64,000 bases of DNA from the NCBI GenBank assembly GCA_037443035.1, contig JBBIPC010000018.1:1-64000 (forward strand), in the 5' to 3' direction. The notes beneath the pieces are model-generated. The model was not told the DNA's origin. It did not search any database and worked only from the letters and a program-made list of their open reading frames with translations. The position numbers were made by a program, and so were the translations under genes. This document shows, in pieces, positions 1 through 64,000 of the stretch. The first letter of the stretch is position 1. Each line of letters starts with the position of its first letter. The stretch comes from Chthonomonadales bacterium (lineage in GTDB: Bacteria > Armatimonadota > Chthonomonadetes > Chthonomonadales > CAJBBX01).

Positions 1-1
1 G

Positions 2-1051
2 GAACGACAAATCCCGTCCGAAAGCCTATCGCTGGTGGATTGGGAGCGGGTCTATCTGGAGCTGCTGGACTACAAGACCGGCCGAGGCTGGCGCAATCTG
101 ATCATCCGCCCGGAGACGCCGCGTCAGCTCATCGGGCAAATCGCCTATACCCTGATTGCCGATGAAGCGGTAGTGAGTCCGAGAACATTTGCCGAGCGCG
201 AACTGCTCCAACAAGCCGTGAGCGCCATTCTGCGCAAGTACCTCGACACCTTCTACCGCCGCCGCCGCGAGCGCTGGGAAAAACAGACACTGGAATATCG
301 CCTGCTGGACGAAAACGACCCCAACCTGGCCTTCAACCGCGACCAGGTGAAGGAAGGCAAAGCCGCGTACATTGTGAGCGTCAAGCGTTCGGATACAGCG
401 CTGGTTGCAGCCCTCCAGAAGTTGTTAGCGGAACCTGAGTGCATCTACCGGCAGGAAGACCGAGACATGCCGCGTATCTGCTTCGACCGACATCTCTACC
501 TGCCCCTGCTGGTGCAGGACTCGGATAAGTTCTCGTCCACACCTCCTGCGCTAACCCAGAGTGAGGCGCAGTTCATCCGCGACTTGAGAGACTTCTGGCA
601 GAAAGAAAAAGACGACCTGATGGCCGGTAAAGAACTGTATGTGTTGCGCAACTTGAGCCGCGGCAAGGGTGTGGGGTTCTTCGAGAACAGCGGTTTCTTC
701 CCGGATTTCATCCTCTGGGTGGTGGATTCCGACAAAGGGGAACAACGCATCGTCTTTGTGGAGCCGCACGGCATGTTGCACTCGAAGGCCTATGAGCACG
801 ACGATAAGGCCCGTCTGCATGAGCGGCTGCCGCAGCTGGCCTGCGAGCTCAGGCAGAGGAGTGGCAAGACGGGCATATCCCTGGATTCGTTTGTCGTATC
901 CGCAACACCGTATGAAGAGCTCCGCGAGCGCTACGATGACGGCAACTGGGAGCGATCGAAGTTCGCCGAGAAGCATATTCTGTTCATGGATGGCGATGCG
1001 ACGCGAAAGAGAGATGATTTCTTGAGGATCCTGGCCCTGCAGAACGCGTGA
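2..1051 (+). CDS. Type III restriction enzyme Res-subunit-like protein, C-terminal part (5'-truncated by window edge)
   Basis: Frame is open from base 2 (ERQIPSESLSLVDW...). Motifs FDRHLYLPLL, L..SE..FIRDL, YVLRNLSRGKGVGFF, FFPDFILW and IVFVEPHG resemble the PD-(D/E)xK endonuclease domain of type III Res proteins. Confidence 0.75.
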   Translation, partial: ERQIPSESLSLVDWERVYLELLDYKTGRGWRNLIIRPETPRQLIGQIAYTLIADEAVVSPRTFAERELLQQAVSAILRKYLDTFYRRRRERWEKQTLEYRLLDENDPNLAFNRDQVKEGKAAYIVSVKRSDTALVAALQKLLAEPECIYRQEDRDMPRICFDRHLYLPLLVQDSDKFSSTPPALTQSEAQFIRDLRDFWQKEKDDLMAGKELYVLRNLSRGKGVGFFENSGFFPDFILWVVDSDKGEQRIVFVEPHGMLHSKAYEHDDKARLHERLPQLACELRQRSGKTGISLDSFVVSATPYEELRERYDDGNWERSKFAEKHILFMDGDATRKRDDFLRILALQNA

Positions 1052-1135
1052 CCGAGCGCGTCCAACAGACTGGAGCGCCGCCGTTCCTTTCTGAGATCAC
1101 GCTCGCCCTTCCTCTCCTCCTCCCAGGCATCCAGG

Positions 1136-1141
1136 TACAAT
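1136..1141 (+). promoter_or_regulatory. Putative -10 box (TACAAT) 10 nt upstream of the ABC ATPase ATG
   Basis: GGTACAAT-ccgggccggt-ATG, with no Shine-Dalgarno sequence between the box and the ATG. Confidence 0.45.
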
Positions 1142-1151
1142 CCGGGCCGGT

Positions 1152-2759
1152 ATGGATGCAGTAGCCGAGCCGTTCGTCCATATGGCAGGGATCACCAAGA
1201 CGTTCGCCACGGGCGTGGTGGCGAATGATGACGCGAACTTGGCGGTCCAGCGCGGAACGATCCATGCCATCGTGGGGGAGAACGGCGCCGGTAAGACGAC
1301 GCTCATGAATGTGCTCTACGGGCGCTATCGTCCCGACGCCGGACGCATTCGCCTGGATGGCCGCGATGTGGAGTTCCGCTCGCCTGCCGACGCGATCAAG
1401 GCTGGTATCGGCATGGTCACCCAGCATTCGACGTTCCTGCCGGCCCTGACCGCTATCGAGAACGTGCTCCTCGGACACGAACCTGCGGTTCTGGGCGTTC
1501 TCCGGCTACGCGCTGCGATGGAGCGAGCCGAGGAGATCGCTGCGAAGCTGGGCATTACCCTCGACTGGCGTGCCCGAGCCGATACCCTCTCTGTGGCCAC
1601 GCTGCACAAAGCCGAGATTATTCGTGCGCTCTATCGTGGTGCGCGTATCCTCATCTTGGACGAGCCTACGGCCGCCCTGGCGCCACAAGAAGCCTCCCAG
1701 CTCTTCTCGCTCCTTCATGACCTTGTCCAATCCGGCCACACCGTGCTTCTGATTACGCACCGCCTGCGAGAGGTGCTGGAGCATGCGGATCGTGTGACCG
1801 TCATGCGTGCCGGCCGTACCGTCGCCGACATGGCCAGCGATTCCACGACGGCCGCAGAGCTGGCGTCTGTCATGGTGGGTCCATCCCGCAAGGTCTATCT
1901 GGCGGCCGAACCAGCCGGCGAGACGTTCGGGGAGGAGCCGACGCTGGCCCCCTCTGACCGTGCGGCATTCGCCGTGGTCGAGAGACATCCTCCCCACGCA
2001 GCACCGCTGCCGGTCCTGGAGGTGCGACACCTCATAGTACCGGGTCAGCATGGGCGACCAGGTCTGCAAGACGTATCGCTGACTCTCTACGCCGGGGAAG
2101 TGCTGGGCATTGCGGGCGTGGATGGGAGCGGTCAATCGGAGCTGTGCGAAGCGATTGTCGGTCTGCGCACGCCGGCCGCGGGTACGATCCTGCTGAACGG
2201 CAAGGACGTCACCCATCGCCCACCGGCTTACCGTCTCCGGAAAGGGTTGGCCTATTGCCCCGAGGACCGCCAAAGAGACGGTCTCGTCTTAGGATTCTCG
2301 GTGGCTGAGAACCTGCTACTCGGCCACCATCGAGAACCCGAACATGGCGGGGGAGCGATACTGAATCCGCAACGCCTTCGCGATGCAACACGGATGGTGC
2401 TGCAACTCCATCACATCGAGGCACCCTCCCCTGAAACGGCCGCTGCATACCTTTCAGGTGGCAATCAGCAGAAGGTTGTCATCGCACGGTGCCTGCTGGG
2501 CAAGCCGTCGGCGCTGGTAGCCATGCATCTGACGCGCGGGCTGGACCTCGCCTCCGTGCGCCGGCTCTACAGCATCCTCGAAGCGGCTAGAAGCCAGGGT
2601 CTGGGTGTGCTGCTGGTGTCCCTGGATCTGGATGAGCTGACCGAAGCTGCCGACCGCATTGCCGTGCTCTTCTCCGGCCGGTTGGCGGGCATTGTCACGC
2701 GCCAGGAGATGGACCGTGATACCCTTGGCCGCATGATGACGACGGGGGCGGCACACTGA
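1152..2759 (+). CDS. Sugar/nucleoside (CUT2-type) ABC transporter ATP-binding protein, two ABC domains
   Basis: Walker A GENGAGKT, ILDEPT, degenerate second Walker A AGVDGSGQ, LSGGNQQK and TRGLD. Confidence 0.92.
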   Translation: MDAVAEPFVHMAGITKTFATGVVANDDANLAVQRGTIHAIVGENGAGKTTLMNVLYGRYRPDAGRIRLDGRDVEFRSPADAIKAGIGMVTQHSTFLPALTAIENVLLGHEPAVLGVLRLRAAMERAEEIAAKLGITLDWRARADTLSVATLHKAEIIRALYRGARILILDEPTAALAPQEASQLFSLLHDLVQSGHTVLLITHRLREVLEHADRVTVMRAGRTVADMASDSTTAAELASVMVGPSRKVYLAAEPAGETFGEEPTLAPSDRAAFAVVERHPPHAAPLPVLEVRHLIVPGQHGRPGLQDVSLTLYAGEVLGIAGVDGSGQSELCEAIVGLRTPAAGTILLNGKDVTHRPPAYRLRKGLAYCPEDRQRDGLVLGFSVAENLLLGHHREPEHGGGAILNPQRLRDATRMVLQLHHIEAPSPETAAAYLSGGNQQKVVIARCLLGKPSALVAMHLTRGLDLASVRRLYSILEAARSQGLGVLLVSLDLDELTEAADRIAVLFSGRLAGIVTRQEMDRDTLGRMMTTGAAH

Positions 2760-3832
2760 TGCGCGCCACATGGCGGAGAGTCGTGATCGTCTTCGGTCCG
2801 CTATTCGGTGCGCTCGCGGCTGGATGGATGATCATCGCGCTCACCGGTGGCGACGCCAACGGAGCCATGTGGCAGCTCCTTGTCGGGGCGGTAGGAGATC
2901 TCCCTGGAGCGACACACACCTTCCTCGAAACGGGCCGGGTAGCGGTACCCAACGAGCTACTCCGTTCTCTCGCCAAGGCCACCCCGCTCCTCTTGAGCGG
3001 CCTTGCGGTGGCCCTGGCATTGCGCGGCGGCCTGTTCAACATTGGAGCGGAAGGGCAGCTCATGGTGGGTGCCCTGACCACCGCCTGGGTGGGATACGCC
3101 GCTGCGGGACTGCCCCTGTGGATTCACCTGCCGCTGGCTCTGGCGGCCGGCGCTTGCGCTGGTGCGGGCTGGGCCGCCATGGCCGGTGCACTCAAAGCAT
3201 GGCGCGGTGCGCACGAAGTCATTGTCACCATCATGCTGAACTACGTGGCCATCCTCCTCACCCATTGGCTCGTGAACGGTCCCATGCGAGACTCCACGAG
3301 CCTAGCTCCTGCCACGCCGCAGGTACTCCCTACCGCTCGGCTGTGGGCTGTGGAGGGAGGTGCCAACTTCTCCGCAGGGTTCGGCATTGCCCTGGCGTCG
3401 GCTCCCCTGGTCGCGTTCCTCCTCCGGCGCATGGCGTTAGGGTATGAGATTCGTGCCGTGGGAGCGAATCCCCAGGCGGCACGCGCGGCCGGCATTCGCG
3501 TCGGGTGGATAACAGTGACCGTCATGGCGCTATCCGGAGCGCTGGCGGGTCTGGCTGGCGCCGTCGAGGTCCTGGGGGTGCATCGGCGCTTTCTCGATGC
3601 GTTTTCGCCTGGATATGGTTTCGATAGTATCGCCGTCGCCCTCCTGGGGAATCTCAACCCCGCGGGCGTCGTCTTTTCCGCGCTTCTTTTCGGCGCGCTT
3701 GGCAGCGGCGCAGTGCACATGGAAGCATTCACCGGCACCGCGCGTCAGATCGCCGGCATCATTCAAGCTCTGGTCATTCTGGCGGTCGGTGTTCGCGCCT
3801 TCCGCATACCGTGGAGGGATCGAAAGCCATGA
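2759..3832 (+). CDS. Nucleoside/sugar ABC transporter permease
   Basis: Polytopic protein with GLFNIGAEGQ, HEVIVTIMLNY, GYEIRAVGANP.AA..AGI and GYGFDSIAVALLG. Start overlaps the ATPase stop. Confidence 0.92.
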   Translation: MRATWRRVVIVFGPLFGALAAGWMIIALTGGDANGAMWQLLVGAVGDLPGATHTFLETGRVAVPNELLRSLAKATPLLLSGLAVALALRGGLFNIGAEGQLMVGALTTAWVGYAAAGLPLWIHLPLALAAGACAGAGWAAMAGALKAWRGAHEVIVTIMLNYVAILLTHWLVNGPMRDSTSLAPATPQVLPTARLWAVEGGANFSAGFGIALASAPLVAFLLRRMALGYEIRAVGANPQAARAAGIRVGWITVTVMALSGALAGLAGAVEVLGVHRRFLDAFSPGYGFDSIAVALLGNLNPAGVVFSALLFGALGSGAVHMEAFTGTARQIAGIIQALVILAVGVRAFRIPWRDRKP

Positions 3833-4692
3833 ACAGCGAGTCGGCACTTGCCGTCGTCGGTGTCATGGCGGTGAGGCAGGCCTGCCCTTTGATCCTGGCG
3901 GCCATGGGTGGCATTCTCTCGGAGCGTTCGGGCGTCGTGAACATTGCGCTGGAAGGATTCATGCTCGCAGGGGCCTTCGTGGGAGTGTGGGTCGGATCCA
4001 CGGCAGGCATTTGGGCCGGCATTGTAGCGGCGCTTGTGGCAGGAGCAGCATTGGGCGCCATCCACTTCATCCTGACCCAGCGCCTGCACATGAACCAGAT
4101 TGTGAGTGGAGTCGCGCTGAACCTACTGGCTCTGCATGCCTCGACATTTCTCGTTCGCACTCTCTTCCATCAGGCCAACCCGCCGCGAGACGCCAAACTG
4201 ATGGAAGCAATCCCAGTAATCTGGTTCATCATGGCCGCCATCCTCCTGCCCCCGGTTCTCCACGGCGTTCTGTATCACACGGTGTTCGGTCTTCGCCTGC
4301 GCGCCACGGGTGAGAGCATCGCCGGTACGAAGATGGCTGGCATCAACCCGCTGGTCATGCGGACTTGGGGGGTCGTTCTCTCTGGAGTGCTGGCAGCCGG
4401 CGCTGGCGCATACCTGTCCATGGCGCTTGTCGGCCGGTTCACCGAAGACATGGTCAGTGGTCGAGGGTTCATTGCCCTTGCGGCAGTCGTGTGCGGAAGA
4501 TGGACTCCCCTCGGATCGGCGCTTGCGTGCGTGGCATTCGGCGCGTTCGATGCACTGCAGCTGCACCTACAGGGCACGGTGGCTCTACCGGCGGAGTTCC
4601 TCAGGGCAATACCCTACGTTCTCACTATTGTCGCGGCTGCCCTGTTCCGCTCCAGTCCGCCTGCCGACCTGGGAAAGGATCCCGACGAGTGA
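3829..4692 (+). CDS. Nucleoside/sugar ABC transporter permease (second subunit)
   Basis: SERSGVVNIALEG, GLRLRATGE, GRGFIALAA...GRW.P and PYVLT. ATGA overlap at 3829-3832. Confidence 0.92.
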   Translation: MNSESALAVVGVMAVRQACPLILAAMGGILSERSGVVNIALEGFMLAGAFVGVWVGSTAGIWAGIVAALVAGAALGAIHFILTQRLHMNQIVSGVALNLLALHASTFLVRTLFHQANPPRDAKLMEAIPVIWFIMAAILLPPVLHGVLYHTVFGLRLRATGESIAGTKMAGINPLVMRTWGVVLSGVLAAGAGAYLSMALVGRFTEDMVSGRGFIALAAVVCGRWTPLGSALACVAFGAFDALQLHLQGTVALPAEFLRAIPYVLTIVAAALFRSSPPADLGKDPDE

Positions 4693-4777
4693 ACCAGTCA
4701 TGCTTCAGGCGGATATGTGACACCATGTACGTGGTCGGAGCAAGCACTTCTCTCAGACACGATAACGGAGGCCAGCC

Positions 4778-5032
4778 ATGCCCGTGATAAGGGTTCGCAT
4801 TGCAGCACGTACCGCTGATCAGGCCCGAGAGCCGATACTCTACCGGCTGGGAAAGGACTTTCACATTGTAACGAACCTGCGCCGCGCCAGTCTTTCGGAG
4901 GAAGGCGGATATGCCGAAGTAGACCTGGAGGGGCCGCTCGAGGAGGTTCAGCGCGCCATCGCCTGGCTGCACACCACCGGCCTGCACGTGGATGCCTTGC
5001 AGCGGTCCGTTGGGGACGGCAGCAACCTGTGA
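4778..5032 (+). CDS. Stand-alone NIL domain protein
   Basis: 84 aa. EPILYRLGKDFHIVTNLRRASL..EGG...VDLEG...EVQRAI.WL...G..V fits the NIL pattern. RBS GGAGG upstream. Confidence 0.75.
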   Translation: MPVIRVRIAARTADQAREPILYRLGKDFHIVTNLRRASLSEEGGYAEVDLEGPLEEVQRAIAWLHTTGLHVDALQRSVGDGSNL

Positions 5033-5787
5033 CCATGGGCGCCGTGGAGCGTCTCGACACGGCCATGGTTCGGCGCGGTCTGGTTGCGTCCAGAGAGCGC
5101 GCGCAGATGCTCATCCGTGCAGGAGCCGTTACCGTGGATGGTGTGTTGGCCCGGAAACCGTCCCAGCACGTTGGCACGGAAGACGCCATTCTTGTAACCG
5201 GTGAAGTCCTTCCGTATGTGAGTCGCGGCGGTCTGAAGCTCGAAGCCGCGCTCCGGCATTTCCGCATTAACGTCAACGGAGCACGATGTCTGGACGTGGG
5301 AGCTTCCACTGGTGGCTTTACCGACTGTCTGCTCCAACGGGGCGCATCGCACGTCGTGGCGGTGGACGTAGGTCGAGATCAGTTGCATCCTTCACTCCGC
5401 GAGGACTCGAGGGTTACGAATCTGGAGGGGGTCAATGCCCGCTATCTCACACCCGAGCAGGTTGGATCGGACTTTCACGTGGTCACCGTTGACGTTTCCT
5501 TCATCTCCGCTACTCTGGTTCTGCCAGCGCTCGTGCCGCTGCTCAGGCCAGGTGGCTTCCTGATCGTGCTCGTGAAGCCGGAGTTCGAGGCAGGACAGGA
5601 AGCCGTCGGCCCCGATGGCGTGGTGCGCGACGAAGACGGCCGCCGTCGAGCACGGGACCGGGTCTCGCTGGCGGCACGAGAACTAGGTCTGAACAAGCTC
5701 GGCATGATCCCCTCGCCTATCCGTACTGGAGGCAACCTCGAGTATCTCGCGTGCTTCCGCAAGCCCAGGGAGGTGACCACACCATGA
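5029..5787 (+). CDS. tlyA: TlyA family rRNA 2'-O-methyltransferase (S4 + FtsJ domains)
   Basis: RLD...RGL..SRERA, YVSRGGLKL, LDVGASTGGFTDCLLQRGA, DVSFIS, LVKPEFE and GNLEYL. Confidence 0.95.
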   Translation: MTMGAVERLDTAMVRRGLVASRERAQMLIRAGAVTVDGVLARKPSQHVGTEDAILVTGEVLPYVSRGGLKLEAALRHFRINVNGARCLDVGASTGGFTDCLLQRGASHVVAVDVGRDQLHPSLREDSRVTNLEGVNARYLTPEQVGSDFHVVTVDVSFISATLVLPALVPLLRPGGFLIVLVKPEFEAGQEAVGPDGVVRDEDGRRRARDRVSLAARELGLNKLGMIPSPIRTGGNLEYLACFRKPREVTTP

Positions 5788-8123
5788 TGTTCCTCGCACT
5801 CTCGTCGCTACTAGCCGCTGCAGCGCCCGTTCGTGGCACACCGCCGAAGCTGCCTGCTGGGCCGATCCCCGACGGTCTCGGTGTGAACATTCACTTCACG
5901 GACCCGCAGAAGGGCGAGATGGAGATGATGGCCGCCGGCGGTTTCACATGGGTGCGCATGGATTATGACTGGAACCAGGTGGAGTACGAAAAGGGGAAAT
6001 ACCGCTTCGATGCCTATGACCGCCTGATGGCAGCTCTCGAGGCCCACCGTATGCGGCCGATCTTCATCCTGGACTACGTACACCGCTTCTACGACGATGC
6101 GCAGTCGCCGCACTCCGACGAGGCCATCGAGGCTTTCGCTAGGTTCGCCGCCGCCTCGGCCAAGCACTTCAGGGGCAGAGGCATACTGTGGGAGATGTAC
6201 AACGAGCCGAACATCTTCCCGTTCTGGCGTCCTAGGCCGAATGTCAACGACTACATCCGGCTCGCCACGGCTGTGGGCAGAGCCATCCGCACCGCCGCGC
6301 CTGGAGAAGCTTACATCGGACCGGCAACGTCCACGATTGACTTCGCGTTTCTCGAAGCCTGCTTCAAAGCAGGGCTTCTCGAATACTGGGACGCAGTTTC
6401 CGTCCATCCATACCGTTCTGCTCCACCGGAGACCGTGATCCCGGAGTACAGGCGCCTGCGTGGGATGATCCGCAAGTACGCCCCGAAAGGCAAGAACATA
6501 CCGATCATCTCAGGCGAGTGGGGATACTCATCGGTATGGGGCGGCATGGACCCAGAGACCCAGGGCAAGATGCTCGCCCGCCAGTGGCTGACGAACATTG
6601 TTTCCGGTGTACCCCTATCGATCTGGTACGACTGGCACGACGACGGGCCAGATCCGAAGGAGCCCGAACACCACTTCGGCACGGTTCTGCATCCCTACAA
6701 AGCCGACGCGTCCCCCGTGTACGACCCCAAGCCCACTTACTTGGCAGCACAGACATTGGCGTCGTATCTGCGGGGCTATCGCCTCTCGAAGAGGCTAGTT
6801 GTCGGAGGCAACGAGCACTTCGTCTTGGTGTTCCGCAAGGGGAAAGACGTGAGGCTGGCCGCGTGGACGACAATCCCGGGCGGAGCAGAAGTTCTGATTC
6901 CCGCCAGCCCCGGTCGCTTCGAAGGGACGAACCATCTCGGCCATGCCGTGGGTACGCTAGTCGCGACAGCGCAAGGGCTTCGCTTGAAGCTCACCGATGC
7001 ACCGCTGTATCTGCGACCGCTGTCCCCCAATACGGTCCTCTCGCTGGCGGCAGTATGGGAGACCTTGCCCTTGGATACTGCGGTGCCGTATCGCCCAACG
7101 TTGGCGCTCAGAGCAACGCTGACGAACGTGACCGGTAGGACTGTGAGGATTGACGACGGTACCAGCACCGTCACGCTTACGCCCGGCCAACGTTGCCTGG
7201 TCAGCCGGACAATCAAGCTAGAGCGGACCGCAGCCCCGATGCCAGCGCAGTTGTCGTTCCGTGTGGATGGATCAGCTCCCGTGGTCCAGGAAACGGCAGT
7301 AGTTATCACCAATCCACTAGATCTGCTCATCCTCCCCCCACATGGCAACACAGTCAGTATGATCCTCCGCAATCCATCAGGCGAGGCGTTCGGCGGAACC
7401 GTCGTGCTCACAACCGCATCAGAGGACGGCGTCTCCGCCCGACTTCAGGTACCGGTGAGGTTGGACCGTGGTAATACGGAGGTCGTCCTTCGGGGTGCCC
7501 TGCAGCAGCGGCTGGCAGTCTCCACCGTCGGGGGAGAGTTGCGCGACGCGCGTGGGATTACGCAGATCAAGCTCAAGCCCAGGACGTTTCTGCCAGTACT
7601 GGAAAAGCTCCGGGCTGCCGCCGGCACACTCCAAGCTTCACTCCAATTGATCCCAGACGGCGATGCACGGGTGCACTCTGACCAAACCCTCGCCGAGACC
7701 ACCCCACCCGAAGGAGCGCCGGAGCCAGGGATGGCCACGCTTTGTCTGACCTACCGATACGACGAGGGCTGGAAGTTCGTGCGCGTGGCGCCGGCCTTGG
7801 ACGTGAGCCGATCTATCCCGGACCGCCCTGCAGCTCTCGGCCTGTGGATCTACGGAGATGGCAAGGGCAACATCCCGCGCGTCAGGTTCGTGGATGCCAC
7901 GAATCAGACCTTCCAGCCCGACGGCGAGCCAATCACGTGGAAGGGATGGCGATACGTGGAGTTCCCCATGGACGGCACGCGTGCTGGACGGTGGGGAGGT
8001 GCCAATGATGGGATCGTCCACTATCCCATACGCTGGGACACCCTGTTTCTTCTCGATAGCGCAGGGGGCCGAGCTACCAGCGGCGAAGTGTGGTTCGCCG
8101 GATTGACGTTCATTTACGATTAG
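5784..8123 (+). CDS. Secreted clan GH-A glycoside hydrolase (GH39/GH5-like) with C-terminal CBM-like domain
   Basis: Signal peptide MMFLALSSLLAAAA. Motifs GVNIHF, WVRMD, WEMYNEPN (acid/base), SVHPY, ISGEWGY (nucleophile) and E.HFG. C-terminal beta-sandwich GLWIYGDG...ITWKGWRYVEFP. ATGA overlap with tlyA. Confidence 0.8.
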   Translation: MMFLALSSLLAAAAPVRGTPPKLPAGPIPDGLGVNIHFTDPQKGEMEMMAAGGFTWVRMDYDWNQVEYEKGKYRFDAYDRLMAALEAHRMRPIFILDYVHRFYDDAQSPHSDEAIEAFARFAAASAKHFRGRGILWEMYNEPNIFPFWRPRPNVNDYIRLATAVGRAIRTAAPGEAYIGPATSTIDFAFLEACFKAGLLEYWDAVSVHPYRSAPPETVIPEYRRLRGMIRKYAPKGKNIPIISGEWGYSSVWGGMDPETQGKMLARQWLTNIVSGVPLSIWYDWHDDGPDPKEPEHHFGTVLHPYKADASPVYDPKPTYLAAQTLASYLRGYRLSKRLVVGGNEHFVLVFRKGKDVRLAAWTTIPGGAEVLIPASPGRFEGTNHLGHAVGTLVATAQGLRLKLTDAPLYLRPLSPNTVLSLAAVWETLPLDTAVPYRPTLALRATLTNVTGRTVRIDDGTSTVTLTPGQRCLVSRTIKLERTAAPMPAQLSFRVDGSAPVVQETAVVITNPLDLLILPPHGNTVSMILRNPSGEAFGGTVVLTTASEDGVSARLQVPVRLDRGNTEVVLRGALQQRLAVSTVGGELRDARGITQIKLKPRTFLPVLEKLRAAAGTLQASLQLIPDGDARVHSDQTLAETTPPEGAPEPGMATLCLTYRYDEGWKFVRVAPALDVSRSIPDRPAALGLWIYGDGKGNIPRVRFVDATNQTFQPDGEPITWKGWRYVEFPMDGTRAGRWGGANDGIVHYPIRWDTLFLLDSAGGRATSGEVWFAGLTFIYD

Positions 8124-8142
8124 ATTCGGAGGAGTAAGCAAC

Positions 8143-9252
8143 ATGCCAGACGCTTTCAATGGCCTGGGGCTAGGGCTGCACAATATCAGCCGCCTGTCGA
8201 ACGCTGTAACCCGCTCCATCTCCGCAGAGAACCCTGACGGAAGCAAGGGCAAGGGTGGCATGGCCATGCCGCCTACCGATGCCCACGGCAGACTGGTTGG
8301 CGCAGCCAGAGAGCTAGGTCAAGGATGGAAGGTCCGCCCGTGCATCACACTCGAGCCCCTGAAGTCGGTGTCATTGGCGGATATCGAAGGTCCGGGGGCC
8401 ATTCAGCACATCTGGATCACGGTGCATCCTGACTGGTGGCGGCGACTCGTGGTGCGGTGTTACTGGGACGACGAGGAGACGCCTTCCATCGAGACTCCCC
8501 TCGGCGACTTCTTCTGTATGGGCTGGTGTCAGCGAGCGAACGTCAATTCGCTGCCCATCGCGGTGAATCCAGCAGGCGGATTCAACAGCTACTGGGAGAT
8601 GCCTTTCAGGAAGAAAGCGCGTATCACCGTCGAAAACCTCTGGGACGAACCGTGCCACGGTTTCTTCTATCAGATCACGTACGCCCTGACGGATGTTGCA
8701 GACGATGCGGCGTACCTCCACGCCCAATGGCGACGAGACAACCCGCTTCCCTACGCCACAGTCCACACGATCCTCGACGGCGTCCGAGGACAGGGCCATT
8801 ACGTCGGCACCTACATCGCCTGGCAGACCAACAACTGCGGCTGGTGGGGCGAGGGCGAGGTCAAGTTCTACCTCGATGGCGATACCGACTTTCCGACGAT
8901 CTGCGGTACGGGCACGGAGGACTACTTCGGTGGTGCGTGGGATTGGGAACAGCCAGCGGGACAGTACTGCATCTACTCGACTCCTTTTCTCGGCATGCCC
9001 CAGGTCATCTCCGCTGGCGCGGAAGGTATGTACCGGAGCCAGCAGCGCCACGGCATGTATCGCTGGCACATCATGGACCCCATTCGCTTCCAGAGTGACA
9101 TCCGAGTGACAATTCAGGCGCTTGGATGGCGTTCAGGTGGCCGCTACTTGCCGCTCCAAGACGACATCGCTTCCGTAGCTTACTGGTATCAGGCGGAGCC
9201 GCATGCGCCGTTTCCAGAGCTGCCCGATCGGAACGCATTGGAGGTCATCTAG
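8143..9252 (+). CDS. DUF2961 / GH172 family glycoside hydrolase, no signal peptide
   Basis: RSISAENPDG.KG.GG, GPGAIQHIW.T, PLGDFF, NSYWEMPF, WWGEGEVKFYLDGD..FPTICGTGTEDYFG and YRWHIMDPIRF. Confidence 0.88.
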   Translation: MPDAFNGLGLGLHNISRLSNAVTRSISAENPDGSKGKGGMAMPPTDAHGRLVGAARELGQGWKVRPCITLEPLKSVSLADIEGPGAIQHIWITVHPDWWRRLVVRCYWDDEETPSIETPLGDFFCMGWCQRANVNSLPIAVNPAGGFNSYWEMPFRKKARITVENLWDEPCHGFFYQITYALTDVADDAAYLHAQWRRDNPLPYATVHTILDGVRGQGHYVGTYIAWQTNNCGWWGEGEVKFYLDGDTDFPTICGTGTEDYFGGAWDWEQPAGQYCIYSTPFLGMPQVISAGAEGMYRSQQRHGMYRWHIMDPIRFQSDIRVTIQALGWRSGGRYLPLQDDIASVAYWYQAEPHAPFPELPDRNALEVI

Positions 9253-9322
9253 CGCTCCTCATCGGACGGTCGGAGCCGAGCATCAATTCTAGTGCAGTAA
9301 AGCGCACTACTAGGAAGGGAAC

Positions 9323-10375
9323 ATGGCACAGAAACTCAAGGTTGGCGTCATCGGAGTGCGAGGCATTGCCAACACCCACTTTCCAGGCTGGAAGGAGAGT
9401 CCCTACAGCGAGGTCATTGCTCTCGCTGACGTGGATGGGGAGGTCCTACGCCGGCAGGGCGAGGCCCAGGGCGTCTCCCTGCTCTATGAAGACCCACGGG
9501 ATCTCATTGCGAATCCCGATATTGACATCGTGGACATCTGCACGCCCAACATGTATCATGCGCCTCTGACGATTGCCGCGCTGGATGCCGGCAAGCATGT
9601 CCTCTGCGAGAAGCCTCTCGCCCCCACACCCGATGAGATCCGGAGAATGATCGAAGCTCGGGACCGAAGCGGCAAGCTGCTCATGACGGCCCAGCATTTC
9701 CGGTTCGACGGAGCCGCCAGGGCGCTGAAGGCTGAGATCGAGAACGGCGCGCTCGGTGATGTGTACCACGCACGCTCGTGGATGCTTCGCCGCTCAGGTG
9801 CACCCACTCGTCCCACATTCGTCGAGAAGAAACACAGCGGGGGCGGACCGTGCATAGACATAGGTGTGCATATCCTCGACCTCACGCTCTGGATGATGGA
9901 ACATCCTAAGCCAGTAGCCGTCTCCGGCGTCACGCAAGATCGGTTACGCCGTCTGCCCGGAGCCTTCAGCAACTGGGGAGGACCGATTCCGGAGAACTGG
10001 GACGTCGAGGAGTTCGCTGCAGCGTTCGTTCGCTTCGACAACGGCGCCACGCTTGTACTCGAAGTAGCCTGGCTGCTGAATCACCCTAAGACGCATGGCG
10101 AGGACATGCAGATGTGGCTCTATGGCGACCGCGGCGGCGCACACTGGCCACAGAACCTGATCCTGAAGACGGACAACACGACAAAACAGCACTTCGACAT
10201 CCAGCTCCAGAACAAACCCGGCGGCGAGCCCCATGCGCTGGAATGTATGGCCTTCGCCGAAGCCGTTGCTACCGGCGCACCGTCACCAGTGCCGGCAGAA
10301 CAGTCGTTGGATGTGATTACCATCCTGGACGGTCTCTATCGAAGTGCGGCCATGGGGGCCGAAATAAGGCTGTAG
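9323..10375 (+). CDS. Gfo/Idh/MocA family oxidoreductase
   Basis: Rossmann VGVIG, DIVDICTPN, GKHVLCEKP and GGGPCIDIGVHILD. Confidence 0.92.
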   Translation: MAQKLKVGVIGVRGIANTHFPGWKESPYSEVIALADVDGEVLRRQGEAQGVSLLYEDPRDLIANPDIDIVDICTPNMYHAPLTIAALDAGKHVLCEKPLAPTPDEIRRMIEARDRSGKLLMTAQHFRFDGAARALKAEIENGALGDVYHARSWMLRRSGAPTRPTFVEKKHSGGGPCIDIGVHILDLTLWMMEHPKPVAVSGVTQDRLRRLPGAFSNWGGPIPENWDVEEFAAAFVRFDNGATLVLEVAWLLNHPKTHGEDMQMWLYGDRGGAHWPQNLILKTDNTTKQHFDIQLQNKPGGEPHALECMAFAEAVATGAPSPVPAEQSLDVITILDGLYRSAAMGAEIRL

Positions 10376-10785
10376 AGTCAGGAGACGGCGTGTCGAACCC
10401 GCCCGTCGTCCGGGCAGGACACGGAACAGGTCGAAACGAGTCGTAACCGTACGGCACGCCAGCATCCTTGCGTCCATCGGCTGCAGCACTCTCCGCAGCG
10501 AAGGCGTGATGCGCCGGTCGGCACCAGAGAACCGGGCGACTCGGCTGGCCCGAAACTAAGCGCTGACCGGCCTCGCACTGCCGGGCGCCGTGTGACTGGC
10601 GCGAACGTTCCTAGCTTTCTCGCATGGCATGGACGCAGCATCCGCCGCGTTGGCATCACGCGCCTGCACGCCCCTGGGGTTTCCTCGTCCCCTCCATCTG
10701 GTGCTCGAGCATCTCCCGAGTCCATGTCCGGCGCCGCAGCTGCATCGGAATACACCACCAATGCACCCAAAGTTGCTGGAATATC

Positions 10786-10814
10786 TTGCATGCTCTGGCA
10801 GATTACGGTATAAT
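10786..10814 (+). promoter_or_regulatory. Sigma70-type promoter for the DeoR/pilin-like catabolic locus
   Basis: TTGCAT (10786-10791), 17-nt spacer, TATAAT (10809-10814) in an AT-rich patch. Confidence 0.8.
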
Positions 10815-10845
10815 ATGATAGATTGTGGTGATATACGATGATGTT
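10796..10845 (+). repeat. Five adjacent degenerate 10-bp direct repeats, putative DeoR operator
   Basis: TGGCAGATTA|CGGTATAATA|TGATAGATTG|TGGTGATATA|CGATGATGTT, consensus YGRYRnWnTn, overlapping the -10 box and likely start site. Confidence 0.5.
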
Positions 10846-10863
10846 GCCCATGAGGACGCTCAC

Positions 10864-11697
10864 ATGAGGCCATCAGAACGCATCCGCCCCGGCGAGGGTC
10901 TGCGCAGGCATCTCCTCGGCCCCGAACGTCGTCGGCGCATCGCCGCGTGGGTGGACCGACATGGTGCTGCAAACGTCGGGCAGTTGGCTGAGGCTCTGGG
11001 TGTCGGCGCCAACACAATCCGTCGGGATCTGGACGTACTCGCCCAGGAAGGCAAGCTCATTCGCTCCCATGGTGGTGCCGTCGCCTGCGAGAAGCCTCTG
11101 ACGCGACTCCCGTATGTGCAGGTTCGTCATGAACATGCCGAGGAGAAGAGCTGGATTGCCCGCGCGGCTCTCGAGCTCTTGCCGGAACATGGCTCTGTGT
11201 TCCTTGCAGATGGCACCACGGTTCAGGCGTTCGCTCTGGAAATCCCCCGTGAGACGCAGGTGCACGTGGTCACCAACTCGGTGCAGATAGCCGTCCGCCT
11301 GATCACCGAAACTGGCGCCACCGTGGAGCTCCTAGGCGGCAAGGTCCGCCCGGAACTCCTGGCAACCGACTGCAGCCTCGCCACCGAGGCCCTAGAGACC
11401 CTCTTCTGGGACATTGCATTCGTCGGAGCGGCGGCTTTGGACGTTACTTCTGGCATTACTGAACGAGATGCTGTCGAAGCCAGACGCCAGCGGAAGTTCA
11501 TGGAGCGCGCCACTCGTGTTGTGGCGCTGTGCGATTCCTCGAAGTTGGGTCGATGCTCTTATGCCCGTGTCGGTCCACTTACCCTACTGGACGTAGTTGT
11601 GACCGATTGGAAGGCCCCGAAAGAAGTCGTGCGTGCCTTTCACGAGGCCGGCGTCGAAGTGGTCCTCGCCGAGCCTCCAACAGCACCTGGAGAGTGA
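10864..11697 (+). CDS. DeoR/GlpR family transcriptional regulator
   Basis: HTH ERRRRI...LAEALGVGANTIRRDL..L..EG.LIRSHGGA, then EK..IAR.A, DGTT, VVTNS and CDSSKLG. RBS GAGGA before ATG 10864. Confidence 0.93.
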   Translation: MRPSERIRPGEGLRRHLLGPERRRRIAAWVDRHGAANVGQLAEALGVGANTIRRDLDVLAQEGKLIRSHGGAVACEKPLTRLPYVQVRHEHAEEKSWIARAALELLPEHGSVFLADGTTVQAFALEIPRETQVHVVTNSVQIAVRLITETGATVELLGGKVRPELLATDCSLATEALETLFWDIAFVGAAALDVTSGITERDAVEARRQRKFMERATRVVALCDSSKLGRCSYARVGPLTLLDVVVTDWKAPKEVVRAFHEAGVEVVLAEPPTAPGE

Positions 11698-11742
11698 TTC
11701 TGCCCACCAACACTTACCATGCGACACAGAAAGGAGTGTGCT

Positions 11743-12507
11743 ATGGCAAGGCGTCAACAGGGGTTTACACTCATCGAATTGCTCGTCGTCATTGCGATCA
11801 TCGCCATACTGGCGGCGATCCTCTTCCCGGTTTTCGCACGAGCGCGCGAGCAGGCGCGAACGGCCAGCTGCATTTCCAACATGAAGCAGATTGCTCTCGC
11901 TACGCTCATGTATGCCCAGGACTACGACGGGTACTTCCCGTGCCTCGATGTCAATCTTGCCTTCAGTACAGGGGACATCTACTCAGACATGTACAAGGGT
12001 GTGGTGGCGCCGCCGGATGCCGGTTGGCTCGACTACGTCCTGAAGTACGGCCTGGGCACTCAGTTGTACCCCTACATGAAGAACCGAGAACTCTGGCGGT
12101 GTGCCAGCGACAGCAACGCGCGGGGTACGCCGCAGATCGGCTACCGGAGCTCGAGCTACCTGTACCAGTTCATGGCCTCGAACGCTGGAGCAGCCCACAC
12201 CTGGTGGGGAGCGGCCTTCCCGTACCCGTGGCACGAAACCAGCACGAACTACCCATCCCAGTTCAAGATGTTCAGCGAAATGAACCCGTGGCACGACAAT
12301 CGATTCGTGCCCAATCCATGGGACTGGTATGCGTGCTGGCAGCCCGATACGAAGATGAACTTCGCGTTCTTCGACGGTCACGTGAAGACCTATCCGGTGG
12401 ACAGAGTTCTGTGGCGGTATCCAACAACCGATCCCTATCCGTGCTACGACTACATCTGGCCGAAGTACGGCTGGCCAAATCCACCTGAGTTTCACGACCT
12501 TCAGTAG
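11743..12507 (+). CDS. Prepilin-type N-terminal cleavage/methylation protein with DUF1559/H-X9-DG-like C-terminus
   Basis: [64 protein letters not shown] and [19 protein letters not shown]. Confidence 0.93.
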
Positions 12508-12618
12508 GCTGACACCATCTAGAAGCGAGGGCGGATGGGTCGTCCGCGAGCCGTACCAGCAAACAGGAGTGAACCCGAATGCCCTCCGTCCTCGCGCGTA
12601 TCTGGACCGGGAAGGGAG

Positions 12619-12873
12619 ATGATGACGGAATTGCGGAATAAGGAGATTCCTTTGCCAGTGGCCATTGGCATACTGGTGGTGGTCTTGCTCATCGTTGGAG
12701 TTATGTTGTGGAGCAGAACCGGTCCCGGGGCCCAAGCCGAACAGACAGAACGACGATTGCGAGCAGCGTTCGGAGTGAGTCGCCCAGGCCCAGGCGTGGC
12801 GCCTCAGCCAGGCGGACGTCCCGCGGGCCCAATGGCGCCAGCTCCAGCAGGCGGTGCGCCGATAGGACGCTAG
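12619..12873 (+). CDS. Small single-pass membrane protein with Pro/Gly-rich tail
   Basis: RBS GAAGGGAG. KEIPLPVAIGILVVVLLIVGVMLW is a TM segment. Directly follows the prepilin-like gene. Confidence 0.7.
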   Translation: MMTELRNKEIPLPVAIGILVVVLLIVGVMLWSRTGPGAQAEQTERRLRAAFGVSRPGPGVAPQPGGRPAGPMAPAPAGGAPIGR

Positions 12874-13025
12874 AGGGACCAGGACTGCGGCTACGGTCTG
12901 TCGGTCGAAGCGGACAGCGCTAGGGCCGCGGTCCACGGCGCGCTGGCCGATGATGAAGGAGGACATGCTGACACGCCGGCGGTCCTCAGGTGACACCGGC
13001 AGTGTCTGACACAGGGAGGAGCGCA

Positions 13026-14399
13026 TTGACAACTCAGACGATCCCGTGGTGGCGAATTGGAGTGGACTTGAGCAAAGTGCCGAATATGGTCACCGAAAGC
13101 CCAGGTCCCAAGTCGCGGGCTATGCACGCCCGTGCCGCGGATATCATCCGTGGTCTATCCTCGCAGGTCAAGCTCCATCCGGTGTGCTTCGCCGAAGGTT
13201 ACGGCGTGGTTCTCAAGGATGTAGACGGCAACACTTACCTCGACTTCTCGTCGGGCATCTATGTGACGACGCTCGGCCATTGCCATCCCAAGGTCTCTGA
13301 AGCCGTGGCGAAGGCGGCGCATACGCTCATGAACTGCCATGACTTCACCACTCCCCTCAAGACCGAACTCCTGGAGAAGCTGGTCGCGATCATGCCGCCA
13401 GGGCTGAACGGTGTCCAGCTCTACGACTCCGGTACCACTGCTGTCGAGGCGGCACTGCGAGCGGCTCGGGCGTACACGGGAAAACACGAGTTCCTGAGCT
13501 GCTACATGGACTTCCACGGCAAGACCGGCCACGCGGTCAGCCTCGCTAAGATGAATCCCACGAACGGTTCGGCACGAGCCCAGGGTTTTCATCTCGTGCC
13601 GCGACCGAATCCCTATCGTCCCATCTTCCGCAACGGTGACGGCACAATAGATACAGACGCGTACATCGCCTTCTACGAGGACTTCATAGACAACGTGACG
13701 ACAGGTCAACTCGCCGCCTTCGTTGTGGAGCCCATCCAGGGGTGGGCCGGCTCCGTCATGCCGCCCGATGACTTCTTGCCCAAGCTTCGGGCCCTGTGCG
13801 ACCGACGGGGAATGCTCCTCATCGCAGATGAAGTACTCACCTGTATGGGCAGAACTGGCAAGTGGCTAGCCATGGAACACTGGAACACTGTGGCGGACAT
13901 AACGACGCTGGGCAAGGGCTTCGGCAACGGTTTTCCTGTGACCGCCATGGTTGCCCAGGAGGACATCAAGCCCTCTTTCGACAAGATCTCCGCCTCCACT
14001 AGCTACGGCGGCAATCCCATGGCGTGCGCCGCCGCACTAGCATCCATCCGGGTGATCGAAGAGGAAGGGCTGCTCGAGAACGCGCAGCGTCTCGAGAGCT
14101 TCTTCCTAGGGCGAATGGAGCGCATGAAGGAGGCCCATCCCATCATCGGCGACGTACGAGCGAAAGGGTGTCTGCTGGGGATCGAGCTAGTCAAGGACCG
14201 CACAACCAAGGAACCCTTTGACGAGGCAGGGAAGGTGGTCTACCGAAAGGCATTCCAGAAGGGCCTTGCTTGGATACCCGCCGGCCACATTCTGCGCCTT
14301 TCGCCACCCATCATCATGGACGAGGAGATCGCAGCCAAGGGTATGGACATCGTGGACGAGGCTATCTTCGAGACGGAACGAGAACTGGGATACGCATGA
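13026..14399 (+). CDS. Class III PLP-dependent aminotransferase (GabT-like)
   Basis: DVDGNTYLDFSSG, LGHCHP, SGTTAVEAAL, FHGKT, EPIQG, IADEV...GRTG, LGKG (PLP lysine) and SYGGNP. TTG start after GGGAGGAG chosen; the ORF track starts at 12990. Confidence 0.92.
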   Translation: MTTQTIPWWRIGVDLSKVPNMVTESPGPKSRAMHARAADIIRGLSSQVKLHPVCFAEGYGVVLKDVDGNTYLDFSSGIYVTTLGHCHPKVSEAVAKAAHTLMNCHDFTTPLKTELLEKLVAIMPPGLNGVQLYDSGTTAVEAALRAARAYTGKHEFLSCYMDFHGKTGHAVSLAKMNPTNGSARAQGFHLVPRPNPYRPIFRNGDGTIDTDAYIAFYEDFIDNVTTGQLAAFVVEPIQGWAGSVMPPDDFLPKLRALCDRRGMLLIADEVLTCMGRTGKWLAMEHWNTVADITTLGKGFGNGFPVTAMVAQEDIKPSFDKISASTSYGGNPMACAAALASIRVIEEEGLLENAQRLESFFLGRMERMKEAHPIIGDVRAKGCLLGIELVKDRTTKEPFDEAGKVVYRKAFQKGLAWIPAGHILRLSPPIIMDEEIAAKGMDIVDEAIFETERELGYA

Positions 14400-14887
14400 C
14401 GACGACCGGAGCCGACTGGACAGCCAGCTTCGAGCTACAGGGCGCGGAACGTGAAGCCGCCATCCGCGAGGCCGAGATCATCATCGCCGAGTGGGGGCTG
14501 ACAATGCCTGCCGTAGAGCCACTTCCCCTCCACTTCGGCCTCGGTGAGTTTCGCCGGATCGGTGAGACGGAGTGGTGGATCGTGAACGACACTGAGAATA
14601 GGTACTGTGGCAAGTTCCTGTTTCTGTTCGAAGGCCAGCGGTGCCCAGAGCACTATCACCGCATGAAAGACGAGACGTTCTTCGTCGTCCGCGGCTCGCT
14701 ACAGATGGACGCTGGCGGTACCGCCGGCATTCTCCGTCAGGGAGATGTGTTCCGGGTCAGGCCAGGCACTCCGCATTCATTCATGGCTGTCGAAGGCCCG
14801 GCCCTAGTTCTCGAGGTGTCCTTGCCGTCGGTTTCAGGTGACAATGTGTTCTCCGACAAGCGCATCGGCAACGACGGCGTGATCTAG
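14396..14887 (+). CDS. D-lyxose/D-mannose isomerase family cupin
   Basis: FGLGEF..IGE.E.WIVN....YCGKFLFL..GQ.CPEHYH..KDETF and DNVF. ATGA overlap with the aminotransferase. Confidence 0.8.
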   Translation: MTTTGADWTASFELQGAEREAAIREAEIIIAEWGLTMPAVEPLPLHFGLGEFRRIGETEWWIVNDTENRYCGKFLFLFEGQRCPEHYHRMKDETFFVVRGSLQMDAGGTAGILRQGDVFRVRPGTPHSFMAVEGPALVLEVSLPSVSGDNVFSDKRIGNDGVI

Positions 14888-14890
14888 GAA

Positions 14891-16195
14891 ATGCCTGGCA
14901 CGTGCGTTCTTGCGTTGGATCTCGGGACAACTGCATTCAAGGCAGCACCGGCGAGCACGAGCGGCCTCTGCGGTCCCGTGAGTGTCGTACCGTATGCCGT
15001 GGAGTACGGCCCAGATGGAACGGTAGTCTGCGGGGCCGACCTCTACAAGCGCCTGGCATTCCGGGCCCTCAGAGCTGCTGCGCGGACTGCTCAGGAGCTG
15101 GGATACAGCGTAACGGCCATCGGGATTTCCTCCCAGGCACAGACGTTCGTACCCGTGGATGCTCGGAACCGCCCCACCTCCCACGCCGTCGTGTGGACTG
15201 ATACTTCCGCCGTCCAAGAGGCCGACAGCGCTGCGGCGTCTCTCCCGGATTTCGCCGAGACGTGCGGCTTCCTACGCCCAAGCCCGCTCCAGTTCCTGCC
15301 CAAAGTGGCGCGCTATCTCCGAAACTGTGGCCGCTGCCATCGCTTCCTGCTGCTGAACGAATGGATCGCTTACTGCCTGACAGGCCACGCGTTCGGCGAT
15401 GCGTGTCTTCAGGGAATGGGCGGTTTCTGGGACATCCGTCGAGGAACATGGAACGAGCGGGCGCTGGCTTGGGCTGGTATTGGATCGCAGTGTCTTGCAC
15501 CGGTCCAGGGCGCAGGTATTCCAGCCGGCCTCGGCCTGACCCAAGCCGCAGCCAAGACCCTCGGGTTGGCGCACGGTATTCCTGTCTACTCTTGCGGGAA
15601 TGACCAGTCATGTGCCGCTATCGGTGCCGGTGCGCTACATCCGGGCGATGTCTTTGCCAACATGGGCACGGCCATGGTGGTGTACGTTGTCAAGGACGAA
15701 CCGCCTGTACCGACGCGTCTGGATCAGATTGCCGGCGTGAGTCCGCTACCCAACAAGTGGTACTTGCTCGGTGTCGTGTCCGAGTGCGGGAACGTCGTCG
15801 AATGGCTTGTAAGGCTCCTCGACCGTCGTGGCGACATCGGGTTAGCTTTGGAGCGTGCCCTAGAGAAGCGCATCCGAACCGGGCTCTCAGCGTCCGTGCG
15901 CCTACACGGCGGCGGCATACTGGACCTCCGGCACTTGCAGGTGGGCATGGAAGCACCGGAAATCCTGCGGGCTGTGCTGGACTACTATTCCAGACGATTT
16001 GGTCAGCTGCTAAATGGCATCTGTCCTCAGCGCCCCCGACGGTTGATCGCCGGCGGCGGGTTGTCGCGCAGCCCGTCGTGGCTCCGGCATTTGACCCAGC
16101 AACATGGAGTCGAGATGATTCCGGCACCCATGGAACATCCGGGGCTAATGGGCATTGCGCGGGTGGTATCGCTCTTAGGCGAAGAAACCACCTAG
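14891..16195 (+). CDS. FGGY family carbohydrate kinase
   Basis: LALDLGTTAFKA, IGISSQAQT, VWTD, GNDQSCAAIGAG, MGTA and GGGLSRS. Confidence 0.85.
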   Translation: MPGTCVLALDLGTTAFKAAPASTSGLCGPVSVVPYAVEYGPDGTVVCGADLYKRLAFRALRAAARTAQELGYSVTAIGISSQAQTFVPVDARNRPTSHAVVWTDTSAVQEADSAAASLPDFAETCGFLRPSPLQFLPKVARYLRNCGRCHRFLLLNEWIAYCLTGHAFGDACLQGMGGFWDIRRGTWNERALAWAGIGSQCLAPVQGAGIPAGLGLTQAAAKTLGLAHGIPVYSCGNDQSCAAIGAGALHPGDVFANMGTAMVVYVVKDEPPVPTRLDQIAGVSPLPNKWYLLGVVSECGNVVEWLVRLLDRRGDIGLALERALEKRIRTGLSASVRLHGGGILDLRHLQVGMEAPEILRAVLDYYSRRFGQLLNGICPQRPRRLIAGGGLSRSPSWLRHLTQQHGVEMIPAPMEHPGLMGIARVVSLLGEETT

Positions 16196-16211
16196 CATCA
16201 GGGAGTGTGTC

Positions 16212-17021
16212 ATGGAGCATAGGTTCGAGTACCTCACGTCCGAGCAGCTCAAGTCCTTCATCCAACAGAAGGCGCTCCTGATTCTGGGTATCGGCACTGT
16301 CGAAGAGCATGGCGCGCATCTGCCGACAGGCACGGATTGGTTCATCACCCAGCGGTTCATGGACGATCTGTGTGCGTACCTGAAGTCCCATGCGAGTATT
16401 CCGTTCCTATCGCTACCGGCCATCTGGACGGGCTACTCCGCCGTGGAAATGCAGCGCTGGCCTGGAACCATCCGGATGAGCACCCGGACGGTCATGAACA
16501 TGATGCGGGAGATACTCGGATCCCTCTGCCAGATGGGCTTCGACAAGATCCTGATCCTGAACGGCCACGGTCATCACACCGAGCTCCTGAGAGTGGTGGC
16601 CAGAGAGATTGCTGATGACCACGGCGTCTACCCTGCAGTCTCCAACTTCCTCTACCTCGGAGCCGACGAGTACAACGCGGTTAGGAGAGGAGCCTCAGGA
16701 GGCAGCATCCATGGTGGGGAAGACGAGACCTCCGTCATGCTTTACTATGGCTATCCCGTGGACGTCTCGCGGTACACAGACGTTGACCACGTGACCTACC
16801 ACTCCGAGTTTGTTGCAGGTGACAACTTCATAGGTTCCACCAAGGTCTTCTGGTCCACGTGGTACTACCATCCGAGCAAGACGGGCCTCCTTGGTGATCC
16901 GACGCCTGCATCCGCCGAGACCGGTCGCATTCTCATGGAAGCCTGCGTACGCAAGCTCGCGCGATTTGCCGAGGAATACTGGAGCCACCGCCCGCAGCGC
17001 AACGACTCCCCCGTGCCATGA
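16212..17021 (+). CDS. Creatininase family amidohydrolase
   Basis: GTVEEHGAHLPTGTD, GYS, PGTI, NGHGHH, HGGEDETS and G.LGDP..ASAETG. Confidence 0.88.
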   Translation: MEHRFEYLTSEQLKSFIQQKALLILGIGTVEEHGAHLPTGTDWFITQRFMDDLCAYLKSHASIPFLSLPAIWTGYSAVEMQRWPGTIRMSTRTVMNMMREILGSLCQMGFDKILILNGHGHHTELLRVVAREIADDHGVYPAVSNFLYLGADEYNAVRRGASGGSIHGGEDETSVMLYYGYPVDVSRYTDVDHVTYHSEFVAGDNFIGSTKVFWSTWYYHPSKTGLLGDPTPASAETGRILMEACVRKLARFAEEYWSHRPQRNDSPVP

Positions 17022-18118
17022 CCGAACGCCAACGCCTGCAAGCCGTCTTGTCGGGCCGGATACCGGACTGCACACCGTGGTACGGTGACCTGAGCTGGTG
17101 GTATGCAGCCCATTCGGCTCGTGGTACGTTACCTGAAGCATACAGCGGCGACGAAGGCTATCTCCGCATGCATCGAGACGCAGGCGTCGGTATCTATCTT
17201 TTCGCGCCGATGCTGTGGACGGAGACCTACGATGACACGGTCGAGATGGTGGTGTCCCGCGAGGGCACGCAGACCGTCACCGTTCTTCGAACACCGGTGG
17301 GCCAGGTGCGCAGTGTTCTGGAAGACTTGCCCGAGTCGGGCACCTCCGCCTACGTGGAGCACTTCGTCAAGTGTCCCCAGGACCTGCGGGTCATGGAGTA
17401 CGCGTTCACCCATCGTCGCATGGAGCCGGCCTACGCTGCGTTCCAGGACTGCGATTGTCGGTGGGGAGACGCGGGAATGGCTGCCGTCCTGACCCCCGTG
17501 TGCACGTCGGCGCTCCAGACCCTGATGACTCGATGGGCCGGGGTGGAGACGACTATTGCTCTCTGGGCTGACGCTCGGCCAGACCTGGAAAGAACTATAG
17601 GCGTACTCCAGGAGAGCGACGATCCCATCTTCGATCTGATCTGTCACGGCCCGGGGCGGCTCGTGGTATTCCCCGAGAATCTCTCGGGCGAGATCACCAG
17701 CCGGTGGATGCTTCGGACTTATGCGTTGCCATACTGGCGCAGACGTCTGGGGCAACTCCATGATGCTGGCAAACTCGCTGGCATCCATAACGACGGCACC
17801 CTGCGTGGTTCCTTACCCATCCTGATGGAGGCCGGGTTCGACTTCATCGAATCTGTGACGCCAGCGCCGGTCGGTGACATGACGCTGGAAGAGATCCGCG
17901 ATGCCACGGCTGGCTGCGTGCTCATTTGGGGAGGTCTGCCCGGAGCGCTGTTCTCGCCCATCACTTCCCATACCATGTTCGATGAGTTCGTACGCCACGT
18001 GCTGAGCACTTTTCCCCTAGACTCGCGATTCGTGCTCCGTGTAGCTGACCAGGTGCCGCCGGATGCGCACTTCGAACGCGTTTGCAGAGTCAGGGAGATC
18101 CTGGATGGGTTGCGATGA
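17018..18118 (+). CDS. Uroporphyrinogen decarboxylase (UroD/MtaA-like) fold protein of unknown activity
   Basis: MTERQRL.A.L.G..PD..PW, TPVG, EHFVK...DL, ENLS, HNDG, PAPVGD, IWGG and ADQVP. ATGA overlap. Confidence 0.75.
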   Translation: MTERQRLQAVLSGRIPDCTPWYGDLSWWYAAHSARGTLPEAYSGDEGYLRMHRDAGVGIYLFAPMLWTETYDDTVEMVVSREGTQTVTVLRTPVGQVRSVLEDLPESGTSAYVEHFVKCPQDLRVMEYAFTHRRMEPAYAAFQDCDCRWGDAGMAAVLTPVCTSALQTLMTRWAGVETTIALWADARPDLERTIGVLQESDDPIFDLICHGPGRLVVFPENLSGEITSRWMLRTYALPYWRRRLGQLHDAGKLAGIHNDGTLRGSLPILMEAGFDFIESVTPAPVGDMTLEEIRDATAGCVLIWGGLPGALFSPITSHTMFDEFVRHVLSTFPLDSRFVLRVADQVPPDAHFERVCRVREILDGLR

Positions 18119-19593
18119 GACACTGCACCCCATCGTTACCATCCACCTTCCAAGCTATCGCGCTCGCAGCGCTTGCTGTTGCGGTGACCAGCATAGCAAG
18201 CCGAGATCGAGAGAGGCTGACGATGCCAGGCACCATGCACGGGATTCAGGACACGAGCAACGCCGCTCAGCAATCGAAACAGCTCCACCGCCTCGAGATC
18301 ACAGGTCTCTACGTGACGCCACCTGACTCAACCCATGGGCACTATCTGGACTTCTACCGTGCGTGCGGCTACAACTACCTAGAGTTCTGCGAGCTGGGCT
18401 GGTCCATACGCCCCGATCAGCACTTCTCGTACTATGCGGATCTCGCCTCTAGGATCGCCAGCGCCAAGAAGCGCGGCTTTGCCGTCTGGATTCTTCTGTT
18501 GGCAGGCATGCGGCAGTGGAAGGGGCCCGAGACCAAAGGAGATCCGGGGACCTTCAGCGCACTGGAGAAGGACGCGCTGGAGGAGCGGCTCTCATATATC
18601 CGCCGTGCAGTGCGCAGCCTTCCTCAGGCGGATGGATTCGTGTTCTTTGCTGGGGACCCAGGTGGCGATCGCCAGGGTAGGAGCACCATCCGTGATTGTA
18701 TCAGCTTTGCCCAACGTGTTCACGAGATCGTTCGGCAAGAAGCGCCTCACGCGGGTTTCGCCATCAACCTCTGGGCAGTAGCGGAGTGGGCCGGTTACCC
18801 GTCCGCCTTCTCCGCAGAATTCTGGCGCAAGCAACCGCAGCTCTCGAGGATCGTTGCCGAGGAGCCAGGTCTGCTGGGGCCAGGCTGTGGCGTGAGCTTC
18901 TCCTTGGATAGCTATTACCGGTCTCTTGCCCTCACGTGCTTTTCGGACTTGCGCGAGACCCCTCCGCTCTATCCTACGGCGTCGGATCTTGCGCATCTGC
19001 GCAAGCGCGGCGTGGCACCCGTCTTGGGTTGGCCGTACTTCCTCGTAGACGAATGCGACGACGGCTTCGTCACTCCGAACAACGTCGCCACGGGCGGACA
19101 GAGCCAATCCGAGACGCGTTACATCCACGACATCATCCAGCGCGGCAGAGACCTGGGCCTGGATGGCATGGTGGCGAACGCCGCTTATGTCGAGGCGGAG
19201 CAACTGAACATCTACGCCTTTGCGCAGATGTGCCACAATCCCAGGCTGACGCCTGCCGACGTGCTGGATCGCTACGCTCGCTTCGTCGCTACGTCCTCCA
19301 CAAGAAGGGCACTCAGTCGGGTTCTCCGCTTCATCGAGAACCACTCGAGCTGGCACAACAGCCTGCCACCTGCGTACCGGCTTCCTGACCTGGACTGCGG
19401 CGACCTGAACAGTGCGGAACAGGCACTGACGTTGCTCGATTCCGTGCGTCCACGCCCGAACGCGCCCGACCTTCTGCCGGAACCGCCAGCGACCTATCTT
19501 CAGCGGCTGAAGCGAAGATTGCAGGCCATTGCCGCTGGCAATGTTGGTGGACCTAACCCGCACTACGTTCCTCAGAGCCGACCTGCACGGTAG
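18115..19593 (+). CDS. Hypothetical exported protein, putative TIM-barrel glycoside hydrolase (DG-x6-DPGG paralog 1)
   Basis: N-terminal hydrophobic signal IALAALAVAVTSIA, CGYNYLEF and ADGFVFFAGDPGG. ATGA overlap, within the catabolic operon. Confidence 0.6.
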   Translation: MRHCTPSLPSTFQAIALAALAVAVTSIASRDRERLTMPGTMHGIQDTSNAAQQSKQLHRLEITGLYVTPPDSTHGHYLDFYRACGYNYLEFCELGWSIRPDQHFSYYADLASRIASAKKRGFAVWILLLAGMRQWKGPETKGDPGTFSALEKDALEERLSYIRRAVRSLPQADGFVFFAGDPGGDRQGRSTIRDCISFAQRVHEIVRQEAPHAGFAINLWAVAEWAGYPSAFSAEFWRKQPQLSRIVAEEPGLLGPGCGVSFSLDSYYRSLALTCFSDLRETPPLYPTASDLAHLRKRGVAPVLGWPYFLVDECDDGFVTPNNVATGGQSQSETRYIHDIIQRGRDLGLDGMVANAAYVEAEQLNIYAFAQMCHNPRLTPADVLDRYARFVATSSTRRALSRVLRFIENHSSWHNSLPPAYRLPDLDCGDLNSAEQALTLLDSVRPRPNAPDLLPEPPATYLQRLKRRLQAIAAGNVGGPNPHYVPQSRPAR

Positions 19594-19604
19594 CCACGCG
19601 TGCC

Positions 19605-21596
19605 ATGGTGTCCCCTTCCCCACCGTGCAAACCGCGAACACCTGGCCTCACGAGCGCTGGCGGCATCACAGTCCGAGCGCTGGTGCTGGGACTCGTTCTG
19701 ATGCTAGTCCATACCGTCTGGTTGATTTACGAAGAGCTCGCGCTGTCCCACATTGGTACTCCGAGCATCTTCACTCTTGTCCAGACCGTCATTGGCACGA
19801 TGTTCGCGCTCATGCTGCTGAATTCAGCTCTGCGGCGCTGGAAGCCGAAGTGGGTCTTGACACCGCCGGAGTTCATGGTCGTGTTCACCATGATGACGAT
19901 AGGAGCGGTCGTAACATCGGTCAAGCTGCTCCACTATCTGTTTCCGACGATCCTGTGGCCCTCGTACATGCCGATCCAGAGCGGCGGTCCCACCGCTGCC
20001 TCTAACCTAGCATCCTTCCTTAGGCCACGTGAACCCCGAGTCGTCGAGTGGTTCTTCGTCGGGACGCGGAGTTTCTGGGCTTTTTTTCGGCCCGAGATCC
20101 TAAGGGCGTGGCTGGTGCCGCTCGGCTTCTGGGCCGCGTTTTTCTTCTTGCTCCTGTGGACCATGCTCTGCCTTGCGTCCTTGGTCAGGAGACCCTGGGT
20201 GGACCAGGAGAAGGTCCCGTTCCCCGTCATCGAGCTACCCATCATGATGGCCAGAGACAACGACGCCAAACGGCTCTTCTCCAATCGGTTGCTGTTGCTG
20301 GGATTCGTGCCGACTGTGTTGTTACTCTCGGAGAACTACTTGGGGTCGCTCTTCCCTGGGTTTCCTACCATCAAACTGGCAGAACAGGACATCGGCACAC
20401 CGTATCTCACCTCGGCGCCCTGGAGCAGCGTCAACCCTTTGTTGACGGTCTGGTGGCCGTATGCTCTCGGCCTTTGCTACCTCATCCCGCTGGACGTCCT
20501 GTTCAGCTGCTGGTTCTTCTTCGTGGCTTTTCGCCTTGTTCTCGTGATAGCCACCGCGGTGGGTTGGCGTTCTCCCGGTAGTGCGTGGGATCTGTCTCAG
20601 TTCCCGTACGTCGGCAACGCCGCCGAGGGGGCGTGGCTCGGCATGTTCTTGGCGATCGTGTGGAACGCCCGGCGATTCGTGTCTGCGTTAGTTCGCGCCA
20701 TGCTTCGCCGACAGCCCGTACCAGGGGACGCAGAAGAGGCGATGCCGTACCGCCTGGCGTTGATCGGTACGGCGGCAGGCTACGGCGCGCTCGTATGGCT
20801 TGGCGTCCTGGCAGGCATGCGCCTGTCCGTCTCTCTGCTGGCATTCGCCCTGTTCTTCCTAGCGATAGTCGTGCTTACGCGGATGTACGCTCAGGTCGCC
20901 ATGCCAGTGTTCTGCATGGCGTTCTTCAGTTTCACGTCGTGGACAACTGCCCTGTTCGGTACGGCCAACCTGACGCGACCCGAGATGGCGAGCCTGACCA
21001 CGTTCTACTGGTTCGACAGGACGTACGAAACCATCCCCATGGGCCATCACATGGAGGCTTTCGTCTTTGCCGACCGGCTACGTCAGAGTAGACGAGCCAT
21101 GTTCTGGGTTGTCCTGGGAACTACCCTGGTTGCCGTCGTGATCGGCATGGTGACGCTCCTGCAGATCTTCTACGACCGCGGCGCTGCATCCGCACGAGTG
21201 TCCCAAGACTCGACATGGCTCGCGGGCTATGCGTGGTCGCGGTATGCCGAGTGGACAGCCAGCCCGAAATCCTTCGAGGCCGCTCCAATTCTCCGCGGAG
21301 CTGTGTCTGCGGCCATTGTCTTGCTGCTCAGCTACGCGCGAACCTTGTGGATCGGCTTTCCTCTTCACCCCATCGGTTACCTATTCACGGTCAGCTTCGC
21401 TCTCGAGTGGGGTATGTGGAACATCGTCTTCGTGACATGGCTTGTCAAGTGGCTCATCGTACGCTACGGAGGTCTGCGCGCCTACCGTAGCTCCGTCTCG
21501 TTCTTCCTCGGCCTTGCGTTGGGTGACGCCGTTGCCCACTTCGTCTGGGGGGTGGGGCTGAGCCTGGCTGGCGCCAGAGGCGCCTCGCCATACTGA
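19605..21596 (+). CDS. Large polytopic membrane protein, DUF6785/DUF6784-like, putative transporter
   Basis: 663 aa with many hydrophobic segments. Motifs TVRALVLG, W..PL..W, R.PWVDQEKVPFP..ELP, YLIPLDVLFS.WFF, FPLHPIGY and WLVK.LI.RYGG..Y.....FF.GL.LG, recalled from this family. Confidence 0.7.
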   Translation: MVSPSPPCKPRTPGLTSAGGITVRALVLGLVLMLVHTVWLIYEELALSHIGTPSIFTLVQTVIGTMFALMLLNSALRRWKPKWVLTPPEFMVVFTMMTIGAVVTSVKLLHYLFPTILWPSYMPIQSGGPTAASNLASFLRPREPRVVEWFFVGTRSFWAFFRPEILRAWLVPLGFWAAFFFLLLWTMLCLASLVRRPWVDQEKVPFPVIELPIMMARDNDAKRLFSNRLLLLGFVPTVLLLSENYLGSLFPGFPTIKLAEQDIGTPYLTSAPWSSVNPLLTVWWPYALGLCYLIPLDVLFSCWFFFVAFRLVLVIATAVGWRSPGSAWDLSQFPYVGNAAEGAWLGMFLAIVWNARRFVSALVRAMLRRQPVPGDAEEAMPYRLALIGTAAGYGALVWLGVLAGMRLSVSLLAFALFFLAIVVLTRMYAQVAMPVFCMAFFSFTSWTTALFGTANLTRPEMASLTTFYWFDRTYETIPMGHHMEAFVFADRLRQSRRAMFWVVLGTTLVAVVIGMVTLLQIFYDRGAASARVSQDSTWLAGYAWSRYAEWTASPKSFEAAPILRGAVSAAIVLLLSYARTLWIGFPLHPIGYLFTVSFALEWGMWNIVFVTWLVKWLIVRYGGLRAYRSSVSFFLGLALGDAVAHFVWGVGLSLAGARGASPY

Positions 21597-21609
21597 GAAG
21601 CATGACGCC

Positions 21610-22764
21610 ATGAATACTCGCCCCCAGCCTCGCGCACCGGATTGGGAGTTGCGCTTCGAAGATGTCTCGGATGAAGTGCTCTCGGTAATGCCCGGCGAAT
21701 CCACCAAGACAATCGTGGATCCTCTCATCGAGCGGGAGCTTCGCTGGGAACAGGACGTCTATTGTCCAGCCTTCACCATTCACGAGGATCGGATCGTTGG
21801 CCTGTACCGGGCATATGGTGAGGACGAACAGTGGCGACTGGGTTACGCGTGGAGCGAGGATGGTCTGACGTTCCAGCGGTCCGACAAGCCTGTACTCTAC
21901 GGTCGGCCGGAGCATGCTTTCCTAGCGTCCATCTGTGTCGACCCAACGGTGAGTGTATCGTTCGGCGATCCTCGAATCGTGGCTGGTGAGGACGGACGCT
22001 ACTACGCGTTGTTCAACGTTTTCCAGCACACGGTGGCGCAGCAGCAGGAGCTCTTCGTGGCCTCATCCGCCGATGCGCGAGAGTGGGTCATCCATGGTCG
22101 CGCGTTTGCCAAGACTGCCCCCACCGACTGGGAGGTCGTACCGGAGAAGAAGCCGTGGCGCTTCCCCCATCCCGCCATCGTCACCCGTCTCGTTCAGGGA
22201 CGCTTCGTAGCGGCGCGCATCCACGGTCGTTACTGGATGTACCTCAACTGCCTCTCCACCATCGGCCGACCGTGCCTCTGCGTGGCAACCTCGGATAATC
22301 TGAAGGACTGGGAGGTGCTACGGGATAGACGAGGAGGTCTTGTGCACCCCATGGCGCCACGTCCACATCGGTTCGACAGCTTCTACACAGATACAACAGC
22401 AGCCATCCTGCGTGAAGACGGCATCCTGTTGCTCTACAATGGCATCAATGACGACCCGACAAGGCTCGGTGATCCGGGCCTGATGCAATACGCTCACTAC
22501 CCAGCACAAGCACTGTTCGAGCGGGAAAACCCGCCAAAGCTGCTCCGCCGCAGCGAGCACCCGTACCGGATCCACGTAACACGCTTGGAGTGCCGTCCGC
22601 GCGTGTTCTGGCACGCGCCACTCTACGAGTCGTGGTGCCTCGTCCCGTGGAAAGATCACTTGCTACTCTACTGGAACCATGGATTTGGGCGGCGCGCAGT
22701 TGGTTTGTGGCGCAGTCCGCTACCCGCACGTCCGCACGCGCTCGACGTAGGAACGTGGACATGA
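21610..22764 (+). CDS. Five-bladed beta-propeller glycosidase/phosphorylase, GH130-like (divergent)
   Basis: PAF.......LYRA, RLGYA.SEDG..F.R...PVL, DPRI, YWMY, ATSDNL.DW, FDS, GILLLYNG and QALF. Confidence 0.65.
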   Translation: MNTRPQPRAPDWELRFEDVSDEVLSVMPGESTKTIVDPLIERELRWEQDVYCPAFTIHEDRIVGLYRAYGEDEQWRLGYAWSEDGLTFQRSDKPVLYGRPEHAFLASICVDPTVSVSFGDPRIVAGEDGRYYALFNVFQHTVAQQQELFVASSADAREWVIHGRAFAKTAPTDWEVVPEKKPWRFPHPAIVTRLVQGRFVAARIHGRYWMYLNCLSTIGRPCLCVATSDNLKDWEVLRDRRGGLVHPMAPRPHRFDSFYTDTTAAILREDGILLLYNGINDDPTRLGDPGLMQYAHYPAQALFERENPPKLLRRSEHPYRIHVTRLECRPRVFWHAPLYESWCLVPWKDHLLLYWNHGFGRRAVGLWRSPLPARPHALDVGTWT

Positions 22765-22865
22765 GCCTGCGACGGGAGGCAGGCGGCCACATACACCTAT
22801 CCTCCGACATGCGCGTGCTCCCTTCATGAATCGGAAGACGCATCCAGTACCCGGAGGACTAGAAC

Positions 22866-24347
22866 ATGATGCACCCTGACGGAAACGAGAACAAGATCGT
22901 CGGCATGTACGTGCACCAGCATTGGCCGTACAATCATCCCTACTGTGCTCGCACCTGGACACTCGAAGACTGGCACGGCTACGCCGACGGGCTCTGGAAG
23001 CTTGGCTACAACGCGATTCTCATTTGGCCAGTTCTCGAGACCATACCGGACCCTGCCACGCCCAGCGATGTGGCACATCTCGAGAAAACCGCCCGCGTCA
23101 TTGACATGCTCCACGATGAGTTTCGCATGCGCGTGTGGCTTGCCCTCTGTCCCAACGTGGTGCCCGACGATGAAGCTGCCGCCTGCTCCACGTACGAGCG
23201 CAGGCACTTCTTCTCCTGCGATAGACGGGCGAATCCAGCCGATCCCGCAGCAGTGGCAGACCTCTTGCGGCGGCGTCGCAGACTGCTCGGGTATCTTCGG
23301 GCAGCCGACGGCGTGAGCATCATAGACAGCGACCCAGGAGGCTATCCTGGCTCGACGAACCAGGAGTTCGTGGACCTGCTCATTGCGCACCGCGAGCTTC
23401 TGGACGACCTCAGGAGCGGTATCGAGCTGATCTACTGGATGCACGCAGGGTGGCTCGGTTACAACCGCTTCTACGAGACTGGCGTCCTCTCGTTCTCCAC
23501 GGACGAGGAGAATCTCGACTGTCTTCGCCGCCTGCTGGCCGCCAATCCGGAACCGTGGGGTCTGGCGAACGGCCTGCCGCTTGCCGAGCACTTGGGTATC
23601 GCTGACCGTGTCATCAGTTTCAACTATGGCCGCATCGAAGGCGAGCCGTCGTTCCCTCTCACGAACTTCGGTGGCTCTGCAGCCTACGACGGGGGAGCTG
23701 CGCCGGGGCCGCGCGGCGTTATGGGCAATGCCCAGACCCATTGCGTTCAGTTGCCCAATACCTTTGCCTTCGCTCGGGGTGCCCAGCACAGACCCGTCAC
23801 AGAAGCGGACTACGTTCAGTTCGCGGACGACCTCGTGCCTGGCCTTGGTACCACCATCGTCGAGGGCTGGAAAGCACTCGCATCTGAGGATAGCAGGACG
23901 ATGCTCGAGGCGACGCGAGCGCTCGAACGCGCAGCACAGCGCTGCCACAACCCCGGCCCTCTCGGCGGTCTACTGTTCGGCAATCCGGAGCGGTTCGTTA
24001 GCGATTTGTGCATGCAGCTTCGCATGCGCGCACCCTGGGTGGAAATGATGCACGCCGCAGGTACTCCGCCGAGAGGCACCATACGCGCCTTTGCGGAAGC
24101 GGCCTCGGCTTGGCAAGCGCGCCACGGCTACGAGAACGTTTGGTGGTGGCCGAGTCTGGACGAGACACTTCGGAGGATCGGTTCACCGGAAATCAATGCC
24201 GTTCTGGATACTCTCTACAACCCGTTCGGTCCCATGCCGCCAGGTCTTCGCCAGTCGCCATTCGAGTATGTTGCCTACAAGCTCAGAGAGGGTGAAAGCT
24301 TCACACCACGCCTGCTGCACGCTCTGCGTCGGACCTCGGATGCGTGA
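22866..24347 (+). CDS. Hypothetical cytoplasmic protein, putative TIM-barrel glycoside hydrolase (DG-x6-DPGG paralog 2)
   Basis: RBS GGAGGA. GMYVHQHW.YNHPY, LGYNAILIWP and ADGVSIIDSDPGG. No signal peptide. Confidence 0.6.
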   Translation: MMHPDGNENKIVGMYVHQHWPYNHPYCARTWTLEDWHGYADGLWKLGYNAILIWPVLETIPDPATPSDVAHLEKTARVIDMLHDEFRMRVWLALCPNVVPDDEAAACSTYERRHFFSCDRRANPADPAAVADLLRRRRRLLGYLRAADGVSIIDSDPGGYPGSTNQEFVDLLIAHRELLDDLRSGIELIYWMHAGWLGYNRFYETGVLSFSTDEENLDCLRRLLAANPEPWGLANGLPLAEHLGIADRVISFNYGRIEGEPSFPLTNFGGSAAYDGGAAPGPRGVMGNAQTHCVQLPNTFAFARGAQHRPVTEADYVQFADDLVPGLGTTIVEGWKALASEDSRTMLEATRALERAAQRCHNPGPLGGLLFGNPERFVSDLCMQLRMRAPWVEMMHAAGTPPRGTIRAFAEAASAWQARHGYENVWWWPSLDETLRRIGSPEINAVLDTLYNPFGPMPPGLRQSPFEYVAYKLREGESFTPRLLHALRRTSDA

Positions 24348-26337
24348 GGCTGCAGCTACAACTCCAACCATGGGCATCGCTAGTCCAGCCGACCGACGTA
24401 GGTACGCCGCGATGCTAGCCTGCGTCGTGGCGGCCGCATCCCTTTCGTCCTCCCAGCCGTCCGATGGAGCATCGACTATGAAGGAACGCTTTGTCCCGTT
24501 GCGCGGCATGACAGTTGTTGGTCCGGCTGTGCCCACCGATCCGGAGTGTCTTGCTGCAGCCCGTTTCGTCAGGGAGATCCGCCGCACTAGCGGCCTTACG
24601 CTGCCAGTCGTATGGGATGACGCGATGCCCACGGGGCCAGCAATCCTCGTGGGCAACCGGGCCACGCTAGGGCGCCTGCTGGCGGCGCATGCGTATCCGA
24701 GTCCCAAGGAACGCGATGGAGAGGATGTCGGCCGGCAGTCGTATGTTCTCGACGTCCTGTCGGGTCGCGGATCTCGGCGGCCGATCGTGCTTGCGCTTGG
24801 ACAGGGTCTGGAGCGTACAGCCCGCGGGCACTTGGGCACCAGTTATGCCCTCGGTGAGCTCCTCCGTCGCCTGGACGTGCGCAAGGGGGTATGGGGGTTT
24901 GCGCTTCCTGCTGGTCCTCTGGTGGCCTCACCGCACGTGCCGAACCGTACCCTCTACATCATGAACAGCAGTCTCAAGAATCCCGGACTCTCCTTGGAAT
25001 ACTTCAGCGATGAACAGCTGGAAGAATACGTTGACCGCCTGGTGGAAGCGCGTTATTCGCGGGTCTGTTTCTGGCAATGGTCCGAGTACTACCTCTACCC
25101 CGGCAATGTGCCGACCGTCCGCGCCGAGAGCGAGCGGACCCACCAGGTCATGCGCAAGTTCTTCGCCTACGCCCGACGTCGCGGTCTCGAGACCTATCAC
25201 ATGCTTACGCCATCACACGTAAAGGCCGAACTGCTCCCGAACGAAACAAGGTTCCGAGCGACTGGCTACTACGGTCCGTTCTCCATCTGCTGGAGCCAGC
25301 CAGAAGCGCGGGCGCTTGCACGAGAAGTCGCACGCACGGAGATGGAGTATTTCGGACCAATGGACGGATACATGGTCTGGTTCTACGATCCCGGAGGCTG
25401 TTTTTGCTCGGAATGCGCTGCCCATCAGTCCGAACGCATCTTCGATCAGTTCACGACCGTGGTGGACCTGGCGCGCACCATCAGCCCCAATGCACGGTTT
25501 CAGGCGGCTCTCTGGCCCACGTGGGCTTTCGCACGCCAGACCGAAGGTATCGGCCATCCTGGGCGCGGCTATACAGAGACAGAGGTGCGCGATATGGTCC
25601 GGGACTTCCTCAGGCGGTGCCTGGAGCGTTTCGGACGGCGCAATTTGACCATCATTGACAGTTGCGAAGGAGACGAAACCAACATCTACAATGGCAATGT
25701 GGACCCGGCCCAATTCCGCCGCTGCGCGTTCATGTACTCGGTGCTCGGCATGACCAGTGAGCAAGCGTACCCGTTTCCTCACTTTCGGCTGAAGTATCTC
25801 GCCGACCAAATGAGCAAGGCTCGCGACCGTGGCTTAGAAGAGGCCATGCTATTCTTGCAGTACTCCGCCACGAACTTTCCATTGGTCTACACATTCGCGG
25901 ATACCCTGTACGAAGGCGGTCCGGACTGGACAACGACCGCAGACCGTCTTGCTGCTACCTACTCCAAGGGTGATGCCCGCTCAACGTTCAGGCAGTTTCT
26001 GCAAGCCGAGGAAGATCTCTCCACAGCTCAGTCAACGCAGTCCATGGTTTCGGCTGTCGAAAGGCTCGAGCGATCTGCCACGAAACTAGTTACTTCCGAT
26101 GGCTTCGTGGGCGACCGTGAATGGCTCAGGGGATACGTCCTCGCTCAGCGCTACTACCTACAGATGGCGATGGCCACGAGCGACGCCGATCTTGCTGATA
26201 CCCTTGCCCGCTTCAAGCACGCTCTCTCTTCGATACCTATGTACCGGGACTATGCACAGCGAACTCTGGACGCTTCACTCGTCCGAACTCACCTGAAGGC
26301 TCTCTGGAATACAGCATTGGCCCACGGGAAGCCGTGA
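24340..26337 (+). CDS. Hypothetical exported protein, putative glycoside hydrolase with GH20/GH67-like N-terminal domain (DG-x6-DPGG paralog 3)
   Basis: Signal-like RRRYAAMLACVVAAASLS. N-domain AA..F..EI....GL.LP...ILVG...QSYVL...G..YA.GELLR and P....R. Core MDGYMVWFYDPGGCFCSEC. Start uncertain (24340 or 24370). Confidence 0.6.
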   Translation: MREAAATTPTMGIASPADRRRYAAMLACVVAAASLSSSQPSDGASTMKERFVPLRGMTVVGPAVPTDPECLAAARFVREIRRTSGLTLPVVWDDAMPTGPAILVGNRATLGRLLAAHAYPSPKERDGEDVGRQSYVLDVLSGRGSRRPIVLALGQGLERTARGHLGTSYALGELLRRLDVRKGVWGFALPAGPLVASPHVPNRTLYIMNSSLKNPGLSLEYFSDEQLEEYVDRLVEARYSRVCFWQWSEYYLYPGNVPTVRAESERTHQVMRKFFAYARRRGLETYHMLTPSHVKAELLPNETRFRATGYYGPFSICWSQPEARALAREVARTEMEYFGPMDGYMVWFYDPGGCFCSECAAHQSERIFDQFTTVVDLARTISPNARFQAALWPTWAFARQTEGIGHPGRGYTETEVRDMVRDFLRRCLERFGRRNLTIIDSCEGDETNIYNGNVDPAQFRRCAFMYSVLGMTSEQAYPFPHFRLKYLADQMSKARDRGLEEAMLFLQYSATNFPLVYTFADTLYEGGPDWTTTADRLAATYSKGDARSTFRQFLQAEEDLSTAQSTQSMVSAVERLERSATKLVTSDGFVGDREWLRGYVLAQRYYLQMAMATSDADLADTLARFKHALSSIPMYRDYAQRTLDASLVRTHLKALWNTALAHGKP

Positions 26338-26388
26338 CCAGCGGAGTCGAAGCTAGAGCAGTGGAACTGGCAAGATCGTCCCTTGTCG

Positions 26389-27684
26389 TCACACGAGCGG
26401 TGCTGACAGATCCATGGGATGTGGACCAGCGACAACCTCGAGGTCCTGTCGCTGCTCCACTTCTTCCAAGAGCGGTTCGGACACTTCGAGCAAGTCTACC
26501 TGCTCCGTATTGCGAATGCGTGCGAGCCGTACCGCTTTCCGGTCACCTCGACCACACATGCCAATGGCCGCTCGCACAGCAGCTTCCGGCGTCTCCAGAA
26601 CGATGGGTATGCCTCCCCGATATGCTCCGCCTTCTTGACTCGTCCGATGGTTCGTACAAGTCGCCGACAAATCCACCTGCTCGAGAAGATGGCGGGTGAC
26701 GATGTCGGCGAGATGGAGACCGGCAGCATTGCCGTGGGTTTTCTCGGTAAGCGAGAGCGTCACGACCATCCGCACGTTAGGACCGTCCCATTCAGTCTCC
26801 GGGATGGAGGGCATGCGAACTCTGCCAATAACGTGCGTATCCATGCCCGTACCGCTGATGTCCTTCCCCATCTCATCCACCACGAGGACATCGAGATCGT
26901 CGAATGCCAGTCGCGGGGCGAGATCACGTGCACGATCGAGAAGGCGCTTCTCTCCTTCCCTACCAATCTCGCGCGCTGTCACCGCGTGGATTTCGGCTGT
27001 CTGCCCGTATGGATTTTCGATGATCCCGATCCCACCGACGACGGAACCGGCTTCGACCAGGCGCCTGCCGATCTCCGGCATGATATGGCGGAGGCCATCT
27101 GCTCCAAACCGATGGATGCGCTCTGCGCCCTGGCGCTTGCCAAGCCCGATCGCGCACATCTTGCATAGCCCGCTCTCGATGGGTCCTTTGAAATCCGTAT
27201 GGTGCTTGATCCGATTCACCACCACCACGGCGTCCGCTTCGGAGGCGTAGCGATCGAAGAAGATCGGATAACCATCATCCAAGGCGCCGAGCTGGACAAC
27301 CTCCATGGTTGCCCGAACCGGTACCCCCATGATCTCCTCGCTGATTCCATAGGAGGCGAGGATGCCCGCCTGGCCTTCGGCTGTGGCGCCACCGTGGCTA
27401 CCCATGGCCGGGACGATGAACGGGCGGCAGCCATGACCGATCAGTTCCGAAATCACGGACCGCACAACCGTCGCAATGTTCGCGATGCCGCGGCTTCCGA
27501 CGCCAACGGCAACCGACGCCCCTGCACGTAGGCGAGGATCGGCCAGAAGCCGCTGGAGCGCCCTTCTTGCCGCGCCTGCGACGTCGTTTAGCGCTGGAGG
27601 TGTGATTCGATGCCGCACCCGCCAAACTTCCGGCAGATGAAGATCGGGGAAATCGAAGGCATGTGTGTCGAGGTTCAGTGTCAT
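26389..27684 (-). CDS. Lactate-racemase (LarA/DUF2088)-like domain protein
   Basis: VAVGVGSRGIANI, PFIVPAMGSHGGATAEGQ, NRIKHHTDF, ESGLCKM..IGLGK..GA, DEMGKDISGTGMD and RIRNT. Confidence 0.7.
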   Translation of the reverse strand: MTLNLDTHAFDFPDLHLPEVWRVRHRITPPALNDVAGAARRALQRLLADPRLRAGASVAVGVGSRGIANIATVVRSVISELIGHGCRPFIVPAMGSHGGATAEGQAGILASYGISEEIMGVPVRATMEVVQLGALDDGYPIFFDRYASEADAVVVVNRIKHHTDFKGPIESGLCKMCAIGLGKRQGAERIHRFGADGLRHIMPEIGRRLVEAGSVVGGIGIIENPYGQTAEIHAVTAREIGREGEKRLLDRARDLAPRLAFDDLDVLVVDEMGKDISGTGMDTHVIGRVRMPSIPETEWDGPNVRMVVTLSLTEKTHGNAAGLHLADIVTRHLLEQVDLSATCTNHRTSQEGGAYRGGIPIVLETPEAAVRAAIGMCGRGDRKAVRLARIRNTEQVDLLEVSEPLLEEVEQRQDLEVVAGPHPMDLSAPLV

Positions 27685-27886
27685 GTCTAGTCCCGGCAGG
27701 ATCGCGCAGTGTTCCTGGAGAACCCTCCACCAGAATGGACCGGACCCGGGCTCCGCAGTATCATCGAGATTACCTTAGATCGTAGCGGTCTCGGCATGCC
27801 CGCGCGGGGCACGTGCTCTGTTCCATATCCCGCGGCCGAGCCAGAACCCGTAACGCGAATGCCGCCATCGAATGGAGAAGGTTGAC

Positions 27887-28768
27887 GTGTTTGTCCGAAG
27901 AGCGTTCACGTTGGTGGAGCTGCTCGTTGTCATCGCCATCATTGCGATCCTCGCCGCCCTCCTCTTCCCCGTCTTCACCCAGAGCCGCGAGAGGGCGCGT
28001 ACGACGTCCTGCATCTCCAACATGAAGCAGATCGGCCTGGCTCTCCCGATGTACGCACAGGACTACGACGAAATGTACCCCCGACAGGATTCCTGCATTG
28101 CGCCGCAATCCAGTCCGCTCAACCCCGTGCCTTCTGCCTCTTCAGGATGCTTAGGCCCATACTTCGGCCAGCGACTGAACCACTACAAGTGGGAGGCGTG
28201 GATCCTGCCATACACCCGCAATGTCCCGATATTCTTCTGCCCCAGCAGACACATTGACAACGAGTCCTGGGCGCGCAATGGGGAGATCTACAACGCCTAC
28301 GCTCTGAATCTCTCTATCACCGGATCCACCAACACCTACAACCGCCCCCCAACAGCATACGGCTCGTACCGCAACGCTTTCACGGGTGGCGGCGTTGCAG
28401 GGGTGCAATCCCCGGCGGAGACCTTGCTGGTCATGGAGCATTTCTTCCCGGGCGTCTGGTCCTACGTCACCCCCAACGCTGCCATCCAGACCGCCTATCC
28501 GCTGGCAACCCGGGAAGTCTGGGAGCGAGCACTCAGACCTCTAGGACAGATCGACCGAAGGGCGGTCCCGCACCAAGATGGCTTCAACATCGCCTACTGC
28601 GACGGCCACGTGAAGTTCCTCAGCGTTGGCCAGTTCCTGAGCCAGTGTCCACCTCAGGCCGAGTATCCCGTAAGCAGCGTGCCGAACCCGTTTCCTTCGA
28701 GTATGACCTGGACCGTCATGTCAAGACCCATCTGGTACCGTCCGTGGCCGCTGTGGGGGCTACAATGA
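27887..28768 (+). CDS. Prepilin-type N-terminal cleavage/methylation protein with H-X9-DG domain
   Basis: [56 protein letters not shown] and an exact [15 protein letters not shown] motif. GTG after GGAGAAGG chosen; alternative ATG at 27872. Confidence 0.93.
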
Positions 28769-28947
28769 TGCGGCGCTGGGCCGCCATTGTCGCGTGCTGC
28801 CTCATGACACTATCCTTGGTTGGATGTGACGACCGTATCTCCGCCGAGGACGTGAAAGCGAAGTACCGTCAGGGCGCGAAAGACCCGGCCGCGCAACCCG
28901 AACGTCCCGACACCCTGTCCGATAAGACACAGGACAAGTCTCGCTAG
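28765..28947 (+). CDS. Small lipoprotein
   Basis: [21 protein letters not shown] lipobox. ATGA overlap with the prepilin-like gene. Confidence 0.7.
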
Positions 28948-28989
28948 GGCGACGGGGCTGATGCTGCTCCATGCGGAGAAGCGGCAGGT

Positions 28990-29895
28990 CTACAGCGTGA
29001 CGTAGGCTCCTTCCCGAACGCATACGCCTTCCGCCCGGCCCACGGCGTAGATCCATGGGCGCTTGCCAGGCTCGAACCCCTCTCGCGTGGCAGCGGCACC
29101 CCAGTTTCCCGTCCGATCCAGTGCCACGCATGCCGCGCCGTGACCCTGATGACCGGGACGCTTGCGCAAGAGGTAGCGTATCGCGTTTTCACATGCCTGC
29201 TGGGGACCCGCCCCACGCTCCATCTCGAGAACCACTCGATACGATAGGCACACCTTCATCATCTCGTCGCCGTTGCCGGTGGCAGCCGCAGCACCGATCT
29301 CGTTGTCCACGTACAGGCCAGAACCCACGATAGGCGAATCGCCCACACGTCCGGGGATCTTCCATGCAAGACCCGAAGTGGTACAGGCAGCGGCGAGGTT
29401 GCCCGCCACGTCCAACGCACAGATGCCGATCGTATCATGCACGCGATCGTGCGATTCGAAGTGAGCCACATCCGGTGGGCGGTTCTCCAGGACCCACCGG
29501 CGATAGCGCTCTCTGGAATCATCGGTTAGCAGGTCCGCATCCTCCCATCCGTTCGCCAGTGCGAAGCGGCGCGCATTGCCACCTGCAAGCATGCAGTGCG
29601 GCGTGCGCTCCATCACCATGCGCGCTACCGACGCCGGACGCCGAATACCCGACAGGGCGCCAACAGCTCCGGCTCCGTGGCTGGCGCCGTCCATGATGGC
29701 TGCATCCAGCTCTACCACACCAGCCCGATTCGGCAGCCCACCGTAGCCTACCGATAGAACCGACGGGTCCTCCTCTGTTACGTTGGCTGCCACCTCCACT
29801 GCATCCAGTGCCGGACCGTCAGCAAGAAGCACCTCGAGGGCGGCGCTGCACGCTGCTTTGCCGAACGGCCAGGTAGCGATGACGACCGGTTCCAT
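28990..29895 (-). CDS. N(4)-(beta-N-acetylglucosaminyl)-L-asparaginase (glycosylasparaginase, Ntn hydrolase)
   Basis: VIATW, ALDAVE, SVGYGGLP, ELDA.IMDG, HD|TIG autocleavage site, TTSG...KIPGRVGDSP and ATG.G. RBS GGAGAG. Confidence 0.88.
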   Translation of the reverse strand: MEPVVIATWPFGKAACSAALEVLLADGPALDAVEVAANVTEEDPSVLSVGYGGLPNRAGVVELDAAIMDGASHGAGAVGALSGIRRPASVARMVMERTPHCMLAGGNARRFALANGWEDADLLTDDSRERYRRWVLENRPPDVAHFESHDRVHDTIGICALDVAGNLAAACTTSGLAWKIPGRVGDSPIVGSGLYVDNEIGAAAATGNGDEMMKVCLSYRVVLEMERGAGPQQACENAIRYLLRKRPGHQGHGAACVALDRTGNWGAAATREGFEPGKRPWIYAVGRAEGVCVREGAYVTL

Positions 29896-29959
29896 GAGCA
29901 ATCTCTCCAGAAGGAATGCTATTCTTCCCAATAGAATGCAAGGCTAAGTAATGCATGCA

Positions 29960-29988
29960 TTGACATGCCTGCCAGACAGTGTTATACT
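29960..29988 (+). promoter_or_regulatory. Strong sigma70 promoter of the cold-shock gene
   Basis: TTGACA (29960-29965), 17-nt spacer ending in TGn, TATACT (29983-29988). Confidence 0.85.
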
Positions 29989-30043
29989 TGCGCAACTTCG
30001 TAGAAATAAAGCCGCGGCAAGCGGCGGGGAGGCCCATCCGAGC

Positions 30044-30256
30044 ATGCCTAAAGGTCGAGTGAAGTGGTTCAATGATGCCAAGGGGTATGGCTTCATTGAG
30101 ACCGCTGAAGGCAAGGACATCTTCGTACACTTCTCTGCAATACAGATGGAGGGGTTCAAGACCCTTACGGAAGGCCAGGCAGTGACCTTCGATATCGTGG
30201 ACGGCGCCAAAGGCCCCCAGGCGGCTAACGTCCGCATCGAAGCTCCGGAAAGCTAA
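30044..30256 (+). CDS. Cold-shock protein (CspA family)
   Basis: [34 protein letters not shown] and [16 protein letters not shown]. Confidence 0.97.
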
Positions 30257-30357
30257 CGTTCGCCAGTTAGAGTACCTCGCAACACTGTCCTCAGGCATTA
30301 CCGAACCGCGCCGGCGCCGCAGCAGAGGAAACGTTGTCGTGCGCCGGCCGTTTTCAT

Positions 30358-31512
30358 CTACGGCCTATGTGCTCGGTCGGCCAGGGCCCATGCGCCCACG
30401 AACGCCGGGAACACCATGTTGCCACCAAACATGAGCACCGGCGCTAACGCGTTTTGCACTACGGCCGCGAACATGGTTACGAGTATGGCGCAGATCAGGA
30501 ACGCCAGCAGAATGGACCGTGAAAGAGCCTCCTGTGTGGCAGCCACCGCGGCATACAGCAGCCCAGCTAACCAGAAACAAGCCACGGATAGGAGGACCAG
30601 TATCACCCCCATGGGCACCACCGATCTATTGCGCCGTGAACTCGATGTCACGAGGAGCTCGCTCCTTGCGGGACGGAGAATCCCTGCATAGGAACAGACC
30701 CCACCTGCGATGGCGCCTGCCATCGGCAGGCCGAGAAACACCGCCGGAGTCCAATCCCATGGTATCCACTCGCCTGACGTTGGGGGTACCGAGATCGTTG
30801 ACACGGTTGCCACTACGACCGTGATCATCCCGAGGCCAAAGATCAGCGCCAACGCCTGTTTCATTGGGGACGAACCCTGACCCGTCGCCATACCGTCATG
30901 CTGCCGGGCGAGGTCCTCAGCCGCCGCGCGCTCGAACTTTGCGCGCAGGCGGGAGTTGCGAGGGTCCAACTGGACCGCAATGGTGTAGTGTGCCAATGCG
31001 GCTTCTACATTGCCCCGTATGCTGCATATGTCCCCAAGAATCTCGTGTGCGGTGGCGTTGCGCCGATCGAGACGCAGCACAGTCCTACAGATTTCCGCGG
31101 CCTCGTTCAACTGCATTCGCTGCATGGCTATCTCCGCCTCGTGCAGCATGCGGTGGACACGTTGCGGCGAGGAGGGATCCACGGGACGCCGAGGCGGACC
31201 GGACGATTGGCCGCGAGGTTTGCTGCCCCCAGTTCCGTGGCTAGCTTCGGTACGAGGTCTACCCGTCTGCGGTGTTCGTCCTGGACCTGCTTTGCGCTGG
31301 GCCTCGAGCTGAAGCTCGGCATCGTACTGGGCGCGCGATTGGGCATTTCCGAGTACGCGGTACGCCTCGTTGATCGCCTTGAAGCGCTCTGTGGCGTCTG
31401 GAGATGTGGCTACATCTGGGTGCCATTTCCGGGCGAGATCCCGGAACCGGCGCTTGATCTCCTCCGTCGTCGCCGTACGCGCAACTCCCAGCACTTCGTA
31501 ATGAGTAGGCAT
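30358..31512 (-). CDS. J-domain (DnaJ-like) protein with TPR repeats and C-terminal transmembrane domain
   Basis: THYEVLGV...EIK...LARKWHPD...[10 protein letters not shown]...R..YD, TPR-like AHEILGDI...[13 protein letters not shown], and about six hydrophobic segments at the C-terminus. Confidence 0.85.
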
Positions 31513-31532
31513 GGCGCGAACTTGGCCTCTCT

Positions 31533-32777
31533 CTAACCACCGTACCCAGAAGCGTAGCCCATATAGAAGCTCACGACCGCGAAGCCCACAAGCAGAGCCA
31601 CCAGCAGGTAGACACCCACAGAGAAAACGTGCGCATACTGATGCGCCCGCGTTTCGGCATCGCTTTCGAGATAGTCTGCCGCCTTCGTCACCATTGTGTC
31701 AAGGTTCCCGGTCTGCTCGCCTGTGCGTAGCATGTCCAAGAACATCGGGTGAAACGCGCCGGTCCTGCCCAAAGCAACGGATAGCGTCTCCCCTCGGTCC
31801 ACAGCATCCATCGCCCTGCGGACACCAGTAGACAACACTGCACTTCCGCTTGCATCCGCGGCAGAACGCAGGGCGCTGGCTAGCGGTACGCCCGCATGGT
31901 ACATGGCGCCGAACGCCCGTCCGAATCGGGTCAGGGCAAAGGCCCGCGCCACGCCACCGATGCCGGGCACCATGAGTTTCAGCCGCTCCCAGGTTTCTCT
32001 CGCATCGGCTGAGCGATAGAGCAGGACCCGCGCTGCACTCACAATAAGCGCGTACACGAAACCCAACCCGATCAGCAGAAGCGCAGTATCGGTGAAGTAG
32101 TTCCATCCCGTGTAGTTCGTACGACCCAGCGAGCCAACGATGAGCTTCGAGAATGCGGGCATTCCGTCGCTGAAGAACGACCGCCCAAGAATGAACAACG
32201 CTGCTAGAAGCACCAGTTTCGGGTAGAGCGTCAACCGGCTTATCATGCGCCTGAGGTTCAGCTCCCTCTCGAGGTAATCCGCAAGCCGAGTGAGCGTGTC
32301 CTCCAGTGTGCCCGAGTGCTCCGCAGCGCGAATCATGTCGCGCTGTAACCCAGAAAAGACGTAACGATGCCGCTCCATGACATCGGACAGGGTGCCGCCG
32401 TTCATGACATGCACCTGGCCTTGTGAGAGTATCGCCCGGAGTCGTGCATTGTGTGTCTGCTTCTCGAGCGCCACCAGCGCTTGATACAGCGGCATGCCAG
32501 CAGCGATGAGCGTTGCTAACTGCCGATAGAACAGTGCGAGGTCCTTCAAGGACACTCCAGGCATCGCCGGCAGAAGCGTCTCGCGCAGCACCCTTCCCGC
32601 TGCACTGTCATCTCCACTATGTCCCGACGGCAGCGCCTCGGATGCCGGCCGTATTCTCTCGACGTTCAGGCCCTGAGCCCGTAGTCGAACTACGGCGACA
32701 GCGGAGTTCTCAGCCGCTATACGCCCTTCGATGAGCTCCCCCGAAGGGCTTCGAGCTGCATAGACGAACTCCCTCAT
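31533..32777 (-). CDS. pilC: Type II secretion F / type IV pilus platform protein (PilC/GspF family)
   Basis: F.Y.A....G....G.I.A, F.RQLATL..AG.PL..AL, G..LS, MIRAAE.SG.L...L.RLADYLE, YP, GE..G.LD. Gene symbol given at family level. Confidence 0.88.
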
Positions 32778-32795
32778 CTCCGCACTCCACGGCAC

Positions 32796-33104
32796 CTACC
32801 GAGTGCCGCCGTGCCTCTTGAGGACTTGCACCATCTCGTCGTCGCCTCGCTCCTCGGCGCGAGCCAGCGGCGTATTGCCGGATTCGTCCCTGACGTTGAC
32901 CAGTCCGGGCTTCGCGGAAAGCAATCGGTCCACGATGGCCGCATCGCCGTCATCCAGAGCGTTCCGGAACTCCTGGACTTCCTGCTGACTCGGTGGAGGA
33001 GGAGGCGACTTGGCGCATCCGATGCCCAGGATGCCAAGGACGACGACCATTACGAAGAGACCGAACCCGCGCTGGAGCCTCCGTATGGCTCTTGTTGACC
33101 TCAC
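32796..33104 (-). CDS. Small ankyrin-repeat lipoprotein
   Basis: Hydrophobic signal ending LGIG|C. Ankyrin motif VNVRDESGNTPLARA...G..EMVQVL..HGG. Start uncertain (GTG after AAGGAAGGA). Confidence 0.7.
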   Translation of the reverse strand: MRSTRAIRRLQRGFGLFVMVVVLGILGIGCAKSPPPPPSQQEVQEFRNALDDGDAAIVDRLLSAKPGLVNVRDESGNTPLARAEERGDDEMVQVLKRHGGTR

Positions 33105-33196
33105 GTGCCCATTCCTTCCTTTCCGGGCTCGTCTACGCACTTGCGCCCGTTGCTTAGAACGCGTGCCTGTTCCCGCTCAGCGACACTCGAGCGTAC

Positions 33197-34696
33197 TCAC
33201 TGCTGCCGCGCCGTCTCCGCTATCCGCAGATTCGTCTTATCTGACGCCCTTGCGACAGTAGTTCCCGTGCGGACGCTGCCTATATCGCCGAGAGCTCGAG
33301 GTACGCCTGATTCTTCTCGGATAACGCCCTGAAGACCTGTGAGCCCGCCTTCAACCACCACCACCGACACGAAGTCACCAGCGGACGGGGTACGATCCCG
33401 ACCCGCTGGATCATCCGGCATGATGTGCACGGTCTTGAAGGTCCGCGTTAGGCCGCTCGCGCGCGAAGGCTTCCGAGGACTTGGTCCTTCGACGAGGACC
33501 TCCTGCACGGAGCCAACAAGACTTGCGTTGATCTCCGTCGTAATCGCGTTCTGGAGTTCGATCAGCTCGCTCAGCCGCCGGATCTTGACGTCGTGAGGTA
33601 CCTGGTCCGGCATGGACGCGGCGCGCGTACCCGGACGCGGCGAGTAGGCGAACATGAAGGCCGAGTCGAACCTGACTTCCCGCACAAAGTCGAGGGTTGC
33701 CTGGAACTGGTCCTCGGTCTCACCCGGGAAGCCCAGCATGATGTCTGTTGTGATGGCGATGCCTGGCACACGATCACGCAGCTTATCCAACACCGTCCGG
33801 TACTGCTCCACGGTGTACCCACGTTTCATCCGGCGCAGTAGCTCGTCATCGGCGGCCTGTAGCGGCAGGTGTACGTGCTCGCACACTTGCGGCACGGTCG
33901 CGATAACCTCGATCAAGTCATCATCGAACCCGCAGGGGTGCGGCGAAGTGAACCGAATCCGCTCGATGCCTATAATCTCGCCCAGGCACCGCAGTAGGTC
34001 AGCCAACGTCACCGGCGGGCCTGGCAGATGTCTCCCGTACGAGTTCACGGTCTGGCCAAGGAGAGTTACCTCCCGCGTACCGGCTCTCGCCAGGGCGCGT
34101 ACTTCGGCGATGATGTCATCCATGGTCCGACTGCGCTCGCGCCCCCGCGTCAATGGAACAACGCAGAAGGTGCAGTACCGATCGCACCCGTACATGATGG
34201 GCACATAGGCTCGGAGCGCAGCCGGGCGTGCTAGGGTGCGCAGGGGAACATCCGTGACCACAGCACCCTTTCTGGCAGGGAGGTCGAGACGCATGAGAGG
34301 GAGCTGGTCGGATCCTCCTCGAAGGCGGCGTTCGCGCACCATCTCGATGAGACCTGGCACCTCGGCATTGTGACCCGTTCCGCTGATGAAATCTACATGG
34401 GGAGCCCGACGGGCGATCTGCTGTGCTTGAACCTGCGCCATACAGCCGCAGACCCCGATAATGATATCAGGGCGACTTTCCTTGAGTATGCGGAGCTCAC
34501 CTAGCTTGCTGTGGACCTTGTCCTCGGGCTTCTGGCGCACTGAGCACGTGTTGAGGAGGATGATATCGGCATCGTCTGCAGACGCGGCCGGCAGGTAGCC
34601 GTGCTGTTCGAGGAACAGCCCCATCTGGCTGGAGTCTTCCTCGTTCATCTGGCATCCCCAGGTCATGATGAAGTATGTGGGCGCTTTCGTGTCCAT
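33197..34696 (-). CDS. miaB: tRNA-2-methylthio-N6-dimethylallyladenosine synthase MiaB
   Basis: TWGCQMNEEDS, NTCSVR, GCMAQ, radical-SAM CDRYCTFC, RGRERSR, LLGQTVNSYG, RIRFTSPHP, GFPGET, YSPRPGT and a TRAM domain. Confidence 0.96.
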   Translation of the reverse strand: MDTKAPTYFIMTWGCQMNEEDSSQMGLFLEQHGYLPAASADDADIILLNTCSVRQKPEDKVHSKLGELRILKESRPDIIIGVCGCMAQVQAQQIARRAPHVDFISGTGHNAEVPGLIEMVRERRLRGGSDQLPLMRLDLPARKGAVVTDVPLRTLARPAALRAYVPIMYGCDRYCTFCVVPLTRGRERSRTMDDIIAEVRALARAGTREVTLLGQTVNSYGRHLPGPPVTLADLLRCLGEIIGIERIRFTSPHPCGFDDDLIEVIATVPQVCEHVHLPLQAADDELLRRMKRGYTVEQYRTVLDKLRDRVPGIAITTDIMLGFPGETEDQFQATLDFVREVRFDSAFMFAYSPRPGTRAASMPDQVPHDVKIRRLSELIELQNAITTEINASLVGSVQEVLVEGPSPRKPSRASGLTRTFKTVHIMPDDPAGRDRTPSAGDFVSVVVVEGGLTGLQGVIREESGVPRALGDIGSVRTGTTVARASDKTNLRIAETARQQ

Positions 34697-34705
34697 GGAC
34701 CCGTG

Positions 34706-34764
34706 ATTATAGCCTACGTCCGTACCTCTGCTCGAAGCGGCACGGGCGGCTGGAGCGGTATAAT
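34706..34764. promoter_or_regulatory. Back-to-back -10 boxes for divergent miaB and glcD transcription
   Basis: TATAAT on the minus strand at 34711-34706, 9 nt before the miaB ATG, and TATAAT on the plus strand at 34759-34764. Confidence 0.6.
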
Positions 34765-34802
34765 GTAGCAATGCACAGTCGTCCCGCAGGATCATTTCGT
34801 CT

Positions 34803-36194
34803 GTGACCACGACGGCGAACGTTCAGCAGCTCGTCCATGAGCTGAAAGCCCTGCTCGGTCCGTCTGGGGTGCTCACTTCGCCGGGCGATCTCCTCGCTTA
34901 CGATGGCGATGCCTATCCGGTTGCGCGCCAACTGCCCGCCGCGGTTGTGCTGCCCGAGACAACGGAACAGGTGGCCGGTATCGTCCGTCTGTGCCTGCAT
35001 CATGCGATCCCCTACGTCCCGAGGGGCGCAGGTACGGGTCTTTCCGGCGGTGCGACGCCACTCCCCAACAGCGTTGTTGTGTCTCTTGCGCGGATGACCC
35101 GGATACTTGCCGTGGACGCACCCAACCGCCGCGCCGTTGTCCAATGTGGGTGTACGAATCAGGCCGTCTCGGACGCTGCGAGACCCTTCGGTCTTCACTA
35201 CGCACCGGACCCCTCCAGTCAGGCTGTGTGTACCATTGGCGGCAACATTGCCGAGAACGCCGGTGGACCTCACACTTTGAAGTACGGTGTGACAGTCAAC
35301 CATATCACCGGCGCAAAACTGGTGCTCCCGACTGGCGAAATCGTGGAGCTCGGTGGCGTCCATGAGCCGGACGGTCCCCTGGACTTGCTCGGCCTGGTTA
35401 CGGGGTCCGAAGGTACTCTTGGCATCGTCACCGAAGCCACCTTGCGCCTGACACCTCTGCCGGAGGCAGTGCGAACACTGCTAGCAGTGTTCGACACTCC
35501 CGAGCAGTGCACCGCTTGTGTGGTTGACATCATCTCCCATGGCGTACTGCCGTGCGCGCTGGAAATGATTGACCAAACGATCCTGGTCGCCATCGAAGAC
35601 GCCTTCGCGTTGGGTTTCCCACGGGATGCCGGAGCCGTCCTTACCGTGGAGGTCGACGGCACCGCGGAAGAAGTAGAAGAGGATGCCAACGTCGTCTGCG
35701 AGGTTCTGGTCACGCATCGAGCACGTGAGGTAAGAACCGCGGCCACGGCCGAGGAGCGTGCACGGCTGTGGCTTGCCCGCAAGAAAGGCGTGGGTACGAC
35801 CGGACGACTGGCCTCCAGCATCGTCACTCAGGACGGAGCCATACCACGCAGCAAGCTCCCGCAGGTACTGGCGGCCGTTGCAGAGAGAGCAAGGCACCAC
35901 GGTATTCGCGTCTGCAACATATTCCATGCCGGTGACGGGAACCTCCACCCCTGCGTGCTCTACGACCAAGCGGACCCGGATGAAGCCGCGCGCGTCCATG
36001 CGTTCAACCAGGATGTCCTTGCCCTGTGCGTGGAAGCGGGAGGTACCATCACCGGCGAGCATGGGGTGGGTATCGAGAAGCGCGATGCCATGCATCTCAT
36101 GTTCAGCAAGGCCGACTTAGCTGTCATGCACCGCATCCGCGACGCCTTCGACCCTGCGGGACTGTGCAATCCTGGCAAACTGCTACCGCAATGA
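34803..36194 (+). CDS. glcD: Glycolate oxidase FAD-binding subunit
   Basis: PRGAGTGLSGGA, PDPSS...CTIGGNIAENAGGP..LKYGVT, GSEGTLG, FHAGDGNLHP, GEHGVG.EK and NPGK. Confidence 0.9.
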   Translation: MTTTANVQQLVHELKALLGPSGVLTSPGDLLAYDGDAYPVARQLPAAVVLPETTEQVAGIVRLCLHHAIPYVPRGAGTGLSGGATPLPNSVVVSLARMTRILAVDAPNRRAVVQCGCTNQAVSDAARPFGLHYAPDPSSQAVCTIGGNIAENAGGPHTLKYGVTVNHITGAKLVLPTGEIVELGGVHEPDGPLDLLGLVTGSEGTLGIVTEATLRLTPLPEAVRTLLAVFDTPEQCTACVVDIISHGVLPCALEMIDQTILVAIEDAFALGFPRDAGAVLTVEVDGTAEEVEEDANVVCEVLVTHRAREVRTAATAEERARLWLARKKGVGTTGRLASSIVTQDGAIPRSKLPQVLAAVAERARHHGIRVCNIFHAGDGNLHPCVLYDQADPDEAARVHAFNQDVLALCVEAGGTITGEHGVGIEKRDAMHLMFSKADLAVMHRIRDAFDPAGLCNPGKLLPQ

Positions 36195-37435
36195 CCGCCC
36201 AAGCCACAGAGCCTCTGACCGAGCCTTCGAGCACCGCTGCGTCTTGCCTGGGCGGCGTACAACCTAAGGCTACGTATGCTCCAGCTACGGAACAGGAATG
36301 CGCCGAGATCATCCTTGAGGCGCAGTCCGCTGGTTACGGCGTGGTCCCCGTGGGCGCAAGCACGTGCATGGACATGAACCTGAGCCCTCGGGGCAGTGCC
36401 TATGCCTGGCTACATACAGGGCGTCTCGGCCATGACGTGCAGATAGCAGCAAGCGACTCTCTGGTGACTTGTTCAGCGGCAGCTCCGTTCGCCACCGTGC
36501 AAGGACTGCTCCGGCAAGCGAACCAGCGCATAGCCGCCGATCCTCCATACGCTGCCGAAGCGACTGTTGGTGGCGTGGTAGCTGCAAACGCCTACGGCCT
36601 CCTTCGTTGTTCCTCGGGTCCAGTCGGGGATCTCGTCGTAGCCATGCGCATGGTCACTGGTGCCGGAGAGGTCATCAAGGCCGGGGCGCGCGTCGTGAAG
36701 AACGCAGCAGGCTACGACCTGTGTCGCCTGGTCGCTGGTTCGCGAGGCGCTCTGGGAGTGATCACAGAAGTCACGTTCCGTACGAACCCAGTGCGCCAGA
36801 AAACCCTGGAGCACGCCGCGGATGTGCCCGACCTGACACAGGGTCTGAGCGCCGCTTGGGCGCTACACGAGGAACTGCCGCGTCTGGACTATGTGGCGGT
36901 TCTCGGCGGGCAGGATCAGCCGAACTCGTGCACGATCCTGTATGGAGCGTCAGGAAGCGCCCAGTATCTAGGCAGTGTGGAGATACAGGCAAGCGCCGTA
37001 CTCGGAAGGCACGGAATCATGGCGTCCGCTAGCGACCCAGAGGCTGCTTCCGCAGCCGAGGATGCGAGGAGGTGCCTCCACGGCTGCGGCATGGGTTCGG
37101 CCATCCGTCTCTCGGTGCCGAGAGCAAGCGGTCTGGCAGCCGCGACGTACGTGGCGGCGCGATCGGAACGATGGGTCTGGCTGGTACCGTGCGGCATCCT
37201 AGCTGCTGGTGCTCTTTCCCGTTCGGACACGGCTGCATCACGCCTGGTGGAGATGTGCGGTCTCGTGCTCGAGCGTTCGCACCAATGCGTCTGGCTGCGC
37301 AAGCCGCTGGATCCTGGCCTGGCCCGTCGGCTTCCAGCCCTGTCGCCTTCGGTGAGACGCCTCATACAAGGGCTCAAGTCCGTTTTCGATCCTGTAGGGG
37401 TGCTGTCTCCCGGTTTGCTGGACGGTGCACAGTGA
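36191..37435 (+). CDS. glcE: Glycolate oxidase FAD-binding subunit GlcE-like
   Basis: DPP....ATVGG.VA.N, G.RVVKN.AGYDL.RL..GS.G.LGVITEV and LK..FDP.G.L.PG. Lies between glcD and glcF with 4-bp overlaps. Confidence 0.85.
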   Translation: MTAQATEPLTEPSSTAASCLGGVQPKATYAPATEQECAEIILEAQSAGYGVVPVGASTCMDMNLSPRGSAYAWLHTGRLGHDVQIAASDSLVTCSAAAPFATVQGLLRQANQRIAADPPYAAEATVGGVVAANAYGLLRCSSGPVGDLVVAMRMVTGAGEVIKAGARVVKNAAGYDLCRLVAGSRGALGVITEVTFRTNPVRQKTLEHAADVPDLTQGLSAAWALHEELPRLDYVAVLGGQDQPNSCTILYGASGSAQYLGSVEIQASAVLGRHGIMASASDPEAASAAEDARRCLHGCGMGSAIRLSVPRASGLAAATYVAARSERWVWLVPCGILAAGALSRSDTAASRLVEMCGLVLERSHQCVWLRKPLDPGLARRLPALSPSVRRLIQGLKSVFDPVGVLSPGLLDGAQ

Positions 37436-38742
37436 TCCGGAAGATACTGGAGCTGTCGAAAAGGTGCATTCGATGCGGCTTCTGCATGGAGGCATGCCCT
37501 ACCTACAAACTCACTGGCAATGAGGCCGCATCGCCACGTGGCCGTATCCGTCTGATAACGTCTGTCGTCGGGGAGGGCACGCCCCTCACGGCTGATATTC
37601 TGCATAGCATTGATCTGTGCCTCGGCTGCAGAGCCTGCGAGACGGCGTGTCCTTCGGGAGTTCGCTACGGAGCCATCGTCGAGGCCTTTCGTGCGCACGT
37701 CGAGGAGCACGGCCTGCGGCAACGTCTGCAAGCGGCCGCGAAGCGAAGTCTCCTTGGCATGATGGAACGCCCTGGACTCTTCGCGGCTTCCTTGGCGTTA
37801 TCGGCTGCAGCAGCGAGAATCAAGGGACTAGGTCCCGTGCCATCGCCGCTTGCGCGTGCGTTGACGGGCGGTGACAGCGAACCCCTCATGCCGGTGACGG
37901 ACAGTGCAACCCATGTGGGCTCGCTACCGGCTTACAGCCCGGCTTTCGGAGAACGCCGCTTCACCGTCTGTATGCTCCAGGGTTGCGTCATGCGCGTTCT
38001 GTATGACCGAGTCAACCGTGCCACGGTCCGTATGCTTCAGCGTGCGGGATGCGACGTGATCTGTCCGCCAGAACTTGGGTGTTGCGGAGCACTGGACCTG
38101 CACGCCGGACTGCATGCACGGGGCGCTGAGCTGGTGCGTGCGTTCCTCTCCACGCTTCGCCAGCGTGGTTTCGACGCCGTCATCAGCAACTCGGCCGGGT
38201 GTGGCTCCACTCTTCGCGAATATCACGAGCTTCTGGCTGAGGACCCTGTCTGGAGCCATGACGCCGCTGAACTCAGCGCCCGCGTTCGAGACGTGTCCGA
38301 GTTTCTGTGGGCCGTCGGATTGCCTGCGCCCCAGGCACCTTTCGAGGCGACCGTTACCTACCATGACGCCTGTCACTTAGCCCATGGACAGGGCATTACC
38401 GAAGCTCCGCGAGCGCTTCTAGCCAGCGTTCCAGGGATCACGCTCGTTCCACTCCAGGAGTCGGATATGTGCTGCGGTAGCGCAGGCACCTACAATCTCA
38501 CACAGCCAGACATGGCTCGGCGCCTCCTGGAGCGCAAGGTGGACAACATCGCTGCCACCGGCGCCTCCGTAGTCGCCATGGGGAATCCCGGCTGCATGGC
38601 ATGGATCGAGACTGGCTTGCGCGATCGAGGACTGCCCATCAGGGTTATGCACGTCGTAGAGATTCTCGATGAGGTCTACTCGCACGACATGCTCCTCGGT
38701 GCTGTGTCCTCACCGACGACCACGAACACGAGCGTAAGGTGA
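37432..38742 (+). CDS. glcF: Glycolate oxidase iron-sulfur subunit
   Basis: CIRCGFCMEACP, SPRGR, CLGCRACETACPSGV.YG, two CCG domains, YHDACHL and NPGC. Confidence 0.9.
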   Translation: MIRKILELSKRCIRCGFCMEACPTYKLTGNEAASPRGRIRLITSVVGEGTPLTADILHSIDLCLGCRACETACPSGVRYGAIVEAFRAHVEEHGLRQRLQAAAKRSLLGMMERPGLFAASLALSAAAARIKGLGPVPSPLARALTGGDSEPLMPVTDSATHVGSLPAYSPAFGERRFTVCMLQGCVMRVLYDRVNRATVRMLQRAGCDVICPPELGCCGALDLHAGLHARGAELVRAFLSTLRQRGFDAVISNSAGCGSTLREYHELLAEDPVWSHDAAELSARVRDVSEFLWAVGLPAPQAPFEATVTYHDACHLAHGQGITEAPRALLASVPGITLVPLQESDMCCGSAGTYNLTQPDMARRLLERKVDNIAATGASVVAMGNPGCMAWIETGLRDRGLPIRVMHVVEILDEVYSHDMLLGAVSSPTTTNTSVR

Positions 38743-38839
38743 CCACGCGACTGCTCCCACACCGTTGTCAGCCCGCAAGGCAGACGGCTGATTGCCAGTC
38801 TTCCAAGCAGGCGCGAGTATTACACCTAGGACTGGAAGT

Positions 38840-40711
38840 ATGCCTAATGCTCAACTGATCGCCGCGGTGCATCAAGCGAGAGAGCAGCGTCTCTTGAGCG
38901 CCGAGGCCGCAGACAACCTCGTCCGTTGGCTGACCGAGCCAGCATATCGGGCCAGCGTACCGGAAATCGCTGCGCTCATCCACTCGCAAGCGTGGGATGT
39001 ACTCGAGGATGGCTTCTATACGGTTCTTCCCTTCGGCACGGGCGGGCGCAGGGGGCCACGCGGAGTCGGCCCGAATCGGATCAACGCCCGCACGATCGCC
39101 GAATCGGCACGAGGTCTGGCTGACTGGACAATACAGCACCACGGACCGAACAGCTCTATCGTCATCGCCTATGACACGCGCCACGCCTCGACGGAGCTAT
39201 CTCGTGTATGCGCGGAAGTCGTCGCCGCTTCTGGGCTGACCGCGTACCTCTACGATGGATTCCGACCAACGCCGCAACTGTCGTTCACGGTGCGGCTGCT
39301 GGAAGCCGGGGCAGGGATCGTCATTTCTGCGTCCCACAATCCGCGCAGCGACAACGGCTTCAAGGCCTACGGACCCGACGGCGGCCAGCTCGTACCGCCC
39401 GTAGACGCGGAAGTGATGGATGCGGTGGAGAGAACCATGGGCAAGGATATCCCGCGTCTACCCCTCGAAGAGGGTGTCCGCCAGGGGTGCATCCGGATGC
39501 TCGGGGAGCGCGAGGATGTCGCGTACCGAAGTGCAGTCCTTTCCACTTCGCGAAGCACGAGGCGTGCTGCGCGAATCGTGTATACACCGCTTCATGGTGC
39601 TGGCATTCGTTCCGTGCTACCCATCCTTCATGCGGCAGGCTTCGAGGACGTCCACCTGGTGGAGGCCCAATCCGAGCCTGATGGTGACTTCCCCAATGTG
39701 CGCAATAACATCCCGAACCCAGAGGAGCCTGCTGCCCTGGCTGAGGCCGCGGAACTGGCTGCGCACCTCGGGGCTGACATAGCCATCGGGACCGATCCCG
39801 ACGCAGACCGCCTTGGCTGCGTCGCCAAGCGGGTTAGCAGCGACCAGACCTGGGATCGGCTGACCGGCAATCAGATCGGTGCGCTGCTGTGCCATTACGT
39901 CCTGAGTGAACTCAGCCGCCAGGGCCGCCTACGACCAGACAACCTCGTCTTGACGACAACGGTGACGTCTCCTATGATCGGCAAGCTGGCACGATTCCAC
40001 GGTGCTGGTGTCATCGAGGACCTGCTCGTCGGTTTCAAGTATGTCGCCTGTGTCATGGCGGACCTGCCGGATCCTGGCCGCGTCGTGTTCGCATGCGAGG
40101 AAAGCCATGGATATCTAGGCGGTTCCTACACTCGCGACAAGGATGGAGCGGGGGCCGCTCTTCTCCTCGCCGAGGCGACCGCACGCGCAAGGGAGGAGGG
40201 CGGAGACCTCTGGCGGACTCTCGACCGCATCTTTGAAATGGTCGGATATCACTGCGATCTCATGTACCCGCATCTCAGCCCTGGCAAGTCCGGCATGGAG
40301 CATATTGCTCGGATGCTCGCAGGTCTGCGAGCGTCTACGCCCAGGAGCCTCGGGAGTCTTGACGTCCTGCGCGTGACCGATAGGTTGGATGGAACAGTCT
40401 ATGACGTAGATGGCAACGTCATTGGCCGATTCGAGCCGATCACGGACCCTGCTACCGGCGTCGTCCTTCAGGGTCTGCTTCCGGCTACCGACAACCTGCT
40501 CGTCTATGACCTGGCCGGAACCGGTTCACTTGCCGGCGTCCGGGCTGCTGTCCGTCCGTCCGGCACGGAACCAAAGTGCAAGTTCTACGCCTCGGGATGG
40601 ACGCTACCTGGGCCAACCTCCCCGGCAACGAGGCGCCAAGTGGATGCGCAGACGCAGCGTGTGGTGGATGAACTGCTGGCCTATGCCCTGGCAGTGGCCG
40701 AAACAGGCTAG
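38840..40711 (+). CDS. Phosphoglucomutase/phosphomannomutase family phosphosugar mutase
   Basis: FGTGG.RG, ISASHNP, DPDADR, EESHG and RPSGTEPK.K.Y. Confidence 0.93.
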   Translation: MPNAQLIAAVHQAREQRLLSAEAADNLVRWLTEPAYRASVPEIAALIHSQAWDVLEDGFYTVLPFGTGGRRGPRGVGPNRINARTIAESARGLADWTIQHHGPNSSIVIAYDTRHASTELSRVCAEVVAASGLTAYLYDGFRPTPQLSFTVRLLEAGAGIVISASHNPRSDNGFKAYGPDGGQLVPPVDAEVMDAVERTMGKDIPRLPLEEGVRQGCIRMLGEREDVAYRSAVLSTSRSTRRAARIVYTPLHGAGIRSVLPILHAAGFEDVHLVEAQSEPDGDFPNVRNNIPNPEEPAALAEAAELAAHLGADIAIGTDPDADRLGCVAKRVSSDQTWDRLTGNQIGALLCHYVLSELSRQGRLRPDNLVLTTTVTSPMIGKLARFHGAGVIEDLLVGFKYVACVMADLPDPGRVVFACEESHGYLGGSYTRDKDGAGAALLLAEATARAREEGGDLWRTLDRIFEMVGYHCDLMYPHLSPGKSGMEHIARMLAGLRASTPRSLGSLDVLRVTDRLDGTVYDVDGNVIGRFEPITDPATGVVLQGLLPATDNLLVYDLAGTGSLAGVRAAVRPSGTEPKCKFYASGWTLPGPTSPATRRQVDAQTQRVVDELLAYALAVAETG

Positions 40712-40715
40712 CCCT

Positions 40716-43208
40716 TCACGGTTGCAGCCGCCACTCGAGGATGCCTCCGCTGAAGCCAGGCTTGAGTTGCACTTCCAGGCGCACGGCACTGGCGGTCACG
40801 GGCTGTAGAGTGACCGACGAGAAGCCATCCCGCCGTATTTCGTAGGTGCCCTGGATCTGAGCCTCGCGCCACGTTCCGTCGGCCATCAACAGGATCTTCC
40901 AGGATTCTGGGAGCCGACAGCGACCACCGACTGGCTCATCATCGAACCAGTACACCGCGCACCCGCTCACGACACGCGGCTTGGCGAAGCTGTATTGCAC
41001 CCACTCGCGGGTACCGAGATGATCCCACCATGTGAAGCGAGGGATCGTGGTATCCGCCGATGACTTGGGGAGAACGCCATCGCCCAGCGCTGACAGCGTA
41101 TCTGCAGGGTTGACCCACGACGCCGACGCTCCGGGCGGCGCATCCGGCCAAGGACGTGAGTCCTTGCCGAGTCCGATGATCGGGAACGCCGAGATTCTCA
41201 GACGTGCGCAACCCATGGGGATCAGCGTTGCCTCCACCTCGGGCTCACGGCTCAGTATCGGCCCGCGCTGAACCTCTCCGACCAAGTTGTTGCTTTCGAG
41301 GCGCCAGTTCGGAATGGGCCGCACCCGCGTACGGAGGAGCACGGGCGCTCGGTCCCACCGGAAGGGCTGTTGGCCGTCTACGAGTGGACTACCCTTCACC
41401 ACGGTGAAGCTCCGTTCGGCTTGGCGGGAGTCGATCACTAAGCCCACGTTCCACAGGGTGGCCGGCCAGACCTCGAAGCCTGGCCACGATCTCCCCGTGT
41501 CGTACCGTTTCCATTGCTCGGCGATGCGGAGCGAATACGTGAGCGGTCCGCGCTGTACCGATGCCGTGTTGCGGTTCTCCGGCCACATGATCACCCTGAT
41601 GCGCATGGGAAGCGTCAGCCGTACCGCATCGCCACTACGCCACCGCCTGAGAAGCCTGATCCACTTACCGGCAGCCTTCCCTCCCACTCTCCAAGCGATG
41701 CCATTGACATGCACCGTAGGAGCCTCGCACCAACCTGGCACGCGCAGGTAAAGCGGGAAGTCGGTGGAGCGCGTCACCTTGACTCTCAGGGCTATCGTCT
41801 CGCCGAAGGGGTAGTTCGTCGCACTCTCGAAGGTGGCGACCGCACCGTCGCCAACCTTAGCAGTCACTCGCGAGGGCGCGTACAGCACGGCCGCCAGACC
41901 ACGATCCCTAGTAGCCATCCACAGGTGCTCTGCATAATACGGCCACCCGAACGCAACATTGTGCTGACAGCAGCGGTATTGCTCGTACGGAGTGTACGAG
42001 AACATATCACCGCTGTTCTGAATCATGGGCGCTTTGTTGGACCGGTCCAGCACGACTTGATTAGGGCACGTCAAGTAGTGTAGAGCTTTCAGGTCCGGTG
42101 CAAGCGAAGCGGGAAAGGAGTTCAGTGCCACGTCTTCGCAGCGGTCCGCCCAGACCGTATCCCCCGTAATCCGGACGAGTTCCTCGCAGCTGTACATCAT
42201 CTCCACGAACGAGCATGTCTCGGTGCCTTGGCGTGGACCGTTGTAGCCTGGACGCGCATTCTCGTCGGCACCGTACATGCCGCCAGGTACCTGGCCGTAG
42301 GCGCGTCGCATCTCCTCGTAGTTGCGGATCGTTGCGGCCAGGTGACGACGGTCATGCGACTGCTGGTAGTACTGCGCAGGCTCACGGAAGCCCTGTGCGA
42401 AGTTGACGCCGTGGAGGCTTGCAATCCCCTTCTCCCACGGCGCCGTGCTCTCGTGGTTTCTCCTGGCTAGGTCCAGGAGCCATGACTCGCCAGTGCGGTT
42501 GTAAAGCCAGTAGATGCTGTCGAGATTGTCCCCTCCGCGGACATGCTGCCAACTCGCCGCAAGAAACTGCCCCGCCGGCAGGCTTGCCTGCCAGCGAAAG
42601 TACCGTTGCATGAAGGGAATGACCCGCGGATCGCCCGTCGCTTCGTGTAGCGACCTCAGAGCGAAGAGCACCAGCATGTTCGGCCACAGGTCGAGGCTCT
42701 TTCGATTTCTTTCTGGTCCAAAGTAGCCGTCAGGGCGCTGCGATGCGAGGATTGCATTCAGCCAGCGCATGGCACGGGCACGATGGGTCGCATCGCCAAG
42801 AACGAAGGCCAGGTCCGTGTAGCCTTTCAGCCAATAGGGCATTTCCTCCCAGCCGTACTGCCCTTCCCCGTCTGGGTGCGCCCAGGCGCTTTTCTCGAAA
42901 TCGCACCAGGGGCTGATCTCCTCCATATGGCCTACCATGCCGTCACGCTCCAGCACGAGTTGGGTTCGGAGCCAGCCCAACGCCGTAATCGCGCCGATGG
43001 GCAGTCTTGCCAGAGGCACTGGCGCGAGCGGCGGGCGGTTGGAGGGATAATGGGCTGCCCGTGGTTCTGCAGGAGGCGTCGCGACCAGCACAGCACGTTG
43101 TGCCCTCCCCTCCGGAGGCCGAACTGGGGACAGGGCAAGCTTCCTACCTGGCGCAAGTACCAGGCAGCCAAGAGCGACAGCGACCATCCTTGGCGCGAAT
43201 GATGTCAT
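40716..43208 (-). CDS. Secreted GH127/GH146-like beta-L-arabinofuranosidase-family protein with C-terminal beta-sandwich
   Basis: Signal-like N-terminus. GWL..QL, GWEEMPYW, HGVN, ETC..VE, E....N, CCQHN, YPF, LRVP.W, RGPL.Y and LIP.G.ARLRI. Confidence 0.85.
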   Translation of the reverse strand: MTSFAPRMVAVALGCLVLAPGRKLALSPVRPPEGRAQRAVLVATPPAEPRAAHYPSNRPPLAPVPLARLPIGAITALGWLRTQLVLERDGMVGHMEEISPWCDFEKSAWAHPDGEGQYGWEEMPYWLKGYTDLAFVLGDATHRARAMRWLNAILASQRPDGYFGPERNRKSLDLWPNMLVLFALRSLHEATGDPRVIPFMQRYFRWQASLPAGQFLAASWQHVRGGDNLDSIYWLYNRTGESWLLDLARRNHESTAPWEKGIASLHGVNFAQGFREPAQYYQQSHDRRHLAATIRNYEEMRRAYGQVPGGMYGADENARPGYNGPRQGTETCSFVEMMYSCEELVRITGDTVWADRCEDVALNSFPASLAPDLKALHYLTCPNQVVLDRSNKAPMIQNSGDMFSYTPYEQYRCCQHNVAFGWPYYAEHLWMATRDRGLAAVLYAPSRVTAKVGDGAVATFESATNYPFGETIALRVKVTRSTDFPLYLRVPGWCEAPTVHVNGIAWRVGGKAAGKWIRLLRRWRSGDAVRLTLPMRIRVIMWPENRNTASVQRGPLTYSLRIAEQWKRYDTGRSWPGFEVWPATLWNVGLVIDSRQAERSFTVVKGSPLVDGQQPFRWDRAPVLLRTRVRPIPNWRLESNNLVGEVQRGPILSREPEVEATLIPMGCARLRISAFPIIGLGKDSRPWPDAPPGASASWVNPADTLSALGDGVLPKSSADTTIPRFTWWDHLGTREWVQYSFAKPRVVSGCAVYWFDDEPVGGRCRLPESWKILLMADGTWREAQIQGTYEIRRDGFSSVTLQPVTASAVRLEVQLKPGFSGGILEWRLQP

Positions 43209-43384
43209 GCTCGTTCTCCCGATAGGATCGTTCCCGTGGCAAACGAACGGTACTGGAGGATGATATTAGTTTCTGCGGCATCGCTCGAGGTACCTGCGTG
43301 TGCAGCGGGCACGCTCCGTTATCGCTGGAGGTTCCGTAGGCTACATAATGGGATCAGGACACGACAACAAGGAGACATGTCATC

Positions 43385-44323
43385 ATGGCTGAGACGGTGT
43401 TCAGAGCGAGCATCCCGGGACTAACGCCGATTTCGTCGGGCAAAGTCCGAGAACTCTATGATCTTGGCCCCACAGTGCTGATCGTAGCAAGCGACAGAGT
43501 TTCGGCGTACGACTCGGTGATGCCGACTCCCATCCCTCTCAAAGGAGCGGTGCTCACGTCCCTGTCCCGATTCTGGTTCCGAAAGCTCCGGCCATTCGCA
43601 GTAACGCACTACATCACGACGGACACAGATTACATTCTTGGCGAGCTGGAACGGGCAGGGGTCTCGCCGACGGTGGAACTGCGTACGGCGCTGGAGGGAC
43701 GTTCCATGCTGGCCGTGAGAGCTGAGATGCTTCCCGTCGAATGTGTAGTAAGGGGATACATCTCAGGATCGCTGTACGCCGAGTACTGTGCAGCAGACGG
43801 GCCCAGGAAAGGTGCCGTTGTCCACGGTCTGAGGTTGCCTGCCGGCTTGAGCGAATCGGACCGTCTTCCCGAGCCTCTCTTCACGCCTGCCACTAAGGCG
43901 GCAACGGGACATGACATGAACATCAGCTTCGACCAGGCTGCGGACATCGTCGGCAAGGACCTGGCCACGCAACTCCGAGATACGAGCATCCGCGTCTACG
44001 CAGAGGCCGCTCGCATAGCACTGGAACGTGGCGTCATCATCGCCGATACCAAGTTCGAATTCGGCCTGCACAACGGTGTCCTTACCCTTGCCGACGAAGT
44101 GCTAACTCCGGACTCCTCCCGTTTCTGGGATGTATCGAACTATGAGCCGGGCAAGTCGCAACCATCCTTCGACAAACAGTACCTGCGCGACTGGCTCGTT
44201 GCATCCGGGTGGAACAAGGAACCGCCTGCGCCTGAGCTACCGCACGACGTCGTCGCAGAAACATCGCGGCGCTACGTCGAGGCATGCCAGCGCATTACAG
44301 GGCTGCCACCGCGTACTCGCTGA
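43385..44323 (+). CDS. purC: Phosphoribosylaminoimidazole-succinocarboxamide (SAICAR) synthase
   Basis: GKVRELY, SDRVSAYD, PVECVVRGY.SGS, FTPATKA..GHD.NI, ADTKFEFG, DEVLTPDSSRFW and FDKQ.LRDWL. Confidence 0.97.
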   Translation: MAETVFRASIPGLTPISSGKVRELYDLGPTVLIVASDRVSAYDSVMPTPIPLKGAVLTSLSRFWFRKLRPFAVTHYITTDTDYILGELERAGVSPTVELRTALEGRSMLAVRAEMLPVECVVRGYISGSLYAEYCAADGPRKGAVVHGLRLPAGLSESDRLPEPLFTPATKAATGHDMNISFDQAADIVGKDLATQLRDTSIRVYAEAARIALERGVIIADTKFEFGLHNGVLTLADEVLTPDSSRFWDVSNYEPGKSQPSFDKQYLRDWLVASGWNKEPPAPELPHDVVAETSRRYVEACQRITGLPPRTR

Positions 44324-44359
44324 CCTCGGTACCATCTTCCAACGTATGGACACGACGCT

Positions 44360-47242
44360 TTGAGACCGGAAGTTGCGTGGTTGGGGTGGGACAGGCCCCT
44401 GCTCCAAGCAGTTACCGACTATCTGGCGCAGCAATGCCCCCCGAAGCATCACGAACGTATGCCGGAGCTGGCTCCCCAGTGGGATCTCTCCAGCGTTGTC
44501 GTGGCTGCCCCGAGCGCGCGGATGGGCAGACGACTTCTGGACTTGCTTGCAGGCCGAGCGCAACACTCCTGGGACCGTGTCGCTCTAGCTCCTCCACACA
44601 CCGCCACGATCGGCGCGCTACCCCGTGTGCTGGGGCGCTGGACCTGCCCCGCAGCCAATCGCTTCGAAGTCCTCCTCGCCTGGACCATTGCCATGAAATC
44701 GCTGCCTGAGGTGACGGCAGCCGTGGTGCCGGCAGCAGCGACAGTCCAGGGCTCGGGCGATTGGCTGTCCATCGCCAGAAGGCTGGCTGCATTGCACGAC
44801 GAGCTTGCCGTCGAAGGATCCAGCATGCCGGGAATTGCGCGCTACTGCAGCAAGCGACCGGACCGGCGAGACGAACGGCGGTGGAGCGCGCTGGCCCGAT
44901 TGGAGGAGCGCTACCTCTCGGTGCTTTCTAGCCATGGGTTCTCCGATCCTGCGGACCTCGCATCCCTGGCAGTGGACGCTGGCGATAGCGTCCGGACGGT
45001 CTTGATCGTCGGTGCTGCCGAGATCCCGCATGCCATTGCGCAGTTCCTCCGGCGTCTGCCAGTACCCGTGCGGTTTCTCGTGCATGCGCCATATGAGGAG
45101 CGATTATCCTTTGACGAACTCGGCAGCGTCCGGCATGAGGTCTGGCTCCATCGCCAGCTTCCTATTGCAGATGACCACATTCGCCAAGCTGAGCTCCCGC
45201 GCGATCAGGCACTGGAGGCGCTTGCCTTCCTTGGCGACTTTGCTGATTCTGTAGGGCCCGACGAATGCTCTGTTGGTCTCGGAGACCAGCGACTTCTCCC
45301 GTTCGTCAAGAGAGCATTCGCGGCTGCCGGCGTGCCGATTCATGCCGCTTACGGCAATCTCCTGCTGCAATCACGGCCGATGCAGGTGCTCGGACTTCTC
45401 ACCGACTACCTTACCAATCGTGACGCAGAGAGCCTGGCAGCCCTGGTGCGTCATCCCGATCTAGAACGCTTGCCTAGTGCCCGCTCTGGCATGACCAACC
45501 TCTTGACGCCTCTTGACCGTTACCGCAAGGAACATCTTCCGCCAACTCTTGCCTCTCATCCACCTGACGCACCGGAGGCTCGGGTCAACGGCAAGCTGGA
45601 CGCCGTTTCTGAGGTAGCCGAGAGCCTTGTCGGACAGCTCGGCGAAGAGCGCCGACCTTTGAACCGATGGGCAGCGCCCCTCGCAGACGCTCTCGCTATG
45701 ATCTACGACACGCTAGGAACGGATCCTGCCGCGAGCGAGGTCGAGAGCGGCGCGCGTTCGCTCGATATGCCGACTCTCCTCGCGGAGAGCCTGCAAGAGA
45801 CCGCGAACCTCCTAGCGGAGATGGCAAGCACGAGCGACGACCTGGCCCAGGCTGAGCCCATGGGCGCTGCCGATGCCATTCGCCTCGTCCGCCGACTGGC
45901 TCTGGACGTTGCGGTACCCGACCCTCCGCGTGAACGTGCGGTCGAGGTGCTGGACTGGTTCGAAATGCACGGAGATGACGCCGAGATCAAGGTAGTGCTT
46001 GGCATGAACGAAGGTGCGGTGCCAGAGCCAATGACGGGTGATCCGTTCCTGCCCGATAGTCTGAGGCGGGACGTTGGCATACCGAGCAGCGAGTCCCGGT
46101 ATGCCCGCGATGCCTACCTGCTGACCGCCATGGTTCAATCCACGCCTCATCTTGCTCTAGTCGCAGGGCGAACGTCCGCAGACGGCGACCCTGTCTCACC
46201 GAGCCGTCTACTACTTGCCGTCGCTGGGGAAACCCTTGTCCGCCGCGCCCAGCGACTCTTCGTGAGCAGCACGGATTCGCCGACGAGGATCTCACTCCTG
46301 TTCGCGCCGAAGGCCACCAGCAGCTATTCTCCAGTTCGTCCCGGTTCCGGCCCATGTCTCCTCCAGCGCCTCCATGTGACTGCATTCCGGGACTACCTTG
46401 CCTGTCCGTACCGCTTCTACCTGAAGCACGTTCTCGGACTCGAATCGGTGACTGATCGTGCAGAGGAAATGGACCCAGCGCTGTTCGGTTCCCTGCTGCA
46501 CGACGTAATCAGCATGTTCGCTCAGGAAGATCATTCCGGCGCGGACGTAGATGAAGTTCGGCATCGGCTTCGACAGATACTGGACGAGTTGGCCAACAAG
46601 CGTTTCGGCCACTCACGGCTTAGCACCGTGGATCTGCAGCTTGCCCAGGCCGCACGGCGTCTCGATCGCTTCGCAGCGTTTCACTGTGCTCATAGGGACA
46701 AGGGATGGCACGTGCTCGCCGGAGGAATCGAGCGGGAGCTGGTGTTGGATCTGGATGTGGATGGTGAACCGTGCCGCATCGAGGGGCGAATCGATCGGAT
46801 CGAGCACAACGTCGCATCCGACGAGTACCTGATCCTGGATTACAAGAGCCCAGACAGCAGACCGGATCCAGATGCGTCGCATCGCCGCAAAGAGGCCGAA
46901 AGCTGGAAATGGACGGACCTGCAGCTACCACTCTACCGGCTCATGGCAATGCATCACCTCCTGCCTCCTGGTTCGCGAGTGAGGGTCGCTCTTCTGTGGC
47001 TACCTCCGCAGTACACTGGTCCTGATGGTATGTTGGTGGAGGCGCGCTGGGGCGAAGAGGACTTCGTCTCGGCAGAGAACTGTGCACGCGAGGTTATCCG
47101 CAAGATTCGCCGCGGCATCTTCTGGCCACCTGCTCAGGAACCACCGCCTTTCGAAGACGGTCTCGCAGGGATCTGTATGGACCGCTGTGCCCAGCGCCTT
47201 ATGCTGCATCGCAACGCGGAGCCACCATGGAGCGAGGCGTGA
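44360..47242 (+). CDS. addB: AddB-like PD-(D/E)xK nuclease subunit of a DSB-repair helicase-nuclease
   Basis: Inactive helicase-like body (GMNEG..P, FLPD.LR, RD.Y.L, PSRL) and C-terminal Y.ACPYRFYL, G...H, GRIDRI, ILDYKS, QLPLY. Overlaps the UvrD gene. Confidence 0.75.
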   Translation: MRPEVAWLGWDRPLLQAVTDYLAQQCPPKHHERMPELAPQWDLSSVVVAAPSARMGRRLLDLLAGRAQHSWDRVALAPPHTATIGALPRVLGRWTCPAANRFEVLLAWTIAMKSLPEVTAAVVPAAATVQGSGDWLSIARRLAALHDELAVEGSSMPGIARYCSKRPDRRDERRWSALARLEERYLSVLSSHGFSDPADLASLAVDAGDSVRTVLIVGAAEIPHAIAQFLRRLPVPVRFLVHAPYEERLSFDELGSVRHEVWLHRQLPIADDHIRQAELPRDQALEALAFLGDFADSVGPDECSVGLGDQRLLPFVKRAFAAAGVPIHAAYGNLLLQSRPMQVLGLLTDYLTNRDAESLAALVRHPDLERLPSARSGMTNLLTPLDRYRKEHLPPTLASHPPDAPEARVNGKLDAVSEVAESLVGQLGEERRPLNRWAAPLADALAMIYDTLGTDPAASEVESGARSLDMPTLLAESLQETANLLAEMASTSDDLAQAEPMGAADAIRLVRRLALDVAVPDPPRERAVEVLDWFEMHGDDAEIKVVLGMNEGAVPEPMTGDPFLPDSLRRDVGIPSSESRYARDAYLLTAMVQSTPHLALVAGRTSADGDPVSPSRLLLAVAGETLVRRAQRLFVSSTDSPTRISLLFAPKATSSYSPVRPGSGPCLLQRLHVTAFRDYLACPYRFYLKHVLGLESVTDRAEEMDPALFGSLLHDVISMFAQEDHSGADVDEVRHRLRQILDELANKRFGHSRLSTVDLQLAQAARRLDRFAAFHCAHRDKGWHVLAGGIERELVLDLDVDGEPCRIEGRIDRIEHNVASDEYLILDYKSPDSRPDPDASHRRKEAESWKWTDLQLPLYRLMAMHHLLPPGSRVRVALLWLPPQYTGPDGMLVEARWGEEDFVSAENCAREVIRKIRRGIFWPPAQEPPPFEDGLAGICMDRCAQRLMLHRNAEPPWSEA

Positions 47243-50200
47243 AGAACCTTGCCATCCGCGCTTCGGCAGGCACGGGGAAGACCTACGAGCTGGCCGTGCA
47301 GTTCATCGTTCGTCTCGTTGCCGGCGCTTCGCCAGCCGACATTCTAGCGACGACGTTCACGCGAAAGGCGGCAGGAGAAATCCTGAGTCGCATTCTGAGC
47401 CGAGTGGCCGGCGCGTCGCTAGGTGGAACGGCTCTCGAGAACCTCAACACGGACCTGAGGAGGGTCTGGCGAGAACGCCGTGTCGACTACCAGCCACTGA
47501 GCCTGGAAGACTGTCGTGCGCTTCTCGGCCGCATGTGCCGATACCTCCACCGGTTCCATGTCTCAACGATCGACGCTCTGTTTGTCCGCACCCTCGGCGT
47601 CTTTCTCCTGGAGGCAGGAACAGCGGACTTGCCGGCAATGACCGACGACGCCTCGGCGGAGATCCGTCGGGCGCGCACGCGGGCGATGGAAACTGTGCTC
47701 GCAAGACTGGCCCGCGACGAAGTTCTATCCATGCTCGATGCTCTCGTTGGAAACAAGAGCGTGCGCACCGTTGCAAGGAGAATGGACGACGTCGTGGCGG
47801 CACTCCACTATCTCTTCCGAACCGCACCGACGGATGCATGGGACACACTCGTTGTTCCAGGCGCGCCCCCTGACCTGGATGCAGCCCTCGTCCGTATGCC
47901 CGCTCTAGCCAATGAGGTGGAGGACAGCAGTCTCGGGCAGGCGTTACGTGTCCTCGAGTCCCGGGTACGAGAACGCGACTGGAGCGCAGTACTCGAGGCT
48001 CAGATCGTCAAGAGCGTCCTGACGGGGGATGCCACCTACTACCGCAAGCCTATGCCGAGCCAGGTCGTGGAGGTGTTGCGAACTATCGCCGAAGCCTCCA
48101 CCCATCACGTTCTTGCTGCAGTCAAGCACAAGACTCTTGGCATGCGCCAGCTGCTGGAAGCGTTCTCGCCTGCATACCTCCTGAGTCTGCGAGACCAGAA
48201 CTTGCTCCCCTTTTCCGAGCTTCCGATCCTCGTCGGGAGCGTTCTGGAGACACTCGACAACCAGGACCTTGCCTATCGCCTGGATATGAACCCGTCCCAT
48301 CTGTTGCTCGACGAGTTTCAGGACACGAATCTGGAGCAATGGCAGGTCCTCCGGCGGATGTTTCGCCTCCACGATGGACACCAGGCGGATGCGCGGCCGT
48401 CCAGCGTTTTCTGCGTTGGCGATACGAAGCAAGCCATCTACGGGTGGCGTGGGGGCTGCGCCGCCATATTCGAGCGGATTGACGAGGATCTGCCGGCAGT
48501 GGTCTGGGATAGCAGGCATACGAGCTACCGCTCGAGCCAGACTGTGCTCGACTTCGTGGATACGGTGTTCACGAACCTACGCGCTGATCCAGATCTGGCG
48601 AAGTTCGAAGCGGTTCTCCGACAGTGGGAAAGCCATTACGAACGGCACATGGCGTTTCACAAGGACCTGACCGGCTACGTAGAGGTGTGCTTCGCTCCAG
48701 ATGCGACGCGTGAGGCCCTGGACGACGAAGATGGGGGTAATGACGCCAATGGAGACCCAGCATCTGCTGCACCTGGCTATGAGGTCTGGGTGGCGCACAG
48801 AGTCGCCGAGCTTCACCAGACACACCCTGGCGCATCCATCGGTATCCTCATGCGGACCAACAAGGCTGCTGACGTCTTGGCTCTGGCTCTCCAATCCCTC
48901 GGACTGCCTGCGAGTCAGGAGGGTCCGGGAGTGTTGTGCGACGACCCGGCAGTCGATCTAGTTGTCTCTGCCATGCACTTGGCCGATCACCCCGGTTCGA
49001 CGGCGGAGGCGTTCCACGTGTACCATTCTCCGCTGCGGGATCTACTTCACTTCCAGGATAGGTCGCTGCAGACATGCGAGCGGGTTTCTCTCGCACTTCG
49101 CCGTAGGCTCGCGACACACGGCTATGGCGACACGGTAGCGTGGCTGGCCGCGGCTCTCGCAGAGTATGGCGATCGCCGCACTTCGTATCGCCTGACCCAA
49201 CTAGTCGAAGCCGCGGACGAGTATGACCGCCGGGCCGGTACTCGCCCCGCCGATTTCGTTGAATGGCTCCTGTCCACGACGGTCACGGACTCTGTACCCG
49301 CTCCGATTCGGATCATGTCCATTCACCAGAGCAAAGGTCTGGAGTTCGACATTGTCGTACTGCCTCAACTCCATCATCCGATCGGTGCTACTCCGCCGAG
49401 CGTACTGGTAGTACGTCGCGGGGAGACAGGCCCTGTCCAGGAAATCCACGCCTACGCTGGCGGGGCCATCCAAGCAGTATCGCGGCAACTTCAGGATGCG
49501 TATCGTCAACATGCGTCACGGGAGCTGCAGGATGCGTTGAACCTGCTGTACGTGGCGATGACCCGCGCACGCCGAGGGCTTCACGTGTTCATGCCTGCAC
49601 GCAAGCTCAAGAAGAATGGCGAACCGACGAAGCTGCGGTTATCTGCTCAGAGCATCCTGCTTAGCGCTCTGCAACAGCCAGGTGCGGCATCCGGCACCGT
49701 GTACCGCGCTGGTACCTGGGACTGGGACACGCCGGCTCATGAGCGAACGCCCAGATCTTTGGAACCGACGGATGTTTGGCCGACGAGAATCCGTTTCAAT
49801 ACAGCACGGCCGCTCCGTATGTGGCCGGAAGCCTCTCCGTCGGCAGCGGGCGGCGCACACGTGGTTCGTCCGGTCGAGATCTTCCGGCTCGACACGGCCG
49901 CTCGAGACCGCGGGTCCGTCTTGCACGCATGGTTGCAGCGCGTCTCTTGGTTGGACGAGCCCCTTCCGACGGACATAGAACTGCTGACCATTGGCAATGC
50001 CATCGCTCCGCGCAAGGACCGTGCCTGGTTTCTCGAGCTCGCCGAGGATTTCAGGCGGAAGCTACAACAGCCGAATACTGCCAGTGTGCTCGCTCGGCCT
50101 CAGGGCGAGGTCCTGTTGCAGCGAGAACAGCCCTTTGCTGTGAAACTCGGCGACCGTATGGTCCACGGCCGTATGGACCGGCTGGAAATCCACCGACTGC

Positions 50201-50430
50201 CTCAGGGTGCGACGCAGATCATCGTCACCGACTTCAAGACCGACGCAGTCCCCAGAGAAGCCGTTCCTACTAGAGCTGCCCACTATGGCGAGCAGATGAG
50301 AGCGTATGCGGAAGCAGTCTCGGTCATGCTGAACGTACCGTTGACTAGTATCACGGCCAGGCTCCTCTTCGTCGAACCCGACAGCGTGTACTCCTTCGCG
50401 TTCGGCAATACCGAGACGACGAGGACTTGA
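47239..50430 (+). CDS. addA: AddA-like UvrD helicase with C-terminal PD-(D/E)xK nuclease
   Basis: ASAGTGKT, TFTRKAAGEI, TID, LLDEFQDT, VGD.KQAIYGWRG, SYRS, SIHQSKGLEF, LYVAMTRA, GRMDRL, DFKTD and Q...Y. Confidence 0.85.
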   Translation: MKNLAIRASAGTGKTYELAVQFIVRLVAGASPADILATTFTRKAAGEILSRILSRVAGASLGGTALENLNTDLRRVWRERRVDYQPLSLEDCRALLGRMCRYLHRFHVSTIDALFVRTLGVFLLEAGTADLPAMTDDASAEIRRARTRAMETVLARLARDEVLSMLDALVGNKSVRTVARRMDDVVAALHYLFRTAPTDAWDTLVVPGAPPDLDAALVRMPALANEVEDSSLGQALRVLESRVRERDWSAVLEAQIVKSVLTGDATYYRKPMPSQVVEVLRTIAEASTHHVLAAVKHKTLGMRQLLEAFSPAYLLSLRDQNLLPFSELPILVGSVLETLDNQDLAYRLDMNPSHLLLDEFQDTNLEQWQVLRRMFRLHDGHQADARPSSVFCVGDTKQAIYGWRGGCAAIFERIDEDLPAVVWDSRHTSYRSSQTVLDFVDTVFTNLRADPDLAKFEAVLRQWESHYERHMAFHKDLTGYVEVCFAPDATREALDDEDGGNDANGDPASAAPGYEVWVAHRVAELHQTHPGASIGILMRTNKAADVLALALQSLGLPASQEGPGVLCDDPAVDLVVSAMHLADHPGSTAEAFHVYHSPLRDLLHFQDRSLQTCERVSLALRRRLATHGYGDTVAWLAAALAEYGDRRTSYRLTQLVEAADEYDRRAGTRPADFVEWLLSTTVTDSVPAPIRIMSIHQSKGLEFDIVVLPQLHHPIGATPPSVLVVRRGETGPVQEIHAYAGGAIQAVSRQLQDAYRQHASRELQDALNLLYVAMTRARRGLHVFMPARKLKKNGEPTKLRLSAQSILLSALQQPGAASGTVYRAGTWDWDTPAHERTPRSLEPTDVWPTRIRFNTARPLRMWPEASPSAAGGAHVVRPVEIFRLDTAARDRGSVLHAWLQRVSWLDEPLPTDIELLTIGNAIAPRKDRAWFLELAEDFRRKLQQPNTASVLARPQGEVLLQREQPFAVKLGDRMVHGRMDRLEIHRLPQGATQIIVTDFKTDAVPREAVPTRAAHYGEQMRAYAEAVSVMLNVPLTSITARLLFVEPDSVYSFAFGNTETTRT

Positions 50431-50454
50431 CTAGTCTGTGAATGATGGTACAAT
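50427..50454 (+). promoter_or_regulatory. Sigma70-type promoter upstream of the flavin oxidoreductase
   Basis: TTGACT (50427-50432), 16-nt spacer ending in TGG, TACAAT (50449-50454). Confidence 0.6.
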
Positions 50455-50562
50455 CTTCGGTGCCGGTGAAACTGAGGTGCGTTCGAATCTCGGTCACGCG
50501 GATGATGCTGCGCATGGCCACCCAATAACGAAGAACTCACTGCAGTCCGAGGAGAACTCAGC

Positions 50563-51558
50563 ATGAGCTTGTTGCAGACACCCGTGCAGGTCGGAGCAGT
50601 TCAGTTACGGAACCGGATCGCCATGCCGCCGATGGTTCGGCTTGCACCCCACGTTTCGCCAGAACTTGCGGGCAATAACGGCGAGTTCTCGGATGCATTG
50701 ATCGAGCACTACGCTCAGCGCGCACGAGCCGGTACCGCGCTGATCATCGTCGAGGCGACGTGCGTAGACCCGGCAGGTCGCGTCTGGCGGCAGGGTCTCA
50801 ACGCTTACGATGACAGTTACACCGCGGGTCTGGCACAGCTTGCCAGCGCCATTGCCGATGCGGGTGCGGTTCCAGGTATTCAGCTCGTCCACGGTGGACC
50901 ACAGGCCGATGCTGCGCTGTGTGGAGGGATTACCTACGGGCCGTCGGAGGTAGCACCGTCGGTTGGCCAGCCGGAACCCATCGCTCTATCACCGCAAGGC
51001 ATACTCGAGGTCGAGCAACGGTTTCTCGACGCGGCCTTGCGCGTAGCTTCGGCGGGCTTCCGCTTCATCGAGTTGCACGCTGCTCACGGCTACCTTCTCG
51101 ATTCCTTCATCTCCCCCATCCGCAATCACCGGACGGACGCTTTCGGAGGTTCACTCGAAAACCGGATGCGGATCATCACGGACATCCTCCTGCGGCTCAA
51201 GGTGCTGCTCGGCAATGCGACGGCTGTGGGCGCCCGTATCAGCGTGTTCACCCACATTGCGGATGGTTTCGGAGAGCCGGAGCTCCGGAGCATGATCCAG
51301 ATACTGGAACAGGCCGGCTCGGACTTCGTGGATCTCTCCATGGACAGAGTCTTGCGGAATGCCTTCGGAACCTCTCGAACGATGGGACAGATGGCACGTG
51401 CTGCAGCACATGTGCCCATCATCGTCGCGGGCGAGATCAAGACACCGGAGGAAGCCGAACGGGTTCTCGCCGAAGGCCATGGAGACGTTGTTGCCGTCGG
51501 CCGAGCCATGCTTCAGGACCCGCGGTGGGCCGAGAAAGCACTCGCCGCCACCGACTAG
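50563..51558 (+). CDS. NADH:flavin oxidoreductase (Old Yellow Enzyme family)
   Basis: LRNRIAMPPM, HYAQRA, IQLVHGG, ELHAAHGYLL..F.SP..N.RTD.FGGS.ENR and GRA...DP.W. Confidence 0.92.
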   Translation: MSLLQTPVQVGAVQLRNRIAMPPMVRLAPHVSPELAGNNGEFSDALIEHYAQRARAGTALIIVEATCVDPAGRVWRQGLNAYDDSYTAGLAQLASAIADAGAVPGIQLVHGGPQADAALCGGITYGPSEVAPSVGQPEPIALSPQGILEVEQRFLDAALRVASAGFRFIELHAAHGYLLDSFISPIRNHRTDAFGGSLENRMRIITDILLRLKVLLGNATAVGARISVFTHIADGFGEPELRSMIQILEQAGSDFVDLSMDRVLRNAFGTSRTMGQMARAAAHVPIIVAGEIKTPEEAERVLAEGHGDVVAVGRAMLQDPRWAEKALAATD

Positions 51559-51580
51559 AGCCGGGGAGGCCACCTGCTGA

Positions 51581-51934
51581 TCAGCGGCAGCACACCTCCT
51601 CCACGGGTATCATGCACAAGAAGACGAGCGGCTGATCACCCACACACTCGAAACGGTGGAGCTCATTCGGCGCGACCAGCACTGCATCGCCCGCCGCCAG
51701 TGCTTCCTGGCCATCCGCGAGCTGCAGGCGACCGTTGCCGCCAAGAATGTACACCTCGTGCTCCCAGGGATGCTGGTGGAGAGGTGTGTGTCCCCCTGGC
51801 TCCACGACGAACTGGCGCATGGCGAAGGTAGGCGCACCCTCCCGAGAGGTCAAGATTTCTCGGATCGAGCACCGCTCGGCGCCTTCGGTGACGACCGGCT
51901 TCAGCTCGACGCATGCAGTGGGCACTCTACGCAC
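51581..51934 (-). CDS. Cupin domain protein
   Basis: GAPTFAMR.F..EPGG.TP.H.H.WEHEVYIL.G.G and P.E.H.F. GTG start after GGGAGG. Confidence 0.85.
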   Translation of the reverse strand: MRRVPTACVELKPVVTEGAERCSIREILTSREGAPTFAMRQFVVEPGGHTPLHQHPWEHEVYILGGNGRLQLADGQEALAAGDAVLVAPNELHRFECVGDQPLVFLCMIPVEEVCCR

Positions 51935-53189
51935 CAGGAGTGCCTCCCGTGTCGCCGTCGCCACCTGTTTCTCCCGATCCACTCGTTTCTGGCGCAGGAC
52001 CGACGCCATCACTCATGGGCTCATCGGAAGTCGGGGGCGTCTCGAGGGCATCCGTCGCTGGCTGCGCCCCCTGATCCGCTGCGGAGGGTTTGGGCTTGTT
52101 CGGAGCTCTTCGTGCCCGAGCTGAACGGTACCGGCCATTCAGCCTCGCAACCGTGTCAGGATCCGGCACGTCTATGGTGATCCGGGCTGTGCTATCTGGG
52201 AAGAAGATCCGCCGGATCACCTCCTCCGCTTCCTCTCGCTTGACGCTGACGTAGCTGCGCCCCTCGACCGACGGCAGAGTCTCGAGGTGCACGTTCTCCT
52301 TTGGCAGCGACCTGGCGAAATTCGCAAGGGCGAACATCTGGTCTTCAGAGAGATTCGGGGATCGTTTCAGGCTGTCAGCCAGTTGGTCTACCGCCCCAGG
52401 AAGGCGCAGGAACGTCGAAGGATGCTTCAGCTTGACGCGAACTGCTTCGAGGAAGGCATGCTGCCTCTTGGATCGCATCTCATCACTGTCCGAATGGCGC
52501 ATGCGCACGTAACCCATGGCTTGGTAACCATTGAGATGCTGGTAGCCCGGGTAGAGGTTCACATGCAAGCCACCCCAGTTGTCGTCGTACTTCAGTCGCT
52601 TCTCCACATTGATGTCGACACCGCCGATGGCATCAACGACCTTGCAGAACCCATCGAAGTTGATGGTCACGTACGCATCCGTCGGGATCCCGAAGACCGC
52701 CTGAATGGTCTCGATGGTGAGCGGTGGTCCGCCGAAGCTATGGGCGGCATTGATCTTGTGGATGCCTCGACGACCAGGAATGTTCACTGCAGTGTCACGC
52801 GGGATGGTCAGAGCGTGAATGGTGCGGCTGACGAAGTCTACGTGCGCCATGAGGATCGAGTCGCTCCGGCCGTTTGTTTTCATGGGCCTTCGCTTGTTAT
52901 CGAGGTCCCGATCCACACCGAGTACGAGGACGTTCAGACTACGAACGCCTGGAAACTGACGTTCAGGAGTCCATACCTGCAGTGGGTTCTCACCGAGATG
53001 GCGCAGAAAGGCATTGCGAAAAGTCTGGCTACCCCAATAGAAGGTGCCAAACACCGTGCCCGCAAGCAGGAAGGTGACAACGACGAGACCTATGCCCAAC
53101 CAGCGAACAACCCTCCAGGCGAGGTTCGGACCGTCCGGTGTCCGACCCTGCCGCCAAGAGGTGGTGTCCCCTGTCTCACTTGTACTCAC
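51927..53189 (-). CDS. LytR-CpsA-Psr (LCP) family cell-envelope glycopolymer transferase
   Basis: N-terminal TM, NVLVLGVD, RSDSI, IPRDT, KINAA, GF..VVD.IGGV, YVR.R..D..R..RQ. Start uncertain: the ORF-track ATG at 53273 lies inside the promoter. Confidence 0.9.
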   Translation of the reverse strand: MSTSETGDTTSWRQGRTPDGPNLAWRVVRWLGIGLVVVTFLLAGTVFGTFYWGSQTFRNAFLRHLGENPLQVWTPERQFPGVRSLNVLVLGVDRDLDNKRRPMKTNGRSDSILMAHVDFVSRTIHALTIPRDTAVNIPGRRGIHKINAAHSFGGPPLTIETIQAVFGIPTDAYVTINFDGFCKVVDAIGGVDINVEKRLKYDDNWGGLHVNLYPGYQHLNGYQAMGYVRMRHSDSDEMRSKRQHAFLEAVRVKLKHPSTFLRLPGAVDQLADSLKRSPNLSEDQMFALANFARSLPKENVHLETLPSVEGRSYVSVKREEAEEVIRRIFFPDSTARITIDVPDPDTVARLNGRYRSARARRAPNKPKPSAADQGAQPATDALETPPTSDEPMSDGVGPAPETSGSGETGGDGDTGGTPGA

Positions 53190-53263
53190 TACACTAGCAC
53201 CCTGTAGTTCCTTGAGATCCGCCTGCAACCGTTCACAGCAACCCCCATCCGTCGCAGTGCTCG

Positions 53264-53293
53264 AATATAGCATCCGCTGGGAACGAGTGTCAA
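53264..53293 (-). promoter_or_regulatory. Sigma70-type promoter for the LCP-cupin genes
   Basis: Minus strand TTGACA (53293-53288), 18-nt spacer ending in TGC, TATATT (53269-53264). Confidence 0.65.
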
Positions 53294-53336
53294 TCTACCA
53301 TACGTCGTGTGAGCACGGCTTGTCAGCACTCAGACA

Positions 53337-54545
53337 CTAGAGCCGCAGACCTGTCAAGTCCAGAGGGAGGCGCCGATTCTCGCGGAGAATGGATGCCATC
53401 GTGAGGCGGGTGCGCCGGAGAGCAGCCTCGCGTCCGAGAATGGTGGTGAGCGCTCCCGCAACGGACCGCCTTACCGTAGGATTGGATGCGTCACCCGAAC
53501 AGATGGCAGTATGGAAGGCCCCTATGTTTCGGACGGCTCCTGCCTCGTAGAGATTCTCCACCTCGCGACTGAAGGCGTCGTCGGCGCTCACGAGCTGCGC
53601 ACGGGCGCTGTAGCTCAGCCAAGCGTAACCGGCATCTCCATGAACGTAGCAGCCGCAGAAATCGGCGGTCGAGTACTTGTCCGGCAGATGCTTGGCCCGG
53701 TGGTTCAGGAACAACCCATCAGCGAACTCGTACGTGATGGACAGGACGTCGTGGCTGTCTCCATGCGGATCCGGCCGCCCGATACGGGACAACCCCACCG
53801 CGGCCACCGGCACACGCCCGAGCACCCACAACGCGGCGTCTATGGCGTGAATGCAGGCGTTCCCATGGTAGCCGCTCCCGATGGCAGTGTCATTCACCCA
53901 GATCAGATGCTGAAGCCTGTCTTCGATCGTCTTCGATTTCGGTGGATCGGGCCATGACCCGGCTAGGTAGTAGGTATGCGCCGTCGCGATTCGGCCGATG
54001 GCGCCCCGATGCACAGCCTCGACCACGGCACGATTGCCAGGATCGGTCGGCATTTGGTAGTCCACCAAGAACACCAGGCGTCGGTCGGTGGCGCGCTTGG
54101 CCACCTGCTCTATCTTGCGGCAACCGGGCACGTCCACCGCCACGGGTTTCGCCATGAAAACGTGAAGGCCTGCGGCTACGGCAGCCTCGGCATGCGAGGG
54201 GAAGCAGTATGGCGGAGTTTCCAGCGCCACGGCCTCGACTCCCGACGCCATGAGCTTCCTGTAGCCATCGAGCCCGGAGAAACGCCGAGCAGGTGGAACG
54301 CCCAGTGTCTCGCCGCACCGATTCACCACATCCGGGAAGTAGTCAGCCACGGCGTGGATCTCGTAGCCGCCGTGCCGGGCGAACAGAGAGGCGATCCACG
54401 CTCCACGCTGGCCGCAGCCGATAACGCCCAGGCGGATCGTACGGCGCGGTTGCTCCTGCTCGTTACGTGCTCCTAAGGCAACCGCCGCAGCTCCTTGCAG
54501 GAAATCCCTGCGCCCCAGTTCGTTCCTCATGCCAGGCTGCGCCAT
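53337..54545 (-). CDS. Gfo/Idh/MocA family oxidoreductase with twin-arginine-like N-terminus
   Basis: GRRDFLQGAAAVALG, LGVIGCGQRG, ETPP...P.H, HVFMAKP and IH.ID. RBS GGAGG. Confidence 0.85.
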   Translation of the reverse strand: MAQPGMRNELGRRDFLQGAAAVALGARNEQEQPRRTIRLGVIGCGQRGAWIASLFARHGGYEIHAVADYFPDVVNRCGETLGVPPARRFSGLDGYRKLMASGVEAVALETPPYCFPSHAEAAVAAGLHVFMAKPVAVDVPGCRKIEQVAKRATDRRLVFLVDYQMPTDPGNRAVVEAVHRGAIGRIATAHTYYLAGSWPDPPKSKTIEDRLQHLIWVNDTAIGSGYHGNACIHAIDAALWVLGRVPVAAVGLSRIGRPDPHGDSHDVLSITYEFADGLFLNHRAKHLPDKYSTADFCGCYVHGDAGYAWLSYSARAQLVSADDAFSREVENLYEAGAVRNIGAFHTAICSGDASNPTVRRSVAGALTTILGREAALRRTRLTMASILRENRRLPLDLTGLRL

Positions 54546-54635
54546 TCTAGCACCTCCGCTCGTCTCGGCCCGATCGGGCCTCCCTCGCTTACGATACCAC
54601 ACACGGCGATGACCGCTGCCCTCAGGTCTTGGGTC

Positions 54636-54665
54636 TTGCCCCCACAGCCGTTTGGCGCGTACAAT
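54636..54665 (+). promoter_or_regulatory. Putative sigma70 promoter of the acyl-CoA ligase-tdk unit
   Basis: TTGCCC (54636-54641), 18-nt spacer, TACAAT (54660-54665). Confidence 0.5.
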
Positions 54666-54797
54666 GGAGCGCTTGTCGTCTCGGTTCTGGCTTCCGAGTC
54701 ATGATGTGACCGGCATGCCGCGCGACGTGACACGTACCGAGACGCGCCAACATCCTTTCGCCGAGTGTGACGGGCGATGTGAAAAGGAGCGCTGTCC

Positions 54798-56339
54798 GTG
54801 GTTCTCTACGACCTCATTCAGCAAGGCATGTCGGAGTACCCAGACCGCACCGCGATCCTCTACAGGGATACGACGGTAACGTATGGCCAGCTTGCTCAGA
54901 TGGTGCAGTGCTTTGCTTCTGCGCTGGGTGCGCACGGTATTGGAAAGGGTGACCGGGTCGGCATCCTACTGCCGAATATCCCGCCCTTCACGGTGGCCTA
55001 CTACGGAGCCGCCGCCATCGGGGCGATCGCTGTGCCCGCGAACCCGTTGCTGAAGCCGGCAGAGCTCGAATACATGTGGCGCGATGCCGACGTGAAGCTC
55101 GTCGTTACGATCCCGCAACTTCTCGAAGGCGCCCAGGAAGCTGCACGGCTGGTGGGCATCCAGCACATGGTCTGCGTCGGCGAGCGCGACGCAGTGCCGG
55201 AAGGCGTTCGCACGTTCAACGAGTTCCTGGCCATCGGTGCCCAGTCCCCCATGCCGGACTCCCGCCCGGACAAGCATGACCCTGCCGTGTTCATCTACAC
55301 CTCGGGTACCACTGGCCGGCCGAAGGGCGCGGTATTGTCGCACAACAACCTGTTGGCGAACTGCAGGCAGATCCAGGGCGTCTTGCACTACACTGCTGAC
55401 GATAACCTCCTCTGCGTTCTTCCGCTGTTCCATGCATTCGCCGGCACCGTTTGCCAACATGCGTCACTGTTCCGCGGCGCGAAGTTCACCTGCCTGGAGC
55501 AGTTCCAACCCGCTCGTGTGCTGGAGACCATCGAGAAGCAAGGCATCACCATCTTTCCGGGCGTGCCGGCCATGTTCGCCGCACTGCTGCAGTTCGCGTC
55601 AGACCGCGCCGACGCGTTTCGTTACGTGCGACTGTGCGTATCCGGGGGAGCCCCCATGCCCTTGGCCATCATGGAGCAGTTCGAGAAGACCTTCGGCACG
55701 ATCATTATCGAGGGCGACGGCCCCACAGAGTGCAGTCCCGTGACGTCGGTGAACCCGCCTTCGGGCATTCGCAAGGTAGGCACAATTGGTCTGCCGCTAC
55801 CAGGCGTCGAGATGCGCATCGTTGACGATCACGACAATGAGCTTCCGCCGAACGAGGTCGGTGAGATTGTCGTACGCGGCGAGAACGTCATGCTGGGCTA
55901 CCACAACCAGCCTGAGGCGACTGCAGAAGCCATGCGCAACGGCTGGTACCACACGGGCGACCTGGGCAAGATGGATGAAGACGGCTACTTCACCATCGTG
56001 GATCGAAAGAAAGACATGCTTATCGTCGGTGGCCTGAACGTGTACCCGCGGGAAGTCGAGGAGGTCCTGTACTCCCATCCGGCCATTGCGGAGGCCGCGG
56101 TGATCGGTGCGCATGACCCGCTTCGCGGAGATGAGGTCGTGGCCGTAGTGGTACTCAAGCCAGGCACGTCGGCAACGTCTGGCGAACTCCGCAACTATTG
56201 CCGGGAGTACCTCGCGAACTACAAGGTCCCTCGCCGCGTAGTGTTCCGCGATACTCTGCCACGAAGCGACACGGGCAAGATCCTCAAGCGCCTCTTGCGT
56301 AAGGAAATGGAGCTCGACCCCAACGGCGGTGGCCTTTGA
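54798..56339 (+). CDS. Long-chain-fatty-acid--CoA ligase (AMP-binding enzyme)
   Basis: YTSGTTGRPKG, LPLFH, SGGAP, EG.G.TE.SP, GW.HTGDLG, DRKKD, YPREVE and GKILKR. RBS AAGGAG. Confidence 0.92.
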   Translation: MVLYDLIQQGMSEYPDRTAILYRDTTVTYGQLAQMVQCFASALGAHGIGKGDRVGILLPNIPPFTVAYYGAAAIGAIAVPANPLLKPAELEYMWRDADVKLVVTIPQLLEGAQEAARLVGIQHMVCVGERDAVPEGVRTFNEFLAIGAQSPMPDSRPDKHDPAVFIYTSGTTGRPKGAVLSHNNLLANCRQIQGVLHYTADDNLLCVLPLFHAFAGTVCQHASLFRGAKFTCLEQFQPARVLETIEKQGITIFPGVPAMFAALLQFASDRADAFRYVRLCVSGGAPMPLAIMEQFEKTFGTIIIEGDGPTECSPVTSVNPPSGIRKVGTIGLPLPGVEMRIVDDHDNELPPNEVGEIVVRGENVMLGYHNQPEATAEAMRNGWYHTGDLGKMDEDGYFTIVDRKKDMLIVGGLNVYPREVEEVLYSHPAIAEAAVIGAHDPLRGDEVVAVVVLKPGTSATSGELRNYCREYLANYKVPRRVVFRDTLPRSDTGKILKRLLRKEMELDPNGGGL

Positions 56340-56348
56340 GGCAAAGCC

Positions 56349-56954
56349 ATGGCCGCCTCGCGCCGTCCACGGCGGATTGGGCAGCTGACCGTCATCACCG
56401 GATGTATGTTCTCGGGCAAGACGGAGGAACTCATACGTCTCGTGCGACGGGCGATGCACGCGCGCCGTACCGTACAGGTGTTCAAGTCCTCGCTGGACAC
56501 GCGATGCGAGACGCAGGTCATTCGTACGCACGATGGTGTGACTCTCAACGCGGTGGCCAAACGTACGGCCGCCGACATTCAGGCCGCGCTATGGCCCGAT
56601 GTGGATGTGGTGGGCATCGAGGAAGTGCAGTTCTTCGATGAGGCGATCGTGTCGCTGTGCGTGCGATTGGCAGACCGCGGGGTACACGTGATCTGTGCTG
56701 GCCTGGACCAAGACTTCCGGGGGTTGCCGTTTCGCTTTATGCCGCGCCTCCTCGCAGTGGCCGACAACGTGGTGAAACTCCACGCGATCTGCAAGAGATG
56801 TGGCGAGCCGGCGAGCCGGACACAGCGCCTTGTGGACGGCAGACCAGCGGGATGGGATGACCCGATGATCCTCATCGGAGCCGAGGAGACCTATGAGGCA
56901 AGGTGCCGACGATGCCATGAGGTCAGGCGTCGCCCCAGACACGTTGAGTGGTAG
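56349..56954 (+). CDS. tdk: Thymidine kinase
   Basis: GCMFSGKTEELIR, IEEVQFF, AGLDQDFRG.PF, KLHAIC..CG and YEARCR.C. Confidence 0.95.
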   Translation: MAASRRPRRIGQLTVITGCMFSGKTEELIRLVRRAMHARRTVQVFKSSLDTRCETQVIRTHDGVTLNAVAKRTAADIQAALWPDVDVVGIEEVQFFDEAIVSLCVRLADRGVHVICAGLDQDFRGLPFRFMPRLLAVADNVVKLHAICKRCGEPASRTQRLVDGRPAGWDDPMILIGAEETYEARCRRCHEVRRRPRHVEW

Positions 56955-57160
56955 GCCGTCCCCAATACGCGTCAGTTACCTTGATGCACGCAGGGTGATA
57001 TGTCTACCGCTGACAACATGTATAGCCCACCTGCGTGGGTCGAGCGCCTCCGCCGTGCGGGACCCGTCAGTCAGCCCCTCGGTTCATCGTCGCGCTCGTT
57101 CGAGCGAGGAGCATTGAGGCGAGGCCACATCATGAGCAGGATTCGAAAGGAATAGACGAT

Positions 57161-58600
57161 ATGTCTAGCGACTCCGTCACCGCCGCCTTGACTGCTATCG
57201 GCTTCCTGGCAGCGTTCGTCTGCTGCGCCGCGCCGCTTTCGGCAGAGCCGCGCAATCCCAACACCGACTGGTTCTACAAGGCTGGCTGCGGGGTGTTCGT
57301 CCACTACCTCAACGGCCTGCAGAACAACCGCGAGCAGATCCACAGCCTCGGCAAGGAGACGAGCTGGGATCAGTGTGTCCGGGAGTTCGACACCGAACGG
57401 TTCGCCGAGACCATGAAGCAGGTCGGTGCCGGATACGTCATCTTCACGGTCATGCAAGTGACTCGCCACATGATCGCGCCCAATGCTACCTATGACCGCA
57501 TCAGCGGCTACAAACCCGGCGAGGCCTGCGCCACCCGTGACCTCGTCCTGGACCTGCACAAGTCCCTGAGCAAGCGTGGCATCCCCCTCATGCTCTACTG
57601 GACCGGCGACGGACCGCGGGCGGATCCCAAGGCCGGACCCGCGTTCGGCTGCGGCACACCAGTGACCACCGAGTTCGTACGCAAGTGGGCCTCGGTGGTG
57701 GAGGAGTACGGTCGGCGCTACGGTGACAAGGTCGTGGGCTATTGGGTGGACGGCATGTACCCCTTTATCGGCTACGACGATGAGAAGCTGGGCATCATGG
57801 CGCGCGCGCTCAAGGCGGGCAACCAGAAACGCATTATCGCCCTCAATCAAGGAGTGGACCCGAAGGTGATGTCCTACACCCGCCATGAGGATTTCACCAC
57901 GGGTGAGCAGAACCGGTTCTTCGACATGCCCACGGGCCGGTGGATCGACGGCGAGCAGTGGCACATTCTCTCGTTCCTTGGGCCTACGTGGGCTCAGCCG
58001 GGCTGTATGTACACCAAGACCGAGCTGGCCGACTACGTCAGCGAGGTCCACCGACGGGGCGGCGTCGTGTCCATAGATGTACTCCTCTACCGCGACGGCA
58101 GCCTGGACCGGTCCCAGGTGGAACTCCTCAAGGCAGCCATGGCCGCCGTGCGAGCCCGCCGCCCGCGCACCCCCGTTCCTCCGGGCAACCTGGCCTACAA
58201 GTGCCCCTCGCGACTACTCAGCTTGGACGGAAGCCACGAGCTCGTCCCCAGTGGGAGCAATGTCGCGCGTTACGGGGTGGACGGTCGTTTGGACACCGCT
58301 GCGCAAGGCGCTAATGAATGGCCGTGGACGTACGAAGTGGATCTCGTGGACACGGTACCGCTTCGGCGGGTGAAGGTGACCTTCGGCCCCCGTTACGCCA
58401 CGAAGTTCGCCATCCGAGTCTCAGCCGACGGCAGTACATGGCAGACCGTGCTGGAGAAGGACAATCACGATGGCAAAGCGGTGGAGGTAGCTTTCGAGCC
58501 TGTCGTGGCGCGCTATGTCCGAGTCCTCGGCCTGAAACCCGACGGGCCCGGCCAGCCAGGCGGCCAAATGTCCATCGCAGAGCTGGAGGCGTACCGGTAG
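57161..58600 (+). CDS. Secreted GH29 (alpha-L-fucosidase)-like TIM-barrel protein with C-terminal F5/8 (discoidin/CBM32-like) domain
   Basis: Signal ending APLSA. WF....GVFVH, FD...A......GAGYVIFT, RDLV, Y..RYG....GYWVDG and GG.V..DV. C-terminal NLA...VDG...VDL...VSADG.TW...ARYVRV...SIAELE. Confidence 0.7.
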   Translation: MSSDSVTAALTAIGFLAAFVCCAAPLSAEPRNPNTDWFYKAGCGVFVHYLNGLQNNREQIHSLGKETSWDQCVREFDTERFAETMKQVGAGYVIFTVMQVTRHMIAPNATYDRISGYKPGEACATRDLVLDLHKSLSKRGIPLMLYWTGDGPRADPKAGPAFGCGTPVTTEFVRKWASVVEEYGRRYGDKVVGYWVDGMYPFIGYDDEKLGIMARALKAGNQKRIIALNQGVDPKVMSYTRHEDFTTGEQNRFFDMPTGRWIDGEQWHILSFLGPTWAQPGCMYTKTELADYVSEVHRRGGVVSIDVLLYRDGSLDRSQVELLKAAMAAVRARRPRTPVPPGNLAYKCPSRLLSLDGSHELVPSGSNVARYGVDGRLDTAAQGANEWPWTYEVDLVDTVPLRRVKVTFGPRYATKFAIRVSADGSTWQTVLEKDNHDGKAVEVAFEPVVARYVRVLGLKPDGPGQPGGQMSIAELEAYR

Positions 58601-58625
58601 GTCGCCGGCGCCAGCCCGTAACTGC

Positions 58626-59900
58626 TCAGACGAGGTGGAGGGCTGTCTGGCGGTCACATAGGAGCCGACAGCCGTCCTGGGTGTAGACTACGTCCTCTTC
58701 GATGCTCAGGCGAAGGGGCGCGTCGTGCCACTCCGGCACCGGGGCGGTGACCGATAATTCCATGGTGAAGGCGTTGCTGTAGTCCAGCCGCACGTCGCCG
58801 CGGCCTGGGCAGCACTCCTGTTCCCACGGCAGGCCGATGAGGGGGCCGGGCTCGTGGAGCATGTATCCCAACGAATGGGAGTAGACGCGCGGATTGGGTA
58901 CGTTCTGCGCTCGTGCTCGTGTCAGGATAGCTCGCAATAGCTCGTTGCCCGTCATGCCGTGGCGGAACTCGTCCATGAAGATATCCTGCAGGCGGTTCGC
59001 CTCGGCCAGGACCTGGCGCAGTCCCTGGGGTGCGTCGACCTCCCCGTCACGCCGGACGTAGGCCCACTGCTGATGATCGGAGTTCAGGCGCATGTACCGG
59101 ATGCCCACATCGCAGTGGATGAGATCCCCAGGACGGATGACCTTGTCCAAGGGATCGTGCTCCGCGGCATCCTCCGGCGAACGGCGGATGCCGAAGTACG
59201 GCTTGAACGACACCTCCAGGCCGTTGTCCGCACAGATTTGCCAATAGCGCCACTCCAAGTCGTCCGTGGTGGTGACACCAGGCTCGATGGCTTCGCGGGA
59301 GTAGCACGCCGCGATGATCCGCTTGGCCACGCCAACCACGTGTTCCATGGTTTGGATGTCTGCCTCCGTCAACTTTGCCAGCCAGACCGTCGCAGCCTCT
59401 TCGGCGGAGACCAGCCTGTCCTCGAAGCCCGCCGGGAGCGCTTGGAGCAACTGGTTGTACAAGTTCCACGTGAGCCCTCCTGCCGCCCACTGAACCGATC
59501 CGATATTGATGCCGATGCGCCTTGGCGAACGCTCCTCGACGAGACCATGGAGGAGGCGCCACTGTTCGTCGGGCTTCTGTCCGCGATAGGGCCACAAGTA
59601 CAAGCCGTGCGTGTCCGTACCAGAGATGTTGATTCCCTCGACGCCATCGGCTCCTCGGTCGTGGAACACGAGGATCTGCAGAATGGGGCACCAGGTATCC
59701 ATGGGGATCATCGTCGAGAATACCGGATCGAGGTTGTCTTCTTGGCAGACGAGGATCCACATGTCCAGCTGCGCGGTGCGCATCGCCTTGGGTAGGACGA
59801 CCTGTAGACGCTCCTTCAGATTGCTCTCGATACGCGCGGCCCGCTCTCTCATGGGCAGCACTTCGGGCAGGCGCGTGGCGTGGCTATGCTCGTGTTCCAT
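58626..59900 (-). CDS. M24 family (Xaa-Pro aminopeptidase-like) metallopeptidase
   Basis: Pita-bread fold metal ligands: HCDVG, SD.Q, SH.LG..LH..G, MEL and IEED. Confidence 0.82.
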   Translation of the reverse strand: MEHEHSHATRLPEVLPMRERAARIESNLKERLQVVLPKAMRTAQLDMWILVCQEDNLDPVFSTMIPMDTWCPILQILVFHDRGADGVEGINISGTDTHGLYLWPYRGQKPDEQWRLLHGLVEERSPRRIGINIGSVQWAAGGLTWNLYNQLLQALPAGFEDRLVSAEEAATVWLAKLTEADIQTMEHVVGVAKRIIAACYSREAIEPGVTTTDDLEWRYWQICADNGLEVSFKPYFGIRRSPEDAAEHDPLDKVIRPGDLIHCDVGIRYMRLNSDHQQWAYVRRDGEVDAPQGLRQVLAEANRLQDIFMDEFRHGMTGNELLRAILTRARAQNVPNPRVYSHSLGYMLHEPGPLIGLPWEQECCPGRGDVRLDYSNAFTMELSVTAPVPEWHDAPLRLSIEEDVVYTQDGCRLLCDRQTALHLV

Positions 59901-59951
59901 GGCCGGGTTTCCTCCGATCTCGACCTCGATGCATGCAGCGGGGCTCCCGCG

Positions 59952-60962
59952 TTAGCCCTTCAGATACCGCTCGAAATGGTCCCGCACATGTTGCCACATG
60001 GCCTCGCTCAGCACATGACCGGCATCCTCTTCGATGAAATAGCTGAACCGCTCGGCGGCATCGTGGGCGGCATAGGCCTGGGCGATGCGGGGAAGGGCCG
60101 CTCGAACCTCCTCGATGGGGCTCCCATCGTCCAATGCGCCGAAGTTCAGATGGAGCGGCCGCGGCGCGATGAGGGCCACGATGTCGGGGATGTCGCCATA
60201 CTGCCGCCAGCCTGGAATGTAGTTGGGGAAGCAGTGGATGAGGTTCGTGCGCTCCATGGCGGCATAGGTGGGCATACAGCAGTTCCCGGCGAGCGCACGC
60301 AGGCGCGGCTCCCATGGGCCGACCAGCCACGTGTGCGTGGACCCCATGGAGTGGCCGTAGCATCCGAGCCGTTCCCTGTCCACCTCAGGCCGGCTCGCCA
60401 GGTAGTCCACAGCCCGGCGCATGTCCAGGATGTTCTTCCAGGCCATGCACTTCCCTGCCGCAACGTACATACCGAACAGATAGTGCTCCAAATCCCGGCC
60501 ACGCAGGTCCCTGGGAAAGTCCGGGTTGGGGCGCCGGTTCCGATCACCGAAGCCTGCTGCGTCCGGGCAGAGGACCGCATATCCCTCTTTCGCCAACGCC
60601 ACACCGGTCCAATGCATAGTGCCGAACTGGGTCTCGCGGACGCCCGCAGGTTCGTCCTTGCCCACGTCGTACTGACCGGCGTGCTGATGCCAGACGCAGA
60701 TACCCGGAACCTTGGACCGGTCCGACGCGCCATCCGGCATCAGGAGCCACGCAGCGATCCGCTCGTGAGGTTCCACGAGGTAGCTCACGCGCTCCAGTCG
60801 GTATCCATCCTTGGCCTCGACACTCTCGGTGCGTGCCTCGAGCCGACCGCAATCCGGCCAGGTACCTCCCAGACAAGCCTGGAGCTTCGTGCGCATCTCC
60901 TCGAACCGAGCGAGAGTGTTGTAGGATCGTCGTTCCACTGATGCTTGGCTTGGCTCCTCCAA
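59952..60962 (-). CDS. Alpha/beta hydrolase (dienelactone hydrolase / esterase-like)
   Basis: LA.EGY.VLCPD..GFGDR, D..RAVDYL.SRPEVD..RLG.YGHSMG nucleophile elbow, LIAPRP, D and GH. Start uncertain. Confidence 0.85.
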   Translation of the reverse strand: MEEPSQASVERRSYNTLARFEEMRTKLQACLGGTWPDCGRLEARTESVEAKDGYRLERVSYLVEPHERIAAWLLMPDGASDRSKVPGICVWHQHAGQYDVGKDEPAGVRETQFGTMHWTGVALAKEGYAVLCPDAAGFGDRNRRPNPDFPRDLRGRDLEHYLFGMYVAAGKCMAWKNILDMRRAVDYLASRPEVDRERLGCYGHSMGSTHTWLVGPWEPRLRALAGNCCMPTYAAMERTNLIHCFPNYIPGWRQYGDIPDIVALIAPRPLHLNFGALDDGSPIEEVRAALPRIAQAYAAHDAAERFSYFIEEDAGHVLSEAMWQHVRDHFERYLKG

Positions 60963-61155
60963 AGTGATGCTCGCAGCGTGCGTCCGAGTGGCTCTAACCC
61001 CGCCTCTCGCGCACTTTTCGGAGCAGGACTCCGTGACTCCTGCGTTGGCATACGCCCGCGCCGCGTCACAGTTGTGCTCGACGTACGTCTCTTAGGTGTA
61101 GAGGGCAACGAAGGGGAGAGAACCGGGACTCGCGTATGGCGCGGAGGACAGAAAC

Positions 61156-61956
61156 ATGAAGACAGAGCGTGCAACTAGCCTGCAAAGACTTCTGGCCGGC
61201 ATCCTCTGCGGTCTGGGGCTCGTGCTGGCACAAGCATCATGGGCAGACACACTTCGCGTGGATGTCGAAGGACGTACCGTTCGGTTTCGCAGGGATGCTC
61301 GGCCGTACATGGATCGTGGTGTCTGGATGCTGCCTGCTCGACCTGTTCTCGACGCAGGGCGCATCTGGAACGAATGGGATCCGCGGCAAAACGAGCTCAC
61401 AGTGTGGACGACCTTCGACAGGCTGACGGTTAGCACCAACAGCTACACGGTCGCGCGAACCGCCGGCCACCGCTATATCCTCTCGCGTCCTGTAGTCGTG
61501 CGGGGCGTTGAGCTTTTCGCACCGGTGGACTTTCTAGAGCTGTGCCTCGACCTGAAGGCGTATTACGACCGACGCGCCGAGGTGCTTAGCTTCGGCCGCG
61601 CAAGTGTTCGCTGGCACGGGGCCGAGCCATGGGATCGATGGCGAGACAATCGCCGCTACGACGATTGGTGGTCACCACGTGATGAACGACGCCGGTTTCC
61701 GTCTCTTACGGTACAAGTGCCAGCGTTCAGCTATTCGCGCAACGTGCGCGTTTCAGGGCAATGGGGCGGCACCTCTGTGCGCATCCGACTCTACCGATCG
61801 GATGGAAGAGAAGCCATCAACCGTACGGTCGCCGTTCGTGACGACCGCTGGTTCGTGGACCTCTCGCTAACCCGGGACGAGTACCGCGTCGTCGTCGAAG
61901 GTCTCGTGGACCGTTTCGTGCGTGAGACGCGCGAGGCGAGGTTCAGCGTGCGGTAG
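61156..61956 (+). CDS. Secreted protein with copper-amine-oxidase N-terminal-like (stalk) domain
   Basis: Signal ending ASWA. V.VEG..V.F..DA.PY...G..M.P.R.V......WD and P.V..G....P..FL. RBS GGAGGA. Confidence 0.65.
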   Translation: MKTERATSLQRLLAGILCGLGLVLAQASWADTLRVDVEGRTVRFRRDARPYMDRGVWMLPARPVLDAGRIWNEWDPRQNELTVWTTFDRLTVSTNSYTVARTAGHRYILSRPVVVRGVELFAPVDFLELCLDLKAYYDRRAEVLSFGRASVRWHGAEPWDRWRDNRRYDDWWSPRDERRRFPSLTVQVPAFSYSRNVRVSGQWGGTSVRIRLYRSDGREAINRTVAVRDDRWFVDLSLTRDEYRVVVEGLVDRFVRETREARFSVR

Positions 61957-61987
61957 CAGGAAGCACGGGACGATCCTCCATTCCATA

Positions 61988-62017
61988 GGCCCGCCATCCC
62001 CCGGGGGACGGCGGGCC
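61988..62017. terminator. 30-bp near-perfect palindrome, candidate terminator or stabilising hairpin
   Basis: GGCCCGCCATCCCCC/GGGGGACGGCGGGCC with one mismatch, followed by only a weak T tract (gcttcttg). Confidence 0.4.
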
Positions 62018-62104
62018 GCTTCTTGCCTCAGTAGCATGTATCCGTGCAGGAATCCCAGGTCTGTATGGCGTACCGTCGGTGAGAACTTGTAGGAGGTCAA
62101 CGAA

Positions 62105-63121
62105 TTGCGCACTTACCGAGCTCTCATTGTTGGCGCAGGCGGCATGGGTCGGGCATGGGCCCGCAATCTGAAGGAGTACGACCGAACGGAGATCGTCGGA
62201 TGGATAGATATTCGTTCTGGCGTCGCTCGACAGGCAGCCGGGGAACTGGCGCTGGATGCCATTCATACTGGTGAGGATCTGGCAACCGCCATCGAGTTGC
62301 TTGAGCCGGACTTCGTCGTGGATGTCACGGTGCCCGAAGCCCATCGCGACGTAACGGTGCTAGCGCTCGAGATGGGAGTACCCGTGCTGGGCGAGAAACC
62401 GATGGCACACTCCATGCAGGCCGCAAAGGAGATGGTGGCAGCGTCCGAAAGGACTGGCCTTCTGTACATGGTCAGCCAGAGCCGCCGCTACGATGCTAGG
62501 ATTCATGCATATAGGGACCTAATTCGCACTGAACTCGGGCGGCTGGGCATCCTCAACTCTGACTTCTACATTGGCGCGCACTTCGGCGGCTTCCGCGACG
62601 CCATGGATAGTCCCCTTATCCTGGACATGGCAATTCACACGTTCGACGCTGCACGTTTCCTGACCGACGCCGACCCCGTCGCTGTGTACTGTGAGGAGTT
62701 CAACCCTCATTGGTCCTGGTACAGCGGCGACGCGTGTGCCACCGCGATCTTCGAGATGACAGGCGGTCTCCGCTACACGTACCGGGGAAGCTGGTGTGCG
62801 GAAGGCATGCACACCTCCTGGGAGTCGGAGTGGCGCGCCGTGGGTGAGAAGGGCAGCGCGGTGTGGGATGGCACCGGGGCACCTGTAGCTCAGAAGGTCG
62901 TAGGAACGGGCGGATTCCATTCAGAGTTCGAGACCGTCACGGCAGAAGTGCCTCAGGGAGTGCCGTCCGGTATCGCCGGGTCAGTTCGGGATTTCGTGCG
63001 GGCATTGGATACCGGCCAGACGCCGATGGGGGAGTGCCACGACAACATCAAGAGCCTCGCCATGGTGTTTGGCGCGATCGAGTCGTCGCGGTCCCGGGCG
63101 CGTGTCGCCATTGACGTCTGA
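62105..63121 (+). CDS. Gfo/Idh/MocA family oxidoreductase
   Basis: VGAGGMG, DVTVPEAH, VLGEKP, VSQSRR and LDMAIHTFD. TTG start after AGGAGG. Confidence 0.92.
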   Translation: MRTYRALIVGAGGMGRAWARNLKEYDRTEIVGWIDIRSGVARQAAGELALDAIHTGEDLATAIELLEPDFVVDVTVPEAHRDVTVLALEMGVPVLGEKPMAHSMQAAKEMVAASERTGLLYMVSQSRRYDARIHAYRDLIRTELGRLGILNSDFYIGAHFGGFRDAMDSPLILDMAIHTFDAARFLTDADPVAVYCEEFNPHWSWYSGDACATAIFEMTGGLRYTYRGSWCAEGMHTSWESEWRAVGEKGSAVWDGTGAPVAQKVVGTGGFHSEFETVTAEVPQGVPSGIAGSVRDFVRALDTGQTPMGECHDNIKSLAMVFGAIESSRSRARVAIDV

Positions 63122-63208
63122 CCACAGCGTACGCGCTGCTGCGCGGCCGTCTCCTACAGGCAGACCGCTCAGACCGCTCGCAAGGCTGGGTGCTAGCCAG
63201 ACGCGCGA

Positions 63209-63280
63209 CGGGGACATCTCCTGCCCTCATCTCAGCCCAAATAAGCGAGACGTGGCTTCGAGCGGCCAGAGATGTCCCCG
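63209..63280. repeat. 12-bp perfect inverted repeat between convergent genes
   Basis: CGGGGACATCTC (63209-63220) and GAGATGTCCCCG (63269-63280), 48-nt spacer. Confidence 0.6.
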
Positions 63281-63307
63281 GAGATATAGGGGGCAAGGAT
63301 TCGAAGT

Positions 63308-63703
63308 CTAGCGCTTGCTGAACTGGAACCCGCGGCGGGCGCGCTTCCGACCGTACTTCTTTCGCTCTTTCACTCTGGGGTCACGGGTCAGATACCCCAG
63401 ACGCCGCAGCACGGTCCGCAATTCCGGATCCGCCTCCACCAATGCCTTGCTGACGCCGTGCCGAATGGCGCCTGCCTGGCCGCTGAGGCCACCGCCCGTG
63501 CATCGCGCGATAATATCGAACTTCCCCAAGGTCTCGGTGACTTCGAACGGTTGGTAGATGAGCTTGAGCAGCACATCACGGCCGAAGTATCGGTCGCCGG
63601 GTCTCTCATTCACGGTCAACTGCCCTGAACCAGGCACGATCCAGACCCGTGCAACCGCGTCCTTGCGCTTACCAGTTCCGTAGTACGAAACGCCCGTTGG
63701 CAC
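63308..63703 (-). CDS. rpsI: 30S ribosomal protein S9
   Basis: [37 protein letters not shown]...AR...QFSKR. Confidence 0.98.
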
Positions 63704-63706
63704 TCT

Positions 63707-64000
63707 TTACTCTCCCGCTTGGCCAGCCATACCCATCCATGGCTCAGGCTTCTGCGCCTGGTGCGGATGGTCCGGTCCGGCATAGACTTTCAGCTTGTTG
63801 ATCATTGCATCGCCCAGCTTGTTATGCGGCAGCATTCCGCGAACGACGCGTCGTACCGCCTCCTCCGGACGACCAGCGAGCTCTTCCCCACGTGAGCGAC
63901 TCTTCAGGTTCCCCGGCCAGCCGCTGTGCCAGTACAGTGGCTCGTCCTTCTTGCCACCGGTCAGCACTATCTGAGACGCGTTGACGATGATCACGAAGTC
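63707..64000 (-). CDS. rplM: 50S ribosomal protein L13 (5'-truncated by window edge)
   Basis: DFVIIVNA...LTG.K, HSG.PG.LK, V.GMLP.N.LG, KLKVY.G..HPH.AQKP. Directly upstream of rpsI. Confidence 0.97.
   Translation of the reverse strand, partial: DFVIIVNASQIVLTGGKKDEPLYWHSGWPGNLKSRSRGEELAGRPEEAVRRVVRGMLPHNKLGDAMINKLKVYAGPDHPHQAQKPEPWMGMAGQAGE

Follow-up and report, generated by a model that had tools for sequence, protein, structure and literature searches.

How glycan degraders of the Planctomycetota, related phyla and Armatimonadota manage polymer uptake with no SusC/D has yet to be explained, and DUF1559 ranks with the largest orphan families in these same groups. Here we asked what role a DUF1559 pilin plays in a locus of a Chthonomonadales bacterium, lying in a window (the whole stretch of DNA that was analysed) of 64,000 nucleotides. 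The locus offers a direct test of that role, its pilin belonging to a clade whose orthologues are limited to one pathway. The locus also supplies the pilin's predicted partner with their interface; a likely operator and its repressor, from which the inducer could be learned; and a bacterial transporter of modelled OPT fold with a candidate cargo. It points, too, to a catabolic route spanning several phyla. In our reading, to which we give an even chance, this conserved and likely DeoR-repressed operon likely harvests an N-containing glycoside, the pilin and its partner forming a likely sugar-induced capture unit in the envelope alongside likely exported glycosidase-like enzymes and a likely OPT-fold importer.

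Organization and regulation of the locus

The sequence and its open reading frames gave 13 plus-strand genes within 10864-26337, preceded by a promoter and short repeats:

10750..10830, + strand: CACC/GGTG short repeats, likely DeoR operator (enriched in 7 orthologous upstream regions)
10786..10814, + strand: sigma-70-type promoter TTGCAT-N17-TATAAT (sequence; equivalent box in 6/7 orthologous regions)
10864..11697, + strand: DeoR/GlpR-family repressor (PF00455 E 8e-39, PF08220 E 2e-15)
11743..12507, + strand: DUF1559 prepilin-like protein (PF07963 and PF07596 above cut-off)
12619..12873, + strand: small single-pass partner, predicted pilin binder (recurrence beside pilins; complex model)
13026..14399, + strand: class III PLP aminotransferase-like enzyme, conserved core gene (PF00202 E 7e-97)
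14396..14887, + strand: cupin, D-lyxose-isomerase-like (PF07883 E 9e-12, PF07385 E 6e-8)
14891..16195, + strand: FGGY-family sugar kinase (PF00370 E 6e-24)
16212..17021, + strand: creatininase-family metal amidohydrolase (PF02633 E 3e-50)
17018..18118, + strand: URO-D/methyltransferase-fold protein (PF01208 matches among homologues)
18115..19593, + strand: TIM-barrel glycosidase-like protein A, signal-peptide-like N-terminus (Atlas leads; homology to protein B)
19605..21596, + strand: DUF6785+DUF6784 membrane protein, OPT/YSL transporter fold by structure model (Pfam E 3e-103 and 1e-22)
21610..22764, + strand: GH130-like beta-propeller without signal peptide (NF058598 E 3e-46, below cut-off; PDB matches)
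22866..24347, + strand: TIM-barrel glycosidase-like protein B (profile matches to GH N-domains)
24340..26337, + strand: glycosidase-like protein C, hydrophobic N-terminus, start codon uncertain (DG..DPGG motif; orthologues)

The next gene, for a nickel-pincer isomerase (26389-27684), lies on the minus strand, and the 13 co-oriented genes of an earlier note on this DNA were thus borne out. Intergenic gaps measured, in order, 45, 111, 152, -4, 3, 16, -4, -4, 11, 13, 101 and -8 nt, where the 152-nt value holds with the aminotransferase start set at TTG 13026, behind GGGAGGAG. The tight spacing reported in that note was therefore recovered, with three ATGA overlaps and the three larger gaps of 111, 152 and 101 nt. 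From this spacing we infer co-transcription of the 13 genes. A terminator scan listed 11 sites against 10.3 expected, none of them intergenic in the locus. Folding z values were -1.1, -0.3 and -2.1 for the window gaps and -1.0 to -3.8 for gaps in four relatives, from which we claim no conserved RNA element. A repeat search upstream of the pilin gene returned two-copy families at chance level only. As the note had also stated, none of the 13 proteins matched SusC/SusD, ABC, MFS or PTS families in Pfam and NCBIfam. In correction of the note, the membrane protein (DUF6785+DUF6784) and the propeller (GH130-like) do have family matches.

The promoter had been called a consensus one. Its -35 element matches the consensus at only 3/6 positions and it is absent from the consensus-scan list, but the call at 10786-10814 stands as a promoter because a TTG..-17-TA..T box is conserved at the equivalent position in 6/7 orthologous upstream regions, window included. 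In seven orthologous 170-nt upstream regions, picked by eye, we counted 23 copies of CACC, mostly about 10 nt apart, against 5.5 +/- 2.2 after shuffling, and 0/2000 shuffles reached this count. The CACC repeats around the promoter are likely the DeoR operator. Orthologues of DeoR itself, 65-77% identical, were present in 6/80 aminotransferase loci.

Comparison with relatives upheld the proposed conserved linkage, as gene order and the CACC promoter recur. The order DeoR-pilin-partner-aminotransferase was found in four relatives, followed, as far as the contigs reach, by cupin, kinase, amidohydrolase, hydrolases and DUF6785. Orthologues of the pilin C-terminal region (55-79% identical) occurred in 5/67 relatives and an aminotransferase orthologue in 16/67, including 5/5 with the pilin orthologue (hypergeometric p=4.5e-4; kin are not independent). 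The remaining 11 of the 16 aminotransferase-bearing relatives had no orthologue of the locus pilin, and any such pilin was present in 7/80 aminotransferase loci within the DNA stretches examined, many of which end early. Protein A orthologues (at least 57% identical) were found in 13/67 relatives, four of them with the pilin orthologue and four without the aminotransferase. As this distribution departs from those of the pilin and the aminotransferase, the locus is a mosaic. In the same-genus relative G001 (96% complete), searches for the aminotransferase, the pilin head and protein A found nothing. In relative G012, the pilin orthologue and its partner lie with hydrolase genes, away from the aminotransferase core; the pilin tracks the exported hydrolases.

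The pilin, its partner and sugar regulators

The pilin possesses a class III signal peptide (G7|F8, E+5) followed by PF07596 above cut-off, and is a DUF1559 prepilin-type protein by this definition. PF07963 and PF07596 matched at 41.4 bits (cut-off 21.2) and 39.7 bits (cut-off 23.3), respectively. The earlier note had named it an H-X9-DG prepilin. This held for the family and the class III signal but not for the motif, which is H184-X26-DG(H), with H184 and D211 26 residues apart; the H-X9-DG model TIGR04294 found no match in the pilin at E<=0.01 and did match the paralogue at 27872. With its N_methyl plus PF07596 architecture and the 45-49 DUF1559 paralogues of its own genome, the protein resembles the DUF1559/SBP_bac_10 (PF07596) family at large, for which the available text of four sources gives 74 members in Rhodopirellula, 68 in Planctopirus, 91 in Tuwongella and 79 PulG-like proteins in Fimbriimonas (PMC2754498, PMC10632474, PMC8567305, PMC4072686). 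That text links the family neither with sugar regulators nor with a bound single-pass partner; PMC8567305 mentions neighbouring genes that encode signal peptides. The W/Y/F share of the locus pilin, 21%, was the highest among 44 paralogues. Matches of its profile to the PDB were confined to the alpha-1 helix of solved pilins, and an Atlas search with its head returned unnamed clusters plus one with 12% SBP_bac_10. No SBP or SusD family match was found in the locus by Pfam or NCBIfam, the pilin included.

The genome encodes one prepilin peptidase and has six secretin matches, and PilC lies within the window. The TonB receptor family PF00593 was found at 0 places in this 100%-complete genome and in 3/14 control genomes; a tandem susC-susD pair is likewise lacking.

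The small protein encoded next to the pilin consists of a hydrophobic helix, a short amphipathic helix and a Pro/Gly tail, and its orthologues are 43-60% identical. Similar open reading frames adjoin 27/45 pilins, compared with 31/300 random genes. Complex prediction gave an ipSAE of 0.64 for the pair against 0.00 for the best control; the mark of the pair was attained by 116/157 solved and 2/215 mismatched pairs. Runs agreed in at least 82% of contacts, with a partner pLDDT of 70-71. The small single-helix protein is predicted by these models to bind the pilin. Both its recurrence and this predicted binding had been overlooked in the sequence-only reading.

Across the phylum, a pilin lies directly downstream in 36/55 LacI-type loci sampled, drawn from 22/33 genomes, compared with 0/30 TetR loci. 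Of 14 PF13377 matches in the genome of the locus, the 10 best are directly upstream of a pilin, and three of the remaining four coincide with ribose-type SBP homologues, which were located by tblastn. These counts support a non-random tie between DUF1559 pilins and sugar regulators, and the locus pilin is one copy of a phylum-wide regulator-linked cassette. The majority of the 45 genomic pilins have no adjoining sugar regulator, and many paralogues sit among housekeeping genes. Downstream of LacI genes without a pilin we found mostly CAZyme-like or catabolic genes, with no SBP family among them (16 ORFs, 15/19 loci).

The pilin pair could instead be a regulated minor-pilin or pseudopilin module, serving glycan-particle attachment or the export or positioning of co-encoded hydrolases, with no sugar capture. 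The intact class III signal peptide, the pilin-like alpha-1 helix, the secretin matches and the PilC gene are all consistent with such a module, as are the G012 arrangement and the catabolic genes behind pilin-less LacI regulators. MUL2 pili of Akkermansiaceae are also described as attachment structures in the available text of PMC13174399. By contrast, orthologous heads that are 55-79% identical and restricted to pathway genomes fit a specific ligand, and 45 divergent heads would be needless for generic export. We consider this alternative unlikely, if still a serious one, and retain sugar capture as the preferred reading.

Enzymes of the catabolic route

The class III enzyme matched PF00202 at 325 bits, with PLP lysine K309, D280 and EPxQGW invariant in 80/80 orthologues, which places it among class III PLP aminotransferases; no named NCBIfam family was above cut-off among its best 25. 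In the cupin, H86, H88, E93 and E140 were invariant in 24/24 sequences, and in the creatininase-like enzyme E32, H36, D42, H119 and E172 were invariant in 20/20. The URO-D-like protein has no match of its own, and 8/10 aligned homologues match PF01208 (best E 2e-8). A Gfo/Idh/MocA orthologue (70%), which is in the operon in relatives, lies outside the locus at G000:C5:63103-64188. In other phyla the same class III enzyme is accompanied by arabinose-isomerase-like proteins, DeoC/LacD aldolases, amidohydrolases and Gfo enzymes. The earlier proposal that the locus degrades an N-containing sugar is supported by the enzyme families, conserved residues and orthologous loci, in the form of a likely catabolic route for an amine-bearing sugar. 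Class III aminotransferases work on sugar phosphates in azasugar synthesis, according to the available text of PMC8382821.

The locus shares a deacylase-like hydrolase, a ketol isomerase, an FGGY kinase and a class III aminotransferase with the classes used in ara/fuc isomerase-kinase sugar pathways, NagA/NagB amino-sugar catabolism, azasugar synthesis (GabT1) and the inositol IolN route, and differs from NagA/NagB amino-sugar catabolism in having neither NagA nor NagB. No named NCBIfam enzyme model was above cut-off in the locus among the matches listed, and we know of no pathway with this combination of enzymes. A different chemistry is to be weighed, in which an aminocyclitol is opened by an IolN-like C-C hydrolase, or the kinase is paired with the class III enzyme for phospho-lyase action, with elimination of phosphate and ammonia. 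In the class III enzyme, W252 stands at a position that is glutamate in 2-oxoglutarate-using transaminases, K178 replaces an arginine, and a DEVLT sequence is present, features whose functional reading we take to suit this chemistry. PbfA ammonia-lyase and racemases are also among its matches, with scores in the same range. The IolN model NF041098 does match the creatininase-like enzyme weakly (E 7e-15), but its 54.9 bits fall far below the cut-off of 245. The partner enzymes in other phyla fit an open-chain sugar that is deacylated, transaminated and isomerised, and we regard the different chemistry as rather improbable.

Among the hydrolases, proteins A and C had no Pfam match. For protein A, the Atlas pointed to clusters bearing GH67-middle (in 57% of members) and GHL6 (in 12%). 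Proteins A, B and C showed no significant similarity to one another by pairwise BLAST; profile comparison linked A and B (hhalign 99.4%). Protein B has 459 representatives at E<=0.001, with a GH67 N-terminal domain in 9/61 aligned members, and its profile matches the N-domains of GH67, GH115, GH84 and GH20 structures. Proteins A-C are left unclassified, the observations that bear on a numbered GH family being N-domain profile matches and language-model leads. All three share a DG..DPGG motif, protein C orthologues in relatives are 57-61% identical, and proteins A and C are likely exported. The propeller scored 19.3 bits with the GH130 family PF04041 (cut-off 26) and 158 with the GH130 NCBIfam model (cut-off 550), and matched the solved GH130-like chains 3r67 (E 2e-37) and 5a7v (E 1e-27).

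The membrane protein and the proposed mode of uptake

The 663-residue DUF6785+DUF6784 protein gave an unusable single-sequence model (pLDDT 43.6), for which an alignment-based model (pLDDT 92.8) was substituted. Foldseek matched this model to OPT/YSL at E 2e-8 and TM 0.61-0.69. By structural alignment, the plant nutrient importer barley Yellow Stripe 1 (YS1; PDB 7wst/7wsr) gave Z 24.3 and rmsd 3.9-4.1 over 541-550 residues, with the next entry at Z 5.4. OPT/YSL was thus the sole fold matched, over the whole chain, at 11-14% identity to YS1. In sequence, by contrast, the Pfam OPT model was unmatched, DUF6785 and DUF6784 being alone at E<=0.05, and a 78-sequence DUF6785 profile found 0 matches among PDB sequences. 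As its model has the OPT/YSL fold, the protein is likely an importer, supporting the earlier suggestion, and from the context its cargo is more probably a sugar than a metal chelate or peptide. The transaminase core occurs in many phyla alongside ordinary transporters: in other lineages, loci sharing this aminotransferase have, within 10 kb, MFS (15 loci), ABC permeases (3), APC (3) or SSF (2) genes, which is what one would expect were DUF6785 to serve as the transporter in the present locus.

The earlier note had made the pilin an SBP or SusD analogue serving this importer. In such a scheme, the pilin would be a membrane-anchored solute-binding protein passing substrate straight to DUF6785, and its place directly after the regulator, a frequent one for SBP genes, would suit it, as would the lack of SBP genes behind pilin-less LacI regulators. 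Two further cassettes in the genome (C12 and C24) are also followed by a DUF6785 gene, and the family bore the name SBP_bac_10 in the available text of PMC2754498. Genome-wide, however, 6/20 DUF6785 genes have a pilin no more than 10 kb away, where 4.2 are expected, and the pairing was rejected at every distance (4, 6 and 7/20 at 5, 10 and 15 kb; p=0.21, 0.22 and 0.33). DUF6785 orthologues are present in five relatives (G005, G015, G018, G020 and G022) in which the pilin orthologue was not found. Characterised OPT/YSL carriers, moreover, function without a binding protein. Two relatives have a ribose-type ABC permease in an operon beside a different pilin, with a true SBP confirmed alongside it in one (locus L045), and in G012 the pilin has moved with hydrolase genes. 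The claim is therefore unsupported and direct transfer to DUF6785 quite improbable; the best explanation is that the pilin is part of a regulator and hydrolase module with no obligate importer partner. That the cassette has no part in the pathway and is a mere passenger, a paralogue among 45 that landed behind a regulator, is very improbable: many paralogues do lie among housekeeping genes and most carriers have the pathway without it, but regulator adjacency (36/55 against 0/30), an orthologue found only in pathway-positive genomes and a partner retained after relocation speak against it.

Under the preferred reading of an inducible capture unit, a phosphorylated intermediate would free the CACC repeats of DeoR, and the genome's prepilin peptidase would cleave the pilin, which is predicted to join its single-helix partner. 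The pilin might then hold glycan at or across the outer membrane via type IV pilus or secretin machinery, a TonB receptor not having been found. Proteins A and C would trim the glycan in the periplasm, the small product may be imported by DUF6785, and protein B and the GH130-like enzyme would release the monomer. The creatininase-like enzyme could take off the N-acyl group and the class III enzyme the amine, after which the Gfo/Idh/MocA oxidoreductase (encoded elsewhere), cupin isomerase and FGGY kinase would yield a ketose phosphate. More tentatively, and short of an even chance, Armatimonadota that lack TonB receptors may take up glycans through a library of sugar-induced, substrate-specific DUF1559 pilin/single-helix heterodimers, loaded in a retractile type IV pilus or pseudopilus that hauls glycan via secretins towards hydrolases in the periplasm and importers of OPT fold; in this operon the scheme would be joined to a hitherto undescribed transaminase route for an N-acyl amino sugar. 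If true, it would be a third glycan-capture design beside SusC/D and ABC-SBP.

The locus resembles SusC/SusD PULs and ABC-SBP operons in its regulator, putative capture protein, exported glycosidases, importer and catabolic enzymes, and differs in lacking SusC, SusD, SBP and ABC genes, with no TonB receptor found in the genome. Compared by description, Akkermansia MUL2 is alike in that a diderm outside the Bacteroidota has a type IV pilin-like protein that has been implicated in the use of glycans; in the available text of PMC13174399 MUL2 comprises four genes and includes a PilM protein and an archaeal-type pilin, in contrast to dozens of regulator-linked DUF1559 cassettes. Ordinary uptake systems are not scarce in the present genome, as it also has 10 SBP_bac_1 and 20 MFS matches.

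The putative operon and its conservation

The thirteen co-oriented genes described in the earlier note as lacking SusC/SusD, ABC, MFS and PTS components were recovered as the same set by gene calling, and Pfam and NCBIfam, with which the families were assigned, detected no such gene among the 13. They lie at 10864-26337 on the + strand of the window, which is the opening 64 kb of contig C18 in a genome of 3.76 Mb rated 100% complete, with successive intergenic gaps of 45, 111, 152, -4, 3, 16, -4, -4, 11, 13, 101 and -8 nt. The putative operon acts like a carbohydrate utilisation locus, yet it belongs to neither the SusC/D nor the ABC type.

Genes of the putative operon (named families are Pfam/NCBIfam assignments)
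Gene 1, + strand: DeoR regulator
Gene 2, 11743..12507, + strand: DUF1559 prepilin (the pilin)
Gene 3, 12619..12873, + strand: single-helix protein of 84 aa (the partner)
Gene 4, 13026..14399, + strand: class III aminotransferase
Gene 5, + strand: cupin, lyxose-isomerase-like
Gene 6, + strand: FGGY kinase
Gene 7, + strand: creatininase-family hydrolase
Gene 8, + strand: 366-aa protein, itself without a family match; 8 of 10 aligned homologues match URO-D
Gene 9, 18115..19593, + strand: protein A, no Pfam/NCBIfam match
Gene 10, 19605..21596, + strand: DUF6785+DUF6784 membrane protein
Gene 11, + strand: propeller, GH130-like
Genes 12 and 13, 22866..24347 and 24340..26337, + strand: proteins B and C, no Pfam/NCBIfam match

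A consensus promoter had been proposed at 10786-10814 (TTGCAT-17-TATAAT). It does not pass the consensus scan; nevertheless, of 7 orthologous upstream regions picked by eye, 6 contain an equivalent box. In the same seven regions, CACC repeats spaced at about 10 nt are over-represented (23 vs 5.5 in shuffles), and these repeats are a likely DeoR operator.

The locus is real and conserved. An aminotransferase orthologue (80-86% identity) occurs in 16 of 67 relatives of the order and a pilin-head orthologue (55-79%) in five, all among those 16. As the neighbourhood linkage proposed earlier leads one to expect, the order DeoR-pilin-partner-aminotransferase is retained in four of these five genomes, loci fetched twice being counted once. 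In G012, the pilin and its partner sit beside PhyH, an A-family protein, a GH130-like protein, B and C, with DeoR and the aminotransferase on a different contig. Three relatives (G015, G020 and G022) keep the aminotransferase, DUF6785 and B together with the pilin orthologue absent, and two (G005 and G018) carry only the DUF6785 orthologue. Protein A has orthologues in 13 of the 67, four of them without the aminotransferase. At L239, a locus in G020 (C49:24000-40000), a creatininase orthologue (72%) immediately precedes a LacI-type gene, a pilin (47%) and a partner, after which come two 700-aa proteins without Pfam match.

The window holds other genes near the operon. Just upstream on the same strand (5784-10375) are a GH5/GH39-like protein, a DUF2961 protein and a Gfo/Idh/MocA enzyme; none of their orthologues was seen beside the DeoR operon in the fetched relatives. 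A second DUF1559 prepilin with a true H-X9-DG motif, followed by an ORF of about 60 aa with a lipoprotein-like signal, occupies 27872-28947; it diverges from the nickel-pincer isomerase gene at 26389-27684 on the - strand, whose product scores over cut-off with NF052515. A GH127-like gene lies at 40716-43019.

Prepilins, sugar regulators and the partner

In the genome, 45 DUF1559-type prepilins score strongly, rising to 49 at a looser threshold. The LacI sensor domain PF13377 has 14 matches over cut-off, of which the ten best are each directly upstream of a pilin, with at most one small ORF between; three of the remaining four coincide with ribose-type SBP homologues. We found the same adjacency in relatives. 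Among 55 distinct LacI-type loci from 33 genomes (the best-scoring of several hundred matches, own genome omitted), a same-strand pilin begins at most 500 nt downstream in 36 (22 genomes), and in another three a divergent pilin lies upstream. The same test on TetR loci sampled from the phylum, which show only about 1 kb of downstream sequence, gave 0/30 (Fisher p=2.5e-10, an overstatement given the non-independence of kin and the selection of loci by score). Downstream ORFs at the pilin-free LacI-type loci are mostly CAZyme-like or catabolic (16 ORFs, 15/19 loci), with no SBP among these 16. The link is not universal, since a sugar regulator is absent beside most of the 45 pilins. The operon's pilin is a single representative of a general regulator-pilin cassette. 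We found no description of the regulator-pilin-partner cassette in the open-access articles searched, and the portion of PMC11071339 covered does not mention it. Three-pilin tandem arrays interleaved with small single-helix ORFs occur elsewhere in the genome (G000:C15:29421-33562 and C4:137422-140361).

An ORF of 40-130 aa with an N-terminal hydrophobic helix adjoins 27 of the 45 pilins, vs 31 of 300 random genes. Identity to the operon's partner is 43-60% for partners of orthologous pilins and 20-36% for those of other pilins. The predicted complex (pilin 8-254, partner 1-58) reached an ipSAE of 0.64, vs 0.00 for the best control; in calibration, this value was attained by 116/157 solved and 2/215 mismatched pairs, counts that are only rough here because the complex run used its own alignments. 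Runs had at least 82% of contacts in common, with a partner pLDDT of 70-71. In the model, the pilin alpha-1 helix packs against the partner's membrane helix, which could echo solved pilin complexes, and the partner's short second helix (L47, F51) is gripped by the pilin head through residues 80-89, 121-125, 135, 180-181, 186, 188 and 194-197. Residues 186-197 fall within an insertion stretching H-X9-DG to H-X26-DG. The prediction supports pilin-partner binding.

Proposed import and enzyme chemistry

The DUF6785 protein was modelled from a 78-sequence alignment (P0001 and the partial P0047 omitted) with pLDDT 92.8 and pTM 0.92. At E<=0.001, the only two PDB entries matched by Foldseek were structures of barley YS1, and realignment gave Z 24.3 and rmsd 4.1 over 550 residues. 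Because YS1 was the sole match and the next entry reached only Z 5.4, DUF6785/6784 is predicted to adopt the OPT/YSL fold, at 11-14% identity. The modelled fold, together with gene context, favours the earlier proposal that this mid-operon protein is an importer, and we infer import on those two grounds. DUF6785 has 20 matches in the genome and at least one in 35 of 40 relatives. The open-access articles searched contained no mention of DUF6785, DUF6784 or their Pfam numbers, and none described DUF6785 as a carrier with the OPT fold. Two further LacI-pilin-partner cassettes (G000:C12:48765-53744 and C24:2656-6802) each have a DUF6785 gene behind them.

The PLP lysine is retained in the class III enzyme; H117, D118, W252, L283, S338 and Y339 are invariant in 80/80 orthologues and K178 is present in 79/80. 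No named family was over its cut-off among its best 25 matches, and the best-matching solved structures are those of archaeal aminotransferases and racemases. Azasugar synthesis includes amination of fructose-6-phosphate by class III aminotransferases (PMC8382821). The creatininase-like enzyme has conserved metal ligands. Proteins A and B are homologous and TIM-barrel-type (hhalign 99.4%, E 3e-21), with leads to GH67/GH20-fold glycosidases, and their DPGG motif recurs in protein C. A hydrophobic N-terminus is present in A and C and absent from B and the propeller. Relatives' loci add arabinose-isomerase-like proteins, DeoC/LacD aldolases, amidohydrolases, PfkB and UxuA-like proteins, and a Gfo enzyme that is in-operon in relatives has a relocated orthologue at G000:C5 (within 63055-66565), 70% identical to the enzyme of locus L045. 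This orthologue is flanked by a sulfatase-like gene and an uncharacterised URO-D-like gene, labelled by eye.

The aminotransferase core was surveyed in the best 80 of 560 confirmed loci (60-85% identity, many incomplete), from Armatimonadota, Chloroflexota, Planctomycetota, Verrucomicrobiota, Lentisphaerae, Kiritimatiellae and Acidobacteriota. These contain DeoR-like (48), Gfo/Idh/MocA (43), FGGY (43), cupin (24), creatininase-like (20) and pilin (7) genes. Of the amino-sugar catabolic set proposed earlier, the enzyme families and their recurrence across phyla stand, and each enzyme step is conjectural. In the simplest route, which we rate somewhat more likely than not, the glycoside would be cleaved and an N-acyl amino sugar beyond the reach of NagA/NagB would be N-deacylated, transaminated, reduced, isomerised and phosphorylated; the pathway may instead use aminocyclitol or phospho-lyase chemistry.

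Among hydrophobic ORFs (52/68 scanned, omitting known DUF6785 copies and ORFs judged unrelated), we found MFS transporters at 15 aminotransferase loci, ABC permeases at 3, APC at 3, SSF at 2 and EamA at 2. At L045, an SBP and a permease are encoded within the operon, and the opposite strand carries a different pilin (39%). Thus the pathway can do without the pilin, which travels with the regulator and hydrolases. The Lentisphaerae locus L102 (1199-3283) also has a DUF6785+DUF6784 gene, and L101, of the same group, a DUF1559-type pilin. A recurring protein of about 320 aa without Pfam match at 1e-5 (L082:13387-14346 and 11 other loci) adjoins an amidohydrolase, mostly at verrucomicrobial loci.

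Possible roles of the pilin pair

Genes, family assignments, synteny and regulator adjacency are direct observations, on which the following reading builds. DeoR derepression would induce the pilin-partner dimer, which would capture glycan in the envelope ahead of periplasmic hydrolases; the OPT-fold carrier would then import the hydrolysis product, with no need of the pilin. We give an even chance to this combination, in which induction, binding, transport and enzyme steps are all conjectural. That the operon exemplifies a new capture system is on balance doubtful. In Akkermansiaceae, a type IV-like pilus locus serves glycan use (PMC13174399).

The pair could instead serve adhesion or enzyme positioning, which we consider less likely. 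The 79 PulG-like genes of Fimbriimonas were interpreted as attachment pili (PMC4072686). DUF1559 has been termed a solute-binding family, after Studholme 2004 (PMC2754498), and the earlier note had the pilin capture substrate as an SBP/SusD analogue beside an importing membrane protein. Across the genome, DUF6785 genes lie near pilins no more often than chance predicts, which speaks against a direct SBP-type hand-over, and we consider that reading unlikely. A mere passenger pilin is very unlikely.

In Planctopirus, DUF1559 is the largest paralogue group, of unknown function (PMC10632474); in Tuwongella, DUF1559-type proteins are scattered over the genome, often beside signal-peptide genes, and were found in detergent-soluble fractions (PMC8567305). 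No TonB receptor was detected in the present genome, which has one prepilin peptidase and six secretin, 10 SBP_bac_1 and 20 MFS matches. Three consecutive secretin matches share one small contig (G000:C34:7281-11198), and a stand-alone PilC/GspF gene lies at 31533-32564 of the window.
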